The translations under genes were made by a program, and so were the position numbers. Under the pieces are notes generated by a model, which did not search any database, had not been told where the DNA came from, and was given only the letters and a program-made list of their open reading frames with translations. Positions 1 through 64,000 of a stretch of 64,000 bases of DNA are shown here, one piece after another. Positions within the stretch are counted from its first letter, which is position 1. Each line of letters starts with the position of its first letter. The stretch is from Octopus sinensis (taxonomy: Eukaryota), in the NCBI RefSeq assembly GCF_006345805.1, contig NC_043017.1:27900001-27964000 (forward strand). Reading direction: 5' to 3'.

Positions 1-560
1 ATATTCATTCATTTATATATATATATATATATATTCATTCATTTATATATATATATATATTCATTCATTTATATATATATATATATATATTCATTCATTT
101 ATATATATATATTAATTCATTCATTTATATATATATATATATATTCATTCATTTATATATATATATATTCATTTATTTTATATAGATATTATTATATTAT
201 ATATATATATATATTCATTCATTTATATATATATATATTTCATTATTTATTATATATATATTATTTATTTATTATATATATCATTTTATTTATATATATA
301 TAAATTCATTTATTTATATATATATATATTCATTTATTCTATATATATATATATTCATTTATTTATATATATATATACTATTCATTTATTTTATATAATA
401 TATTTATATATATATATATATTTATTCATTTATTTATATATATATATTTATATATATATATATATTTATTCATTTATTTATATATATATATTTATAAATA
501 TATATATATTTATTCATTAATTTATATAAATATATATATATTTATATATATACATATATA
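1..560. repeat. Minisatellite ATTCATTCATTT-(AT)n
   Basis: Repeated attcattcattt/attcatttattt units separated by variable (TA)n, degenerating rightwards. Confidence 0.9.
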
Positions 561-695
561 GATATACATGAACACGCAAATCTAGTTTCTTACATAACTA
601 CTTACCTATAATTATTTATAGGTCAATATCTCTATTCCTTTCTAATATTCGTGGGCATACAAGCGGCTATGTCTTTGGGTCCACCTCTCACCCCG

Positions 696-726
<31 letters not shown>

Positions 727-966
727 CTCTCTCTTCCTCTCACCATTTATATATACATACACACATACAGTAATACTTTGTCACACCGACACACATACGT
801 ATATTCAAACATGCATACATACATACATACATACACGCACACATGTATATACATATATATAAACATATATATATATACATACACACATATATATATAAAT
901 ATATATATATAAACATATATATACATATATATACACACATATATATATATACACACACATTAATAT

Positions 967-1016
<50 letters not shown>

Positions 1017-1687
1017 ATACTATATATATATGTATAGGATGTAAATATATATATATATATATCACTTATTTGATACTGACACATTATTGCATAGGCGCCA
1101 TTACGATTACCGCAATAGTGTTTGAGCATTAGCAATAGCAGCAGCAGCAATAGTAGCAGTAGTATTAATAGTCATTGCCATTATTGCGTTGATAGACATT
1201 ATTCTTTGAGTCACATTTATATTGTTCCATGTCGTGCAAGTATCATTTTCGTTTCCTTTTGCTATTGACTACTCGTAAGGCAGGTGGATTGTATCCTCAC
1301 TTATTGTCTTCGCTTATATTCCACCTATTCACACAATCAACCGTATTGCTACTACTACTAATATATCTAGCTGAAAGCAAGCTACGCATTCATTGGTCGA
1401 TCTTGTGTTTCTAGCCTTCAGGTTGAAATGGCTGTTTCGTTCCAAAATTTAAAGTCTGACATGATAAATATATATCTATTCATTTTTCAATTAATGAAAA
1501 TGATATATATATATCTATATATATATATATATATATAATATATATGTGTGTGTGTTTGTGTATCTTTGTATATATGTTATTTACATACATACATATATAT
1601 ATATGTGTGTGTATCTTTGTATATATGTATAATACATCATACATATATATATATATATATATATGTGTGTCTATTATATATATGTAT

Positions 1688-1721
<34 letters not shown>

Positions 1722-2275
1722 TATGTGTGCGTGTATCTGTGGTATATATGTATATACATACATACATATATATATAAATATATACTATATACATATACAT
1801 ATATATATATATATATAAATATATAAACTGATATGTTAAACACACGTGCAAATATGGATTACGGTCACAAGTTCAGTCCACTGTGGGTCAGGTACTGGGT
1901 TAATTAGTATATAAGATTGATTGGATTATGACTTACCGAGCAAACATTCTCGAGGCATTTCCTGGAAACTATTCTAAAAACTACTGAAAGAATATCCTGA
2001 AAAACACAATAAGCTTGGCAGAATGTGACAAGGTTGGTTAGCTTAATAACAGGCACAGTCCGTCTGTCGATTTTAACACTCGAAGAATGGATTCACTAAT
2101 GTCCGTAAAGATTATCGTTTTTCAAATATGCCTCATAATTAATCGAAACCGAGACGTCATGATTGCGTAGCAAATCTCTTTAGCATTTGACCATAATTTC
2201 ACAACATCCATACCCAGGTGCTTTTGGTTTCTTAACACAATTGAGGGCACAAAAGTTTAATAGTAAAAATACATA

Positions 2276-2694
2276 GGCGCAGGAGTGGCTGTGTGGTAAG
2301 TAGCTTGCTAACCAACCACATGGTTCTGGGTTCAATCCCACTGCGTGGCATCTTGGGCGAGTGTCTTCTGCTATAGCCCCGGGCCGACCAATGCCTTGTG
2401 AGTGGATTTGGTAGGCGGAAACTGAAAGAAGCCTGTCGTATATATATATATATAAATATATATATATATAATGTATGTGTGTGTGTGTTTGTGTGTCTGT
2501 GTTTGTCCCCTAGCATTGCTTGAACAACCGATGCTGGTGTGTGTTTACGTCCCCGTCACTTAGCGGTTCGGCAAAAGAGACCGATATAATAAGTACTGGG
2601 CTTACAAAAAAAGTCTCGGGTCGATTTGCTCGACAAAGGCGGTGCTCCAGCATGGTCGCAGTCAAATGACTGAAACAAGTAAAAGAGTAAAGAG
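2276..2694 (+). mobile_element. tRNA-derived SINE family 1, full length
   Basis: Head ggcgcaggagtggctgtgtggtaag (A box), ggttcaatccc (B box), CORE-like cttgggcgagtgtctt, internal (TA)n(TG)n, tail gactgaaacaagtaaaagagtaaagag; many copies in window. Confidence 0.9.
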
Positions 2695-3777
2695 TTTATA
2701 TTCAAAATAAATATATTTCAGTTTTCGAAACAGCTATCCACAGTATTCTCCATCTCGCTAACTTTGGAAGAGCTATTCACATCTGCAGAGAAACTATAAC
2801 TCCTATTAAACGACTGGACATTTCCTTACTGCCCCAAATAACTGGCTGAGGACTTTTATGTCTTCAGTTAATAGAAATTTTGAATGGAATGTTCAGGCAA
2901 TATTCCATGTTGTGATACATATGTATTTCATAGCAAAGCAACCATCTATATATGTCGCAGATAGTCTTTTCAGCAAGTAGCATTTTATATTATATTAGTG
3001 ACATTGTGTGACAGTGGGATGTACAATATTGACGTTTCTAAACGGCGTCTAATTATATTTTTTGTCCTCCAAAGACAAGTGACATTAATGACACTTGAAA
3101 CTGCATATTACAAATTTCAGAGATTCCATGCCTCGTTTCCTCATGGGATAATTTCGTAGGTATCACTAGACGTGCGCTGCAAAGTATAACATTCAAGATG
3201 TGACGTGACGTAGTGGTTTATAATGTCCTGATGGGGACGTTTCAACATCATGATCATATCAAATGCATATTTACATAATGATCATATCAAATGCATATTT
3301 ACAAGATTGCATTTAATAGCACCTTCTGATTCATGTGTCTATCTGAAATGTTGTGCATCTGAAATGTCACAAACAACATATTGAGACTATCAACGAAAAA
3401 GTCACACATATACACACTCTGTGCGCATGTGTGTATGTGTGTTGTCGGATTGAAACAATTTGGTCTATTTTCTGGACGAAGCGGTCGGGATTCATCTTTT
3501 TGTGTTTCAATCACAGCATCCTTCCTATATCGATTTGTAAAGAAATGTCTTCAACTCTACGAAATACGAGAAAACTTGTAATACATTATTCGATTTCTGT
3601 ATTCTGCAAGGATATCTTAATACAGACACACACACACGTACATGGACACACGTACACGTACATACACACACGTACACGCACACACAGACACATATATGAT
3701 ATGTGACTGTCTCTTTGTATGACAATGTATCACAATTTCTTTCACTCTGTCTTTTTCCTACTCTCTCTCTTTACAAA

Positions 3778-3821
<44 letters not shown>

Positions 3822-3838
3822 TTACATACAAACGCACA

Positions 3839-3875
<37 letters not shown>

Positions 3876-3897
3876 GCATTTCATACAAAGACACATG

Positions 3898-3947
<50 letters not shown>

Positions 3948-3967
3948 TTACATACAACCGCACACGC

Positions 3968-3999
<32 letters not shown>

Positions 4000-4563
4000 A
4001 TAAGCATACACATACATAGAAGTATACGTTTTATATGGAGATCTATACATATTCCTATACATGCGTATGTTTGCGGACATATACATATATAGATTCAAAG
4101 ACACATATTTATACACTAATATATATATGTGTGTATGTGTGTGACTATGTTTCTTTGTTTGTGCGTATGTTTGTGTATATATTCGTCTGTATCAGTGTGA
4201 TGTAAGCAATGTATGTTTTTTTTTCTCTACGAATATATATTTAGCAATATCAGCCTGTATAAACGATTGCATTTCAATATACGAAAGTAAATCGCATTAG
4301 GTTAAAATTACACATCTCTAATTTTTTTTTCTTTGGGTTTTATTTTTTTTTAGTTTCTTTTCAAATATTTCCGTCTTTCTTTCTTTCATGATTTTCGCTG
4401 CCTCATTATAATTGAAATGGTATTCGAATTACAATATCTAGGCAATTTTCGGCTTCGTTATCTTCTTCATGGCAATGAAAACAAATTGAGTTTTTCCAAT
4501 ATCTGCACCATTGAAATCCAAATGTTTCAAAACTGCGCCAAATCTGTGTTGTATCAGTTCCCT

Positions 4564-4610
<47 letters not shown>

Positions 4611-4982
4611 CACATATCCATACGTATGTGTTATGTGTACGCATACATAAATGTATGTATATAGATGTGTATTGTGTTTCCATGTATGTTTTTGTACGCA
4701 TATGTCTGTTTGTCTCTGTACGTCAACTTGCTTCTGGATCTATGTGTGAGTGTTGTGAATCAAGTCAGCTGTAAAGTAAATGAGATCTCAACTCTAAGGC
4801 ATGCACATATATTTCCAAATTATTTATTTAATTTTTCTTCTCCCCTTAATAAAATTGAATTTCACGTCTTTCCCTGAGCGAAGGCGTTTTTCGATAATTC
4901 ATTCTCTCTCACTATTAATCTATTTTTCTATTGTGAAAATCATATATATATATATATATATATATTCATATAATATGTATAG

Positions 4983-5013
<31 letters not shown>

Positions 5014-5289
5014 TATATGTATATATACATACACACACATATATATATATATATGCATAGATATGTATGATGCTAGTGAGATATATAATATATATATATA
5101 TATATATGTACGTATAAATATGTACATATAAATATTTTTGTGCGTGTGTTTGCATACATATAACAAAGAAATATTTTATATTAGTGGTTATTATTTGCGT
5201 GTATATACGCATACGACTATTTCAATATGCGCAATCCATATCTATTTCTTTCTTTCTGTCTCTCTCTCTCCTTCTCTTACTCTCTCTTC

Positions 5290-5358
<69 letters not shown>

Positions 5359-6795
5359 AATAGACAGATATTAGATTGATTGATATATATACATATATAT
5401 ATATATATACGCGTATGTATGTATGTATGTGTGTATGTATGTATATATATATATATTTATATATATGCTTGTGTTTATATACTAATAGATGCATGCATAT
5501 AAATGCATACATACATATACATTAATACACACAGACTCACACACCCATAAATATATTGTATATGATGTAGGAAATGAAGTAAAACCTAGTAATGTTTTCA
5601 ATACATTTAACACGAACGTACCAGATAGAAAGGTAATTTCATCTCTTACACCATCAGATAAAAAGGCAGTTTCATCTCTTACGCTATCTGTTTTAAATAA
5701 GATATGTCATATAAACATTGTGATATATCTTAGCTAAATAAGATGTAACCTAGTTAAAACTGGGAGAGCTGCTTTTTCAAATGATGATTTCCTTCATTTT
5801 GGACAGAAGCGCTATGACGCTTTTGTCTATCATGTATAAAAAATCTGTATATATGACTTATTGGGAAGTGCTTGTCGAATAACGCAAATAATCTTGCCCA
5901 CGTCAGTTTTAATATTTACGGACAACGATGGGTGAAACTTATTATTTCCCTATGTCCAGTTTTAGGCTCCATACTTTTCATTGAATATTGGTAAGATATG
6001 TCATAATGTTCGAGGATTTCGAGTTTGCCCACTGGAACACGTACATTAGGTAAACTGCGTCGTATTTTAGTCATAAGTCACAGCAGTGCTACAAGATAAG
6101 GGAATAAAAAAAGAAAACCGATGTCGGTTTATGCGAAGTGCTTTGTGCAAACCAGTCATCTTCTTGTCACATCGTTGAAAATAAATCTACTAAGTTGGCT
6201 AGCCACAAATAGGATCTAAAATCTAATTGCATACCACATACAATCTATTTCACAGCCATACAGAAACCTATGTCATATGTAGGTTGATCAAATGGATGCA
6301 ATCTATGCGTAGCTGAAAACTCTCACATTCCCTTAAGATCTAAGAATTACATCACACTCATCAATTCCAGATTCGAAACTTTCAGAAAATTCAAGCACAT
6401 GGGAAAATTATTTGGGCAACCTATAGGACGCGCTTGAAATTGGGCAAATGTCTCATATAGTTGAATTTTTGTACACAGGCTAGATCAATTATACATTCTA
6501 CGGACAAAGAGGATGTAACTCTTAAGTTTCTTCCCTATATTTTTTTCATTTTTATTCACCATTTTTTCTTCCCGTTCTATACTTTGCATTAACTATCTCT
6601 TTTTCTCTGGTATTTTCACATGCGCCAGCAACAGGATTTTTGAATCCTGTTGCTGGTGCATGTGAACATGTGTCTATATTTCTTGATCAAGCTTTCGGAA
6701 GCAAGAAGCTGAGTTGTTTATATAAGTATAAACATCAGGTATCGCGAGTATATGGAAATACTAACTGGCATTCTACTATGAGCTTTTATGATTTA

Positions 6796-7182
6796 CTAGC
6801 AGTATCGCCCGGCGTTGCTCGGGTTTGTAAGGGAAATAACTATTTTTAGAGATTTAAAGTATAATAGCCATCTCAATATGGCTAACCACAAGGGGGGGTG
6901 TTACTGTAGCTTTTTACGTTCTGAGATTTAATAATGAATTTTTAGAGAGTTACTTCCCTCGTATATGCCAAAAATGCATTTAAAATGGGAAAAATTTATG
7001 GTAAATCCTTTTTTAAATCGTAGACTCATCGTAGACGCGCGCTAATACCCAGAAGGGCTCGATATGAATCACGACTATAAGATACCCGGTTTTGGTTAAA
7101 CTGCACCGCAAAATGTGGGAGTAGTTAGGAATCTAAATCGTAGGAGACAGACAGCACACAACCTTACTTTTATATATAAAGA
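6796..7182 (-). mobile_element. Non-autonomous Helitron (387 bp)
   Basis: Minus strand reads A|TCtttatatataaaag...cccgagcaacgccgggcgatactgCTAG|T: 5' TC, subterminal GC hairpin, 3' CTAG, inserted between A and T; second copy at 26586. Confidence 0.85.
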
Positions 7183-7919
7183 TTTGCTATCAGTTATCCA
7201 TCAGCGTGGAACTCATTTCCTCATTACGAATGCATACTGTAACGTATTTAAACGCACATATTAAAGACACAGAGGTATCATAGCCTATAATGTACCTATA
7301 CATCTATATGTATATGTACTTTATACATATTCCCATGGGCACATTATTATACACATTCATATGGGCACAAAATAAAAATTAAAATAAATTGGGCAAAAGG
7401 TTGTAACTGAAATAGTCAATATCACGAGTTTGGTAATTGAGAATTCATTAATTATATACCCGAAAATTTTTTTTAATCTAATTAATCTAAATGAATCGCT
7501 TGTTTGATGAGAGAACGCAAACAGCTAATGGCAATTTTTAACGACTCTTAAAGTAAATTGGAATCACTTTCATGAAATTAATAATTAATTACACGGAGTT
7601 AATTGACATGCCTCGTGAATGGGAAGTCTGATCTTTGTTTGCATGCAAGAGAGATAAATGTGTACATGTCTCTACCCATTTGATCTCATCAGCAATGTGT
7701 GGAGTAAACTTGCATGCTACTCGGTTGGGAATAAGAAGAGTAACTATCTTTTCTCGTTATAGATAACTATGATGCTTGGCGCAAACAATGGAGTATGTTC
7801 CGAAACACATGCGCGGTGGCGGACTGGCCAGGTTGCCAACTTGCCCCATGGAAAGTGGGCCCCTCTGGCATTAGAATCCATATATGGGGCCCATGTTATT
7901 ACTTAAGGAGTCCATTCTT

Positions 7920-8128
7920 TTACTCCTTCTCCTTCTTATTCTTGTTCTTCTTCTTCTCATTATTATTATTGTCATCGTGGTCATCGTCATCATCATCATC
8001 ATCATCTTTATCATCATTATCATTATCCTCATTATCATTATCATCATTATTATCATCATCATTATTATCATCATCATTATCATCATTATTATCATCCTCA
8101 TTAACATCATTGTTATTATTATTATTAT
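7920..8128. repeat. Compound (TCT/TCA/TTA)n microsatellite
   Basis: Seen directly. Confidence 0.95.
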
Positions 8129-8129
8129 A

Positions 8130-8357
8130 GGCGAGCTGGCAGAAACGTTAGCACGCCGGGCGAAATGCTTAGCAGTATTTCGTCTGCCGCTACGTTCTGA
8201 GTTCAAATTCCGCCGTGGTCGACTTTGCCTTTCATCTTTCGGGGTCGATTAAATAAGTACCAATTACACACTGGGGTTGATGTAATCGACTTAATCCGTT
8301 TGGCTGTCCTTGTTTGTCCCCTCTGTGTTCAGCCCCTCTGTGGGTAGTAAAGAAATA
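8130..8357 (+). mobile_element. tRNA-derived SINE family 2 (Meta-domain-like core)
   Basis: ggcgagctggcagaaacgttag head, gagttcaaattcc B box, core gcctttcatctttcggggtcgattaaataagtacc, tail gtgggtagtaaagaaata. Confidence 0.9.
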
Positions 8358-8480
8358 TATTATTATTATTATATATGCATGCATGTGCGTATGCATACGA
8401 CGTGCTTTAATCAGTTTCCTTCTAACAAACTCACTCGCACGTCTCCTTGGTTCACTCCAGGGCTATACAAGAAGAAACTT

Positions 8481-8629
8481 GGTGTAGGAGTGGCTGTGTG
8501 GTAAGTAGCGTGGTTACGAACCACATGATTTCGGGTTCAGCCCCACTGCGTGGCATCTTTCGCAAGAGTTTTCTACTATAGCCTCGGGCCGATCAAAGCT
8601 TTGTGAGTGGATTTGGTAGACGGAAAGTC

Positions 8630-8635
<6 letters not shown>
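8481..8635 (+). mobile_element. SINE family 1, 5' half, abutting an older minus-strand fragment at ~8398-8480
   Basis: Matches 2276 copy up to the internal (TA)n. Confidence 0.8.
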
Positions 8636-8673
<38 letters not shown>

Positions 8674-9502
8674 TAGGGAAGTGCGTGTGTTATTTTCGCG
8701 CTTGTGTGTATGTGTAGAATCTTTTGTGAATAAAACGCTACTATAAATACTTTAGATAACGTAAGTGAAAAGAAATACAAATAAAAACACCAAGCCTTAT
8801 GTTTTACCGATAACCTTTATGGAAGTAGAAAATGATGAAATTCAAATAAGAGTCGTAACAGCGGGGATTAGTTATAATAAAGAAATAAACAAATGAAAAA
8901 ACATACAGGAATAATAAATAAATAAATACGTAAATAAATTCTGTTTCTTTGCTATTCAACATCACACCAAACTAAACAATTGTCCCCGCTGAGAAGGTTT
9001 ATATTTTGTCAGGAAAAACATGCTTCTTACATGTGTGGAGTGGTTAAAAGGTATAGCGAAAAAGAAAACGAAGACGGAAATAAAATAATCTAATGCAAAA
9101 ACATTTGGTGAGACATGAACTTTCATGTGGAGTTCTGAAAAAAACTGAATCAACAAATGACAGGCATATTTGCTTTCTTTTTATTTATTAAAGAAGTTTT
9201 AGTTAAGGGAACTTCCTGACAATAGAAAAATGACAGAGAAAGAAAGGGAATAAGAAAGGTGAAAAGTAAAACAGCCAAAATATCTTAAATGATTTTTGTT
9301 CCTTTCTACCTACTTAGCTTTAAGACAGAGGACAGAAACGAAAGTCAAAATTCTTCTAGAAATAGAAGTGAAAATTCTTTTGGAATTACACCCTACTGGC
9401 TTGGGGGAGTAAAATTATACTCTGGTAATTTTTGTCGTTTTATATGAAGAAAATGTTCTTGGCTAAAAAAGTATTCATGAGAGATAGATTAGAGGCTATA
9501 TA

Positions 9503-9734
9503 AAGGCGGCGAGCTGGCAGAAACGTTAACACGCTGGGCGAAGTGCTTAGCCGTATTTCGTCTGCCGTTACGTTCTGGGTTCAAATTCCACCGAGGTCGA
9601 CGTTGCCTTTCATCCTTTCAGCGTCGATAAATAAAGTACCAGTTACGCACTGGGGTCGATGTAATCGACTTAATCCATTTGTCTGTCCTTGTTTGTCCCC
9701 TCTATGTTCAGCCCCTTGTGGGTAGTAAAGAAAT
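9503..9734 (+). mobile_element. SINE family 2
   Basis: Full-length match to 8130 copy. Confidence 0.9.
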
Positions 9735-10994
9735 ATATATAAAGTGCTAGAGAATTTTCGCATTCGAATCTCACACCTTCAACACACGCACACACACACA
9801 CAGACACATATGTATATAGGCAATAGCCACCGTAAAACAAAAAAAGTCTGGTACTTTGATAGTCCACCCGAGTAATATTGAAATCAAAGTGGTTCATAGG
9901 TAGAAAATTGTTGAGAAACGGTTACGAAATGGCTGAGAACTACTATGATAATACAATATCGTTCTAAGTAGTTGATCTGTGTTGAATGATTACTTGTAAT
10001 ATGTTATCAGAGCAATTAAAACTTTCGATTACTTATATGTTCACAGTTAACATTGTACAAAATAGTCTTGTTTTCAAATGGTGTTAATGTGTGAATTTCG
10101 AATTTATAAAGAAACATAGCATAAATTTTATTCATATCTCACCAACCTCCGCATAGAAAAAAAAAAACCTGTGACCCTATAGCACGAGGAGTAACTACTA
10201 TTATGTTCATGACAATGAAATCGATATTATTATTTATAGAATCTTGGTTTGAAATCGTAGCTATGTTATGTCTTAGAATCTTAGTGGTCTCACTTCAGTG
10301 TTTATCGATTTGATGTTAACGTATTATGTCAAAGTAGTAGAGTTGCTAACATTTCTAAAGCCTGGAGACTGTTCAAAGCTATTTTAGTTCATACTTAGAG
10401 TCGTTTATTTCAAATCGTCTAGCAGCTAAAATTCTAAAGCTTAGTTATCCAAAATAAGTCATGAAACCATAGAACGGTTCTTCACACGAACTTTGTTCAC
10501 AGACGCGTTACAACGCTTTAAGTGTATGGAATTTCACTTTGAATATGCAGAAAACTGAACAATACAATGCATAAGCGAATGCTGACACTCACAGGCAGTG
10601 AGTTGAAAGCTGCTATCAAACGATTCTGTGGCCCGTAAAATAAGAATACAGAACCTTGTGGAATAGAAAGCTTGTATTCATTCAACTACGCTCTATTAAT
10701 CAATGAACGAAAACAAAGCCATTTTGAATACATCAAAATCTTTAATACAAATCAAAGAATAGGCATGTAAGATCCTGAACCTTTGGATCTTCTCCGCCAA
10801 TATATACGGAATTCGCATAATCCTTTTAATCTTTTCTCTCACAGAAACTGGACCTACTGCTTATATAATTATTGGTACTGTGGTCCAATATTTATGTGCA
10901 TAATTTATATATTTCTGAGTTACTGAGCCTTTAATACACTAAGTTACCGAACCAATACATATTTGGTTCCTGTACGCGTATGACATGCATAAGA

Positions 10995-11300
10995 TTTCTT
11001 CTTCTTCGTCTTCTTCTTCTTTTTCTTTTCTTTTTCTTCTTATTATTATCACCGTCATCATCAACGTCACCACCATCACCTACACCATTATCACCACCAT
11101 CATCGTCGTTATTATTATTGTTGTTGTTGTTGTTATTTTTATCATCATCATATTCATCATCATCATCTTCATCATCATTATCATTTTCATCATCATCATC
11201 AATATCATCATTATTATTATTATTATCATTAGTAGTAGTAGTATTAGTAGTAGTAGTAGTAGTAGTAAGAGTAGTAGTGGTAGCAGCAGCAGCAATAGTG
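10995..11300. repeat. Compound triplet microsatellite (TCT/TCA/TTA/GTA)
   Basis: Seen directly. Confidence 0.95.
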
Positions 11301-11322
11301 ACGGTATTTAACCACATTCGTG

Positions 11323-11353
<31 letters not shown>

Positions 11354-12789
11354 GCTTAAAAACATTCCCATACATGTTCGTATGTCAGTATGTATGTATA
11401 TATGTATGTATGCATGCATGCATGAATGTATAAATGCGTGTATGCAAATGTATGTACATATATAATATATAGGCCGTTTGTGTCTCTCTCACGTATTTAA
11501 ACAAAAACTCTAAACATTTCTCAATCATTTTTATTTCTGCCAAATGTAAAGTTAACTCCAATACTATCATTATTCTCTTCTACACTATCACACCCACGTT
11601 ATTCTAAAAACCGACAGTAAACGAGGTAACAGCGCTTTGTGTCTCCTAGTTTTTGTGCTGCTTCTTTGATCCTTATAAACCTCTACCGGTTTATTATTTT
11701 TTTGCATCTGCAGTTCTCGTTATGTCAATTATAAAAACACCCTCTATTTTAGTCCAAGTTACAATTTAACAATCCATACTATTTTCCTTTTAATGTAATC
11801 TGTAAAAACTATTCATCCTTCTTTTCCATTCCTTTTCATAATGCGTCAACTTTAGTTACTGGCTGCTCCATAATATTGTTTATTGTTAGGATTTTCTGGT
11901 TCTTTTTTTTCACTTTGATGATTTTCTTTTTCGCAATTTCCACCATAATTCTGCTTCTGTCAGTCGCCATTTCTTTGATTATTTTCTCTATTCAGTCTAA
12001 TGTCGTCACCATCAAAATACTATTTTCCTTTAATGGAATGCTAGTATTGTTTTCTTTAATTTCTCTTTGCTTTCCATTTCTCAGCAGTTATTGTCTGTCA
12101 TTGCTATGCAGCCGGCATTTCTAAATACAAATACACGGATATCATTTTATACCGTTTTTGTTTTTTGCATTTTCTTTTACATTTTATTTTTTATCTTATA
12201 TTCATTTATTACTACTTTTTACTCGGTTTCTGCATTTGACAACATTTCTTTTCTTTGGAATATCTATGAACAACACGATCTCATATTATTTGGCTGAATA
12301 TTCTCTGAGGATAATTGTCATTATCGTCTATATGTATACGTAGAGGATATCCCAAGGCTTTCACTGAATATCCACAAGCCCTTACATTTTTGCTTTTGAT
12401 AAATGACCTTCCACGATCCAGTCATAAAATAGCCGTGAAGGGCCTTCTGCATTTTCTATTTTAGTGTTTCTCCTCCATGTATAATCTCTACACAGCTTTG
12501 CCCAAAAACAATATACAACAACAAAAACTCCGTTCATCTTTGATAACATTTCGTGGGGAAATGTTGCTTTACGATGAGATCTGACTCGTTTTCTCTTATG
12601 TTTATTTTCATCTCTTTTTCGATGTTTCTTCTCGCATCTTGCCAGTAACTAAATGCTCTTTTGTTAGATTATTTAGACTCACGGGACACGCAGATGCTTT
12701 ACTCTACTACATATGTGTTAAAGTATAGATTCTCATACACTTTTCATCAAAGTCATGTTCTTAATTCTACACCTGCAAAAATTCTGATA

Positions 12790-13150
12790 TCTCTCTATAT
12801 ATAAACGGCAAAATGTCTGCGAGTGTGTCCTTTATGCAAATCCACAATTTTTCAGTTAGAGGGCTTGCACTTTCTATGGTCATTTAAAACCAAGGGTGGT
12901 CGTGCCCATATTTATATTTTCCCCAGTCGCTCCCCAAAGCCATTAAAAAATCAATAGAAGTGACTTTTTTGTGAATTTTCTATCAAAAATCCAATCAAAA
13001 TGCCCAAAACTTGATACGCCAATTGAATGCCAGCTAGCTGTATGTGATTGGTTGGAGATTTGGACAGTACTCGCGTCTATGTGTGCACGCACGCAGCGGT
13101 ATATGCATGCACTAGCACCATGACCCGGCGTCACCGGGTCATAGTGCTAG
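12790..13150 (+). mobile_element. Non-autonomous Helitron (361 bp), second family
   Basis: A|TCtctctatatataaacgg...gacccggcgtcaccgggtcatagtgCTAG|T; TC start, 3' hairpin, CTAG end, AT target. Confidence 0.85.
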
Positions 13151-13476
13151 TGGTTAATGAAGCAATGTTTATTTACTGCATTATATATTTTAACTGAGCA
13201 AAACAGATATTTGTAAATGGTAGTAACAGAATGTGAGTTAATTGGTCTGTGTGTCTACTGTCATCTTTTTTACGAAGAGCGTTGTGCAAATGTGGATTAG
13301 TATTTTGATTTAAAATATATTTAAAAGTGTTTTCCTCTCTAAATTTTTCTAATCTTTTTGATTTTAGATAATCTTTGAAGGTAACATATTCTTAAATTAT
13401 TCTTAACACATGGGATTATTCCTACAAACGATCTACTTATACAAATATTTTCAAGGAATTCCAACGAAGGGCAAGT

Positions 13477-13632
13477 GGGGAGGTTCTGTGGCAAGAAGCT
13501 TGCTTACCAGCCACATGGTACCGGGTCAGTCCCACTGCGTGGCACCTTGGGCGAGTGTCTTCTACTATAGCCTCAGGCCAACCAAAGCCTTGTGAGTGGA
13601 TTTGGTAGACGGAAACTGAAAGAAGCCCGTCG

Positions 13633-13671
<39 letters not shown>

Positions 13672-13895
13672 GTGTGTGTGTGTGTGTGTGTGTTTGCCTG
13701 TGAGTTTGTTCCTCCACCATCGCTTGACAACCGATGTTGGTGTGTTTACGTCCCCGTAACTTAGCGGTTCAGCAAAAGAAACCGGGAGAATAACTACTAG
13801 GCTTACAAAGAAAAAAGTCCTGGGATCAATTTGTTCGACTAAAAAGAGGTACTCCAGCATGGTCACACTCATATAACTGAAACAGATATTAGAAT
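13477..13895 (+). mobile_element. SINE family 1
   Basis: Diverged full-length copy. Confidence 0.85.
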
Positions 13896-14214
13896 AAAAC
13901 GATACTTTTACAGATGTTGAGACCCTCGTATATTTCTACTTCATTACGTCCAAATTGATCTTTCTCAGCAATTCTTGTATAATCTCATATATCCACAGCT
14001 TTCCGTTTATCTCTTCTTTGCTGTAAGCGCAGCTTTTAGAAATCAGCAATTCTCACATCATATAGAGACTGGCATAGACTTTCAAGTAGCAGAGAAAAAA
14101 AAATACGAATGACACAAAATGGCTCAAGCTACTAGAAACGATGGGTGAAAAATTCTGCTACTAACCCCATACTTAAACAAGAAAGTCTCTTTAATAACAA
14201 TGATAATAATAATA

Positions 14215-14437
14215 ATAATCCTATCTACCAAAGGCACAAGGCCTGAAATTTGCGGAGCGGGAGTAAATAGGTCACATAGACACCAATATTTGAGTGGCAC
14301 ATAATTTATCGACTCCGAAAGGGTGAAAGGCAAAGCTGACCTCGGGGGGCGGAATTTGAACTCAGAGCAATAAGACAGGCGAAATACCGCTAAGCATATT
14401 GCCTGGTGTGCTAACGATTCTGCTACCTCACCGCCTT
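14215..14437 (-). mobile_element. SINE family 2, alternative-tail subtype
   Basis: Reverse complement of head and core; tail aaatttcaggccttgtgcctttggtagatagg followed by (ATT)n. Confidence 0.8.
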
Positions 14438-14610
14438 TATAATAATAATAATAATAGTAATACAAATAATATTAATAATAGTAGTAATAATAATAATAGT
14501 AGTAGTAATAATAATAATAGTAGTAGTAATAATAATAATAGTAGTAATAATAATAGTAGTAGTAGTAGTAGTAATAATAGTAGTAGTAGTAGTAGTAGTA
14601 GTAGTAATAA

Positions 14611-14651
<41 letters not shown>

Positions 14652-14940
14652 ATAATAGTAGTAGTAGTAATAGTAGTAGTAATAATAATAATAGTAGTAG
14701 TAGTAATAGTAGTAGTAATAATATTAATAGTAGTAGTAGTAGTAATAGTAGTAGTAATAATAATAATAGAAGTAGTAATAATAATAATAGAAGTAGTAGT
14801 AATAATAATAGAAGTAGTAGTAGTAGTAATAATAACAGAAGTAGTAGTAATAATAATAATAATAATAGTAGTAGTAGCAGTAGTAATAATAATAATAATA
14901 ATAATAATGATAAGAAGAAGAACAACAACAACAGGAACAA
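14438..14940. repeat. (AAT/AGT)n triplet array, ~500 bp
   Basis: Seen directly. Confidence 0.95.
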
Positions 14941-14944
14941 AAAT

Positions 14945-15136
14945 GGTTTCAAATTTTGGCACAAGGCCAGCAAGCTGATGAAAGTGTAAGTCGATTACAT
15001 TGACCCCCCAGTGCCCGAGAGGATGAAAGGCAAAGTTGCGTTTCGGCAGAATCTGAAGTCAGAACGTAAAGACGGACATAAATACCACGGGGAACTTTGC
15101 CCAGCCTGCTAACGATTCCGTCAGATCGCTGCCTTA
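14945..15136 (-). mobile_element. SINE family 2, degenerate
   Basis: ggatgaaaggcaaagt, gctaacgattcc and ggcacaaggcc match the family on the minus strand. Confidence 0.7.
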
Positions 15137-15459
15137 ACAATGCTAAGAATATTCTTAGCTGAACAGAACTGCTAAGATTCCTATTAATCGTCAGAGCTGT
15201 GTCTGAATAACTTTAGCCAATCTGTATAATGTTCTCTATATTAAAAGACGCATACTTAAAAGAATCAGACTTCTTCCATTCATTGATAAAGCTGCTACAA
15301 TTAAAAGTAATTTCCTCGTTATGATTTTCACAGCTTTACTACATTTAAGAAGTCTTTGATTTATTCTCTTTAAATCTTTAAATTAATTTCCTAATATAAA
15401 ATTGCCAATAAAAGTTAGCTCTTATGGTACATAACTGTATGCATATGCGTTAATAGAAG

Positions 15460-15750
15460 TATGTATATATGTTTCTATAAGTGAGTGTGCGTGTAGGTAT
15501 GTACATGTTAGCTACCTGTACATATGTGTGTGTATAAATATATATATATATGTGTGTGTGCATGTGTGTAGAAAGACATGGAGGGCGGGTGAAGGAACAT
15601 TGATAGAGATGTATGTATATATGTTTCTATAAGTGAGTGTGCGTGTAGGTATGTATGTACATGTTAGCTACCTGTACATATAGATATATATATATGTGCA
15701 TGTGTGTAGAAAGACATGGAGGGCGTGTGAAGGAACATTGATAGAGATTC
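15460..15750. repeat. Tandem duplication, ~145-bp unit
   Basis: gtttctataagtgagtgtgcgtgtagg...agaaagacatggagggcg...gaaggaacattgatagagat occurs twice. Confidence 0.85.
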
Positions 15751-15806
15751 ACTGAAATAGAGATATGTAAATATATGGATAGATAAAAGTAGCTTTTATT
15801 TTGCAT

Positions 15807-15986
15807 AGGAGTAGGTGTGGCTGTGTGGTAAGTAGCTTGCTTACGAATCACAGGGTTCCGGGTTCAGCCCCACTGCGTGGAACCTTGGGCACGTGTCTTC
15901 TACTAGAGCCTCGGGCCGACCAAAGCCTTGTGAGTGGATTTCGTATGCGGAAACAGAAAGAAGCCCGTCGGATATATATGTATATA

Positions 15987-16045
<59 letters not shown>

Positions 16046-16293
16046 TATATATACAAATGTTTGTGTGTATGTTTATTTGTGTGTCTGTGTTTGTCCCCCA
16101 CGCCCAGCATCGCTAGACAACCGAAGCCGGTGTGTTTACGTCCCCGTAACTTAGCAGTTCGACAAAAGAGACCGATAGAATACGTACTAGGCCTACAAAG
16201 AATAAGTCCTAGGGTCGATTTCCTCGACTAAAGGCGGTGCTCCAGCATGGCCACTATCATATGACTGAAACAAGTGAAAGGGTAAAAGAGTAG
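15807..16293 (+). mobile_element. SINE family 1
   Basis: Full-length copy. Confidence 0.9.
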
Positions 16294-16384
16294 AGTGTAT
16301 ATAGACAGAATCAGAGCCACAACATCTAAGAGAAAGAGTGGTGACATCGCGAGATAGACAGTTATACACACGAACACAAACATG

Positions 16385-16546
16385 GGCGCAGGAGTGGCTG
16401 TGTGGTAAGTAGCTTGCTAACCAACCACATGGTTCCGGGTTCAGTCCCACTGCGTGGCACCTTGGGCAAGTGTCTTCTGCTATAGCCCCGGGCCGACCAA
16501 AGCCTTGTGAGTGGATTTGGTAGACGAAACTGAAAGAAGCCTGTCG

Positions 16547-16594
<48 letters not shown>

Positions 16595-16808
16595 GTGCGT
16601 GTTTGTGTGTCTGTGTTTGTACCCCTAGCATTGCCTGACAACCGATGCTACTGTGTTTACGTCCCCGTCACCTAGCGGTTCGGCAAAAGAGACCGATAGA
16701 ATAAGTACTGGGCTTACAAAGAATAAGTCCCGGGATCGATTTGCTCGACTAAAGGCAGTGCTCCAGCATGGCCGCAGTCAAATGACTGAAACAAGTAAAA
16801 GAGAGTAA
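16385..16808 (+). mobile_element. SINE family 1
   Basis: Near-consensus copy. Confidence 0.9.
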
Positions 16809-17378
16809 ATAGTCAACATAGCAATCAAAACTTACGCGTGCTTGTATGCGCATGCGTCTTTATGTACGTGTCCTTGTGCATATGTGTAGCCTCTACATAT
16901 ATACGTTTATGTCACACAAACTAAATTATTCTTCACGAAATAAATATCCACTGTTAACTTAATCACACAGTTTACACTTCTCGTTACCAAATTCTTCATA
17001 TCTTCATCCTTTGATTCCTGTACATTCGACAGACCTATATTTTATCAAGGCTATTATCTCGAACGCCACGTAGGATCATCAAGGGGGTATTCTCCCAGTT
17101 CTTATCCTCAGTCTCTCGTTTAATCTAATCTCTCACGATCGCTGCATTCTCTATGTAGATATGACGCAGTCTCTCTTTCTTTCGTTCTGTATCTCCCCTA
17201 TTCCTCCTTCTTTCTTTCTTTCTTTTACTTTTATCTCATAATAATTGCGTTGGTATATGAAAATTCGTACTACAGTCTTACAAAGGAAATTTCTTTACTT
17301 CGCAGGTGAGAGAGTGTAGGGCGATATACACGGTTGAGTGTGTGTGTGTGTGTCTCTGTCAATATCTGTACGTGTGTA

Positions 17379-18141
17379 AGGCGGCGAGCTGGCAGAAACG
17401 TTAAAACTCCGGGCGAAATGCTTAGCGGTATTTCGTCTGCCGTTACGTTATGAGTTCAAATTCCGCGGAGATCGACTTTGCCTTTCATCCTTTCAGGGAC
17501 GATTAAATAAGTACCAATTTCGGAACTGGGGTCGATATAATCGACCTAATCCGTTTGTCTGTCCTTGTTTGTCCTCTCTGTGATTAGACCCTTGTGGGTA
17601 GTAAAGAAATAAGTATTTCGTCTGCTGTTACGTTCTGAGTTCAAATTCCGCCGAGGTCGACTTTGCCTTTCATCCTTTCGAGGTCGATTAAATAAGTACC
17701 AGTTTCGGAACTGGGGTCGATATAATCGACTTAATCCGTTTGTCTGTCCTTGTTTGTCCTCTCTGTGTTTAGCCCCTTGTGGGTAGTAAAGAAATAGGTA
17801 TTTCGTCTGCCGCTACGTTCTGAACTAAAATTTCGCTGAGGTCGAGTTTGCCTTCCCTCCTTTCGGGGTCGATAAATTAAGTACCAGTTACGCACTGGGG
17901 TCGATATAATGGACTTAATCCGTTTGTCTGCCCTCGTTTGTCTTCTCTGTGTTTAGCCCCTTGTGGGTAGTAAAGAAATAGGTATTTCGTCTGTCGTTAC
18001 GTTCTGAGTTGAAATTCCACCGAGGCTGACTTTGCCCTTCGGGATCGATAAATTTATTACCAGTTGCGTACTGGGGTCGATCTAATTCACTAGTCCCCTC
18101 TCCTAAAATTTCGGCTTTTTGTGCTTAGAATAGAAAAGAAT
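17379..18141 (+). mobile_element. SINE family 2 tandem array (one head plus 4 body units)
   Basis: Units start at (g/a)gtatttcgtctg at 17427, 17612, 17797, 17981 (period 184-185); last unit ends in the alternative tail. Confidence 0.9.
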
Positions 18142-18209
18142 ATATTTGTGTGTGTGTGTGTGTGTGTACCACATAGTCATTATTGGATCTCTCTCTCTCT
18201 CTCTCTCTC

Positions 18210-18288
18210 ACTCATTCCCTCACTCAGCCACCAGTCACTCTGCCGCACACATAGTTTCTTTCTCTCTCTCGATCTTTCTGATTCTCTA

Positions 18289-18323
<35 letters not shown>

Positions 18324-18505
18324 CCCTCACTCAGCCACCAGTCACTCTGCCGCACACATAGTTTCTTTCTCTCTCTCGCTCTTTCTGATTCTCTATCTAT
18401 CTCTCTCTCTCTCTCTCATTCCCTCACTCAGCCACCAGTCACTCTGCCGCACACATAGTTTCTTTCTCTCTCTCGCTCTTTCTGATTCTCTCTCTCTCTC
18501 TCTCT
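18210..18505. repeat. Three tandem copies of a ~90-105-bp CT-rich unit
   Basis: ctcattccctcactcagccaccagtcactctgccgcacacatagtttc x3. Confidence 0.9.
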
Positions 18506-19034
18506 ATCTTGCACACAGACACACACATTCAGAGACGTACAATCACATTCATACAAGCTATAAATACAGTATTACACACTTACACACTCAGAATTAATGA
18601 TTCAATCAATTCTTTGTACGCGTTCGTTTGATCAAAAGACGTGAACTGTAATTTCTTTTCCCACAAAAACGAACTCGATTAAACGAATAACTCTGACTTG
18701 CTCCTCATGATTCATCCATATTTTCTTTGTGTTTTTTTTTTCTTCTATAAATAAATATATATTCCTCCATTTAATTTGTGGCTTCTCCTTCACTTTCGTC
18801 TCAGCTTGTTTATTAGGAGCAGTTTGTTGGGTGCATGGCGTTTACATGGTGTTTATTTAAAGAAAAAAAAAAGACTCCGAGACGGTGACCCAGCATATTC
18901 CATGAGCATCGAAGAGTACATTCGCATTATTATTTCTCATTAGATTTCTTTTTCTGATGATGCAGGCTATAATTTTAGCCTTCAGCTTCCGGGATCTGGG
19001 AATCAAGTATCAATGTCGGTCAACTTGGTGGAGA

Positions 19035-19301
19035 TTCTTCTTCGTCTTCGTCTCCGTCTTCGTCTTCGTCGTCTTCTTCTTCTTCTTATTATTATTATTA
19101 CTATTATTATTATTATTACTATTATTACTATTATTATTACTATTATTACTATTATTATTACTATTATTATTATTATTACTATTATTATTATTATTATTAT
19201 TACTACTATTATTACTATTATTATTACTATTATTATTATTATTACTATTATTACTACTATTATTACTATTATTATTACTATTATTATTATTATTATTACT
19301 A

Positions 19302-19332
<31 letters not shown>

Positions 19333-19610
19333 TATTATTATTATTACTCTTATTATTATTATTACTATTATTACTATTATTATTATTACTATTATTACTA
19401 TTATTATCATTACTATTATTACTATTATTATCATTATTACTATTATTATTATTATTACTATTATTATTATCATTATTATTATTACTTTTATTATTATTGT
19501 TATTTATTATTTTTCTTCTTTTTCTTATTTTTTCTTCTTCTTCACCACCTAATTCTTGTTGCTGTTCTACTTCTTCTTCCTCTCCTTCCTCTTCTTCTTT
19601 TCCCTCCATT
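19035..19610. repeat. (TTA/CTA)n and (TCT)n array
   Basis: Seen directly. Confidence 0.95.
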
Positions 19611-19764
19611 GCTCTCCTCTTTCCCTCCTACTCTTCCTCTTAATCCCCCGGTTTACGTAGTACTTTACGAAGGGGCGTGTGAGACCACACATGGCATTTC
19701 TTTACTTAAATATAAATGTACTATTGAACGAAGACCAAACGGCCATTTTCCTTTTCGGAGAAAT

Positions 19765-20048
19765 AAAGAAGCTATTGGAAAATATCTTGCTTTCCATTCA
19801 CATGGTTCTGGGTTCCATGTGTGAGTGTTTGTGTGTGTCTCTTTGTATCTGTGTTTTTCCCCCATCGCCGCTTGAAAACCAGTGTTGGTGTGTTTGCAGC
19901 TCGGCAAAAGAAACCGATAGAATTAGTACTACGCTTTAAAAGGAAACATATATAAGTTCTAGGGTCGAATTGTTTGACTAAAATCCTTCGTGGCGGTGCT
20001 CCAGCATGGCCGCAGTCAAATGACTGAAACAAGTAAAAGAATAAAAAG
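19765..20048 (+). mobile_element. SINE family 1, internally deleted
   Basis: cacatggttctgggttc followed by 3' half and tail. Confidence 0.8.
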
Positions 20049-20077
20049 CCAGAATCTCAGATAGCCATGGAACTATC

Positions 20078-20483
20078 TTTTACTCTTTTTTACTCTACTC
20101 TTTTACTTGTTTCAGTGATTTGACTGCGGCCATGCTGGAGCACCGCCTTTAATCGAGCAACTCGACACTGGGACTTATTCTTTTGTAAGCCCAGTACTTA
20201 TTCTATCGGTCTCTTTTGCCTAGTAACGGGGACATAAACACACCAGCATCGTTTGTCAAGCAATGCTAGAGGACAAACACACACAGGCATATATATATAT
20301 ATAATATATATATATATATACGACGGGCTTCTTTCAGTGTCCCTCTACCAAATCCACTCACAAGGTTTTGGTCGGCCCGAGGCTATAGTAGAAGACACTT
20401 GCCTAAGGTACCACGCAGTGGGACTGAACCCGGTACCATGTGGTTGGTAAACAAGCTACTTACCACACAGCCACTCCTGCGCC
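20078..20483 (-). mobile_element. SINE family 1
   Basis: Reverse complement, ends ccacacagccactcctgcgcc. Confidence 0.9.
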
Positions 20484-21747
20484 TATCTGTGTTACAGGAG
20501 GAAACTTTACAGGCTGATATCACCACAAGGCCGCACGTAGAAACGTAAACGATGATAACAATAAGCATTGATATGAAACAATGAAAGAACACAAAGGAAA
20601 CAGATTTTTACGTTACTACAATTATATATTTACTATTTTTTATATATATGAAATATTCTCACAGGGTCATATGTCAGGGGAAGTGTGGGCGCAAGTAGAT
20701 TCATTGAAGTATTGTAGTTGAATGCTACTTGTTTCAGTTAACCCGGGAAGGTGGAAATCGGTCGGATTTAACACGAGATGTGAAGGAACGTAAAGAAGCG
20801 GAGGCATTCATTTTCATCATGGCGCTAACGAACTTGCCAATACTCAGCGTTAACAACATATTAAAATGAAACGTTATGGCGATAATCGAACTCAGACCAG
20901 AGCAGGACATTTATGGTCCTTTGTGTTTTAATTATTGCACAAAGAAGCAATGCCAATAATCATTTATCGTTCAATGAGAAAGAAGCTATTGTAAAAGTTG
21001 AGTCTAATTATTGGACTATTTTCCTTTTGGCTGAATATCTTTTTGATCAGATTCGTTCAGTCATTCAATAGCTTTGTTTTAAAAAAGAAACCTAACATTG
21101 TTTAAACACTGTGTATCCATTTCTCTCTCTCTATATATATATATATGTGTACATATATATGTATATATATATGTACATATATATGTATATATATATAAAT
21201 ATATAAATAAATATGTATATGTATATTTAAATATATATATAAATATGTATATATGTATATATAAAATGTATAAATATATATATATATATAAATATATATA
21301 TAAATATATATATATATTATTATTATTATTATCATTCTATCACTACTGACGGAGTGTTTAGTAGAAGAAAGGAAACAATACTATATGATGAAATTAAAAA
21401 GAAAAGAAAACAGTTATAATATTGAAAATGATGACGATGATGATAATATTAACGATAAAAGATCCTATAGAAATAAATTATCATAGTAATGATGATGATG
21501 ATGATGATAACGATGTTGGTGCAAATAATGTGTGTAAATACATTTTTTTAAAACTTAAAGACGGGAATGAATGCATATGTAAATACTATAAAACATTTAT
21601 TTTTAACAAGTGATTCTGTGTGAGCATGTTATCGGTTCCACGCATACACACACACACACACATCAACAGACATATATATGTATATAGGCGTGTACCTATG
21701 TGCCGAAATATATATATATATATGCATGCATACATGTACAGACAAAC

Positions 21748-21778
<31 letters not shown>

Positions 21779-22638
21779 ACAGAGTGACTCAGACATAGAG
21801 ATTGAGACAGACACTCTTGTAAAGAGAGGCATAGGTAGCTAGAGATATACATACATGTACACGCAAAACCATATATGCACACACACACATTATATATACA
21901 TACATACATACATACATATATTAATATATATATATATATACACAACACACACACACTAAACACATTTTTATACGCATCAGATCGTATCAACGTTTTATCT
22001 TTTATTGTTCTCTCATAATTGCAGTTTTGATAAAATATCGGCCATTTTGCGCATGAAAGATCTATAAATGTATATAATTTCAACTCCAGTATTAATACAC
22101 CATAATATATGGCAGCAATATACAGTTATATGCTTGATTTCCTTTTTAAAATAACAACACGCAAACGTGTTCAATGATTGTGAAATCGGCAGTCAGATCT
22201 TTATCTCGATATTCTAACATAATCGATCGGTAAAATGACGGCCATGATACGTTTGGTACAAGAGGGAATACGATATAGGTTGCATATATTATGGCAACCT
22301 ATATAATGAATTGGGGACAGATTAGTTTTCAATCAGTTAATTAAAAATATGTAACAATATATCAACTCATTCCATAACATCGCATTCTAGATAAAATTTG
22401 GAAAAAACCAAGCAAAGACAAAAAGTCATTTCCAATAAAAATAAAAAGTGTTCAGAAGGTTTGTCTGACAACGTTTGTGAATATATATGAATGTGTGCGT
22501 GAGTGTGTTTGTGTGTGTAAATATATATATATAGTTAATCCAAACAAGAAAACACAGGAAAAAGAGAAAAAAACACAGCAACGCAGGACGTGGAACAATT
22601 AAAATATTATTGACGCTCAGGAAAGAAGGGAAGGAGGA

Positions 22639-22671
22639 TTTAACGTTTCGAGCGGAGCTCTTCGTCGGAAA
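22639..22671 (-). ncRNA. Minimal type I hammerhead-like motif (HHR family A) in a ~210-bp (TA)n-embedded repeat at ~22535-22745
   Basis: Minus strand: ttt-CCGACGA-a-gagc tcc gctc-GAAA-cg-TT-aaa; related copies at 36998 and 57224. Confidence 0.55.
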
Positions 22672-22750
22672 CAAGGAGAGGGAAAGATCCAAAGAAGGGA
22701 AGACAGAGGAAAAAATATTTTTGTGCTGGTGGTGCTCAAGAGATCACATG

Positions 22751-22800
<50 letters not shown>

Positions 22801-23435
22801 GTGTGTGTGTATAAAAAAAGAGACAGAGTGGGGTGACAGACAGTCGGATGCAACTTCGAGAAGATATAGTATGCAGATTTTAAGTAAATTAATGTGCCTA
22901 TCCAAATATCATTGTTTTGAGAAATTTATATTCTTATATGGAAAGAGCTAAATTAATTAATCACATATTTTTGCCTCGCAGAATAATAGCCATATTAAAA
23001 CAAACAAAAAAAGCAAGAAAAAAACGAAAATAGAGAAAACAACCTAGAAAAATGAGGACAGTTTCAATGAAATTGTTTTGGAATAAACTTATAAAATTCA
23101 ATTATACCTAAATTAATAATTAATTTATGAAATAATTAATTACCAATTTAAGTATTAATACAATCGTGATACTAGGTCACCCTTTTATCTGTAAAATTCC
23201 ATGGGGATATCTAAATATAAATATCGTAGTGGTACTTTTTGTTGCCGTTGTTTCAACGTATATCATTCTATTTCAACAGAGCTGATAATAAGTAATTCAG
23301 GGCATGCCAAGGCCTGTGTATGTGACTTAGAAATATTGTATTCCGAGCGTAGCATGTACGCTTACTGTATGAATGTTCTTAAGTGTTTGACCGATCTTGC
23401 ATTTTTTTCTGTTTTATCGTATTTGTTGTTCTAGT

Positions 23436-24040
23436 AAGGCGGGGAGCTGGCTGAAACGTTAGCACGCCCGGCGAAATGTGTAGCCGTATTTTGTCTGCTG
23501 TTATGTTCTGAGTTGAAATTCCGCCGAGGTCGACTTTGTCTTTCATCCTTTCGAGCTCGATAAATTAAGTACCAGTTATGCACTGGCGTCGATATAATCG
23601 ACTTAATCCGCGTGTCTGTCCTTGTTTGTCCCCTCTGTGTTTAGTCCCTTGTGGGTAGTAAAGAAATAGGTATTTCGTCCGCCGCTGCGTTCTGAGTTCA
23701 AAATCCGCCGAGGTCGACTTTGCCTTTCATCCTTTTGGGGTCGATAAATTAAGTACCAGTTGCTCACTTGGCGTCGATATAATCGACTTAATCCGTTTGT
23801 CTGTCCTTGTCTGTCCCCTCTGTGTTTAGTCCCTGTGAGTAGTAAAGAAATAGGTATTTCGTCTGTCTTTATGTTTCTGAGTTGAAATTCCGCCGAGGTC
23901 GACTTTGCCTTTCGTCCTTTCGGGGTCGATAAATTAGTTACCAGTTACGCACTGGGGTCGATGTAATCAACTTAATCCGTTTGTCTGTCCTTGTTTGTCC
24001 CCTCTATGTTTAGCCCCTTGTGTGTAGTAAAGAAATAGGC
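23436..24040 (+). mobile_element. SINE family 2 tandem array (one head plus 3 body units)
   Basis: Unit junctions aaagaaata|gg(t/c)attt at 23669, 23853, 24038. Confidence 0.9.
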
Positions 24041-25284
24041 ATTTGTTGTTCTCATCGTAAAAATTTCCTTACAATAAGATTTTAAGTTCTTCAATTGTGA
24101 AACTCGAAAAGCTGGTTGTACATGAATGAGGTTACTTGTATTTTTATCTGGTATCATGACTGAGTTCGTTTGCTTATAAAAACCAACATTCATAATGAAT
24201 TACAAGTTTTCCTTCCACATCTGGACTGAAACCAAGCGAATTTCGTAACGAATACATTGAAACACGTACCGTGCAATAAACACTCTTATCCAGGAACTAC
24301 GTTTCCCTTTTATTTAATTTACTTGTTTCAGTCAAAAGACCAGTCTTGGACACCGGCTTGAAGGCTTTTGTCCAACAAATCTTTCTCAGTGTATATCTTT
24401 CATTTTTCAAACTGTTGTAATTATATCAAACACAGACACCGTTGAATTGGCTGGATATAGCTTGGTGTGAGAATTGCCGCCAGCTTTCTTGAAAGAGCAC
24501 ATAGACTCGGATAATCTACTAAGAGAACTCTTGCTTGACCCTCCAAAATTTCGTCCCATATATAGCTTTGGAATGGTTGATTTATCAAGCGCCATAAATC
24601 AAAATCTAAGTTCGCAGAACGATTGGAGTATATCACATCGTAGCCAATCAATCGTCACTGACTATTCGCTGACTTAATTTTAAAGTTTGAAATTTAAAAA
24701 TTTACTATAATAGCGAAAGTCATAGTTTAAAATATTATTAATCATACAGTTTTGTAAGGAAAATTTAGAATATTGCTCATTTAAAAATATATATGTATTC
24801 GTATGAATTTATCTCATACTATATTGGTTCGACTAAACGTTTAAATGCGGTGCTCCAGATAGCCACAGTCCAGTGACTGAAGCCAGTTAAACGTAAATAA
24901 GTAAATAAGACTGAACCCGCATGCATGTGGTTCAGAAGCAAGCTTCTTACCACACAGAAAACATGATTATTTTAAATAAAATCTTTTACCGTGTATACAA
25001 ATCACCATCTTCTTAATACTGATGTGTTCCAAATAAGAACTAGCATATTAAAATAATAAATAACATTTTATACATAAAAGTGCAGTTGTGTCTGTTTGAT
25101 TAAGAACTTTGCCTGCCATCCATGTACCCTTGGTACCAACCTTGTGCTCTTGCATTCAGTCTTGCAGAGCTGTACCTTGGTCAAATGGCTTCAATTACAG
25201 TGACGGGTAAACCGCTGATTTGTGAGCAGATTTGGTTGACGGAAAGTAAATGAAACCCGCTGTATAAACTTATAAGCATATATA

Positions 25285-25870
25285 CTCTGTTGCTTCTTTC
25301 ATTCATTTGACTGTGGCCATGCTGGAGCAACGCCTTTTTAGTCGAGAAAATCGACCGCAGGACCTATTTTGTCGGGCACTTTTGCCGGACCGCTAAGTTA
25401 CGGGGACCTAACCACACCAGCATCTGTCGTCAAGCGATGTTGCGGAGACAAGCACAGACACACAAACATATACGCACGCACGCACACACACACACATACA
25501 CACGCACACAAACACACACACATATATATATATATATACAATAAATAATATTAGGGTAATAAGAATTATAGAAATTATTATTACCAGTGGCCTAGCACAA
25601 AAAAATTAGTCAGTAGACTATATATTATTCATATAAACATCGTGTACATTAAAACACATTAAGATGCTTCCATCATAGGCTTTCCTAGGATGGAAGCATC
25701 TTAATGTACATGATATCTATATGAAGTTATATATATATATATATATATACATACATATGTACCACGAAGTTCTTTCAGTTTCCCTCTATCAAATCCACTC
25801 ACAAGGCTTTGGTCGGCCCGAGGCTATAATAGAAGACATTTGCCTAAAATGCCACACAGCGGTACACACC
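25285..25870 (-). mobile_element. SINE family 1 with a ~190-bp insertion in its internal microsatellite
   Basis: 3' half at 25285-25480 and 5' half at 25765-25870 on the minus strand. Confidence 0.8.
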
Positions 25871-26089
25871 ACCGACTAACAGCGGTTATTGGATCCTTTG
25901 CGGATTCGTAATTTTGCAATAGAATAAGTACAGGGCTTAACAATAAGTACTAAACTATTCGAGCGAATCGCCCAGTATATCTTTCAGTCCAATGAGTGAA
26001 ACGAGCAAAAGGTATAGTATGACCCTGTCTCATGGCAATCTGATAATTCATTCGATAAAACTAGAGTAAACTTTTAGAAGTAAGTTTAC

Positions 26090-26455
26090 GTGACAAGTAG
26101 CTTGCTTTCGAACCACGTAGTGCAGAGTTCAGTCCCACTGCGTGGCACCTAAAGCAAGTCTCTTCTACTATAGCCTCGGGCCGACCAAAGCTTTGTGAGT
26201 GCATTTGGCAGACGGAAACTGAAAAGAAGCCCATCGTATATGTATATATATATATATGTGTGTGTGTGTGTGCTTGCCCCCTCCCCAACATCTCTTCACA
26301 AACGATGTTCGTGTGTATACGTCCCCGTAACTTAGCGGTTCGGCAAAAGAGACCGATAGAATAAGTACTAGGCTTACAAAGAATAAGTCCTGGGGTCGAT
26401 TTGCTCGACTAAAAAGGCGGTGATCCAGTATGGCCACAGTCAAATGAATGAGTAA
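26090..26455 (+). mobile_element. SINE family 1
   Basis: Slightly 5'-truncated copy. Confidence 0.85.
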
Positions 26456-26585
26456 TAAATATGTATATAAACAAAACGAACATACAATCTACAATAGATA
26501 TACACAGTCTTGTATATGTCTCTCTCTCTTCTCTCCCTATATATATGTATAAATATATACTTATATATATATATATATATATATA

Positions 26586-26815
26586 CTAGCAGTATCCCGG
26601 CGTTGCTCGGATTTGTAGGGGAAATAACTATATAAGCATTTTTAGAGATGTAAAGTATAATAGCCATCTCAATATGGCTAACCACAAAGGGGTGGCGGTA
26701 CTGTAGCTATTTACGTTCTAGGATTTAATAATAAATTTTTAGAGAGTTACTTCCCTTATATATGCCAAAAATGCTATTAAAAATGGGGGAAAAATTGATG
26801 GTAAATTCTTTTAAA
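26586..26815 (-). mobile_element. Non-autonomous Helitron (6796 family), cut by the assembly gap
   Basis: actagcagtatcccggcgttgctcgg...gtataatagccatctcaatatggctaaccac matches the 6796 copy. Confidence 0.85.
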
Positions 26816-26915
26816 NNNNNNNNNNNNNNNNNNNNNNNNNNNNNNNNNNNNNNNNNNNNNNNNNNNNNNNNNNNNNNNNNNNNNNNNNNNNNNNNNNNNN
26901 NNNNNNNNNNNNNNN
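26816..26915. other. Assembly gap (100 N)
   Basis: Run of N. Confidence 1.
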
Positions 26916-27520
26916 TACTCACACATACAATAGAGTTTCACACAAATATATATATAAATATTTGTCTTGGTTAGCTTTCACCATTGGAAACTTAATAAAT
27001 GTTTCCTTTTCAGGACCTTGTAATATATAAATTCAACACTAAATATTTCGCATCTATTTATGCCCCTACTTAACAAATTGTATGCACCATCATATTGATT
27101 AATCTCCCCAAGCGTGCATCAGGTCTCTCACACGGAAAGATCTCATATTCATATTTCCAGGAGACCGTGTGACGCTCATGCCGCCGTTTGGTGGAACAGA
27201 GAGAAGATTATAAATCTGAAAGATATTGAAGTACTCACAGTAAATATCAGAATATACGAAGAAATACATACTTACTTATTAAATTACAACCTGCATGGAG
27301 AAAACGATATTAAAAAAAAAAAATCGATGAGGTTCATTCATAATAAGGTCCGGCAGATTTGAACTTGAAAATCCAATCTGGTTTCTCTTTCGCCTTTCGA
27401 AAACATCTGCTCGTATCAGCCAATGTTTTTCAACAAATTTTTTAACGTTGGGAGATTTTCAGTTGATGGTGTTTCGATCTAGTTTTGTCTCTTTTATTTC
27501 TGGATCACATGTTACATGAT

Positions 27521-27720
27521 AATTACCTCCATCAAGGAAGTAGGTTTTGTTTTCATTGGTGTTGGTTTGTCCGTCTGTCCGGCTGTATGTAGAATAACTG
27601 AAAAAGCCCTCAACGGTATTTGATGAAACTTGCAGACACTGTTGGTAATGACACGAGGAACATGTGATAAAATTTTAGTAGTGATCCTGGAATTTTTGTG
27701 GATTCTTGAAGGATTTTTCA
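27521..27720 (+). mobile_element. Possible Helentron-associated (HINE/DINE-1-like) 5' fragment
   Basis: attacctccatcaagg...gttttcattggtgttggtttgtccgtctgtcc...aacggtatttgatgaaacttg resembles the usual HINE start with a TCYG microsatellite; 3' end not seen. Confidence 0.45.
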
Positions 27721-29024
27721 TTTCTTATATTTACTTTATGAAGTATTACAATGTCATGTTCTTTTATTATCTCCCTTGAAAACACACCCTTTCCACGTAA
27801 CCTATGGCGGCGTTGCTGTTTAGAGACTGTTGATGATGACGATGGTCGAGATATGTATGGGAGGAGGATAAAATAGTATCGGTGGTTATAATGGCGACAG
27901 GAGAGGTGTGATGCTGAGGTGATGGTGGTAATAGTAGTATTGATAAGTGTTAGTTGTGTGATGGTGGTGATTGCAGTGGTTATATTGGTTGTCATGGTGA
28001 AATTGACTGTCAAGGTAACCGTCATGATAACATTGAACCTTTACATAAATAAATAACGTGAAATACACGAAGGGACGAACAAAAAGACAAACGGGTCATT
28101 CAAAGCCTTTGTTCTTCAGTCAGAAACTGATTCTTCATCGCGGATTTCGGCTGTTTAATTCTGAGATCCGCTCTGAATCAGCCAGCCACAGAAGGAAAGA
28201 ATGCAACGCAACAGAGACGAACATGAAACGAAAAAATCTTTTTTGGAGACAGTAACGGTTAAAAACATGGATGACACAGGCGCCCTACGGCTTTGAGACA
28301 AAAAGAGACAAAAACAATATCAGCAAGTGTGGAAAAATAATTACCTTTTCGGTGATGAGACACATGATGAACAAGCGGCCGATGGCAACGGAATGGCTGA
28401 GGCAGCAAGTCGCAAGAGGGTAAGAGAGAGAAGGGGTAAGAGAGAGAGGGGACCAAGGAGGGTGGAAGGCGAGGACAGAAGCAATGACCAAGAGAGAGAG
28501 GGAGAGAAGGAATCAGAGAAGAAGCAGTGACCAAGAGAGAGTGTGTGTGTGGGCGTGTGTACTCTGAGCCGGAGAATTAGAACTCGTTGGAGAGAACCAG
28601 CCATAGATTAAAGAGTATATGAACCACTGAGCGTGAAGAACCCTAGTTCTCCTTAGAGCTTCCTTATAAGTGTAGGAAAGCGTGTATATAAAGAAACCCT
28701 AGTGCTCCGCTAGTTTCATGTTTTTTGTCTGTTCGCTTGTCACTTTTCAATTTCTTCAGTCGTTGATCCAGTTGAATGGTGCACTTCAGTATGGTCATTA
28801 TTCACACGGAAATTATTTTCGCTATAAATCAATAAAGATTTAATAGCTTTTAAAGTTTGCAAATTTGGGGTAATTTTAGCCAATCGAAAGCCACGAACTG
28901 TTTCCAGAGTTTAAAAAAGCCAAACTGTTACCAAGATGCTTAACCAGGTAGCCAATTTTCGCTTATTAAATGCAGAAAAACACTTAAGGTAATAATACCT
29001 AAATAGGTCTTAAATCATGCACTG

Positions 29025-29275
29025 TTTTTGCCATAATCATTTGAATTCCCGAGTGTAGAAACATTTTATCAGAAGTCGAATATAAAAAGAGCTATGAAGG
29101 TTTTATATGGCGTATGTAAACCAGAATTCCACTAATATTTCATTTGCTTTTTCCATAATCATATGAATTCCCGTGTGTAGAAAAATTTTCTCAAAAGTCA
29201 AAAGAATATAAAAAGAGCTATGAGGGTTTATATGGCGAGCGTAAAGTAGAATCCCCTTGATGTTTCATTTGTTTA
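29025..29275. repeat. Tandem duplication, ~103-bp period
   Basis: ccataatcat(t/a)tgaattcccg(a/t)gtgtagaaa...gaatataaaaagagctatga occurs twice. Confidence 0.85.
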
Positions 29276-29635
29276 GAGTTGAGAACATATAAAGTTACAC
29301 CCCCAAAAGGACATCTTCCAAATCCGGTTTACTCACCGGGTAAAAATTATCAAACTTTAAACCTCTATAACATTTTTTAAAAAAATCAATAATAAATCCC
29401 TGAGCGTGGTATAAACAGTAGCTGCATGACATCGTGACGTATATTTGCTACCTAAATATGGCTAACCCTTAGGGGTTATGCTACTGTAGCTTGTAACCCT
29501 AGGAAAACATCTTCTCCAGCTGGCTATTGACACACTATCTGTGCCCTGTCAGCATTTTCAAAGGGAAAAGTATATATATATATATATTTATATTTTTGTA
29601 TTGAGAATCACTTCCTATCGCCAACCAGTGGTTGT

Positions 29636-29680
29636 CACACGCTGATGACGAGTCAACACCCAGAAACTCGGGTCTGTGTA
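29636..29680 (+). ncRNA. Type I hammerhead ribozyme motif (family B, copy 1)
   Basis: cacacg-CTGATGA-cgagtcaacaccca-GAAA-ctcggg-TC-tgtgt; predicted cleavage after C29674. Confidence 0.75.
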
Positions 29681-29990
29681 TGTAACGTCAGGCTGGAGAT
29701 GGGGAAGGTGAATTCCCTTTGCAAATACTGATAAAGCACAGACAGTGTTTCAATAACCAGCTGGAGGAGATGTCTTTTTAGGGCTACTACCTACAGTAGC
29801 ATCAACCACTAAGGGTTAGCCACATTTAGGTGACAAATATACTTCACGATTCCGTGCAGCTACTGTTCATACCTTGCTCAGAGATTTATTATTGCTTGTT
29901 TCCACTTTTTCGATATCAGTGACTTTTCATCACTGGTAAAAGTATCTATATATTTGCATTGATAAATATTTCCCTGCGCCAATCGGTTGT

Positions 29991-30035
29991 CACACGCTGA
30001 TGACGGATCAATACCCAGAAATTCGGGTCCGTGTG
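29991..30035 (+). ncRNA. Type I hammerhead ribozyme motif (family B, copy 2)
   Basis: cacacg-CTGATGA-cggatcaataccca-GAAA-ttcggg-TC-cgtgtg; perfect 6-bp stem I; predicted cleavage after C30029. Confidence 0.8.
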
Positions 30036-31340
30036 TATCACGTCAGACTAGAGATGGGAACGATGACTTTCCTTTGCAAATACTGATAGGACACACTTAT
30101 TGTGTCAATAGCCAGCTGGAGGAGATGCCTTGTTGGGGCTGCAAGCTACAGTAGCTTTAAGGGTTTACCACATTCAGGTGGCAGATATACTTCACGATTT
30201 AAAAAAAATCCTTTTCTGAAAAAAGTGAAGTAGTCCTTCAGATTCAGCGTGGAAAATTATATCAATAAACCAAATGCTAAAATTTCCACTGGTGCAGCTA
30301 ATCAGAAAAGTCCCCTGTTTGCTAGTCGTCAAAATCTGTCTTGCAAATATTTTTGTAGCTGAATGCGCTGAAAGTATACTTAGTGTCCATTCAGAACAAA
30401 TGCACGCACATGTATGTATGTGTGTGTGTGTGTGTGTACGTGCGTGTGAAGCCTTTAATTTCGTTAAAGGGAAACGTTTTTGAGCATATATATATATATA
30501 TATAAATGGCGGTGCCCCAGCATGGCCACAGCTCATAAGCTGAAACTGGAAAATCAAAATCAAAAATCAAAATTCATATTTATATATATATATATAAGAA
30601 CCCCTATTTTGCGGAAAGAACTCATGAATATGATCCACCCGGTGTCCCTGGATACTAGGGATTGAACTGTAATGATGCGATGAAAACGGACTATGATCCC
30701 AAGAAATATGTGATGTGTGGAAACGCGCGTAGTGATTCATTAAAATATGAATTTCATCTATAGATTATTATTATTATTATTATTATAACTATTATTACTA
30801 ATTCTACTACTACTACTTTATAGGTACGTATGTATGAGTGTATGTGTAAGCATGTATGTATACATGTATGTACGTATGTATAATCCTCTGATTATCTCAA
30901 GAACAAAATATAGAAATGGAAGTTTTACAATATAGACGGCAATATTACTACGACTGCAGGTATTGTTGTCACTGCTACTGATGCTGATGATGATGAGGAG
31001 GAGCATGTTGGTGGCGGTGAAGTTGTTGGTTTATTTTAGAGACCACACTGCTAATATAAGCTAATAATATACGCTCTGATATATTTGAACAATGCAACAA
31101 CACGTGTTGCTTTCGCTGTTCTCAGATTCAAAAACAATATATACCAACGGTATTGTCTTTCATGAAGAAAGAGATTTCAGCGACAAACAAGTCCAGATGG
31201 TAAACAAGCTTGTGAACAAGAGAATAGAGAGAAAACATGTGTGGCTTATCGTTTCGGTTGTATTAAAGCATTTTAGAGATGGAGAAAGGCAGGAAGAAAA
31301 AAGAAGTAATTGTTACGAGCGGGAACAAGTGATTGCAGAG

Positions 31341-31379
<39 letters not shown>

Positions 31380-31433
31380 TGTGCGTTTCTGTTTTTGTGT
31401 GCGCCCGTGTGCCTGTGGGTGTGTGATATATAG

Positions 31434-31664
31434 AAGGCGGTGAGCTGGCAGAAACGTTAGCACGCCGGGCGAAATGCGTTGCCGTATTTCGTCTGCCGTT
31501 ACGTTCTGAGTTCAAATTCCGCCGAGGTCGACTTTGCCTTTCATCCTTTCTGGGTCGATAAATTAAGTACCAGTTACGCACTGGGATCGATATAATCGAC
31601 TTAATCCGTTTGTCTGTCCTTGTTTGTCCCCTCTGTGTTTAGCCCCTTGTGGGTAGTAAAGAAA
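31434..31664 (+). mobile_element. SINE family 2
   Basis: Near-consensus full-length copy. Confidence 0.9.
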
Positions 31665-31796
31665 CAGATATATAGAAGTGCCTGTGCATGTGAGGCACAT
31701 ATATCTACATATATGTATGTGTGTTTGTGTCCATCTATAGGCATATGCACACACCCGCATATACATACACGTATATATACTGATAGATATACATTC

Positions 31797-31872
31797 ATTC
31801 ACATGGTTCTGGGTTGAGTCCCACTGCGTGGCACCTTGTAAGTGGATTTGGTAGATGGAAACTGAAAGACCG

Positions 31873-31965
<93 letters not shown>

Positions 31966-32122
31966 CGTGTGTTTGTGTGGCTGTGTTTGTCCCCCCAACA
32001 TACCGGTAACCTAGTGGTTCGGCAAAAGAGACCGGTAGAATAAGTCCTGGGGTCGATTTGCTCGACTAAAGGCGGAACCCCAGCATGGCCGCAATCAATT
32101 GACTGAAACAAGTAAAAGAGAG
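31797..32122 (+). mobile_element. SINE family 1 with deletions
   Basis: cacatggttctgggttgagtcccactgcgtggcacc...gactgaaacaagtaaaagag. Confidence 0.85.
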
Positions 32123-32624
32123 TTTGATATTTAACCAATTGGATAATAATAAAAGAGTGGATTTGAACCAGTGTGTGTGTGCGTTAATAACATTGGCATA
32201 ATGATTACCCCTAGACATAACAGAATTTGTTTCTACTCAAGAATTCCCATAAGGAATCTTGCAATCCAAACCCTCTCTCATACAATAAATAAGTGTATTC
32301 GCACTTGTTCCTCTGTGTGAGCATCGAGCTTAGAACATGATTATTTTCGTACAAAAATATAGTAATGTGATATAAGGAAATCGTTTTAAAAAATGATAGT
32401 TTTCAAAAAAGAATATAATGATGTATTGATACGTTGTTTTTCATTTCTGAATAAGGAAAATATATGATATTTTCGGAATAGATATTTGATATCATATTTT
32501 TTTTAATAAGATTTTTTTTTTTAAATTCTACATTTAATATTGTATAAATAGCTTTACAACTGGTTGGAAAAAACAAAACAATATTATTGTTTACATTCCA
32601 ATAGTTGTTTATTCGAGATTGGAA

Positions 32625-32658
<34 letters not shown>

Positions 32659-32708
32659 TTACAAAGAGAAAGTGTGTGTGAGAGATAGAGATATAGTATA
32701 TATGTGCG

Positions 32709-32742
<34 letters not shown>

Positions 32743-33157
32743 GATAGAGATGGTATACGTACACACACACACATCTATATATATACGCATAAATCCACAT
32801 ACATATATACATATACATGTATGTATATCTCTGAGTATATATAGATCTATTATTTACTTTTTGATGCGTTTATTTATCGAATCTTATCTAAGTTTTTTTT
32901 AGTAATTAATTCTTCTGTTGTGTTATGATTGATATTCATATTTCGATGAATGTTTTCGAGTGGTTGATAATAACGTTATATTATTCATTGAAGCATTCAG
33001 ATGAGAGGAACTTCAGAAGAAAGTAGTCATTAATTAATTATTAATTAAAATATTGTGTTTGTTGAGACAACTATTATTTAACCTGTTGGAATTTTACATT
33101 TATAACGTGAAAATGTATTACATTAGCAGCAATGAAAATTGTATATATATATATATA

Positions 33158-33525
33158 GGCACAGGAGTGGCTGTGTGGTAAGTAGCTTGGTAACAAACCA
33201 CATGGTTCCGGGTTCAGTCCCACTGCGTGGCATCTTGGGCAAGTGTCGACCAAAGCTTTGTGGATTTGGTAGACGGAAAATGAAAGAAGCCTGTCGTATA
33301 TATGTACATATATGTATGTGTGTGTATATGTTTGTCCCTCTAGCATTGCTTGACAGCCGATGCTGGTGTGTTTACGTCCCCGTCACTTAGCGGTTCGGTA
33401 AAAGAAACCGATAGAATAAGTACTGGGCTTACAAAGAATAAGTCCCGGGGTCGATTTGCTCGACTAAACGCGGTGCTCCAGCATGGCCGCAGTCAAATAA
33501 CTGAAACAAGTAAGAGTAGAGAGAG
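33158..33525 (+). mobile_element. SINE family 1
   Basis: Full-length copy with a small deletion. Confidence 0.9.
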
Positions 33526-34266
33526 AGAGTATATATGCATACGCACACATATGTATATATGTACGTACGCATGAATGTATGTACGCATGTATGTATGATG
33601 TAGGTATACAAGCAAGAAAATCTCCAATAACTAGAAGCCTCTGAACAACTGTTAGCTTTACAAGTATTAGAATCCCAATGAATGACAGTCGGGCATTATT
33701 TTTATATGGTGAATTATATACTAGATTTAACCTGAAGGAACTATGAATCTGAGGACAACATCGAATGGTTTAACCCTACAAGTCCCTATATATCAATGAA
33801 AGACAAATTAAGACAAAGCGAACAGAAGGTACAAAATCCTCTCAGGCACCACATACTTGAATGTTTTACAGATATCGTCAGTCGCCTAACAGAAATCATT
33901 ATGATATCGATACCATTTCAGTATCATTCAATCCAGCGTTGTCAACATTGTGAGAATTGATAAATAAGAAGTAGAAGCCAAACAATTGCACTGTATATCT
34001 TGTATGTCTGCTTGTGTGTATTGTTGCAAATACAGGCATGAAATCTCAAACATAGCTACGCAAGACAACAGTTAAAAATACGATATAGAAAATAGAGAAA
34101 TATCATCAGATCGGTCATTACCACACCATGAAGTGTCGAAATTTAAAGCCATAAAATACTGAAGCGAAATAGAAGGCAAACTATATTGGACAGAATTAAT
34201 ATAAAGTGGAGCCGTACATTTCTTCCTTTAATCCTCACTTGGAGGAAGAAATGTTCGGCTACACTT

Positions 34267-34488
34267 TTCGGTCATATTATGCGGAGAAAATGCCTGGAGA
34301 AGGACATCATACTCGGAATGGTCAGTGCCAAGAGAGAAAGAGGCCGACCAAGAACCCGCTAGCTTGACACCATCAAAAGTGATAACGGAATGGACATAGC
34401 CAATCTGAAAGAAGCGGGCCAGGATAGAACTGACTGGAGGACACTCATCCAACGAGTAACCGAGAGTCGACTTCGACTGAGCGGATAG
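34267..34488 (+). pseudogene. RTE/BovB-like LINE ORF C-terminal fragment (5'-truncated)
   Basis: Translates FGHIMRRKCLEKDIILGMVSAKRERGRPRTR*LDTIKSDNGMDIANLKEAGQDRTDWRTLIQRVTESRLRLSG*, the characteristic RTE/BovB C-terminus; one in-frame stop; short (GATA)-like tail. Confidence 0.9.
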
Positions 34489-34608
34489 AGAGATAGATAG
34501 TAGCTGAACATATAGATTGCAAATACATATAATGGAAAATAACTTAATGTATAACCAACCTAGAATTGTAAACGTTTACATTAGTCAGACAACATAAATA
34601 CATAGGTA

Positions 34609-35188
34609 CTGAGACCTATTTAATGTAAAGTTTGATAATAGAGGATATATTAAACTAATATTTACAACTAATAAATTGTATAGGATATAATATTGCCTAC
34701 ACAGCCAAATCAATCAAGCCGAGCAAAACTAAAAGACACGAGGCAAATGCACGAAATATAAACTAAAGGAATAATATATGAGTTTAACAATCAGGCTTAA
34801 ATTGTAACAAAACAGCACGATATGGGAATAGACCAAGGTAGATCAATATATCCTAAACATAAACCTTAATTCTCTATGATATCAGTAAACGACTATATTA
34901 TTTAAAACATATAAATCATGTAAAATTTACTACAACACACAAACCGAAACGAAAATACACTCCGACATACTTAAAATATTAAAAAAAGGAAATGGATTAA
35001 AAGTAAACGAAGCGAATAACTTGTAATTTTAACTACCAATAATATACCAAATAGTATTACATCAGCTGAGACCTATTTATTGTAAAGTTTGATTATAGAG
35101 GATATATTTAAACTAATATTTACAACTAATAAATTGTATATGATGTAATATTGCCTACACAGCCAAAGCAATCAAGCAGAGCAAAACT
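34609..35188. repeat. Two ~120-bp direct repeats (34609-34731 and 35065-35188)
   Basis: ctgagacctattt...tgtaaagtttgat...aatattgcctacacagccaaa...gagcaaaacta occurs twice. Confidence 0.85.
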
Positions 35189-35282
35189 ATATATTATATA
35201 TATGTGTATATATGTATGTGTGTATATATAAAATATTATATATATATATATATATATATAATATATTATATAATATGCTCTT

Positions 35283-35521
35283 TTATTCTTTTTCTCTTTT
35301 TCTATTTTACTTGTTTCAGTCATTTCCCTGTGGCAATGCTGGAGCACCGCCTTTAGCCGAGCAAATCCACCCCAGGGCTTATTTTTTGCAGGCTTAGTAC
35401 TAATTCTATCGATCTTTTGTCGAACTGCTACGTTATGGGGACGTAAACACAACACCATCGGTTGTCAAGCGATTTGCGTGCGGGGGGGGGTGAACACAGG
35501 CACGCAAACATATACACACAC

Positions 35522-35567
<46 letters not shown>

Positions 35568-35722
35568 ATACACACATATACACAATGAACTTCTTTCAGT
35601 TTCCGTCTACCAAATCCACTCACAAGGTTTTGGTCGGCTCGAGGCTATAGCAGAAGATACTTGCCCAAGGTACCACGCAGTGGGACTGAACCCGGAACCA
35701 TGTGGTTTGTAAACAAGCTACT
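35283..35722 (-). mobile_element. SINE family 1
   Basis: Reverse-complement full-length copy. Confidence 0.85.
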
Positions 35723-35741
35723 TACCACTCATCCGCCTCTC

Positions 35742-35816
<75 letters not shown>

Positions 35817-35840
35817 GCCACTCCTGCGCATACATATATA

Positions 35841-36052
35841 TTGTTTGGCATCCTTTCTGTCTCGGGAGACAATGGAGTTGCGCATTTTTTTTTTTTTTTT
35901 TTTTTTCTAGGTCTAGTCCGGCTGTTATATTTTATTTCCTGTTACATTTGTTGCTGTGGCTGTGTAGTCATATCCTGGACAAACACTCCCTCTGGCAGGT
36001 ACTGCAAATGTAGGGAAGACTGTTCCTGGCTGGTTGTAGTGCCATGGTCTAC
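35841..36052 (-). pseudogene. RTE-clade LINE 3' end (C-terminal Cys/His finger plus 3' UTR)
   Basis: Minus strand encodes YICSTCQRECLSRI*LHSHSNKCNRK* (CxxC-R-C-SRIGL-SH-C motif), stop at 35932-35934, then UTR ctccattgtctcccgagacagaaaggatgcc. Confidence 0.8.
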
Positions 36053-36061
36053 ATATATGTG

Positions 36062-36148
<87 letters not shown>

Positions 36149-36923
36149 GTATTTATGTATATTTGCTACTATGGAAAAGTGCCGCATGTCTAAATTGGCT
36201 AAATGCGTTTTCTTTTCAATATTTTTGTTTGCTGTAGTCGGTTCTTAGGTCAATCTGCCATACTTCCAGCTTCCTCAAATGCCAAGATATCAAAATATGT
36301 CAAAGAGTAGTACAGCAGTTTTGCTATGGGATGGTGAAACCATTTTCTCGTTTTCTGAAAAAGCAACCCTTTGCACTTACATAAAGGTGAAAGCACTTCA
36401 CGCGTAATCACAAGGGAGCGAGTTTGAGCCCATGGCTGGCCGGTAACGACATTTTTTGCAATATATGAATAGTTTATCCTGTTCATGCTATTGTATTAGT
36501 ATTATCATGCGTTTGAGAATAAAATATTTCTGTATCTTTCAATACATTTCAACGCTTCTAAAGTAAACTATGTTTACTTTCATCGTATTTTGAATTTAAC
36601 GTTAGCGTTTTATAAAGTTAGATTAATAAATCCTAAAATTGCAGAACAATTCGTTGCTGGACAGTTGAGCTTCAAGGTTAAAACACTTGACATGTAGTCA
36701 CAGGGATGTGTGTTCTAGTCACATGGCTGACCGGTAACAGTTGATCCATATATTACAGAGGGGTTGAAGAATTAGGGAAGGAACTAGAGAGAGAAGAGAG
36801 GCACAGGGCAAGGTGCAAGGGAGAAAATAGGGGAAAGTGGAGAAACTAAAGAAGGAAAATGCCAAGAAATTGAGAGGGGGGGTGAGAAAAAAGAAAGAGG
36901 AAAAAAGAAGGAAGCCGTACAGA

Positions 36924-36971
<48 letters not shown>

Positions 36972-36997
36972 TCTATCCTTGTTTTTTTCTGTGTATC

Positions 36998-37031
36998 TTT
37001 CTGTGGAAGAGCGTAGGCTCGAAACGTAAAA
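36998..37031 (+). ncRNA. Degenerate minimal hammerhead motif (family A) in a (TA)n-embedded repeat at ~36969-37125
   Basis: ttt-CTGTGGA-a-gagc gtag gctc-GAAA-cg-TA-aaa; core deviates from CTGANGA. Confidence 0.45.
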
Positions 37032-37122
37032 TACTTTTTTCTATTCCTGAGCGCTATACTAATACATTTGTTTGTTTGTACTCCACCTGCTTTCGTCTTT
37101 TCTTTATATTCGTAAACTTTCC

Positions 37123-37157
<35 letters not shown>

Positions 37158-37160
<3 letters not shown>

Positions 37161-37342
37161 CTGGCATAAGACCAGCAATTTCGGGGTGGGGATGAGAGGA
37201 TTAGTGCTCAACTGATACCTATTTTACCGACTTCAAAACGCAACGACGTCCTCAGCGGAATTAGAACGCAGAACGAAAAGACGCACGAAGATGCGTTAGG
37301 CATTTTGCGTAGCTTGCTAACGACTCATCCAGCTCCTTCCCT
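37158..37342 (-). mobile_element. SINE family 2, highly degenerate
   Basis: Remnants cctcagcggaattagaacgcagaacg and gctaacgactc. Confidence 0.6.
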
Positions 37343-38437
37343 TAGATACATATACACATTGTAATCTCGTTCATACTTAATTCCTTTTTATGAATCGAAA
37401 TTCGGATATGAATCAGTCAGCCTTTAAAGCCATTTATAACTCGTTTATTACAATGTATGAAAGGGTTCTTTTGACAGTAATATAGAAACAACTACTATTA
37501 TTATTATTAATAATAATAATAATGATATGATATAATAAGAAGAAAGCAAGAACACTAATAAGTTGGGCTTTTTTACTACTCGAATACCTTATTGACTACT
37601 GAACCCCTCCTCTTCCACGCCTCCCCCAGTTTTCTCCGTTTCCCATATTGTCTTATAATGTGGTTTTTCTTGATATTTCGACCGGTTCCTCTAAGGAAAT
37701 TATTTCTTTCAATGCTGATTCTTATTGGAAATATACGGCACTATATCACCTACCAAGCAAATCTTCATTGTAATCATTGCCATGGCACACACACACATAC
37801 ATGTATGTATGTAAGTATCTTTCTATCTATCTTTCTATCTATCTATCTATCTATCTATCTCTTTCACTCTCTCTCTCTACATATATATGTATATATATTT
37901 GCTAGTCTCAAGATAAGGTAAGAATCATTGATCGACTATTGTTCTTGGCATTGGAATTGTTATCGGTATTGCATTCATAGCTCTTTGATCTCAGCATCAA
38001 TAAGAGTGTGCCTGTTTGTCTGCGCACATATACGCGCGCACACAAACACTAACAGGCATAAATATCTGTGCGTGCGTGCTTGCGTGTGTGTGTGAGTATG
38101 TATGATAGTATATATATATATATAATTTTGACACACACACATACACACATATATATATATATATATGCACCACAAATCACTTGATGTTCGCCAACAATTT
38201 TGCACGCCTGTGCGAACACACTCTGTTATGAATAGCATTACCACTATCATCTTCAGATGAAAATTCTGCCGTGTGTTCATTCACGAAGAGTCGCAGAATA
38301 TTTTCTAACTCCTATATATTTGGGAAAGTAAAAGAAATCCGAGATATATTATATTGCACTGACACAAGACTGCACTCACACGTATACACAGAAAATCACA
38401 CACACGCAAATATACAAACACATACATACATACACAC

Positions 38438-38471
<34 letters not shown>

Positions 38472-38614
38472 GGGAGAATGCGCTAATACATGATCTAAGT
38501 TATATGATGTATAAAAAATGTAATATACAAATAAATATCATTTACAGATATTTATTTGTATATTACATTTTTTATACATCATATAACTTAGATCATGTAT
38601 TAGCGCATTCTCCC
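38472..38614. repeat. Perfect 68-bp inverted repeat with 7-nt spacer
   Basis: 38472-38539 is the exact reverse complement of 38547-38614; flanked by (TA)n. Confidence 0.95.
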
Positions 38615-39054
38615 ATATATATATATATATATATGTGTGTGTGTATGTATGTATAGGGAGTGAGAGAGAGAGATGATCAAAATATGTATTTATGGGTGCG
38701 ATATATATTTATGACCTATATTTATATATATATATGTGCGTGTGTGAGTGCGCGTGTGCACGTGCGAATGGGCCAGTGCGCGCGCTTGTGTATATATGCA
38801 TTTAGGTGCGTTTTATACATGTGTGAGGAGATGCCCTGTTTTGAACACTTGGTTCAAGATTGTTTTGGTGAGGCACCGTCCTGACAAAGACCGATATTTG
38901 TTGGGTGTTGGTGAGTTTTTATTTTTCATAGGGTGGTGGGAAATGTAAAGGTTGGCCGGCCAATTACTGTCCGCATCTGATTTAAAAACGAAGAGATAAC
39001 CTCCAGAGCAGCTGGAATAGAGAGAATGAGAGAGAAAGCGACTTGGAGAAAATA

Positions 39055-39287
39055 TATTTCTTTACTACCCACAAGGGGCTAAACATAGAGGGGACAAACA
39101 AGGACAGACAAACGGGTTAAATCGATTACATCGACCCCAGTTGGAAACTAGTACTTTATTTATCGACACCGAAAGGATGAAAAGTAAAGTCGACCTCGGC
39201 GGGATTTGAACTCAGAACGTAACGACAGACGAAATACGGCTACGCATTTCGCCCGGCGTGCTAACGTTTCTGCCAGCTCACCGCCTT
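39055..39287 (-). mobile_element. SINE family 2
   Basis: Reverse-complement full-length copy. Confidence 0.9.
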
Positions 39288-40369
39288 TTAAATGCGGAGA
39301 TATGACGAACTGCCAGGGAGGGAGATGGAGAATAGAAACCCGGAGACAATTGTACGGAGAGGAAAGATGTGAGAAAGAAAGAGAAAGGGAGAGACAGAGA
39401 ACGAGAGCTCGAGAGAGAGAGAGAAAGACGGACAGAAGAAAGCAAGAGATAAGTCAAGAGATTTTACCGCAGTATGATGTGAACTGAAACCGTGAGTGCC
39501 TGGATGAATGCTGACACTGAACGGATTTTGCTAATTCAATTGTTTTTTATTCATCTGTTTCATTGTCCCGAGAGATAAAAGGCAGAAACACTTCACTCAT
39601 ACAAATATACACAATAAGATAATAGAAACAATGAACAATTAAAGCGCTTTATATACAAACTCGTTATTATGAGTCGGAAATAGCGTTGTGACTAAAACAT
39701 GGCAACATATGGCAAAATACGATAAATGATGGCGGTCCCTGAACTAAGACACGTTCGATTTGTTATTTATGAAGTAAGGACCGACACATTCACTACGCCT
39801 CCATATAGCAAAATAATACTGCATATAGAGAAAAACAATTGCTTGTGATTAATCCCCGGCTAATCGCTACGCTTCATTAGATAATTTCATTATAGAAGGT
39901 ATCAGAATTTATCATACGCAGTCGTTTCGGCTGGTGTGATGAATGCATATGATAACGAAAATATAACGAAATAAGAGTGAAATCGCCATAACACTCATAA
40001 ACCTACTGCTAACCCCATCACGTTTGTAACGTTGGACTATTTGTCAGTTTTAGCAAATTCAAAAGCGATATTTCACATTCATTTTGTGTCGTAGCCGATG
40101 TATTTTACGCTAAGCTAACAATCATGGCGAATGACATCTGTTTGCTAAGCCGGATATTAAATATGCTTGATGGGAATCTTGCAAACTATGATTAATTTTT
40201 CTCGTACACAAACGACTGGCAATCTTCATTGCGTTTCGTTCACAATAGACCGATTATTCAGACTGCTAATTAATACATACATAGAAAGACACAAGAAAGC
40301 GCGCATACACACAAGTATAGTTTATAAATATGTATATATATATATATATTATGTAATATATATATATAT

Positions 40370-40400
<31 letters not shown>

Positions 40401-41060
40401 ACATATATACATATATATATACACACATATATACATATATATATTCATTCTTTTGGTGTCTTACCATTTCAATCAATATATATATATGTATGTATATATG
40501 TTTTATGTATACATATGCACATACATATAAACGCATGTGTATATATAACACACAGACACACACCAAATATAAGTATATATATGTGTATTATATATATATA
40601 TATATAGATAGATAGATATATAGATATATGTATGTATGTATGCATATGCCCATACATATAAACGCATGTGTATATATATACACACACACATATATATATA
40701 CACAGGGAGAGAAAGAGAGTGACCAAGTGAGTGAGAGAAGGAAGGAAGGAAAAAATAAAGAAAGAATCTGCTTGACAGAAGGATGGTGGGAAAGAAGATA
40801 TCAAAGAGAGAATATTTGCCTGTGTTTCTTGTAATTCATATCAGTTCACTCGATAGCAACATTTCTTCGCTCACGTCCGTGCATATGAATTCTGTTGAAT
40901 GTGTGCATATCAACCGAAACTTACACATTCACACACACTCAAACATGTGTAAATGCAAATGAACTTATATCTCTCTTCCACCCCCCTCTCTCTCTATCTA
41001 TCTATATCTTTCTCTGTATGATTGGGTGATTATGTGTAAAACTCAAAGAACAGAATATAA

Positions 41061-41400
41061 TCTATATATATAAAACTCAACTTGTGTGTCTGTGTGTGTA
41101 TCTGTGTGTTTAAATTCCCGGCACATCTCCTCCTAGCCAACAAATCGTAAAACCACTAAAAATGGGTCACTTAAAGTTTAGGGGAATGAAAATTGAACTG
41201 CGCTAATTCTGTTCCGAAATTCCTCTCGCAAGTGCAAAAAACGATAATGTGTTTGTTTAGGCCTTATACCATGCATTGAATAGTGAACTTTCCTCAGTCA
41301 GCTGTTTGACGTGAACTGTGTTCACTACGCGTGCAAGCATGCGAAAATTGCATGAAAAGTTTTTTAAAAATCAAGATATAAAAACGGGCAATACTGCTAG
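41061..41400 (+). mobile_element. Non-autonomous Helitron (340 bp), third family
   Basis: A|TCtatatatataaaactcaac...cgggcaatactgCTAG|T; last bases match the 6796 family end; left arm of hairpin missing. Confidence 0.75.
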
Positions 41401-41794
41401 TGCTTGATAAATGAGTTTATACGTTTATAATTATCAGTTAACTTATAGTGTTTGACCACATTTTTACTCAGAAGGAATTTGGGCTGTCAGTGATCAGACT
41501 CTGCAATTGCGAATACTAATGAATTAAAACACAAATACTGAAAATAAATGAGGCTAATTTTTACTGACTAAAACTGCTTAAAATGTAAAGTGGGTTAACC
41601 TGTCTAGCATGTTCTCATATCCAGTGCAGTTACTCCGATTAGCTCGTATTATCATCTGTTTTGGACTGATATTCTTAAGAATGTTTTCCAAGTGCACTGT
41701 GCATGCGAGTGAAACGTAACTGAGGCATAAAGAAGTTTAAGTATCTCTGAACTGTATATATGTATATATATTATATATATATACGTATGTGTGA

Positions 41795-42028
41795 GTATAT
41801 ATTTGTTTGTCTGTGTTTGCCCCCACCCAACATCGCTTGACAACCGATGTTGGTGTGTTTATGTCCCCCGTAACTTAGCTGTTCGGCAAAAGAGACCGAT
41901 AGACTAAGTACTAGGCTTGCAAAGAATAGGTCCTGAGGTCGATTTGCTCGACTAAAGGCGGTGCTCCAGCATGGCCGCAGTCAAATGACTGAAACAAGTA
42001 TAAGAGTAAAAAAAAGACTAAAAAGAGT
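41795..42028 (+). mobile_element. SINE family 1, 3' half
   Basis: Runs from the internal microsatellite to the tail. Confidence 0.85.
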
Positions 42029-42681
42029 TAGATTGACAGTCTTAAACCTGTTAAGGACCTTGTTATTCTAAGTCACATATCCTGTAGAGAATTGTGCGTG
42101 GTCCTATGAAATATTTGACAGTGAACACAGAAACAGTTATCTCCTCATACTGGGAGCGCTGAAACTTACCGTTCTAAACCTTTAGAATGAATTGTATGAA
42201 ACTGTGTTTCTTTTAAAATTTAAATGATATGCTGCTTTTAAGGTTAGTGATAACGACCTTAAGCAAAGAAAAACTTCTCGACGTATTAGTTGAGTCAATC
42301 TTCTTGTGTAACAGTAATTGTTCAAATAACAATCGTTCGGTTTTGCTGCGATAAAATGTTTTGCGATACAAAACTACTGTAACTTTTCGGTTACTCCACT
42401 TGATATTGTTCAATATCCGTTTTGTGGAATGGTTCATTCTGTGTTCTTACATTACAAATGGGTCTATTTCCTGTATTTTTCTCGTTGATTTAACAGTAAG
42501 AGATCTGCTTCTATTTCGTTTTCATTCAGTTTCATCTACAATTCTTCATGAAATGTAGTTACCTCACATATCTCTCTCTCTTAGATCTGTTTCTTCCCCG
42601 GCACACAAACGCGCGCGCACACACGCACACACAAATGCGTACATGCGCATATAAATATATACAGGGATATATTTCATATAT

Positions 42682-42719
<38 letters not shown>

Positions 42720-42744
42720 GAACACATATCTTCAGATTATTCTC

Positions 42745-42775
<31 letters not shown>

Positions 42776-43105
42776 ATATATATGTGTGTGGGTGTATATA
42801 TATAGAAATATAAATACATAAATGTATATATATATGGGTATATATATGTACGTGTGTTTGTATAATATATATATGTATATATATAATATATATATATTAT
42901 ATGGGTATATATATGTACGTGTTTGTATATATATGTATGTGTTTGTATATATATATATATATCTCTATATATGGTATATATACTGTACGTGTTTGTATAT
43001 ATATATATATATATAGTCTAAAATAATCTATATGGGTATATAAATGTCCGTGTGTTTATATGTATATCTATAAATAAATATATTTATAAATGTATATATA
43101 CATAA

Positions 43106-43140
<35 letters not shown>

Positions 43141-43182
43141 GAATTTATAAATGTGTATAAATATGTACATGTATGTACGTAT

Positions 43183-43240
43183 GTATGTAGAGGGGGTACC
43201 TACATACATACGTATGTATGTAGGAACCCCCTCTACATAC
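43183..43240. repeat. 58-bp near-perfect palindrome
   Basis: gtatgtagagggggtacctacatacatac|gtatgtatgtaggaaccccctctacatac, 28 of 29 positions paired. Confidence 0.9.
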
Positions 43241-43357
43241 ACTCAAAAATGTTGAGAACAAGAGAAATTACAGATCTGGTTAAGCTGAGATACTATTTTC
43301 GATTTTGAATTCTATTTTGAGCTTCTTTGAAGTTACATGACCAGTAAACAAGTGTTT

Positions 43358-43585
43358 ATTTCTTTACTACCCACAAGGGGCCAAACATAGAGGGGACAAA
43401 CAAGGACAGACAAAGGGATTAAGCCGATTACATCGACCCCAGTGCGCAACTGGTATTTAATTCATTGACCCCGAAAGGATGAAAGGCAAAGTCGACCTCG
43501 GCGGAATTTGAACTCACAACGTAACGCAGACGAAATACCGCTAAGCATTTCGCCCGGCGTGCTAACGTTTCTGCAGCTCGCCGCC
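43358..43585 (-). mobile_element. SINE family 2
   Basis: Reverse-complement full-length copy. Confidence 0.9.
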
Positions 43586-44095
43586 AGTAAACAAGTGTCA
43601 ACTTAGTGTGCTGGTTGTGGACAGCTGACACTTTCCTTTTATACCCAGTAAAATAAGCCGAGAAATTCAATCAAATAATAATAATAATGTAGCACTTTCT
43701 GTACAATGTCCGTGAAAATTTTGAGACGGCAATGAATATAAGTGCTCTTTCCCAAAATAAGAAAAAAAAACAATCGTAATCATAAGCATGCTCAGACGAG
43801 TATGGCCTGGGGCTAACCAGCAGAAATACAAACAATTCCAGTCATATTTCGTTTTTGGATTTGGTTTGCAAGATTCTTTATATGAGTTCGTGTGTTGAAG
43901 CATATTCTATTGTGTCTGGGGAGAGTCATTCTCTTTTAGTGCCTTATTATTTAACACAATCACCGGTAAAATTTTCACCGGTGAGCGTGTTAAATAATAA
44001 GGCAGTAAAAGAGAATGACTCTCCCCACACACAACAGAATTCCAGTCATGGTATGCACTAATAATCATATACGAGACGGACAAACTTTAAAATGC

Positions 44096-44136
<41 letters not shown>

Positions 44137-44248
44137 GGAGGAATTTGTGTGTGTATAAATGTGTATATATATGAATGTATGTATGTACATATATATATAT
44201 ACTAATGTATGTACATATGTATATATATATATATACTAATATATGTAC

Positions 44249-44279
<31 letters not shown>

Positions 44280-45505
44280 ATGTCTATAGTAAAAGCATTA
44301 GTGAAACCAGCCATTGCAAAATCCGTTCTCGACAACAGCAGTAAGAAGGTATCTTTTATTTCAATTCTTAATCACTGTGTTTTCACAGAGTCTTACTTTT
44401 CAACATCCTCAGACATTTTAGTTGTGTTTTATGTTATTTTTCATGTCTGCGTATGTTTCCTCCGTTGGTTGTTTTTCTTTTCTTTAATTTTATTGTATTT
44501 AGTTATTGTGTTGTTTGAATTTGACTCATTCGTTCAGTTAACACAGTGTCAGCAAAACACTTTGGAATAGCAAAACTGAATTAAATATTGTGCAATGAAC
44601 AATAATGTTATGTTGCAAATGTCCGCTCTTTGAGCAGACCAATGACAGATTGCATTTTGATATCTTGCCGATCTATTTCCGTCTGTCTTTTCCGTTCATT
44701 TTTGTGTCCACGTCAGAAATTTAATGGTAAATTTGTCCAGCGACGAGATATAATGGAAGAATTTTCTTTAAGCAAGTGATCAAAAAAATAGAAAAAATTG
44801 TAAAATAAAAATTGAATAAATAAATAAACGGTAATAATAATGTAAAATTGCGAGAAGCAAGAAAGTTAAATACAAGGAGAAGACAAAGAGCGGAAAGAAA
44901 TTTCAGAAAGCGAAACTGAAAAACATAAAAATAAAATGGCGCATAATTGAAATAGAAAGGAGAGTGAGGGGTATGGTAGAGATGGGTGGGTAGAATAAAA
45001 AAAAAATATGGGAAACAAAATTATATAAAGAGAACAAAAAATTGCAGAAAACATAGTTTAGAGACAGATTACGAATAACAGCAACAACAAAAAAACAACA
45101 CGGAAAACAATGAGAAGAAAATTTAAAACACATGTAAGAAATATAATGAAAACCATGATGTTAGATGAGGAGAAAAGAGAGTAGAATATGACGATGATGA
45201 TGATGAGTTTAGGTGTGTGATGTATTTGACGTATTGTTTTAGATAGTTGTGCTCACGAGGACGCAACATAATAGCGCTTTTTATAATTCAATGAAATGAA
45301 ATGAAACTCCCGGCCATTTCTGTAAAGAGAATGAAGATTTACCTCTAAGGATAGTCATAGGAGTGTTCAAGAAATTAGGACTTTCCTCCTCATTCTAAAT
45401 ACTCGTAAAGCAGTCTCGTCCTATATTCCTCAACTTGCATAACTTTCATGTCCGTTTTCTAAAATTTGTTATAGTTTCAAGACAAGTCAATCTTGGTGAT
45501 TTCCT

Positions 45506-45578
<73 letters not shown>

Positions 45579-45639
45579 GACCTCAATATTATGTAAATAG
45601 AGGAAATTTATCTGTAAATTAATATGTGACAATAGCCAA

Positions 45640-45700
45640 GATAAAACTCTGAGTTTCGGATGCCGAAGTGGAGACCCACAACACCATCTCTTCGGTTACC
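45640..45700 (-). ncRNA. Type I hammerhead motif (family C) in a repeat starting at ~45578 next to (TA)n
   Basis: Minus strand: ggtaa-CCGAAGA-gatg[gtgttgtgggtctccacttcgg]catc-c-GAAA-ctc a gag-TT-ttatc. Confidence 0.65.
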
Positions 45701-45891
45701 TGGCCATCTGAAAAACGCTATGACAAAATACCGTTATATAAAGGGAAATTACTGTTATAATTCCGCTACTTATATAAATTAAGATTAAAAGTTCATAGTA
45801 AACACGTAAGCATGGCTACTCATACGCTCACATGTGCGTACGTATACGTGACTATGAAAACGTACACATCTTCACCCGCATTTTTCGCCAA

Positions 45892-45927
<36 letters not shown>

Positions 45928-46254
45928 AATTGCAGTGTTACAACGGGATTTTATTTTGGCGAACTAGAAGAGATAAAAGACAAAGTCTATCTCAGCGAAA
46001 TTTGAACACAGGACCTAAAGACCTCGAAGGAAAGCTATTAACAATTGTACCAGCAAACCATCATATTTAGATTTAGATTCATAAATCTCATCCTTTCCAT
46101 TTTCAGCACAAAACCTGAAATTTAACGGAGAAGGATAGTCGTTAAATGGACTTCAAGTGGAATTTGAACGCCGCTAAATATTTCCCCCGGGTGCCCATAA
46201 CTCTCCCAGCTCGCCGTCTTATCTACAATCATAACCTTATTATCATATTTTGTT

Positions 46255-46461
46255 TCATAGAGAGGACAAACAGGGACAGACAAAGGGATTAACTCGATTA
46301 CATCGACCCCAGTGCGTAACTGATATTTAATTTATCGACCCCGAAATGATGAAAGGCAAAGTCCACCTTGGCGGAATTTGAACTCAGAACGTAACGGCAG
46401 ACGATAAGTATACCGATAAGTAATTTCGCCCGGCGTGGTGACGTTTCTGCCTGTTCGCCGT
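46255..46461 (-). mobile_element. SINE family 2
   Basis: Reverse complement, tail truncated. Confidence 0.85.
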
Positions 46462-46540
46462 CCTCAGCAACATTAATATTAACAACCAAAAAAAGACGCG
46501 AAAGAAATAGAAAGAAAATAAAGAAAGAAAATTAAACAAT

Positions 46541-46946
46541 GGCGCAGGAGTGGCTGTGTGGTAAGTAGCTTGCAAACCAACTACATGGTTCCTGGTTCAG
46601 TCCCACTGCGTGGCATCTTGGGTGTCTTTTGCTATAGCCCCGGGCCGACCAATGCCCTGTGAGTGGACTTGGTAGACGGAAACTGAAAGAAGCCTGTCGT
46701 ATATATTTATATATATATATATATGTGTTTGTGTGTCTGTGTTTGTCCCCCTAGCATTGCTTGACAACCGATGCTGGTGTGTTTACGTCCCCGTCACTTA
46801 GCGGTTCGGCAAAAGAGATCGATAGAATAAGTACTGGGCTTACAAAAGAATAAGTCCCGGAGTCGATTTGCTCGACTAAAGGCGGTGCTCCAGCATGGCC
46901 GCAGTCAAAATGACTGAAACAAGTATAAAAGAGAGTATAAAAGAGA
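46541..46946 (+). mobile_element. SINE family 1
   Basis: Near-consensus copy. Confidence 0.9.
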
Positions 46947-47814
46947 ATGGACCAAATAAGGAAGAGAAAATGAATAAAGAAGATGAAAGCGTCAGGGAAT
47001 AGATACGTGCAGATGGATGAAGAGGCGAATAAGAAATAGCAGTATGTAATCACCTAATTTATCATTTTTAATCCCTTGTGACTTGCAGTATTCAGCAGTT
47101 TATCTGTTTTTCTACGACACACGTCAACGGACGAAATATTGCATTTGGCGAAAGTGATATTATAGCCCTTGACATCAACATATTCTTCAACTGTATCGTC
47201 CACAATAATCTTCTAAGTTTCTACTTTATCTCTTTACTCGAATTTCATGTCAGACCAATCTATTACAGCTGACACTGATGGAAATTTTTTGCGACTAAGA
47301 TATTATCAAATATGATGTAATCAGAGTTTGGTTATATGTCTGCGATGCTCTTCCATCATTCATGTAAATGAGTGATCGTGATTTATCAGTCATTTCGAGC
47401 AGGCGCTCTTATGTAAATTCTACACACCCGATATTATTTACGATTGAGTACGCAGTCGTAAAGTATCTAAAATTTATACAAGTCAGATATAATATTACTT
47501 GTTCTGCTATATTTAATAATTTAAATCTTGAAAAAAAATAGTCAAAAACGCAGTCAGATGGAAATAACAAGTGGTTACATCATAACACGATGACGCGTCA
47601 TCTTGTACATTTCACAAGAGAGTGCCCAAAACATACTGCAATAAAGAGTCTCTATCGATTTTTCAGAATCTCAGACGTACTTACAATTCTTTAACCTTCA
47701 ACCAAAATCCTAGACTCATGTTCTTAGACCATATAGATGTCCGTACTGATGTTGCATACAAGAAAATCGTGTCAGACAACTGAAAAAAAATAGAGCTTAT
47801 CATTAAAGTATTAA

Positions 47815-47951
47815 GACCTCTCCAGCCACGATTGACCAAGAGATTGCATCTGGAAACTTAATTTTCCGAGGCACAAGTCTGGGAAAGTTTATTTTATGGA
47901 AGATCCGATGTCATCCAAAGGAAAGACAAAGGCCGATACAGCTTGGCACCA
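47815..47951 (-). mobile_element. SINE family 3, 3' fragment
   Basis: Reverse complement of ggtgccaagctgtatcggcc and cagacttgtgcctcgga of the 48955 element. Confidence 0.7.
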
Positions 47952-48073
47952 CCTTTAGTCGAGCAAATCGACTCCAGGACTTATTCTTTGTAAGCCTAGT
48001 ACTAAACACACAACCATCGGTTGTCAAGCGATGTTGGGAGGGGAGGGCAAACAGACACACAAACATGTACCAC

Positions 48074-48113
<40 letters not shown>

Positions 48114-48242
48114 TACGACAGGCTTCTTTCAGTTTCTTTCAAATCCACTCAGAAATCTTTGGTTGGTGCCACGCAGTGGGACTGAACCCGGAACCTTGTG
48201 GTTGGTAAACAAGCTACTTACCACATAGCCATTCCTACATCC
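47952..48242 (-). mobile_element. SINE family 1 with deletions
   Basis: Reverse-complement match. Confidence 0.8.
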
Positions 48243-48249
48243 TATATAA

Positions 48250-48318
<69 letters not shown>

Positions 48319-48599
48319 TATAATATTTTCAGCATCGCAGAAGCAACACGTAATGTTCGTCTCCCCGTGGCCATTAGGCACAACTTCACAGCCAGCCCCA
48401 TACTCAACTCGTCCTGTCGAAGACCCTTGTCCTACGTCCTGTTTTGTTTTGTCAAGATTAATCAGCCGAAATTGCTAAGATGATCTGGTTCTTGACTGAT
48501 GACTGAGGGTTCGAATGTCCCGTCCTGTGGTTCTTGTGTCGTCTCTGTGGTGTTTCATGTTCTTGTCCATGTCTGTAATTATTTTTTACTGTTTACCTA

Positions 48600-48654
<55 letters not shown>

Positions 48655-48954
48655 ATATATAATAAAAACAGAAAAGATTGCTTGCAGGTCCACTTACTCA
48701 CCATAATTGCTTAACCTTCTTCAAATCCCACTTCGTTATCGAAACTAAGATGACATATCAGGTACCAAAGTGCAACTGAATGGCAGTTACCTGAATATCT
48801 TTGATCATAAGCCTATTTGCTAAATACCGATCCCAGCTAATGAATACCAATATTATATTATAAGTTACTTTTTTAAAAGATAGAATACATTTTACGTGAA
48901 CCCCAGCAGTCTCCTGTAATAAAATACTAATAAACTAAAGTGATAAACTCATAA

Positions 48955-49280
48955 ACTCAGTGGTTAGAGCGTCGAGCTTAAGATCGTGAGGTTGTGAGTT
49001 TGAATCCCGGACCGGGCTGCGTGTTGTGTTCTTGAGCAAGACACTTTATTTCACGTTGCTCCAGTTCCCTCAGCTGTAGAAATGAGTTGCGACGTCACAG
49101 GTGCCAAGCTGTATCGGCCCTTGCCTTTCCCTTGGACAACATCGGTGACGTGGAGAGGGGAGGCCGGTATGCATGGGCGACTGCTGGTCTTCCATAAAAA
49201 AACAACCTTGCCCAGACTTGTGCCTCGGAGGGTAACTCTCTAGGTGCAAACCCATGGTCATTGTCTGACAGAAGGTGTCA
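48955..49280 (+). mobile_element. tRNA-derived SINE family 3
   Basis: ctcagtggttagagcg (A box), gagtttgaatccc (B box), CORE-like gtgttcttgagcaagacactt; aaactaaagt repeated in both flanks. Confidence 0.8.
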
Positions 49281-50115
49281 TCAAACTAAAGTAAAATGTC
49301 ATTTTCTTGTTTGAAAAGAAACTTTGGGGAGAAAAAAAAATGTTTCAAGCTACGTATTATAGCGAATTAGTTTCTTTAAATGAAATGTCACCAATCTTAA
49401 TGTTATTGATCACGTGGTCATTCAAAGCTTTTTTTTTCTTTTTTTTTTTTTTTTTACTAGCTGCATCTTTGTTATAAAGTGCGTTTTTTCTTTATAGAAA
49501 TTAAATTAGTATTGTTGATGGTTTCTGTAATTACTTCTATAATAACAGACACAACTTCTAATTTAAAATATAATAAAAAAGAAACGCGAAAAAATCAATT
49601 TGTTTCGGTCATTCAAAGTAAATGATGTAATGCAGCTTTGGAATCAAATTATATCTAATTCGCTTTACCACCTTCGGTTTGATTCATTTTGATTCCTCAT
49701 ATTTCTTGAACATTTTCTTCGTCTTTTAATTTTTATTTTCGCCATTGTCATTTACATTTTATTTCATGTTATTAAATACCAGTAAAATGAAGTAATTTCT
49801 TTAAAACGAACGTTTAAAACAGCTTTGTTACAACATTTATGATTGTTTTAATAAAAGATGAAAACAAAAATGAAGACGACGACGATGAGGCGATAACGAT
49901 AATGATGAAGATGAGGATTTTGGTCAAAATGAAGATGCCAATTGGATGGCATATTCGAATAATACCCAAAATATTTCATTTCAACATTTCAAATTTCGCT
50001 GCTATATTGTTGGCACCAAATATTTGTTAGTTTAAATATTATTTTGTAAATGTACACATATTAAAGACATGTGGCGGGTAAAATTAAAAACCAGGAACGA
50101 AAAAAAAACAAACAC

Positions 50116-50337
50116 TTTTTACTCTTTTTATTTTTTCGGTTATGTGACTGTGGCCGTGATGGAGCACCTCCTTTAGTCGAGCATATCGACCCCAGGACTT
50201 ATTATTTTGCCGAACTGCTAAGTTACAGGGACGTAAACACACCACCATCGGTTGTCAAGCGATGTTGGGAGGACAAACGTAGACACACACAAACTTATAC
50301 ACACACACACAAACTTATACACACACACACACACATG

Positions 50338-50380
<43 letters not shown>

Positions 50381-50553
50381 ATATGTACTCATATACGAGG
50401 GTCTTCATTCTGTTTCCGTCTACCAAGTCCACTCAGAAGGATTTGGTCGGCCCGAGGCTATGGTAGAATACACTTGTCCAAGGTGCCACGCAGTGGAACT
50501 GAACCCGGAACCATGTAATTGCTAAGCGAGCTACTTACCACACAGCCACTCCT
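50116..50553 (-). mobile_element. SINE family 1 with long target-site duplication
   Basis: Reverse-complement copy flanked by 35 identical bp at 50058-50092 and 50563-50597. Confidence 0.9.
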
Positions 50554-52395
50554 AATATATAAATATTAAAGACATGTGGCGGGTAAAATTAAAAACCTGG
50601 TACAAAAGAAACACTGTAAATATTTGTTTTCTTTTAGTGAACGTTATCATGATTATTATATTTCTGTATTTGTTCTTTCTATATCTACAGATAAAACTAA
50701 AATCACATGAGTAAATCCGTTTTACTCCTTGGCACATCCAAATTTTGGCAGTGAAAGTACAGTTTATAAGAGGATGTTATCGCTCTTTTTGTAGGGTGTT
50801 TGTAGGGTGGTTGTTGGCTCTTTAGAAACGAGATTCAAAAATGGGAAAGGTGAGATAAACAGAAACAGAGGGAATGAAAGTGAGTGTGTGTGATGTGAGT
50901 GTTTATGTGTCATTGAGAGAGAGAGACAGACAGACAGACAGCATTTTACAATGATGTACACATAATTGCCTGAGTCATTATTACTTTCGTGAATGCATGG
51001 GAGGTTTTCGCCATAGATTAGCTAAGACTTGTGGATAATGTAAAGATTTCCCAATGTTTCTCCGAATTTGACGTTTTCGGTTAGGGATATGTTGTCGAAA
51101 AGCGATTCTTTGCATTGTAACATCAGTTTTGAGACGAACGTGTTAAGAAATATGAATTCAAAACTAATTATCACGAGAAGAATAATTAGTAATTAAACAA
51201 GGATGAAAGCTGTGCTGTTGATATTGCGAATGGCATTCGGTGCAAAACCCGATGTTAGATATGAAGAATTGCACATCCGTTTCATTTCATGTCTCTCTGT
51301 AGTGAGTCTGTGTATGTCACAGTGTCTCTACCTGATTATTAAGTAGTTGTGTATCCATATGCTTCGTATTCGGAATATAATTGGAATTCGTTTCTAATAA
51401 ATTATACGCTGCATTGCTGCCCTCATTTCGATGTTATTGATTTCACGACATTTGCACCTTTAAACAACTCTAGTGGCATGAGTCTTCGTACAAACGTTTC
51501 AAAATTTGCATATGGTGTGAATCGAAATTTTTTCATTGACATAATGTCCTTGTAAAATATTTTGGATGTGTAGTTGTGTAAACGTTTGTGGGTTTGTTTG
51601 TAAGTCTGCTTTAGTGTACGTGTTTCGTACAAGTGTGCGCGTGTCTTTGAGTATACTTGGATGTGTGCGAATCGCTCTATTGGATTTTTAAAAATTCGAT
51701 TCTCACTTAATACGCGTCTCACCTATTTTATGCCGTTAGGCGATTGCGTGTTTGCGGTATGTTCTCTGTTCAACACAATTTTTTTTTAATAACATTCTCC
51801 GAAAGGTCAACAACCTTTGATATTTCGCTATTAAACTCTCAAAAGTAATACATAACGCCCGACTACACAAACACGTCTACCCATCGACTGTCATTCACGA
51901 AAGCATACAAGCAGTTAGACAGGCACAAATTGAATATTTACGCATACATACACATATACTAAAATTCGTGTAAAAAATATGAAAAATAAAAAAGGAACAA
52001 AAAAACGATACATGCAAACGCCTCCGTCTTTGAACTTTTGCTAATGAACGTTGCTCCTAGTTTATTTTTTGAAATTTCTAATATCATTCCTCACAAAATT
52101 GAATGATATTTCAAATTGGTTCGATTCTATATATATTATACGTATTTACTTGTGTTTTGTAATTTCGTTTTTATCCATGAGATTTGTTATTTGCATTTAA
52201 AATTTGTGGAATGATTTTTCCTATTGACCTCAGGTTTGTAGATGTCAGCTAGAAACAAATTTTGACTAATGAAACGGGATGGAACAATACCTGTCTATAA
52301 ACCTTCCGTATCTATTTCTACATACACGATCACACGCATATATGCGTGCATATATATATGAATATATACATTAACACACACATACATGAGCACAC

Positions 52396-52443
<48 letters not shown>

Positions 52444-53097
52444 CATACATACATATATATGTATACACAAACACACATTAGCACACATGTGTGTATATAT
52501 ACATACACACACACACACATACATATATATATACATATATATATATACACGTATTTCAAGCTGCTCTGACTTACTTATTAAGTTTTACTTCAGATATTAC
52601 TAAGTACGTTTGTTAAGAGAAAAATGGTTGCTGCTACCAAAATTTTACATTCAAACTTAGAAGGCAAGGCATAACTTTTGCCTTTATTTGCCGTAATACG
52701 TTAGGACAGTTGTGCTTTTAGGGCATCCTGCTGCTAGAAGCCAGGTCAGGTTGGATTAAATATGATGCAGCACAATACCTGTGATTGTGTTTATGGCTTT
52801 ATGTATCCACCACATACATTTGGATTGTTTCTATTCAAAAAATATGAAATGACTTATTTTTCTTGTTATTTCTGGTTGACCAGGCGAAATTTTGTAGTTC
52901 CCTTGTGAGAGAAAAACAGCTTCCTTTATCTATTGAAGGGTTCTGCATTAAGACTGACCGAGGTATCAAAATTGGGGAGTTGTGAAACGCAAGCGCCCTA
53001 CAGTATTTTGTTATAAAATTCTATTTCTTGAGCTCGAACCTCGCTAGTGAGGCATTTGATTTTTCTCTTTAATTTGTTTATAGTATATTTACCATCA

Positions 53098-53388
53098 ATG
53101 GAGGCACATGGCCTAGTGGTTAGAGCAGCGGACTCGCAGCCGAGGGTTCATGCTTTCGAATCTCAGAGCTGGCGATGTGTGTGTTTATGAGCGAAAACAC
53201 CTAAGCTCCGGCAGAAGGTAATGGCGAACTTCTGCTGACTTTTACGCCACAACTTTCTCCCACTCTTTCCTCCTGCATCTTGCAGCTCACCTGCGACGGA
53301 CCGGAGTCCCGTCAACGTGGGGAACCTATTCGCCCGGGAAACCGACCCTATGAACCAGGTGTGGCTCGAGAAGGAACAAACAACAATA
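53098..53388 (+). mobile_element. tRNA(Arg)-like SINE family 4a (resembles octopus OR-type SINEs)
   Basis: tggcctagtggttagagcagcggactcg head, ttcgaatctc B box, V-domain-like cctgcgacggaccggagtcccgtc, (CAA)n tail. Confidence 0.75.
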
Positions 53389-54419
53389 TTTACCATCGAA
53401 TATAAGAACATGAATCATGTTATGCATCGAAAAGTTAAAGTAGTCGGCTCATCTTTCTGGGCCCCAATTCCACCGGGACTAACATTGTTTTGGTTCTCAT
53501 CCGAGTTGAAAAGATAGAGTACTTGTCAAATGTTTTTGTGTTTTGATCAATTTTCTAACTATAGTAATCAAGCCACGGAGCAAATTGTCTTTTTCTTACG
53601 CATAAGTTTCGAAAGACAAACTATGGCGATAGTAAAACTGAAATTGTTTGTCTGTAAAATTGTTTACACATAAAACCCCTTATATATTGCGTTGAAGAAA
53701 TATTACATGAACTTATCTGGTTCACGGGAAAAGAATAGGATCCCACTTTTTGAACGGCGGGAAAATATATATCCAAAATAGGAATCGTATGAAAACAAAT
53801 TTATGATGTGCAAAGGAGACAGTGGTGAACCTTGGACAGGATAAATGTTGCCCTCGTCTGAAATGAAATACCAGACGCCTTTCTACCGCATCACAATTGT
53901 GGATGTGATTGCTTCCTGCAGAACTGACGATGAATGCTAGTACAGGATGATATAACTACTAACTTATCCTGGTAACTATTATATGAAGTACTTCAAAACT
54001 GGATGTAATGCCTGGATAAAATATACGTTCTTCAAAGCCATTTGCTTGAAAGAAATCAATATCTGAACATGTATCCTCTATATTACAAAAGATTAAAATA
54101 CTTGGGTTACTCAAATGAAAGCTAGATACGATCCGAGCCGTTGATGTTTAAAGCTTAAATCTATAGAATTCCAGCAGAAATGTCCACATCAATAAGCATA
54201 TTTACCGTTTCCACCGCTCCAGAAAACATTATCAATGCAGGTGCTAGATCGATTGAATGTTGCGTCATATCCATTCGACGCATCCTACCAAAAAAGACAA
54301 ACGGCATTAAAATGCTGCGAGTGAAAATGTTTGCATATCTGAAGAATCTCGGTCTCTGAACAGAAACATCTCAGAAAGAATTTTCTGTGTGGCAACAAAG
54401 TATTCACAAAGAAAGGCCT

Positions 54420-55280
54420 CCCTGCGTATAAATAAATAAGTAAATAAATAAATATATATATACGCAGGAATGTTTATGTATATAATTATTTCTGAGTGCC
54501 TATATATACGTGTTAAATAATTGTATATATACATATATATACGCATGGATGTTTATGTATATAATTATATCTGAGGCGCAGGAGTGGCTGTGTGGCAAGT
54601 AGCTTGCTAACCAACCACATGGTTCCGGGTTCAGTCCCACTGCGTGGCATCTTGGGCAAGTGTCTTCTGCTATAGCCCCGGGCTGACCAATGCCTTGTGA
54701 GTGGATTTGGTAGACGGAAACTGAAAGAAGCCTGTCGTATATATGTGTATATCATATATTATATATATATATATATATAATATATATATATATATGTGTG
54801 GTGTGTGCGTCTGTGTTTATCCCCCTAGCATTGCTTGACAACCGATGCTGAGGTGTTTACGTCCCCGTCACTTAGCGGTTCGGCAAAAAGGGACCGATAG
54901 AATAAGTACTGGGCTTACAAAGAATAAGTCCGGGGTCGATTTGTTCGACTAAAGGCGGTACTCCAGCATGGCGCAGTCAAATGACTGAAACAAGTAAAAG
55001 AGTAAAAGAGAGTGCCTATATATACGTTATAAAATTGTATGTATATATATATATTATAATATATATACACGCATGGATGTTTATGTATATTATATTTCTG
55101 AGTGCCTATATATACGTGATAAATAATTGTGTGATATTATATATATAATATATATATATATTATATATATATTATATATATACATATATATATATACGCA
55201 TGATGCTTATGTATATAATTATTTCTGAGTGCCTATATATACATAATAAATAATTGTGTATATATATATATATATATATA
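54420..55280. repeat. ~80-110-bp minisatellite interrupted by a SINE
   Basis: ctgagtgcctatatatacg...acgcatggatgtttatgtatat units on both sides of the SINE. Confidence 0.8.
54575..55010 (+). mobile_element. SINE family 1
   Basis: Near-consensus copy. Confidence 0.9.
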
Positions 55281-55487
55281 CTGGATCCCAATGGAACATG
55301 AATTTATAAATATGTGTGTCAATATGATATAAAGCTTTTCAAAGACTGCTCAATGGAAGAACGCCAATAATATCTACAGGAGTTGTTGATTCGTGTCTCA
55401 CTGGAAGCCGTGAATATTTTAGCATCCGAAAGGATTTTTAAATACAAGTTAACATGTTGTTATTTATAGATTTATGCTTCAAAAGTA

Positions 55488-56049
55488 CAGGAGTTGGACA
55501 AAATAATGGAAACACCAAGCATCATAATTTGGGAATATGTATAAAACCCTCAGAAGCTTGTTTATTTTTACGTGTTTTGATATATTGTTAGGCTTGCTTA
55601 ATATGTTTTTGCTAAAATGTCTGTTTCTTTTCAGATATCGTTAGAAAAAGGTAATAAAAATTTATTAAAATTACATATCTATCCGACTTTCAAAGACGTC
55701 TGTTTGTTGGTGTTCGTATGGCAGGCATTAGTATAACGAAAACAGCCGAAATGTTTGGTGTTTCAAGAAGTACTATCTCGAAAGTAATGAGAGTCTTTGA
55801 GAAAGAGTGAAAAACCTCCTCGTCGAAACAAAACACCGGAAGAAAATCAAAACTTTCAGATAAGGACCGTTGGATTCTTACGCGAATTATTAGAAAGGAT
55901 CGCAAAAGTATTGCTCCCAAAATTACTGCAAAGCTTAATGTCTACCACGAGAGCTCAATTTCTGCAAAAGCTGTTCGCCAGGAGCTGCACAAAGCTGGAT
56001 TTCATGGGTGGGCTGCAATCGGAAAATCACTACTTTCAAAACAAACGTT
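55488..56049 (+). mobile_element. Tc1/mariner DNA transposon, left portion
   Basis: TA|CAGGAGTTGGACAAAATAATGGAAACACC Tc1-type left TIR followed by the transposase N-terminus; ends at a SINE. Confidence 0.85.
55670..56047 (+). pseudogene. Tc1 transposase N-terminal paired-like HTH region
   Basis: ITYLSDFQRRLFVGVRMAGISITKTAEMFGVSRSTISKVMRVFEKE*KTSSSKQNTGRKSKLSDKDRWILTRIIRKDRKSIAPKITAKLN...AVRQELHKAGFHGWAAIGKSLLS; presumed start reads ATT, stop at 55808-55810, no DDE domain. Confidence 0.9.
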
Positions 56050-56307
56050 TTGAACGTAGCGGCAGACGAAATACCTATTTCTTTATTACCCACAAGGGGC
56101 TAAACATAGAGGGGACAAACAAGGACAGACATAGGTATTAAGTCGATTACATCGACCCAGTGCGTAACTGGTACTTAATTTATCGACCCCGAAAGGATGA
56201 AAGGCAAAGTCGACCTCGGCAGAATTTGAACTCACAACGTAACGACAGAGGAAATACCGCTAGGCATGTCGCCCGGCGTGCTAACGTTCCTGCCACCCCG
56301 CCACCTT
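56050..56307 (-). mobile_element. SINE family 2 plus the start of a second unit
   Basis: Reverse complement; junction aaagaaata|ggtatttcgtctgccgctacgttc. Confidence 0.9.
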
Positions 56308-57223
56308 CAACATCACAATATTCGTTGCCAGTATAAAACAGAATAAGTTCTAAGAACAAACCTAAGAAAAATATCTCCCGATATATGAAATTGCATCCAT
56401 CTTCCGACCATGAATTTGTGCTCAAATATTACCTCATCGCCGTAACTCCCAATTGATTAAATAAATTACCAAGAAATGAATTCCTATGCAATGTTTACTA
56501 TAGTTCACCCCACCCCCCCCCACTATATTAAATGGTTCTAAAAGTTGTTGAATGTATCTTTCAGAGAAGTATTACAGATGTTCATTTTTGCGCAAAAGTT
56601 CAAAATAGATGAATTCTTGACGCCCATTCGTTCTATATTTATTGATAGCTTACAGGTCCCAGCTGACAAAAACAGAATATTTCCTAAGTGATGAATTTCC
56701 AATAAACAGAAATACGTTGATATAAAACCTCCATCAGTTGTGTTAAATTTATATCAAAACTAACTACATATATAAACTACTTCCTCTCCCGTATTCATTT
56801 ATATTTTGCATTTTAGAGACGTATATCTATGTGAAAAGATTTATATATTAGTTGAACTGAATATAAAGATTCACTATCTTATCTTATCTACTTACTCGTT
56901 GTCTTGGAATCCAATTAACACTTGACTAAACATTTTAATTTGGTAACAAACACTTACTTTTTATATTTTTTGTCACGATTCTCCTTAATATCAGTGACGT
57001 CATAGAAAACATAATTTCGATTCGAAAGACCTCCATTTACAATATGCGTGTGAATTCATATCTGAATACACAGACAACACTCCTACACACACACAGATAT
57101 AATGCATATTTGAATATATATATATATATATAGTCGCCATGATAGATCGTTCGCCACAACATACATTTTTTCTCTCCCTTTTTCTCTCTTTGTTTTTTTC
57201 TCTCCATGTTTTTTCCGTGTCCC

Positions 57224-57257
57224 TTTCTGTAGAAGAGCGCAGGCTCGAAACGTAAAA
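57224..57257 (+). ncRNA. Degenerate minimal hammerhead motif (family A) in a (TA)n-embedded repeat at ~57133-57348
   Basis: ttt-CTGTAGA-a-gagc gcag gctc-GAAA-cg-TA-aaa; downstream flank homologous to the 37.0-kb copy. Confidence 0.45.
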
Positions 57258-57385
57258 CACTTTTTCTATTCCTGAGCGTTTTACTAATACATCTGTTCGT
57301 ATTGTACACCACCTGTCTTCGTCTTTTGTTTTTTTCGTAAACTTTCCCTATATATATATATATATGACAATTATTGGGTAACCAT

Positions 57386-57446
57386 GATAAATCTCCGAGA
57401 TTCGGATGCCAAAGTGGAAATCCACGCCGCCATCTCTTCAGTTATC
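57386..57446 (-). ncRNA. Type I hammerhead motif (family C, copy 2; 15.1/16.1 pair swapped)
   Basis: Minus strand: gataa-CTGAAGA-gatg[gcggcgtggatttccactttgg]catc-c-GAAT-ctc g gag-AT-ttatc. Confidence 0.55.
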
Positions 57447-57560
57447 CGGCCATCGGAAAAATACTACAGATTAAATGTCACATATTAGATTTACAGAATA
57501 ATTCCTCTATTTCCATAATATCGAGGTCTCTTTCATTCTTTTATTGTCTTACCATTTTTA

Positions 57561-57601
<41 letters not shown>

Positions 57602-58339
57602 TCACACATACACTGTGTGTATGTGTATACGCGTGCTTGTGTTTGTGGTGTGTGTGCGTGTAAGTCTGTGCCTTTGTATGGATGTGCATTTATAAGTACA
57701 CTCCGTAACATGAACCCAAAGGGGACGCAGGTCATGCGAATAACCATAATTAGAAATAGGTGGAGTATTTTCCCCCCAAAGTGTTATCATTAACAAATGT
57801 TCACATATGTATATTGTGAAGAATTTGAAGCTCTGACTTCCCAGTCTATACAGTAAAAGAATATACGTAAAAATGTCGGCCGTTACCTGAATAAAGTGCA
57901 AAATTACATATGTTTAGCTGGCAGCAAATATATATACACACTCATAAAAATTACAACCTAGACGCACAAACACACACACATACCCACGCATATACACACG
58001 TACAATCACACGCACCGACACACACAAGCACGCATGTATACATAAATGAATGGGGCAATTTGTCATGTCGCGATGGAATAATAAATGTCAGTATTACATT
58101 TAACTACTCCATATGCCCACTGCTTTGTACATAATTAATTCGCCATACACATTAATATGGGAAGAGCGCAACTTTAATAAACATCTAAACGTAACACTCA
58201 CGACAAAACATTCTCATGCACATATATACACACAAGTTCTCCATAACATATATAACAATTTGTGGGTGTATACCATTTTGAAAATCCGTGCGTTGCTCTA
58301 TGGCCACTCTCTGTGTATATACATATATAATTATATATA

Positions 58340-58751
58340 TATATAATCATATCAGTGCGTGCGTGTATTTATGTGTATATATGTATATATATATTATATA
58401 TACATTATAATATATATATATATGTATATATATATTATATATACATTATAATATATATATATATATATTGTATATTATATATATATTATATATATATTGA
58501 TATATATCATCATATCAGTGTGTGCGTGTTATTTATCTGTATATATATATGTATATTATATATACATTATAATATATATAGATAATTTATATAAAATCAT
58601 ATCATTGTGTGCGTGTATTTATCTGTATATATATATATGTATATTATATATACATTATAATATATATATATATTTATATAAAATCATATCAGTGTGTGCG
58701 TGTATTTATCTGTATATATATGTATGTATATTATATATACATTATAATATA

Positions 58752-58790
<39 letters not shown>
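58340..58790. repeat. AT-rich minisatellite
   Basis: atcatatca(g/t)tg(t/c)g...gtatattatatatacattataat, about 4 units. Confidence 0.85.
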
Positions 58791-58792
<2 letters not shown>

Positions 58793-59142
58793 CCTTTTTG
58801 TAGCCTAGCATGTATGTATTTTCATATGCATGTACGTATATATGAAACGACATGTGGTCTAACGAGTTGTGTAATGAGACACAAGAAGTGAATGCAAAAT
58901 TCATAACTGATGGAATAAAGCCATAAAATAAAGCAATATGGCGCATACTTAGAAACATGCGCTGGCGGATATTTTGTCTAAATGTGTATATAATGGGATT
59001 TTATATTTCTGTTACTGTCTATATAGTATGTACTTGAAAGGGGTGCGTTTAGAACATAGATGTTTACGAGACTGCTTGCTGAAAGTAGTATCGTGTATAG
59101 AGAGGAACAGACATATTCATTTACATATGAATATATGCATGC

Positions 59143-59193
<51 letters not shown>

Positions 59194-59977
59194 CATATAA
59201 ATATGTACATGTATATATGTATGTATTTATATATCTATGTTTGTATGTATATATATATATATACACACACACAAAATATATGTATATGTACATTTTTATA
59301 TATATATCTATGTATGTATGTATATATATATATATATATACACACACACAAAATATATGTATATGTACATTTTCATATATATATATCTATGTATGTATGT
59401 ATAATATATATATATACACACACAAAATATATGTATATGTACATTTTTATATATATATATATATATATGTGTGTGTATATATATATATGTTGAGAGCGAA
59501 GAGAGGGAGAGACATAGAGAAAGATCGGTAGATGGATAGACAGATAGATAAATATGTAGATATATAGATATAGAGATAGAGAAAAGCACACGTACATATA
59601 TACATTCATACATATTTATTTTTATGTCTCTTCGTGTCACACTATGCATATGTGCGTGTGTAAGTATATACTCACGTATGCACACACATGCACGCACTCA
59701 CATAAATATATTCATTCATAGCCAAACACACTGAAGGTAAAGTATTTGATCTTTTGTTAAAGGGAATATCGATTCACTCATTACAAAACTGTCTCTAATT
59801 TCACTGAAAGTAATATTAACTGACGATGACTGTGAGAGAGAATTCTGCTTTCATATTACATTCCTGGTTCAGAGAATCATGGAATACCAGTGACATAAAT
59901 GAAATTTGAGAAACAGTTTGGGTAAAAGAAAAAAAAAAGCCAAAGATATATTTATAGTTAACTACACACGTGTGCAA

Positions 59978-60041
<64 letters not shown>

Positions 60042-60256
60042 TAACACTACACACACACACAACACATACAATCATGCATATATATATAATATATATAGAT
60101 AATATATATATATATTATATATATATATAGATAATTCTTCAGCGTAGTGCCCCATCGTGACCGCAGTGTAATCATTCGAACCTGCAAAAGATATATATGT
60201 GCACGTACAAACATACATACTTATATATAGATATGTATGTATCTCTCTCTCTCCTC

Positions 60257-60305
<49 letters not shown>

Positions 60306-61430
60306 ATATACATTTATATATGCAATTAAGTAGTCAATGAGCAGAAGTCACTCAATCTTAGCCTGCACGAGATGGGGTTTTGTAGGGATCCTACGAAACA
60401 TTAAGTTTTGCAATATAATAATGATAAAAATAATAATGATTATAATAATAATTGATCATATATCTGTGTCTATGTATGTGCATGTGTGTATATATGTATA
60501 TGTGCATGTGTGTATATATGTATATACGTGTGTGTGTATAAATGTGTGTGCGTGAATTTACGTATCTATGCATGCACCTAAGCATGCCCGTACCTAAACT
60601 CAGAACTATACATATGTATGGGTGTGTATGTGTGTGCATGTATTTGTGTATGTATGTATGTATATACGTACATTGCTATAAATACCCATACCAAAATTTG
60701 GATACATAGGAAGACACGTTCACACAACCTGATAGACACCCCCCCCCCACCCACACACACATATATGTATGTTTGCATGAACATATCTATTCATATTATT
60801 TATATGTGTATGTGTGTATTTGGGATTAAATGCATATATGATTGTATGTGTGTGTAGATAATTAATTTCGGCATCACTTGGAAATGTTTATGGAATTCTT
60901 AATCTGTAGCCCTGTCTAATTATTCCAGATGCTAGATCAGTCATTGCTACAAACTAGTAAAGCGAGATATCAATGACCCGGAAGCGGGGGTCAGGAGAGT
61001 TCTGCTCCTACGCTAGAACACTAATCATTTTGTGGTGTTTTGTGGTAGAAGCTAAACTGATGTATTATATCCAAGTACAGAAAATGCCTCCCAATCATAG
61101 TATAGAACCCACGATTTTATAATCTTAAAACCAGCAGCCTAACACATGTTATATGTAGTTTGAAAGGTGTTGACTTTTGTCTTCGTTTCCAATTTTCTGC
61201 TGATGAATCGCATATATGCGTTGATTTGATGGAGCAGACATATGTGTAACGATCCGGTTTCTATTTCCAAATTCACTTTCAAATTGTTGTGCATGTTTTG
61301 AGTATGATGGATTCTCTCTTTGCACTTGGCGATCGAATGTGTAGATTGTCTTCGGGTGTTTCGAATGGATGTGCGTGTGTGTTTCTGTGTGTTAGGTGCA
61401 TATATATATATATATATATATATACATACA

Positions 61431-61461
<31 letters not shown>

Positions 61462-62547
61462 GTGTGTGTGTGTATATATATGTGTGTGTGTATGTGTGTA
61501 CATATATATGTGTATTTATATATATATATGTGTTATATATATGTGATATATATATAAATATGATCTTATATATATATATGCATATATATATATATATATG
61601 CATATTTATATATGTATGTATGTATATATGTGTATATATATGTATGCATATATATATGTATGTATATATATATGTGTATATATATATATATGCATATATA
61701 TATGTGTATATATATGCATATATATATGTGCATATATATATATATGTCTGTATATATATATATATATATATATACACGAGAAATTTCAAAAGTGCGCAAA
61801 AGTAGAAAAAAAAAGAAAGGTTGGAAGAGACAAGCAGAGACAAGTGTGATGGTTATAGATAGGAAACAGTGAGTAAAAGGGAAAGATTGAGAAATAGAGA
61901 ATCTGGAATGGAGAATGGTTGGGAGAAATAAGTACAAAGAATTACATTTTATGAGAAAGTCACTGAGAAAAATAACAGAGAACCAATTGTGATATTTGTT
62001 AAATGAAAGAAGGAAATTAGCAGTTTAGCTAACGTAACGTGATATTCACTCCGTTGGATGATTTATGTTGAATTTCCATTCTACTAAAACGATTTAGCTG
62101 ACGCTGCACGAATGAATATACGCATGGCTTCCTTCAATCGTAAACCAGCGTTTCATTGGGTGTTCGATATTATTTGCAAGGGAGATTATCGGCCTGCTTT
62201 GCAATTCATAAAATATCTAGAGAAATCGCAGGCACTGCTGTGTGACTAAGATATTCGTTTCTCATGTACACAATCTCTTGCAAATGGAGAGATTCAATGA
62301 ATATTAATTAATTAATTAATTAATTAATCAATTAATTAATGAATCAATTGTAGGCGAGCTTAAAAATAATGCTTGATAGTTTCAAACTTAATAATAATAA
62401 ATTGATCTTTTATAATATATTTCTTAAACCAGTGTATCTTGGATAAACATATCACTATATGAGGTCTAAATATCCTCATAGTGACAAATAAAAACTAATA
62501 TATATATATACATATATATATACATACATACACAACACACATATGTA

Positions 62548-62864
62548 GATCCGACAATGGAACAGCCTGCTCGTGAATTTAACGTGTAAGTGACTGAGCA
62601 TTCCACGGACACGTTTACCCTTAACGTAGTTCTAGGGGAGATTCAGCGTGACAAGGCTGGCTCTTTGAAACACAGATACAACAGAAACAGGAAGAAAGAG
62701 TAAGAGAAAGTTGTGGTGAAAGAGTACAGCAGGTTGCGCCCCCTCCCATCGCTGGCGGATTCTCATGGAACTTTAAGTGTTTTCTCTCAATAAACGCTCA
62801 CAACGCCCGGTCTGGGTATTGAAACCGCGAGTCCGCCGTCCTAAACATTGGGCCATTGCTTCTC
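62548..62864 (-). mobile_element. tRNA(Arg)-like SINE family 4b (head shared with 53098, different 3' half)
   Basis: Minus strand: ggagaagcaatggcccaatgtttaggacggcggactcgcgg...gtttattgagagaaaacactt...cacaactttctcttactctttc, then a 3' domain unrelated to 4a. Confidence 0.7.
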
Positions 62865-62909
62865 CTCTCTCTCTCTTTCTCTTTCTGTATATATATATAT
62901 ATATATACC

Positions 62910-63032
62910 TTATTTAAAAGCAGCGGAAATTCAACAAAAGCTGTTACTCGGAGTTTCACGTTCCTGTCCGACGAACGGGAACGGGAAACTCCGAGTAACA
63001 GCTTTCGTTGAATTTCTGCTGCTTTTAAATAA
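62910..63032. repeat. 58-bp-arm inverted repeat (4 mismatches, 7-nt loop)
   Basis: 62910-62967 pairs with 62975-63032; loop is ccgacga. Confidence 0.95.
62964..63001 (+). ncRNA. Minimal type I hammerhead motif (family D)
   Basis: ctgt-CCGACGA-acg ggaa cgg-GAAA-ctc c gag-TA-acag; predicted cleavage after A62997 (GUA). Confidence 0.65.
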
Positions 63033-63139
63033 AGCATATTACTCTACTCCTGGTAATTGAGTACTCTTTTTTCCACCTTGTTTCACATTCATGTGTTTAC
63101 TCTGCTATAAATATATATATATATATATATATATACACG

Positions 63140-63300
63140 CACTACTTTTATTTTCACTTTCCGTCTATCAAATCCATTCACATCGCATTGGTCGGCCCGA
63201 GGTTGTTGTAGAAAGACACTTGCCCAAGATGCCATGCAGTGAGAGTGAACCCGAAACCCTGTGGTTGGGAAGTAAGCTTCGGTACAATCATCCTCCCCTG
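63140..63300 (-). mobile_element. SINE family 1, 5' half, diverged
   Basis: ttccgtctatcaaatcca...gacacttgcccaagatgccatgcagtg. Confidence 0.8.
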
Positions 63301-64000
63301 CTATGTACAAACTTTAATAGTCTTTCACTTCTTTCGTTTGTCCAATCATCATAATTCTCTTATTATTATTATTATTATTATTATTATATTATTGTTAGTC
63401 TAAATGTAAAACATCAATTTTTATACTCAAACACTTTAATTAGACGACAAATTTTAAGAATTTAAACTTTTTAATTTTATCGTAATCGCTTGGTGATTTG
63501 TTTTGACATATTCCATTTTGTTTAGAGCCATAAATTAGCATAAAGCACTATAGGAATATATGAATAAATTTAATTAACAATATTAAAATTTAAAACAAAA
63601 TACAATTGATAATTTGTCATCGCACAAAATAATATTTATTTGTTATGTGCATGCGTGTCACTATACTTGAATAGCAGTACGTGTGCAGATCTAAATGTGA
63701 AAAATTGTAAATGCGTCCAAACAAAAGTACGTATTTGCGTACGTATTTTTATGTGTATACACGTGAAATTCGAATGATTTGAATAATTGCAAGCAAGAAA
63801 ATCAGAGTAAGGAATTAAAAGTTTCCCCTGTATCTATACATACGTAGTTATAAAACTACCTGCCAACCAATCTACCTACCTCCTTGGCTACAAAACGCAG
63901 AGGATTAGTAGAATGGATCCTTAGAAATTTCACAACGGATGAACAGGAAACTATGATAGTCCCTTGAGGGACATTTGTCCTTGTCTTTTAGATCATTGTT

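Follow-up and report, generated by a model that had tools for sequence, protein, structure and literature searches.

Hammerhead motifs in a TA-rich stretch of octopus DNA are probably for the most part 3' ends of Penelope-like elements

Most minimal hammerhead ribozymes are single motifs that stem from truncated Penelope-like elements (PLEs; PMC4209133). Hydra-clade PLEs, which include Hydra-1_Obim of Octopus bimaculoides, combine hammerheads with (TA)n targets, inversions and tails (Craig et al. 2021, PMC8557442). That PLE ends carry hammerheads, occur as truncated solo copies and in head-to-head inversions, bear tails and target (TA)n is all known in print (PMC4209133, PMC8557442). A second group of hammerhead carriers are the metazoan non-LTR retrozymes, units of 170-400 nt (350-390 bp in mussels) with one type I hammerhead, for which an origin as non-autonomous derivatives of PLEs has been proposed (Cervera and de la Pena 2020, PMC7229834; Li et al. 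2026 preprint). In addition, cargo that is mobilised by PLEs between their pseudo-LTRs has been described (Arkhipova et al. 2013, PMC3846280).

In a 64-kb stretch of Octopus sinensis DNA, called the window in the following, an earlier note had described eight minimal type I hammerhead motifs and had assigned them to four unrelated families of non-autonomous mini-elements. All eight motifs are present at the places named earlier, with their first core base (C3) at 22668 (-), 29642 (+), 29997 (+), 37001 (+), 45695 (-), 57227 (+), 57441 (-) and 62968 (+). All have the type I order and the core C3-N-G5-A6-N7-G8-A9 ... G12-A13-A14, A15.1-U16.1, H17, the deviations being U4C in the A1, C and D subfamilies, U15.1-A16.1 in the copy at 57441 only, and U at position 6 in family A. 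A relaxed hammerhead descriptor retrieved nine matches from the window, namely seven of the eight motifs and two unrelated ones (2743- and 44412-), in contrast to a mean of 0.47 and a maximum of 3 in 30 block-wise dinucleotide shuffles; the B copy at 29642 was missed because its stem II is decayed. The features, with the family and clade assignments that are argued below (L numbers denote genomic loci), are:

22535..22750, minus strand: copy of family A1, flanked by TA tracts, from the 3' end of a Neptune/Nematis-type PLE; 94% identical to the end of long copy L375
22638-22672, minus: A1 hammerhead, core CCGACGA, stem III ACGU, predicted cleavage site after GUU
29380..29567, minus: family B inverted, 5'-truncated arm without hammerhead; 84% inverted match to 29713-29901
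29585..29942, plus: family B, complete first unit (about 360 bp) of two in head-to-tail order; its hammerhead, 29636-29679, has a decayed stem II
29945..30200, plus: family B, second unit, 3'-truncated; hammerhead 29991-30035, core CUGAUGA
36969..37125, plus: copy of family A, embedded in (TA)n, from the 3' end of another Neptune/Nematis-type PLE; its long counterpart is L380 (89%)
36998-37031, plus: A hammerhead, U at core position 6
45579..45895, minus: family C copy, 3' end of a Hydra-clade PLE, with a 60-bp tail and 180 bp of 3' UTR; 85% to L369
45639-45701, minus: C hammerhead; the upstream part of L369 encodes an endonuclease
57133..57349, plus: family A copy; 89% to long copy L379; hammerhead 57224-57257
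57368..57460, minus: family C copy, hammerhead arm; hammerhead 57386-57446; shares a TA tract with the A copy
57476..57545, plus: inverted arm of family C, made up of 3' end and tail and facing the hammerhead arm head-to-head
62903..62961, minus: family D inverted arm, ends at the short 3' end
62962..63105, plus: copy of family D, from the 3' end of a Hydra-clade PLE; 90% identical to each of the two pseudo-LTRs of full-length L194
62964-63001, plus: D hammerhead, core CCGACGA, 2-bp stem II with GNRA loop, stem III ACUCCGAGU

The number of families had to be raised to five (A, A1, B, C and D), because the copy at 22639 has a parent of its own and resembles the two other A copies at only 74% over 80 nt. 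To call the families unrelated was too strong, as A and A1 have a common downstream block and B, C and D a common hammerhead type. The three head-to-head inversions that had been claimed were recovered in B (29380-29567), C (57476-57545 versus 57368-57460) and D (62903-63039). The 64-kb window contains no PLE reading frame and yielded no PLE or gag match, and its reading frames of at least 100 aa are low-complexity or SINE-derived. Among the Rfam matches listed for the window (best 150 of 400), nearly all of which are TA-repeat artefacts, there was no hammerhead family, and no Rfam hammerhead model matched family B or the parent of D.

We consider it very probable that six of the motifs represent the 3' ends, with hammerhead, of four longer PLE families, two of the Hydra clade and two of Neptune/Nematis type, likely left behind when a GIY-YIG nuclease nicked TA-rich DNA and reverse transcription stopped after 150-300 bases, and that the remaining two are part of a coding-free tandem unit of 370 bp, which is likely copied in trans by the same machinery. 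The six are not independent mini-elements but belong to autonomous PLE families, because A, A1, C and D continue upstream, through a 3' UTR of 0.9-2.9 kb, into reading frames for a reverse transcriptase (RT) and a GIY-YIG endonuclease; none of the four is a self-standing coding-free tandem unit of the retrozyme kind. The window copies of these families are 84-94% identical to long genomic copies. The proposed link to PLEs was right, and of the reading as non-autonomous elements only the part on family B stands.

For family A, a GIY-YIG domain was found upstream of the A end in L316, L320 and L334 (3/30 loci by tblastn, with a fourth by eye), and for A1 both RT and endonuclease precede the end in four of nine long loci (L372, L374, L375 and L376). 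The A1 long loci are 84-88% alike over 3.1-4.6 kb, and the A and A1 parents are 56-70% alike in protein; the long copies of both that were read are 5'-truncated or broken. After the RT, the parents have a CX2-5CxxC linker and a CCHH-type GIY-YIG domain (L372, L316, L320 and L334), for which the L372 frame gave a weak Pfam match (E 0.022). They share with Neptune/Nematis PLEs the CX4CxxC linker, the CCHH-type endonuclease and a minimal hammerhead whose stem III is ACGU and whose stem II is preceded by an extra base (PMC4209133), but differ from them by long low-complexity 3' UTRs, of about 0.9-1.1 kb in A and about 2.7-2.9 kb, ACAT-rich, in A1, and by U6 in family A. It counts against the truncation reading that most A1 copies of an even genomic sample belong to a subfamily other than those of the long parents seen.

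The parents of C and D have one frame of RT and C-terminal GIY-YIG endonuclease, in the translations of which we read RWK, DKT/DKS, a CxCX5C linker, CxxC and CxH, and no CCHH; D copies have DKT together with C-N-C/F-K-x-E-S-S-C, and the C parent has DKS. Hydra-clade PLEs have the same frame and motifs, as well as a 3' hammerhead with an ACUC-N-GAGU stem III, (TA)n targets, inverted arms and a tail. This placement rests on motifs read against PMC8557442, with likeness to the published alignment judged by eye; Pfam gave no usable match on the Hydra-type proteins. An endonuclease precedes the C end in 6/30 loci, and the D end is present in 27 of 30 loci retrieved with an endonuclease peptide (one of them the query's own locus). 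Open frames of 703-766 codons occur in six of nine D long loci, and three of the nine have the hammerhead-bearing D end on both sides of the frame, an arrangement that the earlier note had proposed to look for. The D parent is about 3.35 kb long with a 3' UTR of 1 kb, and the two pseudo-LTRs of L194 are 99% identical. Pseudo-LTRs with hammerhead, tandem and inverted copies, a tail and the (TA)n target were all found for the D/C parents (L191, L194 and L195). Hydra-1_Obim is of a different family, as by eye it differs from both parents in its hammerhead and N-terminus, and the tail is about 60-65 nt here, compared to the 30-40 nt described. Two other frames were rejected as parents because they end in other 3' sequences, a Hydra-like one beside a C copy (L152) and a Neptune-like one beside an A1 copy (L153).

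In the even sample of 800 kb, the five families together have one hammerhead copy per 22 kb, which extrapolates to roughly 100,000 hammerhead-bearing ends in the genome. The abundance noted earlier is thus real, but one motif per 8 kb exceeds the genome rate (one per 21.6 kb). The window has twice the TA-tract density of the even sample (28.8 versus 14.9 per 10 kb). That (TA)n tracts serve as landing sites is supported, as 18 of 25 unselected 3' ends meet a TA tract, compared to a background of 8.8%. In A, A1, C and D the 3' ends are fixed and meet TA, while the 5' ends vary. B, C and D each have two alternative 3' ends about 60-65 nt apart, which correspond to the PLE 'tail'.

This pattern would be explained if the GIY-YIG nuclease of the element nicks TA-rich DNA and the RT stops after 150-300 bases, so that the hammerhead-bearing 3' end is left. 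Judging from work on a lizard PLE (PMC11167929), reverse transcription would start inside the RNA, near the junction of pseudo-LTR and ORF, after a nick in AT-rich DNA. Head-to-head arms may arise from fold-back or from two-strand priming. As the palindromic stem III cannot form within a single molecule, the predicted cleavage would require a pair of copies, for instance within a tandem transcript, and a solo copy would be an inert passenger.

In the even sample, the 5' ends of A and A1 show no smooth decay but cluster at 50-100 nt upstream of the core: by eye, they lie within about 25 nt in 12 of 17 A copies and within about 15 nt in 8 of 10 A1 copies. This counts against plain truncation, because a short template that is re-copied would give the same pattern. 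It is conceivable, although rather unlikely, that the short A and A1 copies are themselves sources, i.e., that an internal promoter 70-100 nt upstream of the core drives transcription of solo pseudo-LTRs, which stay uncleaved as monomers and are re-copied in trans like SINEs. Short copies do outnumber long ones by far, and pseudo-LTRs are enough for mobilisation in trans (PMC3846280). However, such bunching would equally result from an RT pause site, the A ends extend from -4 to positions beyond -900, the C and D ends and the starts of the upstream D pseudo-LTRs are ragged, and no subfamily without a long member has been demonstrated. Such sources would resemble the mini-elements proposed earlier, but be derived from, and identical to, a PLE end. 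A fixed transcription start for D was also considered and rejected, as the upstream pseudo-LTR starts differ.

As the earlier note had predicted for genuine ribozymes, core and stems are better conserved than the flanks among source lineages: common variants were found at 0/37 core, 4/83 stem (all four in B) and 65/572 flank positions (Fisher p = 0.007, with columns that are not independent). Stems I and II pair in the tallies, although stem II of D has 2-3 bp and stem I of A 3 bp. Stem III has a computed self-duplex energy of -1.7 to -9.7 kcal/mol and forms no hairpin. Strict compensatory changes within families are rare, with few double changes, mostly in B. Support for the structure comes from the stems, which differ wholly between families, and from the published Hydra table, in which stem I, stem III and cleavage site of a coral Hydra element equal those of D.

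Family A has U at core position 6 in 90/93 copies. In analogy to the A6C change (PMC3088659), this A6U is expected to lower ribozyme activity. It is unlikely, but deserves to be weighed, that the motifs of these copies are decayed, non-functional relics and that the core of family A is dead even in the source element. Besides A6U, it speaks for such decay that core plus stems are intact in only part of the rows (8/49 B, 41/78 C, 52/88 D, 62/93 A and 50/75 A1), that a lizard PLE inserted in vitro without the need of hammerhead cleavage (PMC11167929), and that eight of nine Xenopus dimers remained uncleaved (bioRxiv 10.64898/2026.07.22.740005). Against it, 13,318 copies of A have all four bases at position 7 and are exact at the other 26 bases, and the variants that define subfamilies spare core and stems; this suggests that the source elements are under selection.

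Family B is a coding-free unit of about 370 bp in head-to-tail repeats, mostly short runs, with one type I hammerhead in each unit. Among the five families, only B fits the reading as a non-autonomous, retrozyme-like element. Like retrozymes, B is a coding-free tandem unit with one type I hammerhead; unlike them, its hammerhead is of the minimal PLE type, and it mostly forms one to three units with inversions and TA ends, not long arrays. The motif is not a canonical hammerhead with loop 1-loop 2 contacts, and mussel retrozymes, too, lack most of these contacts (PMC7229834). Retrozymes are also marked by abundant circular RNA of monomer size; for B, no sequencing run on record as RNA was listed, and contigs from four runs of two studies, in which strand, ends and circles are not visible, cover B-like sequence and are only possibly of RNA origin. 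Since B shares the two-end pattern and a hammerhead of Hydra type, with a palindrome of 8-9 nt and an additional base ahead of GAA, its helper would be a Hydra-clade element. That B is instead the pseudo-LTR of an autonomous PLE that the search did not reach appears improbable. Admittedly, 30 search loci plus by-catch were examined of an estimated 14,000 or so genome copies, and long copies are rare in other families too (3/30 and 6/30). However, a B unit lies directly after the end of another B unit, and not after a UTR, in 19/30 loci (and in 4/6 unselected full-start copies), no PLE frame is upstream in the B loci read, and the related unit B2 repeats at a period of 365 bp.

B2, which lies outside the window, is a B-related hammerhead unit with one to three gag/ORF1-like genes, diverged tandem copies of a repeated transposon ORF1-like gene, ahead of the hammerhead end; its core has the variant U3-A8, and the four loci read contain no RT. 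It is comparable to PLE-mobilised cargo, to ORF1-only 'HAL1' elements and to Chlamys-2_cBra, which has a gag-like ORF1 but, unlike B2, also its own RT. No B-type end was found in the vicinity of gag-like loci that are more distant (four to six of them), and the L383 array is built of a unit that lacks a hammerhead. We tentatively propose, at somewhat less than even confidence, that B and B2 belong to one lineage of hammerhead units in octopus, which are non-autonomous and make use of the enzymes of Hydra-clade PLEs. B2 would be a protein-coding retrozyme that has acquired an RNA-binding gene of ORF1/gag-like type from a different class of retroelements, has spread it in one to three diverged copies at a time without an RT, and possibly packages or chaperones its own weak U3-A8 ribozyme RNA.

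Finally, chance matches in low-complexity DNA are refuted as a source of the motifs, despite the relaxed descriptor, the two of nine window matches outside the families and the lack of an Rfam hammerhead match, by the shuffle controls, by the even sample (33 matches versus 2-3 in shuffles), by the exact family A copies, by the repetition of the families and by the agreement of D with the coral element.

The eight motifs are little new in kind and represent published PLE biology at very high density. Judged against published descriptions, the five families themselves, the fixed A6U core of family A and the gag-bearing B2 unit appear to be new. Family A, with tens of thousands of copies that have U6, provides a natural experiment on whether cleavage is required of PLE hammerheads. 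In the B/B2 lineage, a retrozyme-like unit occurs together with its likely helpers and with a form that has gag-like cargo, which bears on the origin of retrozymes from PLEs and on how non-autonomous elements gain proteins. Many short repeats that octopus annotations list as 'unclassified SINE' may be ends of PLEs.

All eight hammerhead motifs reported in the earlier note were found on inspection of the window, which has a G+C content of about 34% and is dense in microsatellites. A scan with a relaxed minimal-hammerhead descriptor yielded nine matches, compared to a mean of 0.47 and a maximum of three in 30 shuffled windows. Seven matches lie at the sites already named; the eighth motif, the family B copy at 29642, escaped detection owing to a decayed stem II. 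The two additional matches, at 2743 and 44412 on the reverse strand, fall outside all families and are probably due to chance. The three proposed head-to-head inversions were present on sequence comparison. The division into four families had to be revised: identity within families is 79-89%, and the copy at 22639, formerly grouped with A, is over an 80-nt stretch only 74% alike to the remaining A copies and was therefore set apart as a fifth family, A1. The observation of the motifs is thus confirmed, and its interpretation as a dense population of non-autonomous ribozyme retroelements landing in TA microsatellites is partly supported. Further features of the window are the following.

Features of the window
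6857-6914 and 26650-26709: old short pieces of a B-like unit, without a hammerhead
17427-18040 and 23486-24044: SINE-like unit of 184-185 bp, about three tandem copies each
36998-37031 and 57224-57257: family A hammerheads with U6
43904-44040: near-perfect 136-bp inverted repeat, which may be another head-to-head insertion (a MIR4208 match was discarded as a hairpin artefact)
57133-57563: ends of different Penelope-like element (PLE) families stacked in one TA tract, as also at the genomic loci L126, L153, L183 and L344

The abundant SINEs resemble those of octopuses, which, together with the Octopus bimaculoides homolog described below, suggests an octopus as the source.

Sequence conservation was analyzed in alignments made independently of the descriptor, with 64-97 distinct rows per family, query-selected loci among them. 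Common variants (minor base at least 15%, CpG sites excluded) were found at 0 of 37 invariant core, four of 83 stem (all in B) and 65 of 572 flank positions, so that core and stems are kept over the flanks (Fisher p = 0.007, with columns that are not independent). Variation falls at tolerant sites: U4/C4, position 7, loop II (GGAA/GCAA) and the middle of stem III. Few strict double changes occur within families. In family A, 90 of 93 rows carry U6, and core position 7 shows all four bases. A natural A6C variant is active but slow, and U4C is tolerated in vivo (PMC3088659); our literature search, which is weak evidence on this point, returned no report of A6U in natural hammerheads. Stem III is unable to fold alone, with computed self-duplex energies of -1.7 to -9.7 kcal/mol, and the dimer activity of minimal hammerheads has been described as low (Cervera and de la Pena, 2014; PMC4209133). 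Stem I, stem III and the cleavage site of D are identical to those of the coral element Hydra-2_aMil. Judged from sequence, the hammerheads of all five families are predicted ribozymes.

The anticipated link to PLEs was found for A, A1, C and D, with RT/GIY-YIG coding sequences upstream in long genomic copies; the 64-kb window itself contains no PLE frame. For D, a GIY-YIG C-terminus lies 1.1 kb upstream of the hammerhead at locus L115, and 27 of 30 loci found with this peptide (one being L115 itself) carry a D end. Among nine long D loci, picked for long open frames, six have 703-766 open codons and three have a hammerhead flanking the frame on both sides. In L194, identity between the two pseudo-LTRs is 99%; the window copy of D is 90% like them. 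The D-parent protein contains RWK, DKT, a CxCX5C linker (one Cys substituted in several copies), CxxC and CxH, the Hydra signature of Craig et al. (2021; PMC8557442), and has 1946 relatives in public sets, nearly all unnamed. Members of a young D subfamily (L191-L195, L199) combine the canonical core CUGAUGA with open frames of 700 codons, and this subfamily may have been active recently. Walking upstream from window positions 45715-45895 revealed a Hydra-type endonuclease for C in six of 30 loci, and in two further loci the tail runs into an ORF start; a full, broken frame at L381 is 49% identical to the D protein. Hydra-1_Obim also bears a hammerhead (PMC8557442), but is, compared by eye, unlike either Hydra parent described here (C and D). 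With the upstream UTR of A as query, a CCHH-type GIY-YIG with a CX4CxxC linker was found in three of 30 loci, and a fourth by eye. For A1, no such endonuclease was present within 1.5 kb upstream in any of 30 loci, and four of nine longer stretches contained one; similarity between these four long copies is 84-88% over 3.1-4.6 kb.

A, A1, C and D have a variable 5' end and a fixed 3' end running into TA. Among unselected A and A1 copies that extend to the 3' end, 18 of 25 abut a TA tract by a strict test, compared to 8.8% of random positions, and most of the remaining seven, inspected by eye, stop at a shorter TATA. B, C and D each have two alternative 3' ends about 60-65 nt apart, and the intervening stretch is the PLE 'tail' (PMC8557442, PMC3846280). 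(TA)n targeting, inversions and tails have been described for the Hydra clade (PMC8557442). In the mechanism we favour, PLE proteins would carry out target-primed reverse transcription at TA-rich nicks, starting internally near the pseudo-LTR/ORF junction and terminating early. We infer nick preference and internal start by analogy with the lizard Poseidon element, for which both were demonstrated and for which hammerhead cleavage is protein-assisted and dispensable for insertion in vitro (PMC11167929). Because the 5' ends of A and A1 cluster 50-100 nt before the core, and because a subfamily with no long form among the loci read accounts for most A1 copies in the sample, solo A/A1 pseudo-LTRs might be re-copied in trans, which we consider possible, if rather doubtful.

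Searches of the genome yielded at least 1029 (A), 1623 (A1), 3469 (B), 2067 (C) and 1825 (D) first-look candidates, of which 40 per family were scored and 30 loci fetched. In an even sample of 80 evenly spaced 10-kb stretches (799,600 bases), profile searches found 37 non-redundant copies (17 A, 11 A1, four B, three C, two D), or one per 21.6 kb. Extrapolated to the 2.72-Gb genome, this amounts to about 125,000 copies, which may be a third too high because six exact 27-nt family A motifs in the sample predicted about 20,000, versus 13,318 counted genome-wide (reversed control: 0). The descriptor alone gave 33 matches in the sample, versus 2-3 in five shuffles. In the fetched loci it also turned up about ten additional hammerhead families, several of which have long insertions in stem II (L152:500-3000, L191, L219, L234, L248, L174, L315 and others); the L152 hammerhead is the end of a third Hydra-like element. 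Metazoan genomes have been reported to contain thousands of minimal hammerheads each, mostly single motifs from truncated PLEs, with some inverted pairs (PMC4209133). A 2026 repeat annotation of O. vulgaris lists 31 recently active PLE families, and its accessible text nowhere mentions ribozymes (PMC13282606).

Family B is older, since only eight of 49 rows hold an intact core and stems. A full unit is directly preceded by another unit's end in 19 of 30 search loci, although the query favours full units, and in four of six by-catch copies reaching the unit start; no RT frame was noticed upstream of B units. The hammerhead is of the Hydra type tabulated in the supplement of PMC8557442, and the unit has the size of mussel retrozymes (PMC7229834). 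B fits a candidate non-autonomous, retrozyme-like unit; according to the argument of a 2026 preprint (10.64898/2026.07.22.740005), units of this kind originated from the pseudo-LTRs of PLEs.

A related family outside the window, B2, is 63-65% alike to B over about 150 nt and has a U3-A8 core, a swap already found in nature (PMC4209133, PMC3088659). The short form of B2 is a unit repeated in tandem every 365 bp; the long form has gag/ORF1-like genes, which were also found in separate arrays.

Loci with gag/ORF1-like genes (genome G000)
L374:7221-9385 (C9), L384 (C19), L385 (C1) and L386 (C16): B2 long form with gag/ORF1-like genes
L383 (C5:62291301-62296500): array of 1.7-kb units, each with one 440-aa ORF1-like protein with a CCHC knuckle

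All four long-form loci, picked as closest gag matches, lack a PLE RT among the one to three gag/ORF1-like genes that immediately precede the B2 hammerhead end; in L385 and L386, a second B2 end is present upstream of these genes. The gag-B2 junction was spanned by 20 of the best 40 matches, giving at least 20 junction loci, and coordinate comparison places a listed gag match immediately upstream of 14 of these 20. Features of the gag-like protein (440 aa) include a CCHC knuckle (Pfam E 0.015, below cut-off) and likeness to ZCCHC3, and the sole homolog found was an Octopus bimaculoides entry. Among the papers listed in our literature search, none described a gag/ORF1-carrying hammerhead element without an RT. 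Capture of cargo between pseudo-LTRs is known for PLEs (PMC3846280). Genes of this family also occur in many places within 1.7-kb units that are nearly identical and arrayed head to tail, with neither RT nor hammerhead in the unit, and therefore the gag-bearing form of B2 likely arose via capture of an ORF1-only element.

What the first reader, a model, noticed from the sequence alone, without database searches (positions are those of the whole stretch)
29569..30198. Tandem 355-nt HHR-to-HHR unit: candidate retrozyme or circular RNA precursor
Two canonical CTGATGA...GAAA...GTC motifs have predicted cleavage sites at C29674 and C30029, 355 nt apart. The copies carry different transitions that together imply an ancestral cacacg-CTGATGA-c gggt caat accc a-GAAA-cccggg-TC-cgtgtg. 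That ancestor has a fully paired stem II and a self-complementary stem III (acccgggt) suited to dimeric folding. Read-through transcription would release a unit-length RNA in the size range of known metazoan retrozyme circles (inference).
Basis: partly seen in the sequence, partly recalled or inferred. Interest (0 to 1): 0.75.

Follow-up and report, generated by a model that had tools for sequence, protein, structure and literature searches.

The report
Decayed hammerhead retrozyme insertion, Penelope-type
The two hammerhead-ribozyme motifs 355 bases apart are real, but they sit in one old, decayed insertion of a common non-coding jumping repeat that was likely copied in by Penelope-like retrotransposon enzymes, so this locus is probably inert and of an already described kind.

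Summary
CTGATGA...GAAA...GTC motifs lie at 29642-29674 and 29997-30029 (+), 355 nt apart, in two copies of one repeat unit that are 83% identical.

They belong to a single 813-bp insertion (29387-30199). It consists of an inverted 5'-truncated copy followed by 1.74 direct units. It sits in an older repeat, flanked by a duplicated T-A7/8-T target, and paralogous empty sites read straight through.

The unit is a dispersed family: at least 3583 first-look candidates in a 2.72-Gb animal genome, and 924 ribozyme motifs within 3 mismatches of the commonest form against 0 in the reversed control. Subfamilies keep helices I and II through compensatory changes.

Insertions carry the marks of Penelope-like elements (PLEs): 5' truncation, partial tandems, an abutting inverted copy, two fixed 3' ends about 45 nt apart, and (TA)n targets. 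Coding PLEs are abundant in the genome.

So the family is a non-LTR retrozyme-type, likely PLE-dependent, non-autonomous element. This copy is old. Each of its ribozymes has an A-C mismatch in the 4-bp helix II, and its unit has lost the family's excess fold stability.

No Rfam hammerhead model matches. No RNA evidence could be obtained. Verdict: new member of a known kind, low-to-moderate interest.

The parts
29378..29386 (.). Left copy of the duplicated target (T, seven A, T) at the end of the host repeat
   Evidence: Window sequence. In paralogous copies of the host repeat, the left and right flanks align to overlapping or adjoining bases.
29387..29567 (-). Inverted, 5'-truncated copy of the unit (unit positions about 39-219 counted from the cleavage site). 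Its 3' end is the 'long' end and it carries no ribozyme.
   Evidence: Inverted repeats I1 and I2 (98 nt at 86%, 95 nt at 82%). blastn places it at unit 39-227 and 36-224. It is 85.1% identical to the direct unit.
29568..29674 (+). 5' partial unit (about unit positions 250-355), with a slippage-expanded TA tract (29571-29602) and ribozyme copy 1
   Evidence: (D4).
29636..29680 (+). Hammerhead-like motif 1. Stem I is 29636-29641 with 29675-29680 (5 pairs, one of them G-U). Core CTGATGA is 29642-29648. Helix II is 29650-29653 with 29658-29661, with an A29651-C29660 mismatch. GAAA is 29663-29666. Stem III/loop is 29666-29673. The predicted cleavage site is after C29674.
   Evidence: The helix II hairpin folds at 0.0 kcal/mol against -4.7 for the commonest family form.
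29675..30029 (+). One full 355-nt unit, from cleavage site to cleavage site
   Evidence: MFE is -86.0 kcal/mol, z -0.44.
29991..30035 (+). Hammerhead-like motif 2. Stem I is 29991-29996 with 30030-30035 (6 pairs). The core is 29997-30003. Helix II is 30005-30008 with 30013-30016, with an A30007-C30014 mismatch. GAAA is 30018-30021. Stem III/loop is 30021-30028. The predicted cleavage site is after C30029.
   Evidence: The helix II hairpin folds at -0.8 kcal/mol. Contigs of four runs carry G at 30007 and C at 30022.
30030..30199 (+). 3' partial unit (unit positions 1-177). It ends at the family's 'short' 3' end, inside the CACGAT(T) word.
   Evidence: The family's 3' ends peak at position 176 (24 of 95 arrays).
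30200..30209 (.). Right copy of the duplicated target (T, eight A, T), followed by the rest of the host repeat

Best explanation
Window 29387-30199 is a single old insertion of a 355-nt, non-coding, hammerhead-bearing tandem-unit repeat of the animal 'non-LTR retrozyme' kind, likely integrated by the reverse transcriptase/endonuclease of a Penelope-like element (PLE), and its two ribozyme copies are predicted to be crippled by decay.

Shown:
- The insertion is an inverted 5'-truncated copy plus 1.74 direct units, between two copies of a T-A7/8-T target, inside an older repeat whose paralogues are uninterrupted at that site.
- The unit is a dispersed family whose hammerhead helices I and II covary across subfamilies.
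- Family insertions are 5'-truncated partial tandems. They often have an abutting inverted copy, end at one of two fixed positions (about 176 or about 219-223 nt downstream of the cleavage site), and prefer (TA)n.
- PLEs with long open frames are abundant in the same genome.

Inferred:
- A source array is transcribed into a multimeric (or, after cleavage and ligation, circular) RNA.
- A PLE enzyme nicks an A/T-rich or (TA)n target.
- It starts cDNA synthesis at either of two internal AU-rich sites of the RNA, reads back through the ribozyme and often beyond one unit, and stops at variable points.
- A second, inverted, truncated copy arises in the same event.

The ribozyme would act as a dimer through its self-complementary stem III in source transcripts. 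In this copy it is probably dead.
For: Anatomy and single event:
- Direct and inverted repeats and unit mapping.
- In 8 printed paralogues the host repeat runs straight through T(n)A(n), and in the blast table left and right flanks abut or overlap by up to 8 nt.
- An 'RNA?' contig of runs X1 and X5 joins 29377 to 30238.

Family size:
- 3583 first-look candidates; 90 scored matches at 71-100% identity.
- The commonest 33-mer occurs exactly 20 times.
- 924 motifs lie within 3 mismatches of it, against 0 in the reversed control.
- 578 sites match CTGATGA-N14-GAAACYCGRGTC, against 0 in the control.

Ribozyme under constraint in source copies:
- The test used 95 motifs taken in contig order (77 distinct rows).
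- 87.8% of cells pair, against 85.4 +/- 0.4 in shuffles (0 of 500 reach it).
- 11 pairs show changes on both sides, against 7.0 +/- 1.2 (0 of 500).
- 57 cells show such changes, against 14.4 +/- 4.3 (0 of 500).
- The covariation score is 0.248, against at most 0.117 for slid partners.
- All 9 helix II types seen at least twice keep 4 of 4 pairs, including GGGT/ACCC and AGGT/ACCT.

PLE signature, HHR-anchored arrays:
- 45 of 95 end at unit positions 161-181 (24 at 176), 38 at 207-223, and 12 elsewhere.
- 28 of 95 have an inverted copy within 45 nt of the 5' side. Its 3' end falls at 166-177 in 11 and at 215-223 in 11.

PLE signature, arrays not chosen for a ribozyme:
- 61 of 94 end in the bins 165-179 (30) or 210-224 (31).

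Target preference:
- (TA)4 or longer lies within 30 nt of a boundary in 58 of 95 insertions.
- That is 79 of 190 boundary windows, against 12 of 188 control windows.

These marks (partial tandems, 5' truncation, upstream inverted truncated copy, 30-40-bp 'tail', microsatellite bias) are the ones described for PLEs (PMC8557442 passages). They are explained there by two adjacent internal RT start sites (PMC11167929 abstract and passages).

PLEs in this genome:
- GIY-YIG gives 5029 first-look candidates and 147 scored matches, with open frames up to 883 aa.
- One element has a 781-aa frame between 1.15-kb direct repeats 99% alike, with its own hammerhead-like core.

Not a fragment of a coding PLE:
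- Arrays repeat the 355-nt unit itself: 3 units in L008/L049 and in L012/L022, at least 3.5 in L144.
- No frame above 66 aa lies inside the insertion.

Decay of this copy:
- Its units are 83.1% alike, against 94.4% and 98.3% in two other arrays.
- Helix II hairpin is 0.0 and -0.8 kcal/mol, against -4.7.
- Unit fold z is -0.44, the weakest of 8 family units; 5 of the 8 are below -2.
Against: - No Rfam hammerhead model matches either the window copies or the commonest family form, even on a 96-nt stretch at E up to 10.
- The usual G10.1-C11.1 pair is replaced by unpaired C/A or U/U in most copies (62 of 77 rows unpaired). Catalytic competence even of intact copies is therefore unproven.
- On the first alignment, partly chosen for an exact core, covariation was weak: pairs with double changes were 6 against 3.7, and 36 of 500 shuffles reached that.
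- Much of the covariation signal comes from a few subfamily-level events inherited by many copies.
- No autonomous PLE sharing sequence with the unit was found. Among 20 PLE loci only one significant blastn hit appeared, and it is an independent neighbouring insertion.
- No listed ribozyme site on contigs C1 or C2 lies near a listed GIY-YIG site. This is my comparison by eye of the tables.
- The window's own target is a T/A homopolymer run, not (TA)n.
- The age argument assumes the units were alike at insertion.
- No RNA data bear on transcription, cleavage or circles.
Confidence: 0.8

Rival explanations
1. The locus is a live retrozyme source. Read-through transcription of 29586-30060 would be cut at both ribozymes and would release a 355-nt RNA that is ligated into a circle.
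For: - Both catalytic cores are letter-perfect (CTGATGA, GAAA, A15.1-U16.1, C17) and 355 nt apart.
- Stem I of copy 2 has 6 pairs.
- The stem III words ACTCGGGT and ATTCGGGT can still self-pair with wobbles.
- The size is in the 170-400 nt range reported for animal retrozyme RNAs (PMC7229834 abstract).
Against: - Each 4-bp helix II has an A-C mismatch. The hairpin is 0.0 and -0.8 kcal/mol, against -4.7.
- Energy of the hammerhead fold is -1.3 and -3.3 kcal/mol, against -8.3 for the commonest form. Alternative folds reach -13 to -17.
- The units are 83% alike, pointing to long neutral decay.
- The unit's fold z is -0.44.
Confidence: 0.06
2. The unit is not a separate non-autonomous element. It is the terminal repeat (pLTR plus the start of the body) of a coding Penelope-like element, seen here as an ordinary heavily 5'-truncated tail-end copy.
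For: - PLE insertions are mostly 5'-truncated and carry hammerheads in their terminal repeats (PMC8557442, PMC4209133 passages).
- Coding PLEs are abundant here.
Against: - Longer arrays run into further copies of the same 355-nt unit, not into a coding body.
- 20 PLE loci, 8 of them taken at 10 kb around long open frames, show no similarity to the unit, apart from one adjacent independent insertion in a TA tract.
- Only 20 of thousands of PLE copies were examined, so a parent element may have been missed.
Confidence: 0.08
3. The unit is a satellite or segmental duplicate spread by DNA-level processes, or a SINE moved by a LINE. The hammerhead-like words would then be a chance or fossil feature.
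For: - Some copies are amplified as parts of larger duplicated blocks. These include a 4.1-kb duplicate at 96% and a set of near-identical inverted composites, many on contig C30.
- The 2026 preprint proposes local amplification by unequal crossover for retrozyme arrays (10.64898/2026.07.22.740005, discussion passages).
Against: - Copies are dispersed over at least 30 large contigs in short arrays, mostly under 2 units.
- 5' ends are variable and 3' ends fixed. The window copy has a TSD.
- There is no tRNA-like part.
- There is no A-rich or LINE-like tail. The ends abut (TA)n instead.
- The motif covaries. The control pattern gives 0 hits against 578-924.
Confidence: 0.03

Closest known systems
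Animal non-LTR retrozymes (Cervera & de la Pena 2020, PMC7229834: coral, mussel, axolotl)
   Same: - A type I hammerhead in each unit of a short (150-450 bp), low-GC, non-coding tandem repeat.
- No LTR/PBS/PPT-type features seen.
- A TSD longer than 4 bp.
- Co-existence with coding PLEs that carry atypical hammerheads.
- Units predicted to be highly self-paired.
- A weak stem III with a self-complementary loop, suited to dimers.
- A mismatch at the base of helix II, as reported for the axolotl HHR_Amex2 (U-U). One subfamily here also has U-U.
   Different: - No RNA, cleavage or circle has been shown here.
- Arrays are short (mostly under 2 units) and dispersed, not long tandems.
- The paper's text does not mention octopus or cephalopods. 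The organism of this window is not known to me.
- The window copy is decayed.
Penelope-like elements and their insertion signature (PMC8557442; PMC11167929; min-HHRs in PMC4209133)
   Same: - 5' truncation, partial tandems and an adjoining inverted 5'-truncated copy.
- Two alternative ends about 45 nt apart (the 'tail').
- Insertion into A/T-rich or (TA)n DNA.
- A hammerhead with a short self-complementary stem III and an extra unpaired base after A9.
- Read-through of the ribozyme site in the copied template, as with the anole element, where cleavage was not needed in vitro.
   Different: - There is no reading frame; the repeating unit is only 355 nt.
- Helix II is 4 bp, not the 6-8 bp of the PLE min-HHRs.
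- (TA)n bias was reported for Naiads, which lack canonical hammerheads.
- The 'tail' is 43-47 nt here, against 30-40 bp reported.
- No coding partner was identified.
Non-LTR retrozymes as PLE derivatives in vertebrates (Li, Clavereau & Pollet 2026 preprint, 10.64898/2026.07.22.740005)
   Same: The same conclusion: retrozyme units are non-autonomous relatives of PLEs and co-occur with them.
   Different: - Their evidence is co-distribution and pLTR phylogeny in 35 genomes, mostly vertebrate.
- Word searches of that text found 'tail' 0 times, and 'inverted' and 'microsatellite' only in other senses.
- The evidence here is the insertion anatomy of one family.

Membership tests
Hammerhead ribozyme, type I | Conserved core: C3 U4 G5 A6 N7 G8 A9, G12 A13 A14, the A15.1-U16.1 pair, and H17 at the cleavage site | tested here: met
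   Both window copies read CTGATGA ... GAAA ... T C in the right order and spacing. 578 such sites occur genome-wide, against 0 for the reversed control.
Hammerhead ribozyme, type I | Three helices around the core, supported by covariation | tested here: met
   Family level: helices I and II are 89-91% paired, with 9 of their 10 pairs showing double changes. Overall, 11 pairs have double changes against 7.0 +/- 1.2 in shuffles (0 of 500). Stem III columns were fixed by the search pattern and are uninformative. In the window copies themselves, helix II is broken by one A-C mismatch each.
Hammerhead ribozyme, type I | G10.1-C11.1 pair closing helix II at the core | tested here: not met
   C and A in both window copies. 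Unpaired in 62 of 77 distinct family rows. U-A, A-U, C-G or G-C in 15 rows.
Hammerhead ribozyme, type I | Match to a curated covariance model (Rfam hammerhead families) | tested here: not met
   No hammerhead family at gathering score in the window. None at E up to 10 in 29000-30800, in four family loci, or in 96 nt around the commonest form.
Hammerhead ribozyme, type I | Site-specific self-cleavage | not testable with these tools
   Needs in vitro transcription of natural arrays.
Animal non-LTR retrozyme | Short (150-450 bp) non-coding tandem unit, each with a type I hammerhead, low GC, no LTR | tested here: met
   355-nt unit. Arrays of up to at least 3.5 units. No frame above 66 aa inside. 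GC 0.41-0.42.
Animal non-LTR retrozyme | Dispersed copies with target-site duplications longer than 4 bp | tested here: met
   T-A7/8-T on both sides of the window insert, present once in empty paralogues. Elsewhere TSDs cannot be read because the flanks are (TA)n.
Animal non-LTR retrozyme | Expression as unit-length linear and circular RNA | tested here: inconclusive
   No run is on record as RNA. Contigs of four 'RNA?' runs hold family sequence, but contigs cannot show ends, strand or circles.
Penelope-like element-mediated insertion | 5' truncation, partial tandem, adjoining inverted 5'-truncated copy | tested here: met
   Window. Family: 28 of 95 arrays have an abutting inverted copy, and 5' ends are spread over the unit.
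Penelope-like element-mediated insertion | Two alternative ends a few tens of nt apart ('tail', two internal RT start sites) | tested here: met
   83 of 95 arrays and 61 of 94 end at about 176 or about 219-223. The window has one of each: the inverted arm ends at about 219 and the direct array at 177.
Penelope-like element-mediated insertion | A coding PLE (RT plus GIY-YIG) that shares the element's terminal sequence | tested here: not met
   PLEs are abundant, but none of the 20 loci examined shares sequence with the unit. Only a small sample was examined.

The most novel reading that the evidence does not exclude
The family's insertions are a fossil record of how hammerhead 'retrozymes' move. 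Copies are laid down by Penelope-type target-primed reverse transcription. It starts at two fixed internal sites 176 and about 220 nt downstream of the ribozyme cut site, mostly in (TA)n microsatellites. The templates are read straight through the cut site: 5' ends cluster inside the ribozyme but almost never at the cut. Ribozyme cleavage therefore does not define the ends of what is mobilised, and the template is an uncleaved multimer or a re-ligated circle.
Probability: 0.5. Interest if true: 0.55.

Novelty: new member of a known kind. Interest (0 to 1): 0.3.

Why it matters
The locus itself is an ordinary dead repeat copy.

The family adds an invertebrate-style case to the recent claim that animal retrozymes are non-autonomous passengers of Penelope-like elements. 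It does so with a different kind of evidence: the anatomy of the insertions (fixed paired 3' ends, inverted partner, microsatellite targets, one TSD around the whole composite).

It also bears on an open point, namely whether ribozyme cleavage and circles are needed for mobilisation. Here the copied templates were read through the cleavage site.

It also shows that Rfam models miss this whole hammerhead family: 924 motifs in this genome, and 4735 of a second family. This matters for annotation.

Tried and rejected
- **RNA evidence, run search.** The look-up of sequencing runs listed no RNA holder (23 runs, all 'RNA?' guesses kept as contigs; best share of words 0.04).
- **RNA evidence, contigs.** Laying the contigs of X1, X2, X4 and X5 at 80% likeness showed family sequence at high summed depth and no cover of 30296-30600. 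Contigs cannot show ends, strand, level or circles, so this says nothing for or against expression. The second read-laying run was not used, because tandem DNA copies and circles give the same joints in contigs.
- **Candidate full-length element.** A pair of identical ribozyme variants 4138 bp apart on C9 turned out to be a 96% segmental duplicate without long frames.
- **Coding partner.** 12 GIY-YIG loci and 8 ten-kb PLE loci showed no similarity to the unit. The exception is L067, where a related copy has inserted into a TA tract beside a PLE.
- **TSD statistics across the family.** Longest shared words between flanks averaged 7.3 nt against 6.3 in mismatched controls. This is uninformative, because both flanks are often (TA)n.
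- **Stem III covariation.** Positions 15.3/16.3 show U-G 45, U-A 8, C-G 7, other 1. I rejected this as evidence, since either single transition from U-G gives a standard pair.
- **Pile-up of 5' ends at the cut site.** 2 of about 87 independent arrays start at +1 or +2, where about 0.5 is expected. This is not significant.
- **tRNA-derived SINE.** No tRNA found.
- **Window open frames.** Frames of at least 150 aa had no meaningful Pfam match.
- **Organism.** I could not name it with the tools.
- **Supplements.** The supplements of the papers were not read. The hammerhead figures and tables of PMC7229834 and PMC4209133 may show closer matches to this motif.
Full report
**1. The observation**

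The window holds exactly two matches to CTGATGA-N(8-30)-GAAA-N(4-12)-TC. They lie at 29642-29674 and 29997-30029 on the + strand, so the predicted cleavage sites (after C29674 and C30029) are 355 nt apart. Shuffles give 0.42 matches per window, and 5 of 100 reach two, so the count alone is weak evidence.

What makes the pair non-random is that both motifs sit at the same place of a repeated unit:
- 29630-29805 and 29985-30160 are 82% alike.
- The overlapping parts of the two units are 83.1% alike: 211 of 254 aligned positions, with 26 transitions, 17 transversions and 17 gap columns.

An inverted partial copy of the same unit lies just upstream. Arms 29380-29477/29804-29901 are 86% complementary, and arms 29473-29567/29713-29807 are 82%.

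**2. The motifs in detail (read)**

| Feature | Copy 1 | Copy 2 |
|---|---|---|
| Stem I | cacacg with tgtgta: 5 pairs, one of them G-U | cacacg with cgtgtg: 6 pairs |
| Helix II | gagt/accc, A-C mismatch at 29651/29660 | ggat/accc, A-C mismatch at 30007/30014 |
| Stem III word | ACTCGGGT | ATTCGGGT |

In both copies the catalytic letters are intact, and both stem III words can self-pair only with G-U wobbles. The bases next to the core, where hammerheads normally have G10.1-C11.1, are C and A.

No Rfam hammerhead model matches:
- not at gathering score in the whole window;
- not at E up to 10 in 29000-30800, where there were 14 hits and none was a hammerhead;
- not in four family loci, with 110 hits and none a hammerhead;
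- not on 96 nt around the commonest family form, with 0 hits.

By the curated models this is therefore not a recognised hammerhead. By core and helices it is hammerhead-like.

**3. A large dispersed family**

The own genome (G000) has 2.72 Gb in 13516 contigs. The window is C21:27900001-27964000.
- The unit has 3583 first-look candidates. The 40 scored gave 90 matches at 71-100% identity on many contigs.
- The commonest ribozyme 33-mer occurs exactly 20 times.
- It occurs 924 times within 3 mismatches (451 + 473), against 0 for the reversed control.
- The looser pattern CTGATGA-N14-GAAACYCGRGTC has 578 sites, against 0 for the control.

The window holds only this one insertion, plus a weak 53-nt hit at 6861-6912.

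**4. Is the ribozyme shape conserved?**

The first alignment had 62 copies, 20 of them chosen for an exact core. It gave only weak signals:
- 87.0% of cells paired, against 86.1 +/- 0.3 in shuffles (1 of 500 reach it).
- Pairs with changes on both sides: 6 against 3.7 (36 of 500).

The second sample is better. It has 95 motifs taken in contig order from the listing of the looser pattern search. The choice was blind to helices I and II, though conditioned on an intact core and stem III. It shows distinct subfamilies:
- C GGGT CAAT ACCC A (the window's own subfamily).
- T AGGT AAAC or CAAT ACCT T, where the first helix II pair is changed from G-C to A-U.
- A AGGT AAAC ACCT T, where the base of the helix is A-U.
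- T GGGT TACT ACYC A with CCCGGG.
- A stem I variant, GTCGTGCG with CGTGCG, where an A-U pair becomes G-C.

All 9 helix II types seen at least twice keep 4 of 4 pairs.

The pair counts on this alignment (77 distinct rows) are given:

| Measure | Observed | Shuffled | Shuffles reaching it |
|---|---|---|---|
| Cells paired | 87.8% | 85.4 +/- 0.4 | 0 of 500 |
| Pairs with double changes | 11 | 7.0 +/- 1.2 | 0 of 500 |
| Cells with double changes | 57 | 14.4 +/- 4.3 | 0 of 500 |

The covariation score is 0.248, against at most 0.117 for slid partners.

Caveats:
- Cell counts are inflated by inheritance within subfamilies.
- Stem III columns were fixed by the search pattern.
- The 15.3/16.3 variation (U-G, U-A, C-G) is uninformative, because any single transition from U-G pairs.
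- Within subfamilies, disruptive and wobble changes are about equally common, as expected for neutral decay of dead copies.

My reading is that helices I and II were kept in the propagating source copies, while most genomic copies, including this one, are decaying.

**5. Anatomy of the insertions**

Unit positions below are counted from the cleavage site.

*3' ends.* These are fixed at two places:
- Of 95 arrays centred on an intact motif, 45 end at positions 161-181 (24 exactly at 176), 38 at 207-223 (13 at 219, 10 at 223), and 12 elsewhere.
- Of 94 arrays not chosen for a ribozyme (bystanders plus a sample anchored on positions 40-176), 30 end in the bin 165-179 and 31 in 210-224.

*5' ends.* These are spread over the unit.

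*Inverted partner.* 28 of 95 arrays have an inverted copy within 45 nt of their 5' side. Its own 3' end is at 166-177 in 11 and at 215-223 in 11.

*Array length.* Arrays are short, mostly under 2 units. Some have 3 or at least 3.5 units.

*Targets.* Insertions favour (TA)n:
- 58 of 95 have (TA)4 or longer within 30 nt of a boundary, and 21 have it on both sides.
- That is 79 of 190 boundary windows, against 12 of 188 control windows.

*Junctions.* The 3' junctions read ...CACGAT|atatat or ...TTATTG|atatat. In L005 and in the window, the short end falls in the loop of a small CACG....CGTG hairpin word.

These are the features described for Penelope-like elements: high 5' truncation, partial tandems, an adjacent inverted 5'-truncated copy, a 30-40-bp 'tail' at one end, and microsatellite bias (PMC8557442, passages read). 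The tail has been explained by reverse transcription starting at two adjacent internal sites of the RNA (PMC11167929, abstract and passages read).

**6. The window copy is one such event**

The composite runs as follows:
- Inverted arm 29387-29567, unit positions about 39-219, ending at the long end.
- 5' partial unit with ribozyme 1.
- Full unit 29675-30029.
- 3' partial unit to 30199, unit position 177, the short end.

It lies inside an older repeat with at least 1090 first-look candidates. In paralogues of that repeat the left flank is followed at once by the right flank, with overlaps of up to 8 nt. The site there reads T(n)A(n) once. In the window, T-A7-T precedes and T-A8-T follows the insert. 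A contig of runs X1 and X5 likewise joins 29377 to 30238, with 31 other letters between.

So the inverted arm and the 1.74 direct units arrived together, with a TSD of about 8-10 bp.

**7. Coding PLEs in the genome, and whether the unit is only their tail**

The GIY-YIG family gives 5029 first-look candidates and 147 scored matches. Open frames reach 883 aa, and many copies have a frame of 781 aa. One locus has a 781-aa frame between 1.15-kb direct repeats 99% alike, each with its own hammerhead-like core.

None of the 20 PLE loci examined shares sequence with the unit. The exception is a related copy inserted in a TA tract beside one of them. The coding partner is thus not identified.

The unit is not merely the tail of a coding element. 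Longer arrays repeat the 355-nt unit itself, and it has no frame above 66 aa.

**8. State of this copy**

- Its two direct units are 83.1% alike, against 94.4% and 98.3% in two other arrays.
- The helix II hairpin folds at 0.0 and -0.8 kcal/mol, against -4.7 for the commonest form.
- The hammerhead fold costs -1.3 and -3.3 kcal/mol, against -8.3, while alternative folds reach -13 to -17.
- A typical unit (L005) folds at -114.6 kcal/mol, z -3.74. The window unit folds at -86.0, z -0.44.
- Among 8 family units, z runs from -5.24 to -0.18. Five are below -2, and the window's is the weakest.

I infer that this copy is dead.

**9. What the copies say about the template**

If self-cleaved linear monomers were copied, insertion 5' ends should pile up at position +1. 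The listing was collapsed by hand: six near-identical rows were counted as one event, and one chaining artefact and one internal deletion were dropped. In the resulting set of about 87 independent arrays:
- 2 start at +1 or +2 (L128, L085), where about 0.5 is expected.
- 18 start 10-45 nt upstream of the cut, inside the ribozyme (offsets 311-345), where about 8.6 are expected.

The templates were therefore mostly read through the cleavage site. That fits uncleaved multimers or re-ligated circles. It also fits the report that cleavage is not needed for insertion by the anole element in vitro (PMC11167929 passage).

This is suggestive, not decisive. The sample is small and the hand-collapsing is mine.

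**10. RNA evidence**

No run is on record as RNA. Contigs of four 'RNA?' runs hold family sequence, and at 30007 and 30022 they carry the family's usual G and C rather than this locus's A and T. They cannot show ends, strand, level or circles.

**11. Comparison with what is known**

The family matches the published description of animal non-LTR retrozymes in unit size, GC, type I hammerhead-like motif, TSD length, self-paired units and co-existence with PLEs (PMC7229834, abstract and passages). That paper's text does not mention octopus or cephalopods.

The weak stem III with a self-complementary word is also as described there and in PMC4209133. So is the mismatch at the base of helix II, as in the axolotl HHR_Amex2.

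A 2026 preprint argues from co-distribution and pLTR phylogeny that such retrozymes derive from PLEs (10.64898/2026.07.22.740005, abstract and passages). In its text 'tail' occurs 0 times, and 'inverted' and 'microsatellite' occur only in other senses. The insertion-anatomy argument made here is thus complementary.

Earlier notes of this scan reached PLE-type readings for similar-looking inserts in other genomes. They are leads, not evidence.

A library search for papers holding at least two of 'hammerhead ribozyme', 'Penelope-like' and 'octopus' listed 15 of 46 papers. In that listing, only PMC8557442 held both 'hammerhead ribozyme' and 'octopus'. The organism here is unnamed, so I make no claim about a taxon.

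**12. Verdict**

The retrozyme reading is right for the family and probably wrong for the present activity of this locus. This is a new member of a known kind. Its interest lies in the family-wide insertion record, not in this copy.

Noticed in passing
L012/L022 (G000:C29:12256976-12260653), minus strand; genome-wide: A second hammerhead-like family, unrelated in sequence. Its motif is CTGATGAGGTCACAGGAGTGTGACGAAAGAACTC, with a 6-bp helix II and an extra G after A9, as in PLE min-hammerheads. It has 4735 sites within 3 mismatches (at least 100 exact) against 0 in the control. It is also missed by Rfam. Six sampled loci have no long frames, and their flanks resemble each other, so the true element is larger than the 326-nt spacing seen in L022.
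   Followed up: partly
L066 (G000:C1:207473000-207482999): An apparently young coding Penelope-like element. It has frames of 479 and 781 aa (GIY-YIG at the C-terminal end) between 1.15-kb direct repeats 99% alike. Each repeat carries a hammerhead-like core (CTGACGA ... GAAATC). Many other copies in the genome have a 781-aa frame.
   Followed up: partly
window 29200-29386 and 30200-30360: The host of the insertion is itself a repeat with at least 1090 first-look candidates in the genome. Its copies share a T(n)A(n) run at the point where the element went in.
   Followed up: partly
G000:C30 about 5.15-9.19 Mb and several small contigs (L184-L186, L192, L196, L200-L202): A near-identical head-to-head composite of two truncated family copies, whose junction lies inside the ribozyme, is present in many copies. 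This suggests secondary amplification as part of a larger duplicated block.
   Followed up: no
window 29032-29277: Two tandem copies of a 122-nt unit (80% matches) just upstream of the host repeat.
   Followed up: no
window 29666-29768: A weak sequence-only Rfam hit to the lncRNA region SMAD5-AS1_3 (23.5 bits against a gathering score of 60, E 0.016) inside the repeat unit. Probably chance.
   Followed up: no
L051 (G000:C9:57173500-57182500): A 4.1-kb segmental duplicate (96% over about 2.9 kb) that carries one family insertion in each copy. It explains two identical ribozyme variants 4138 bp apart.
   Followed up: yes
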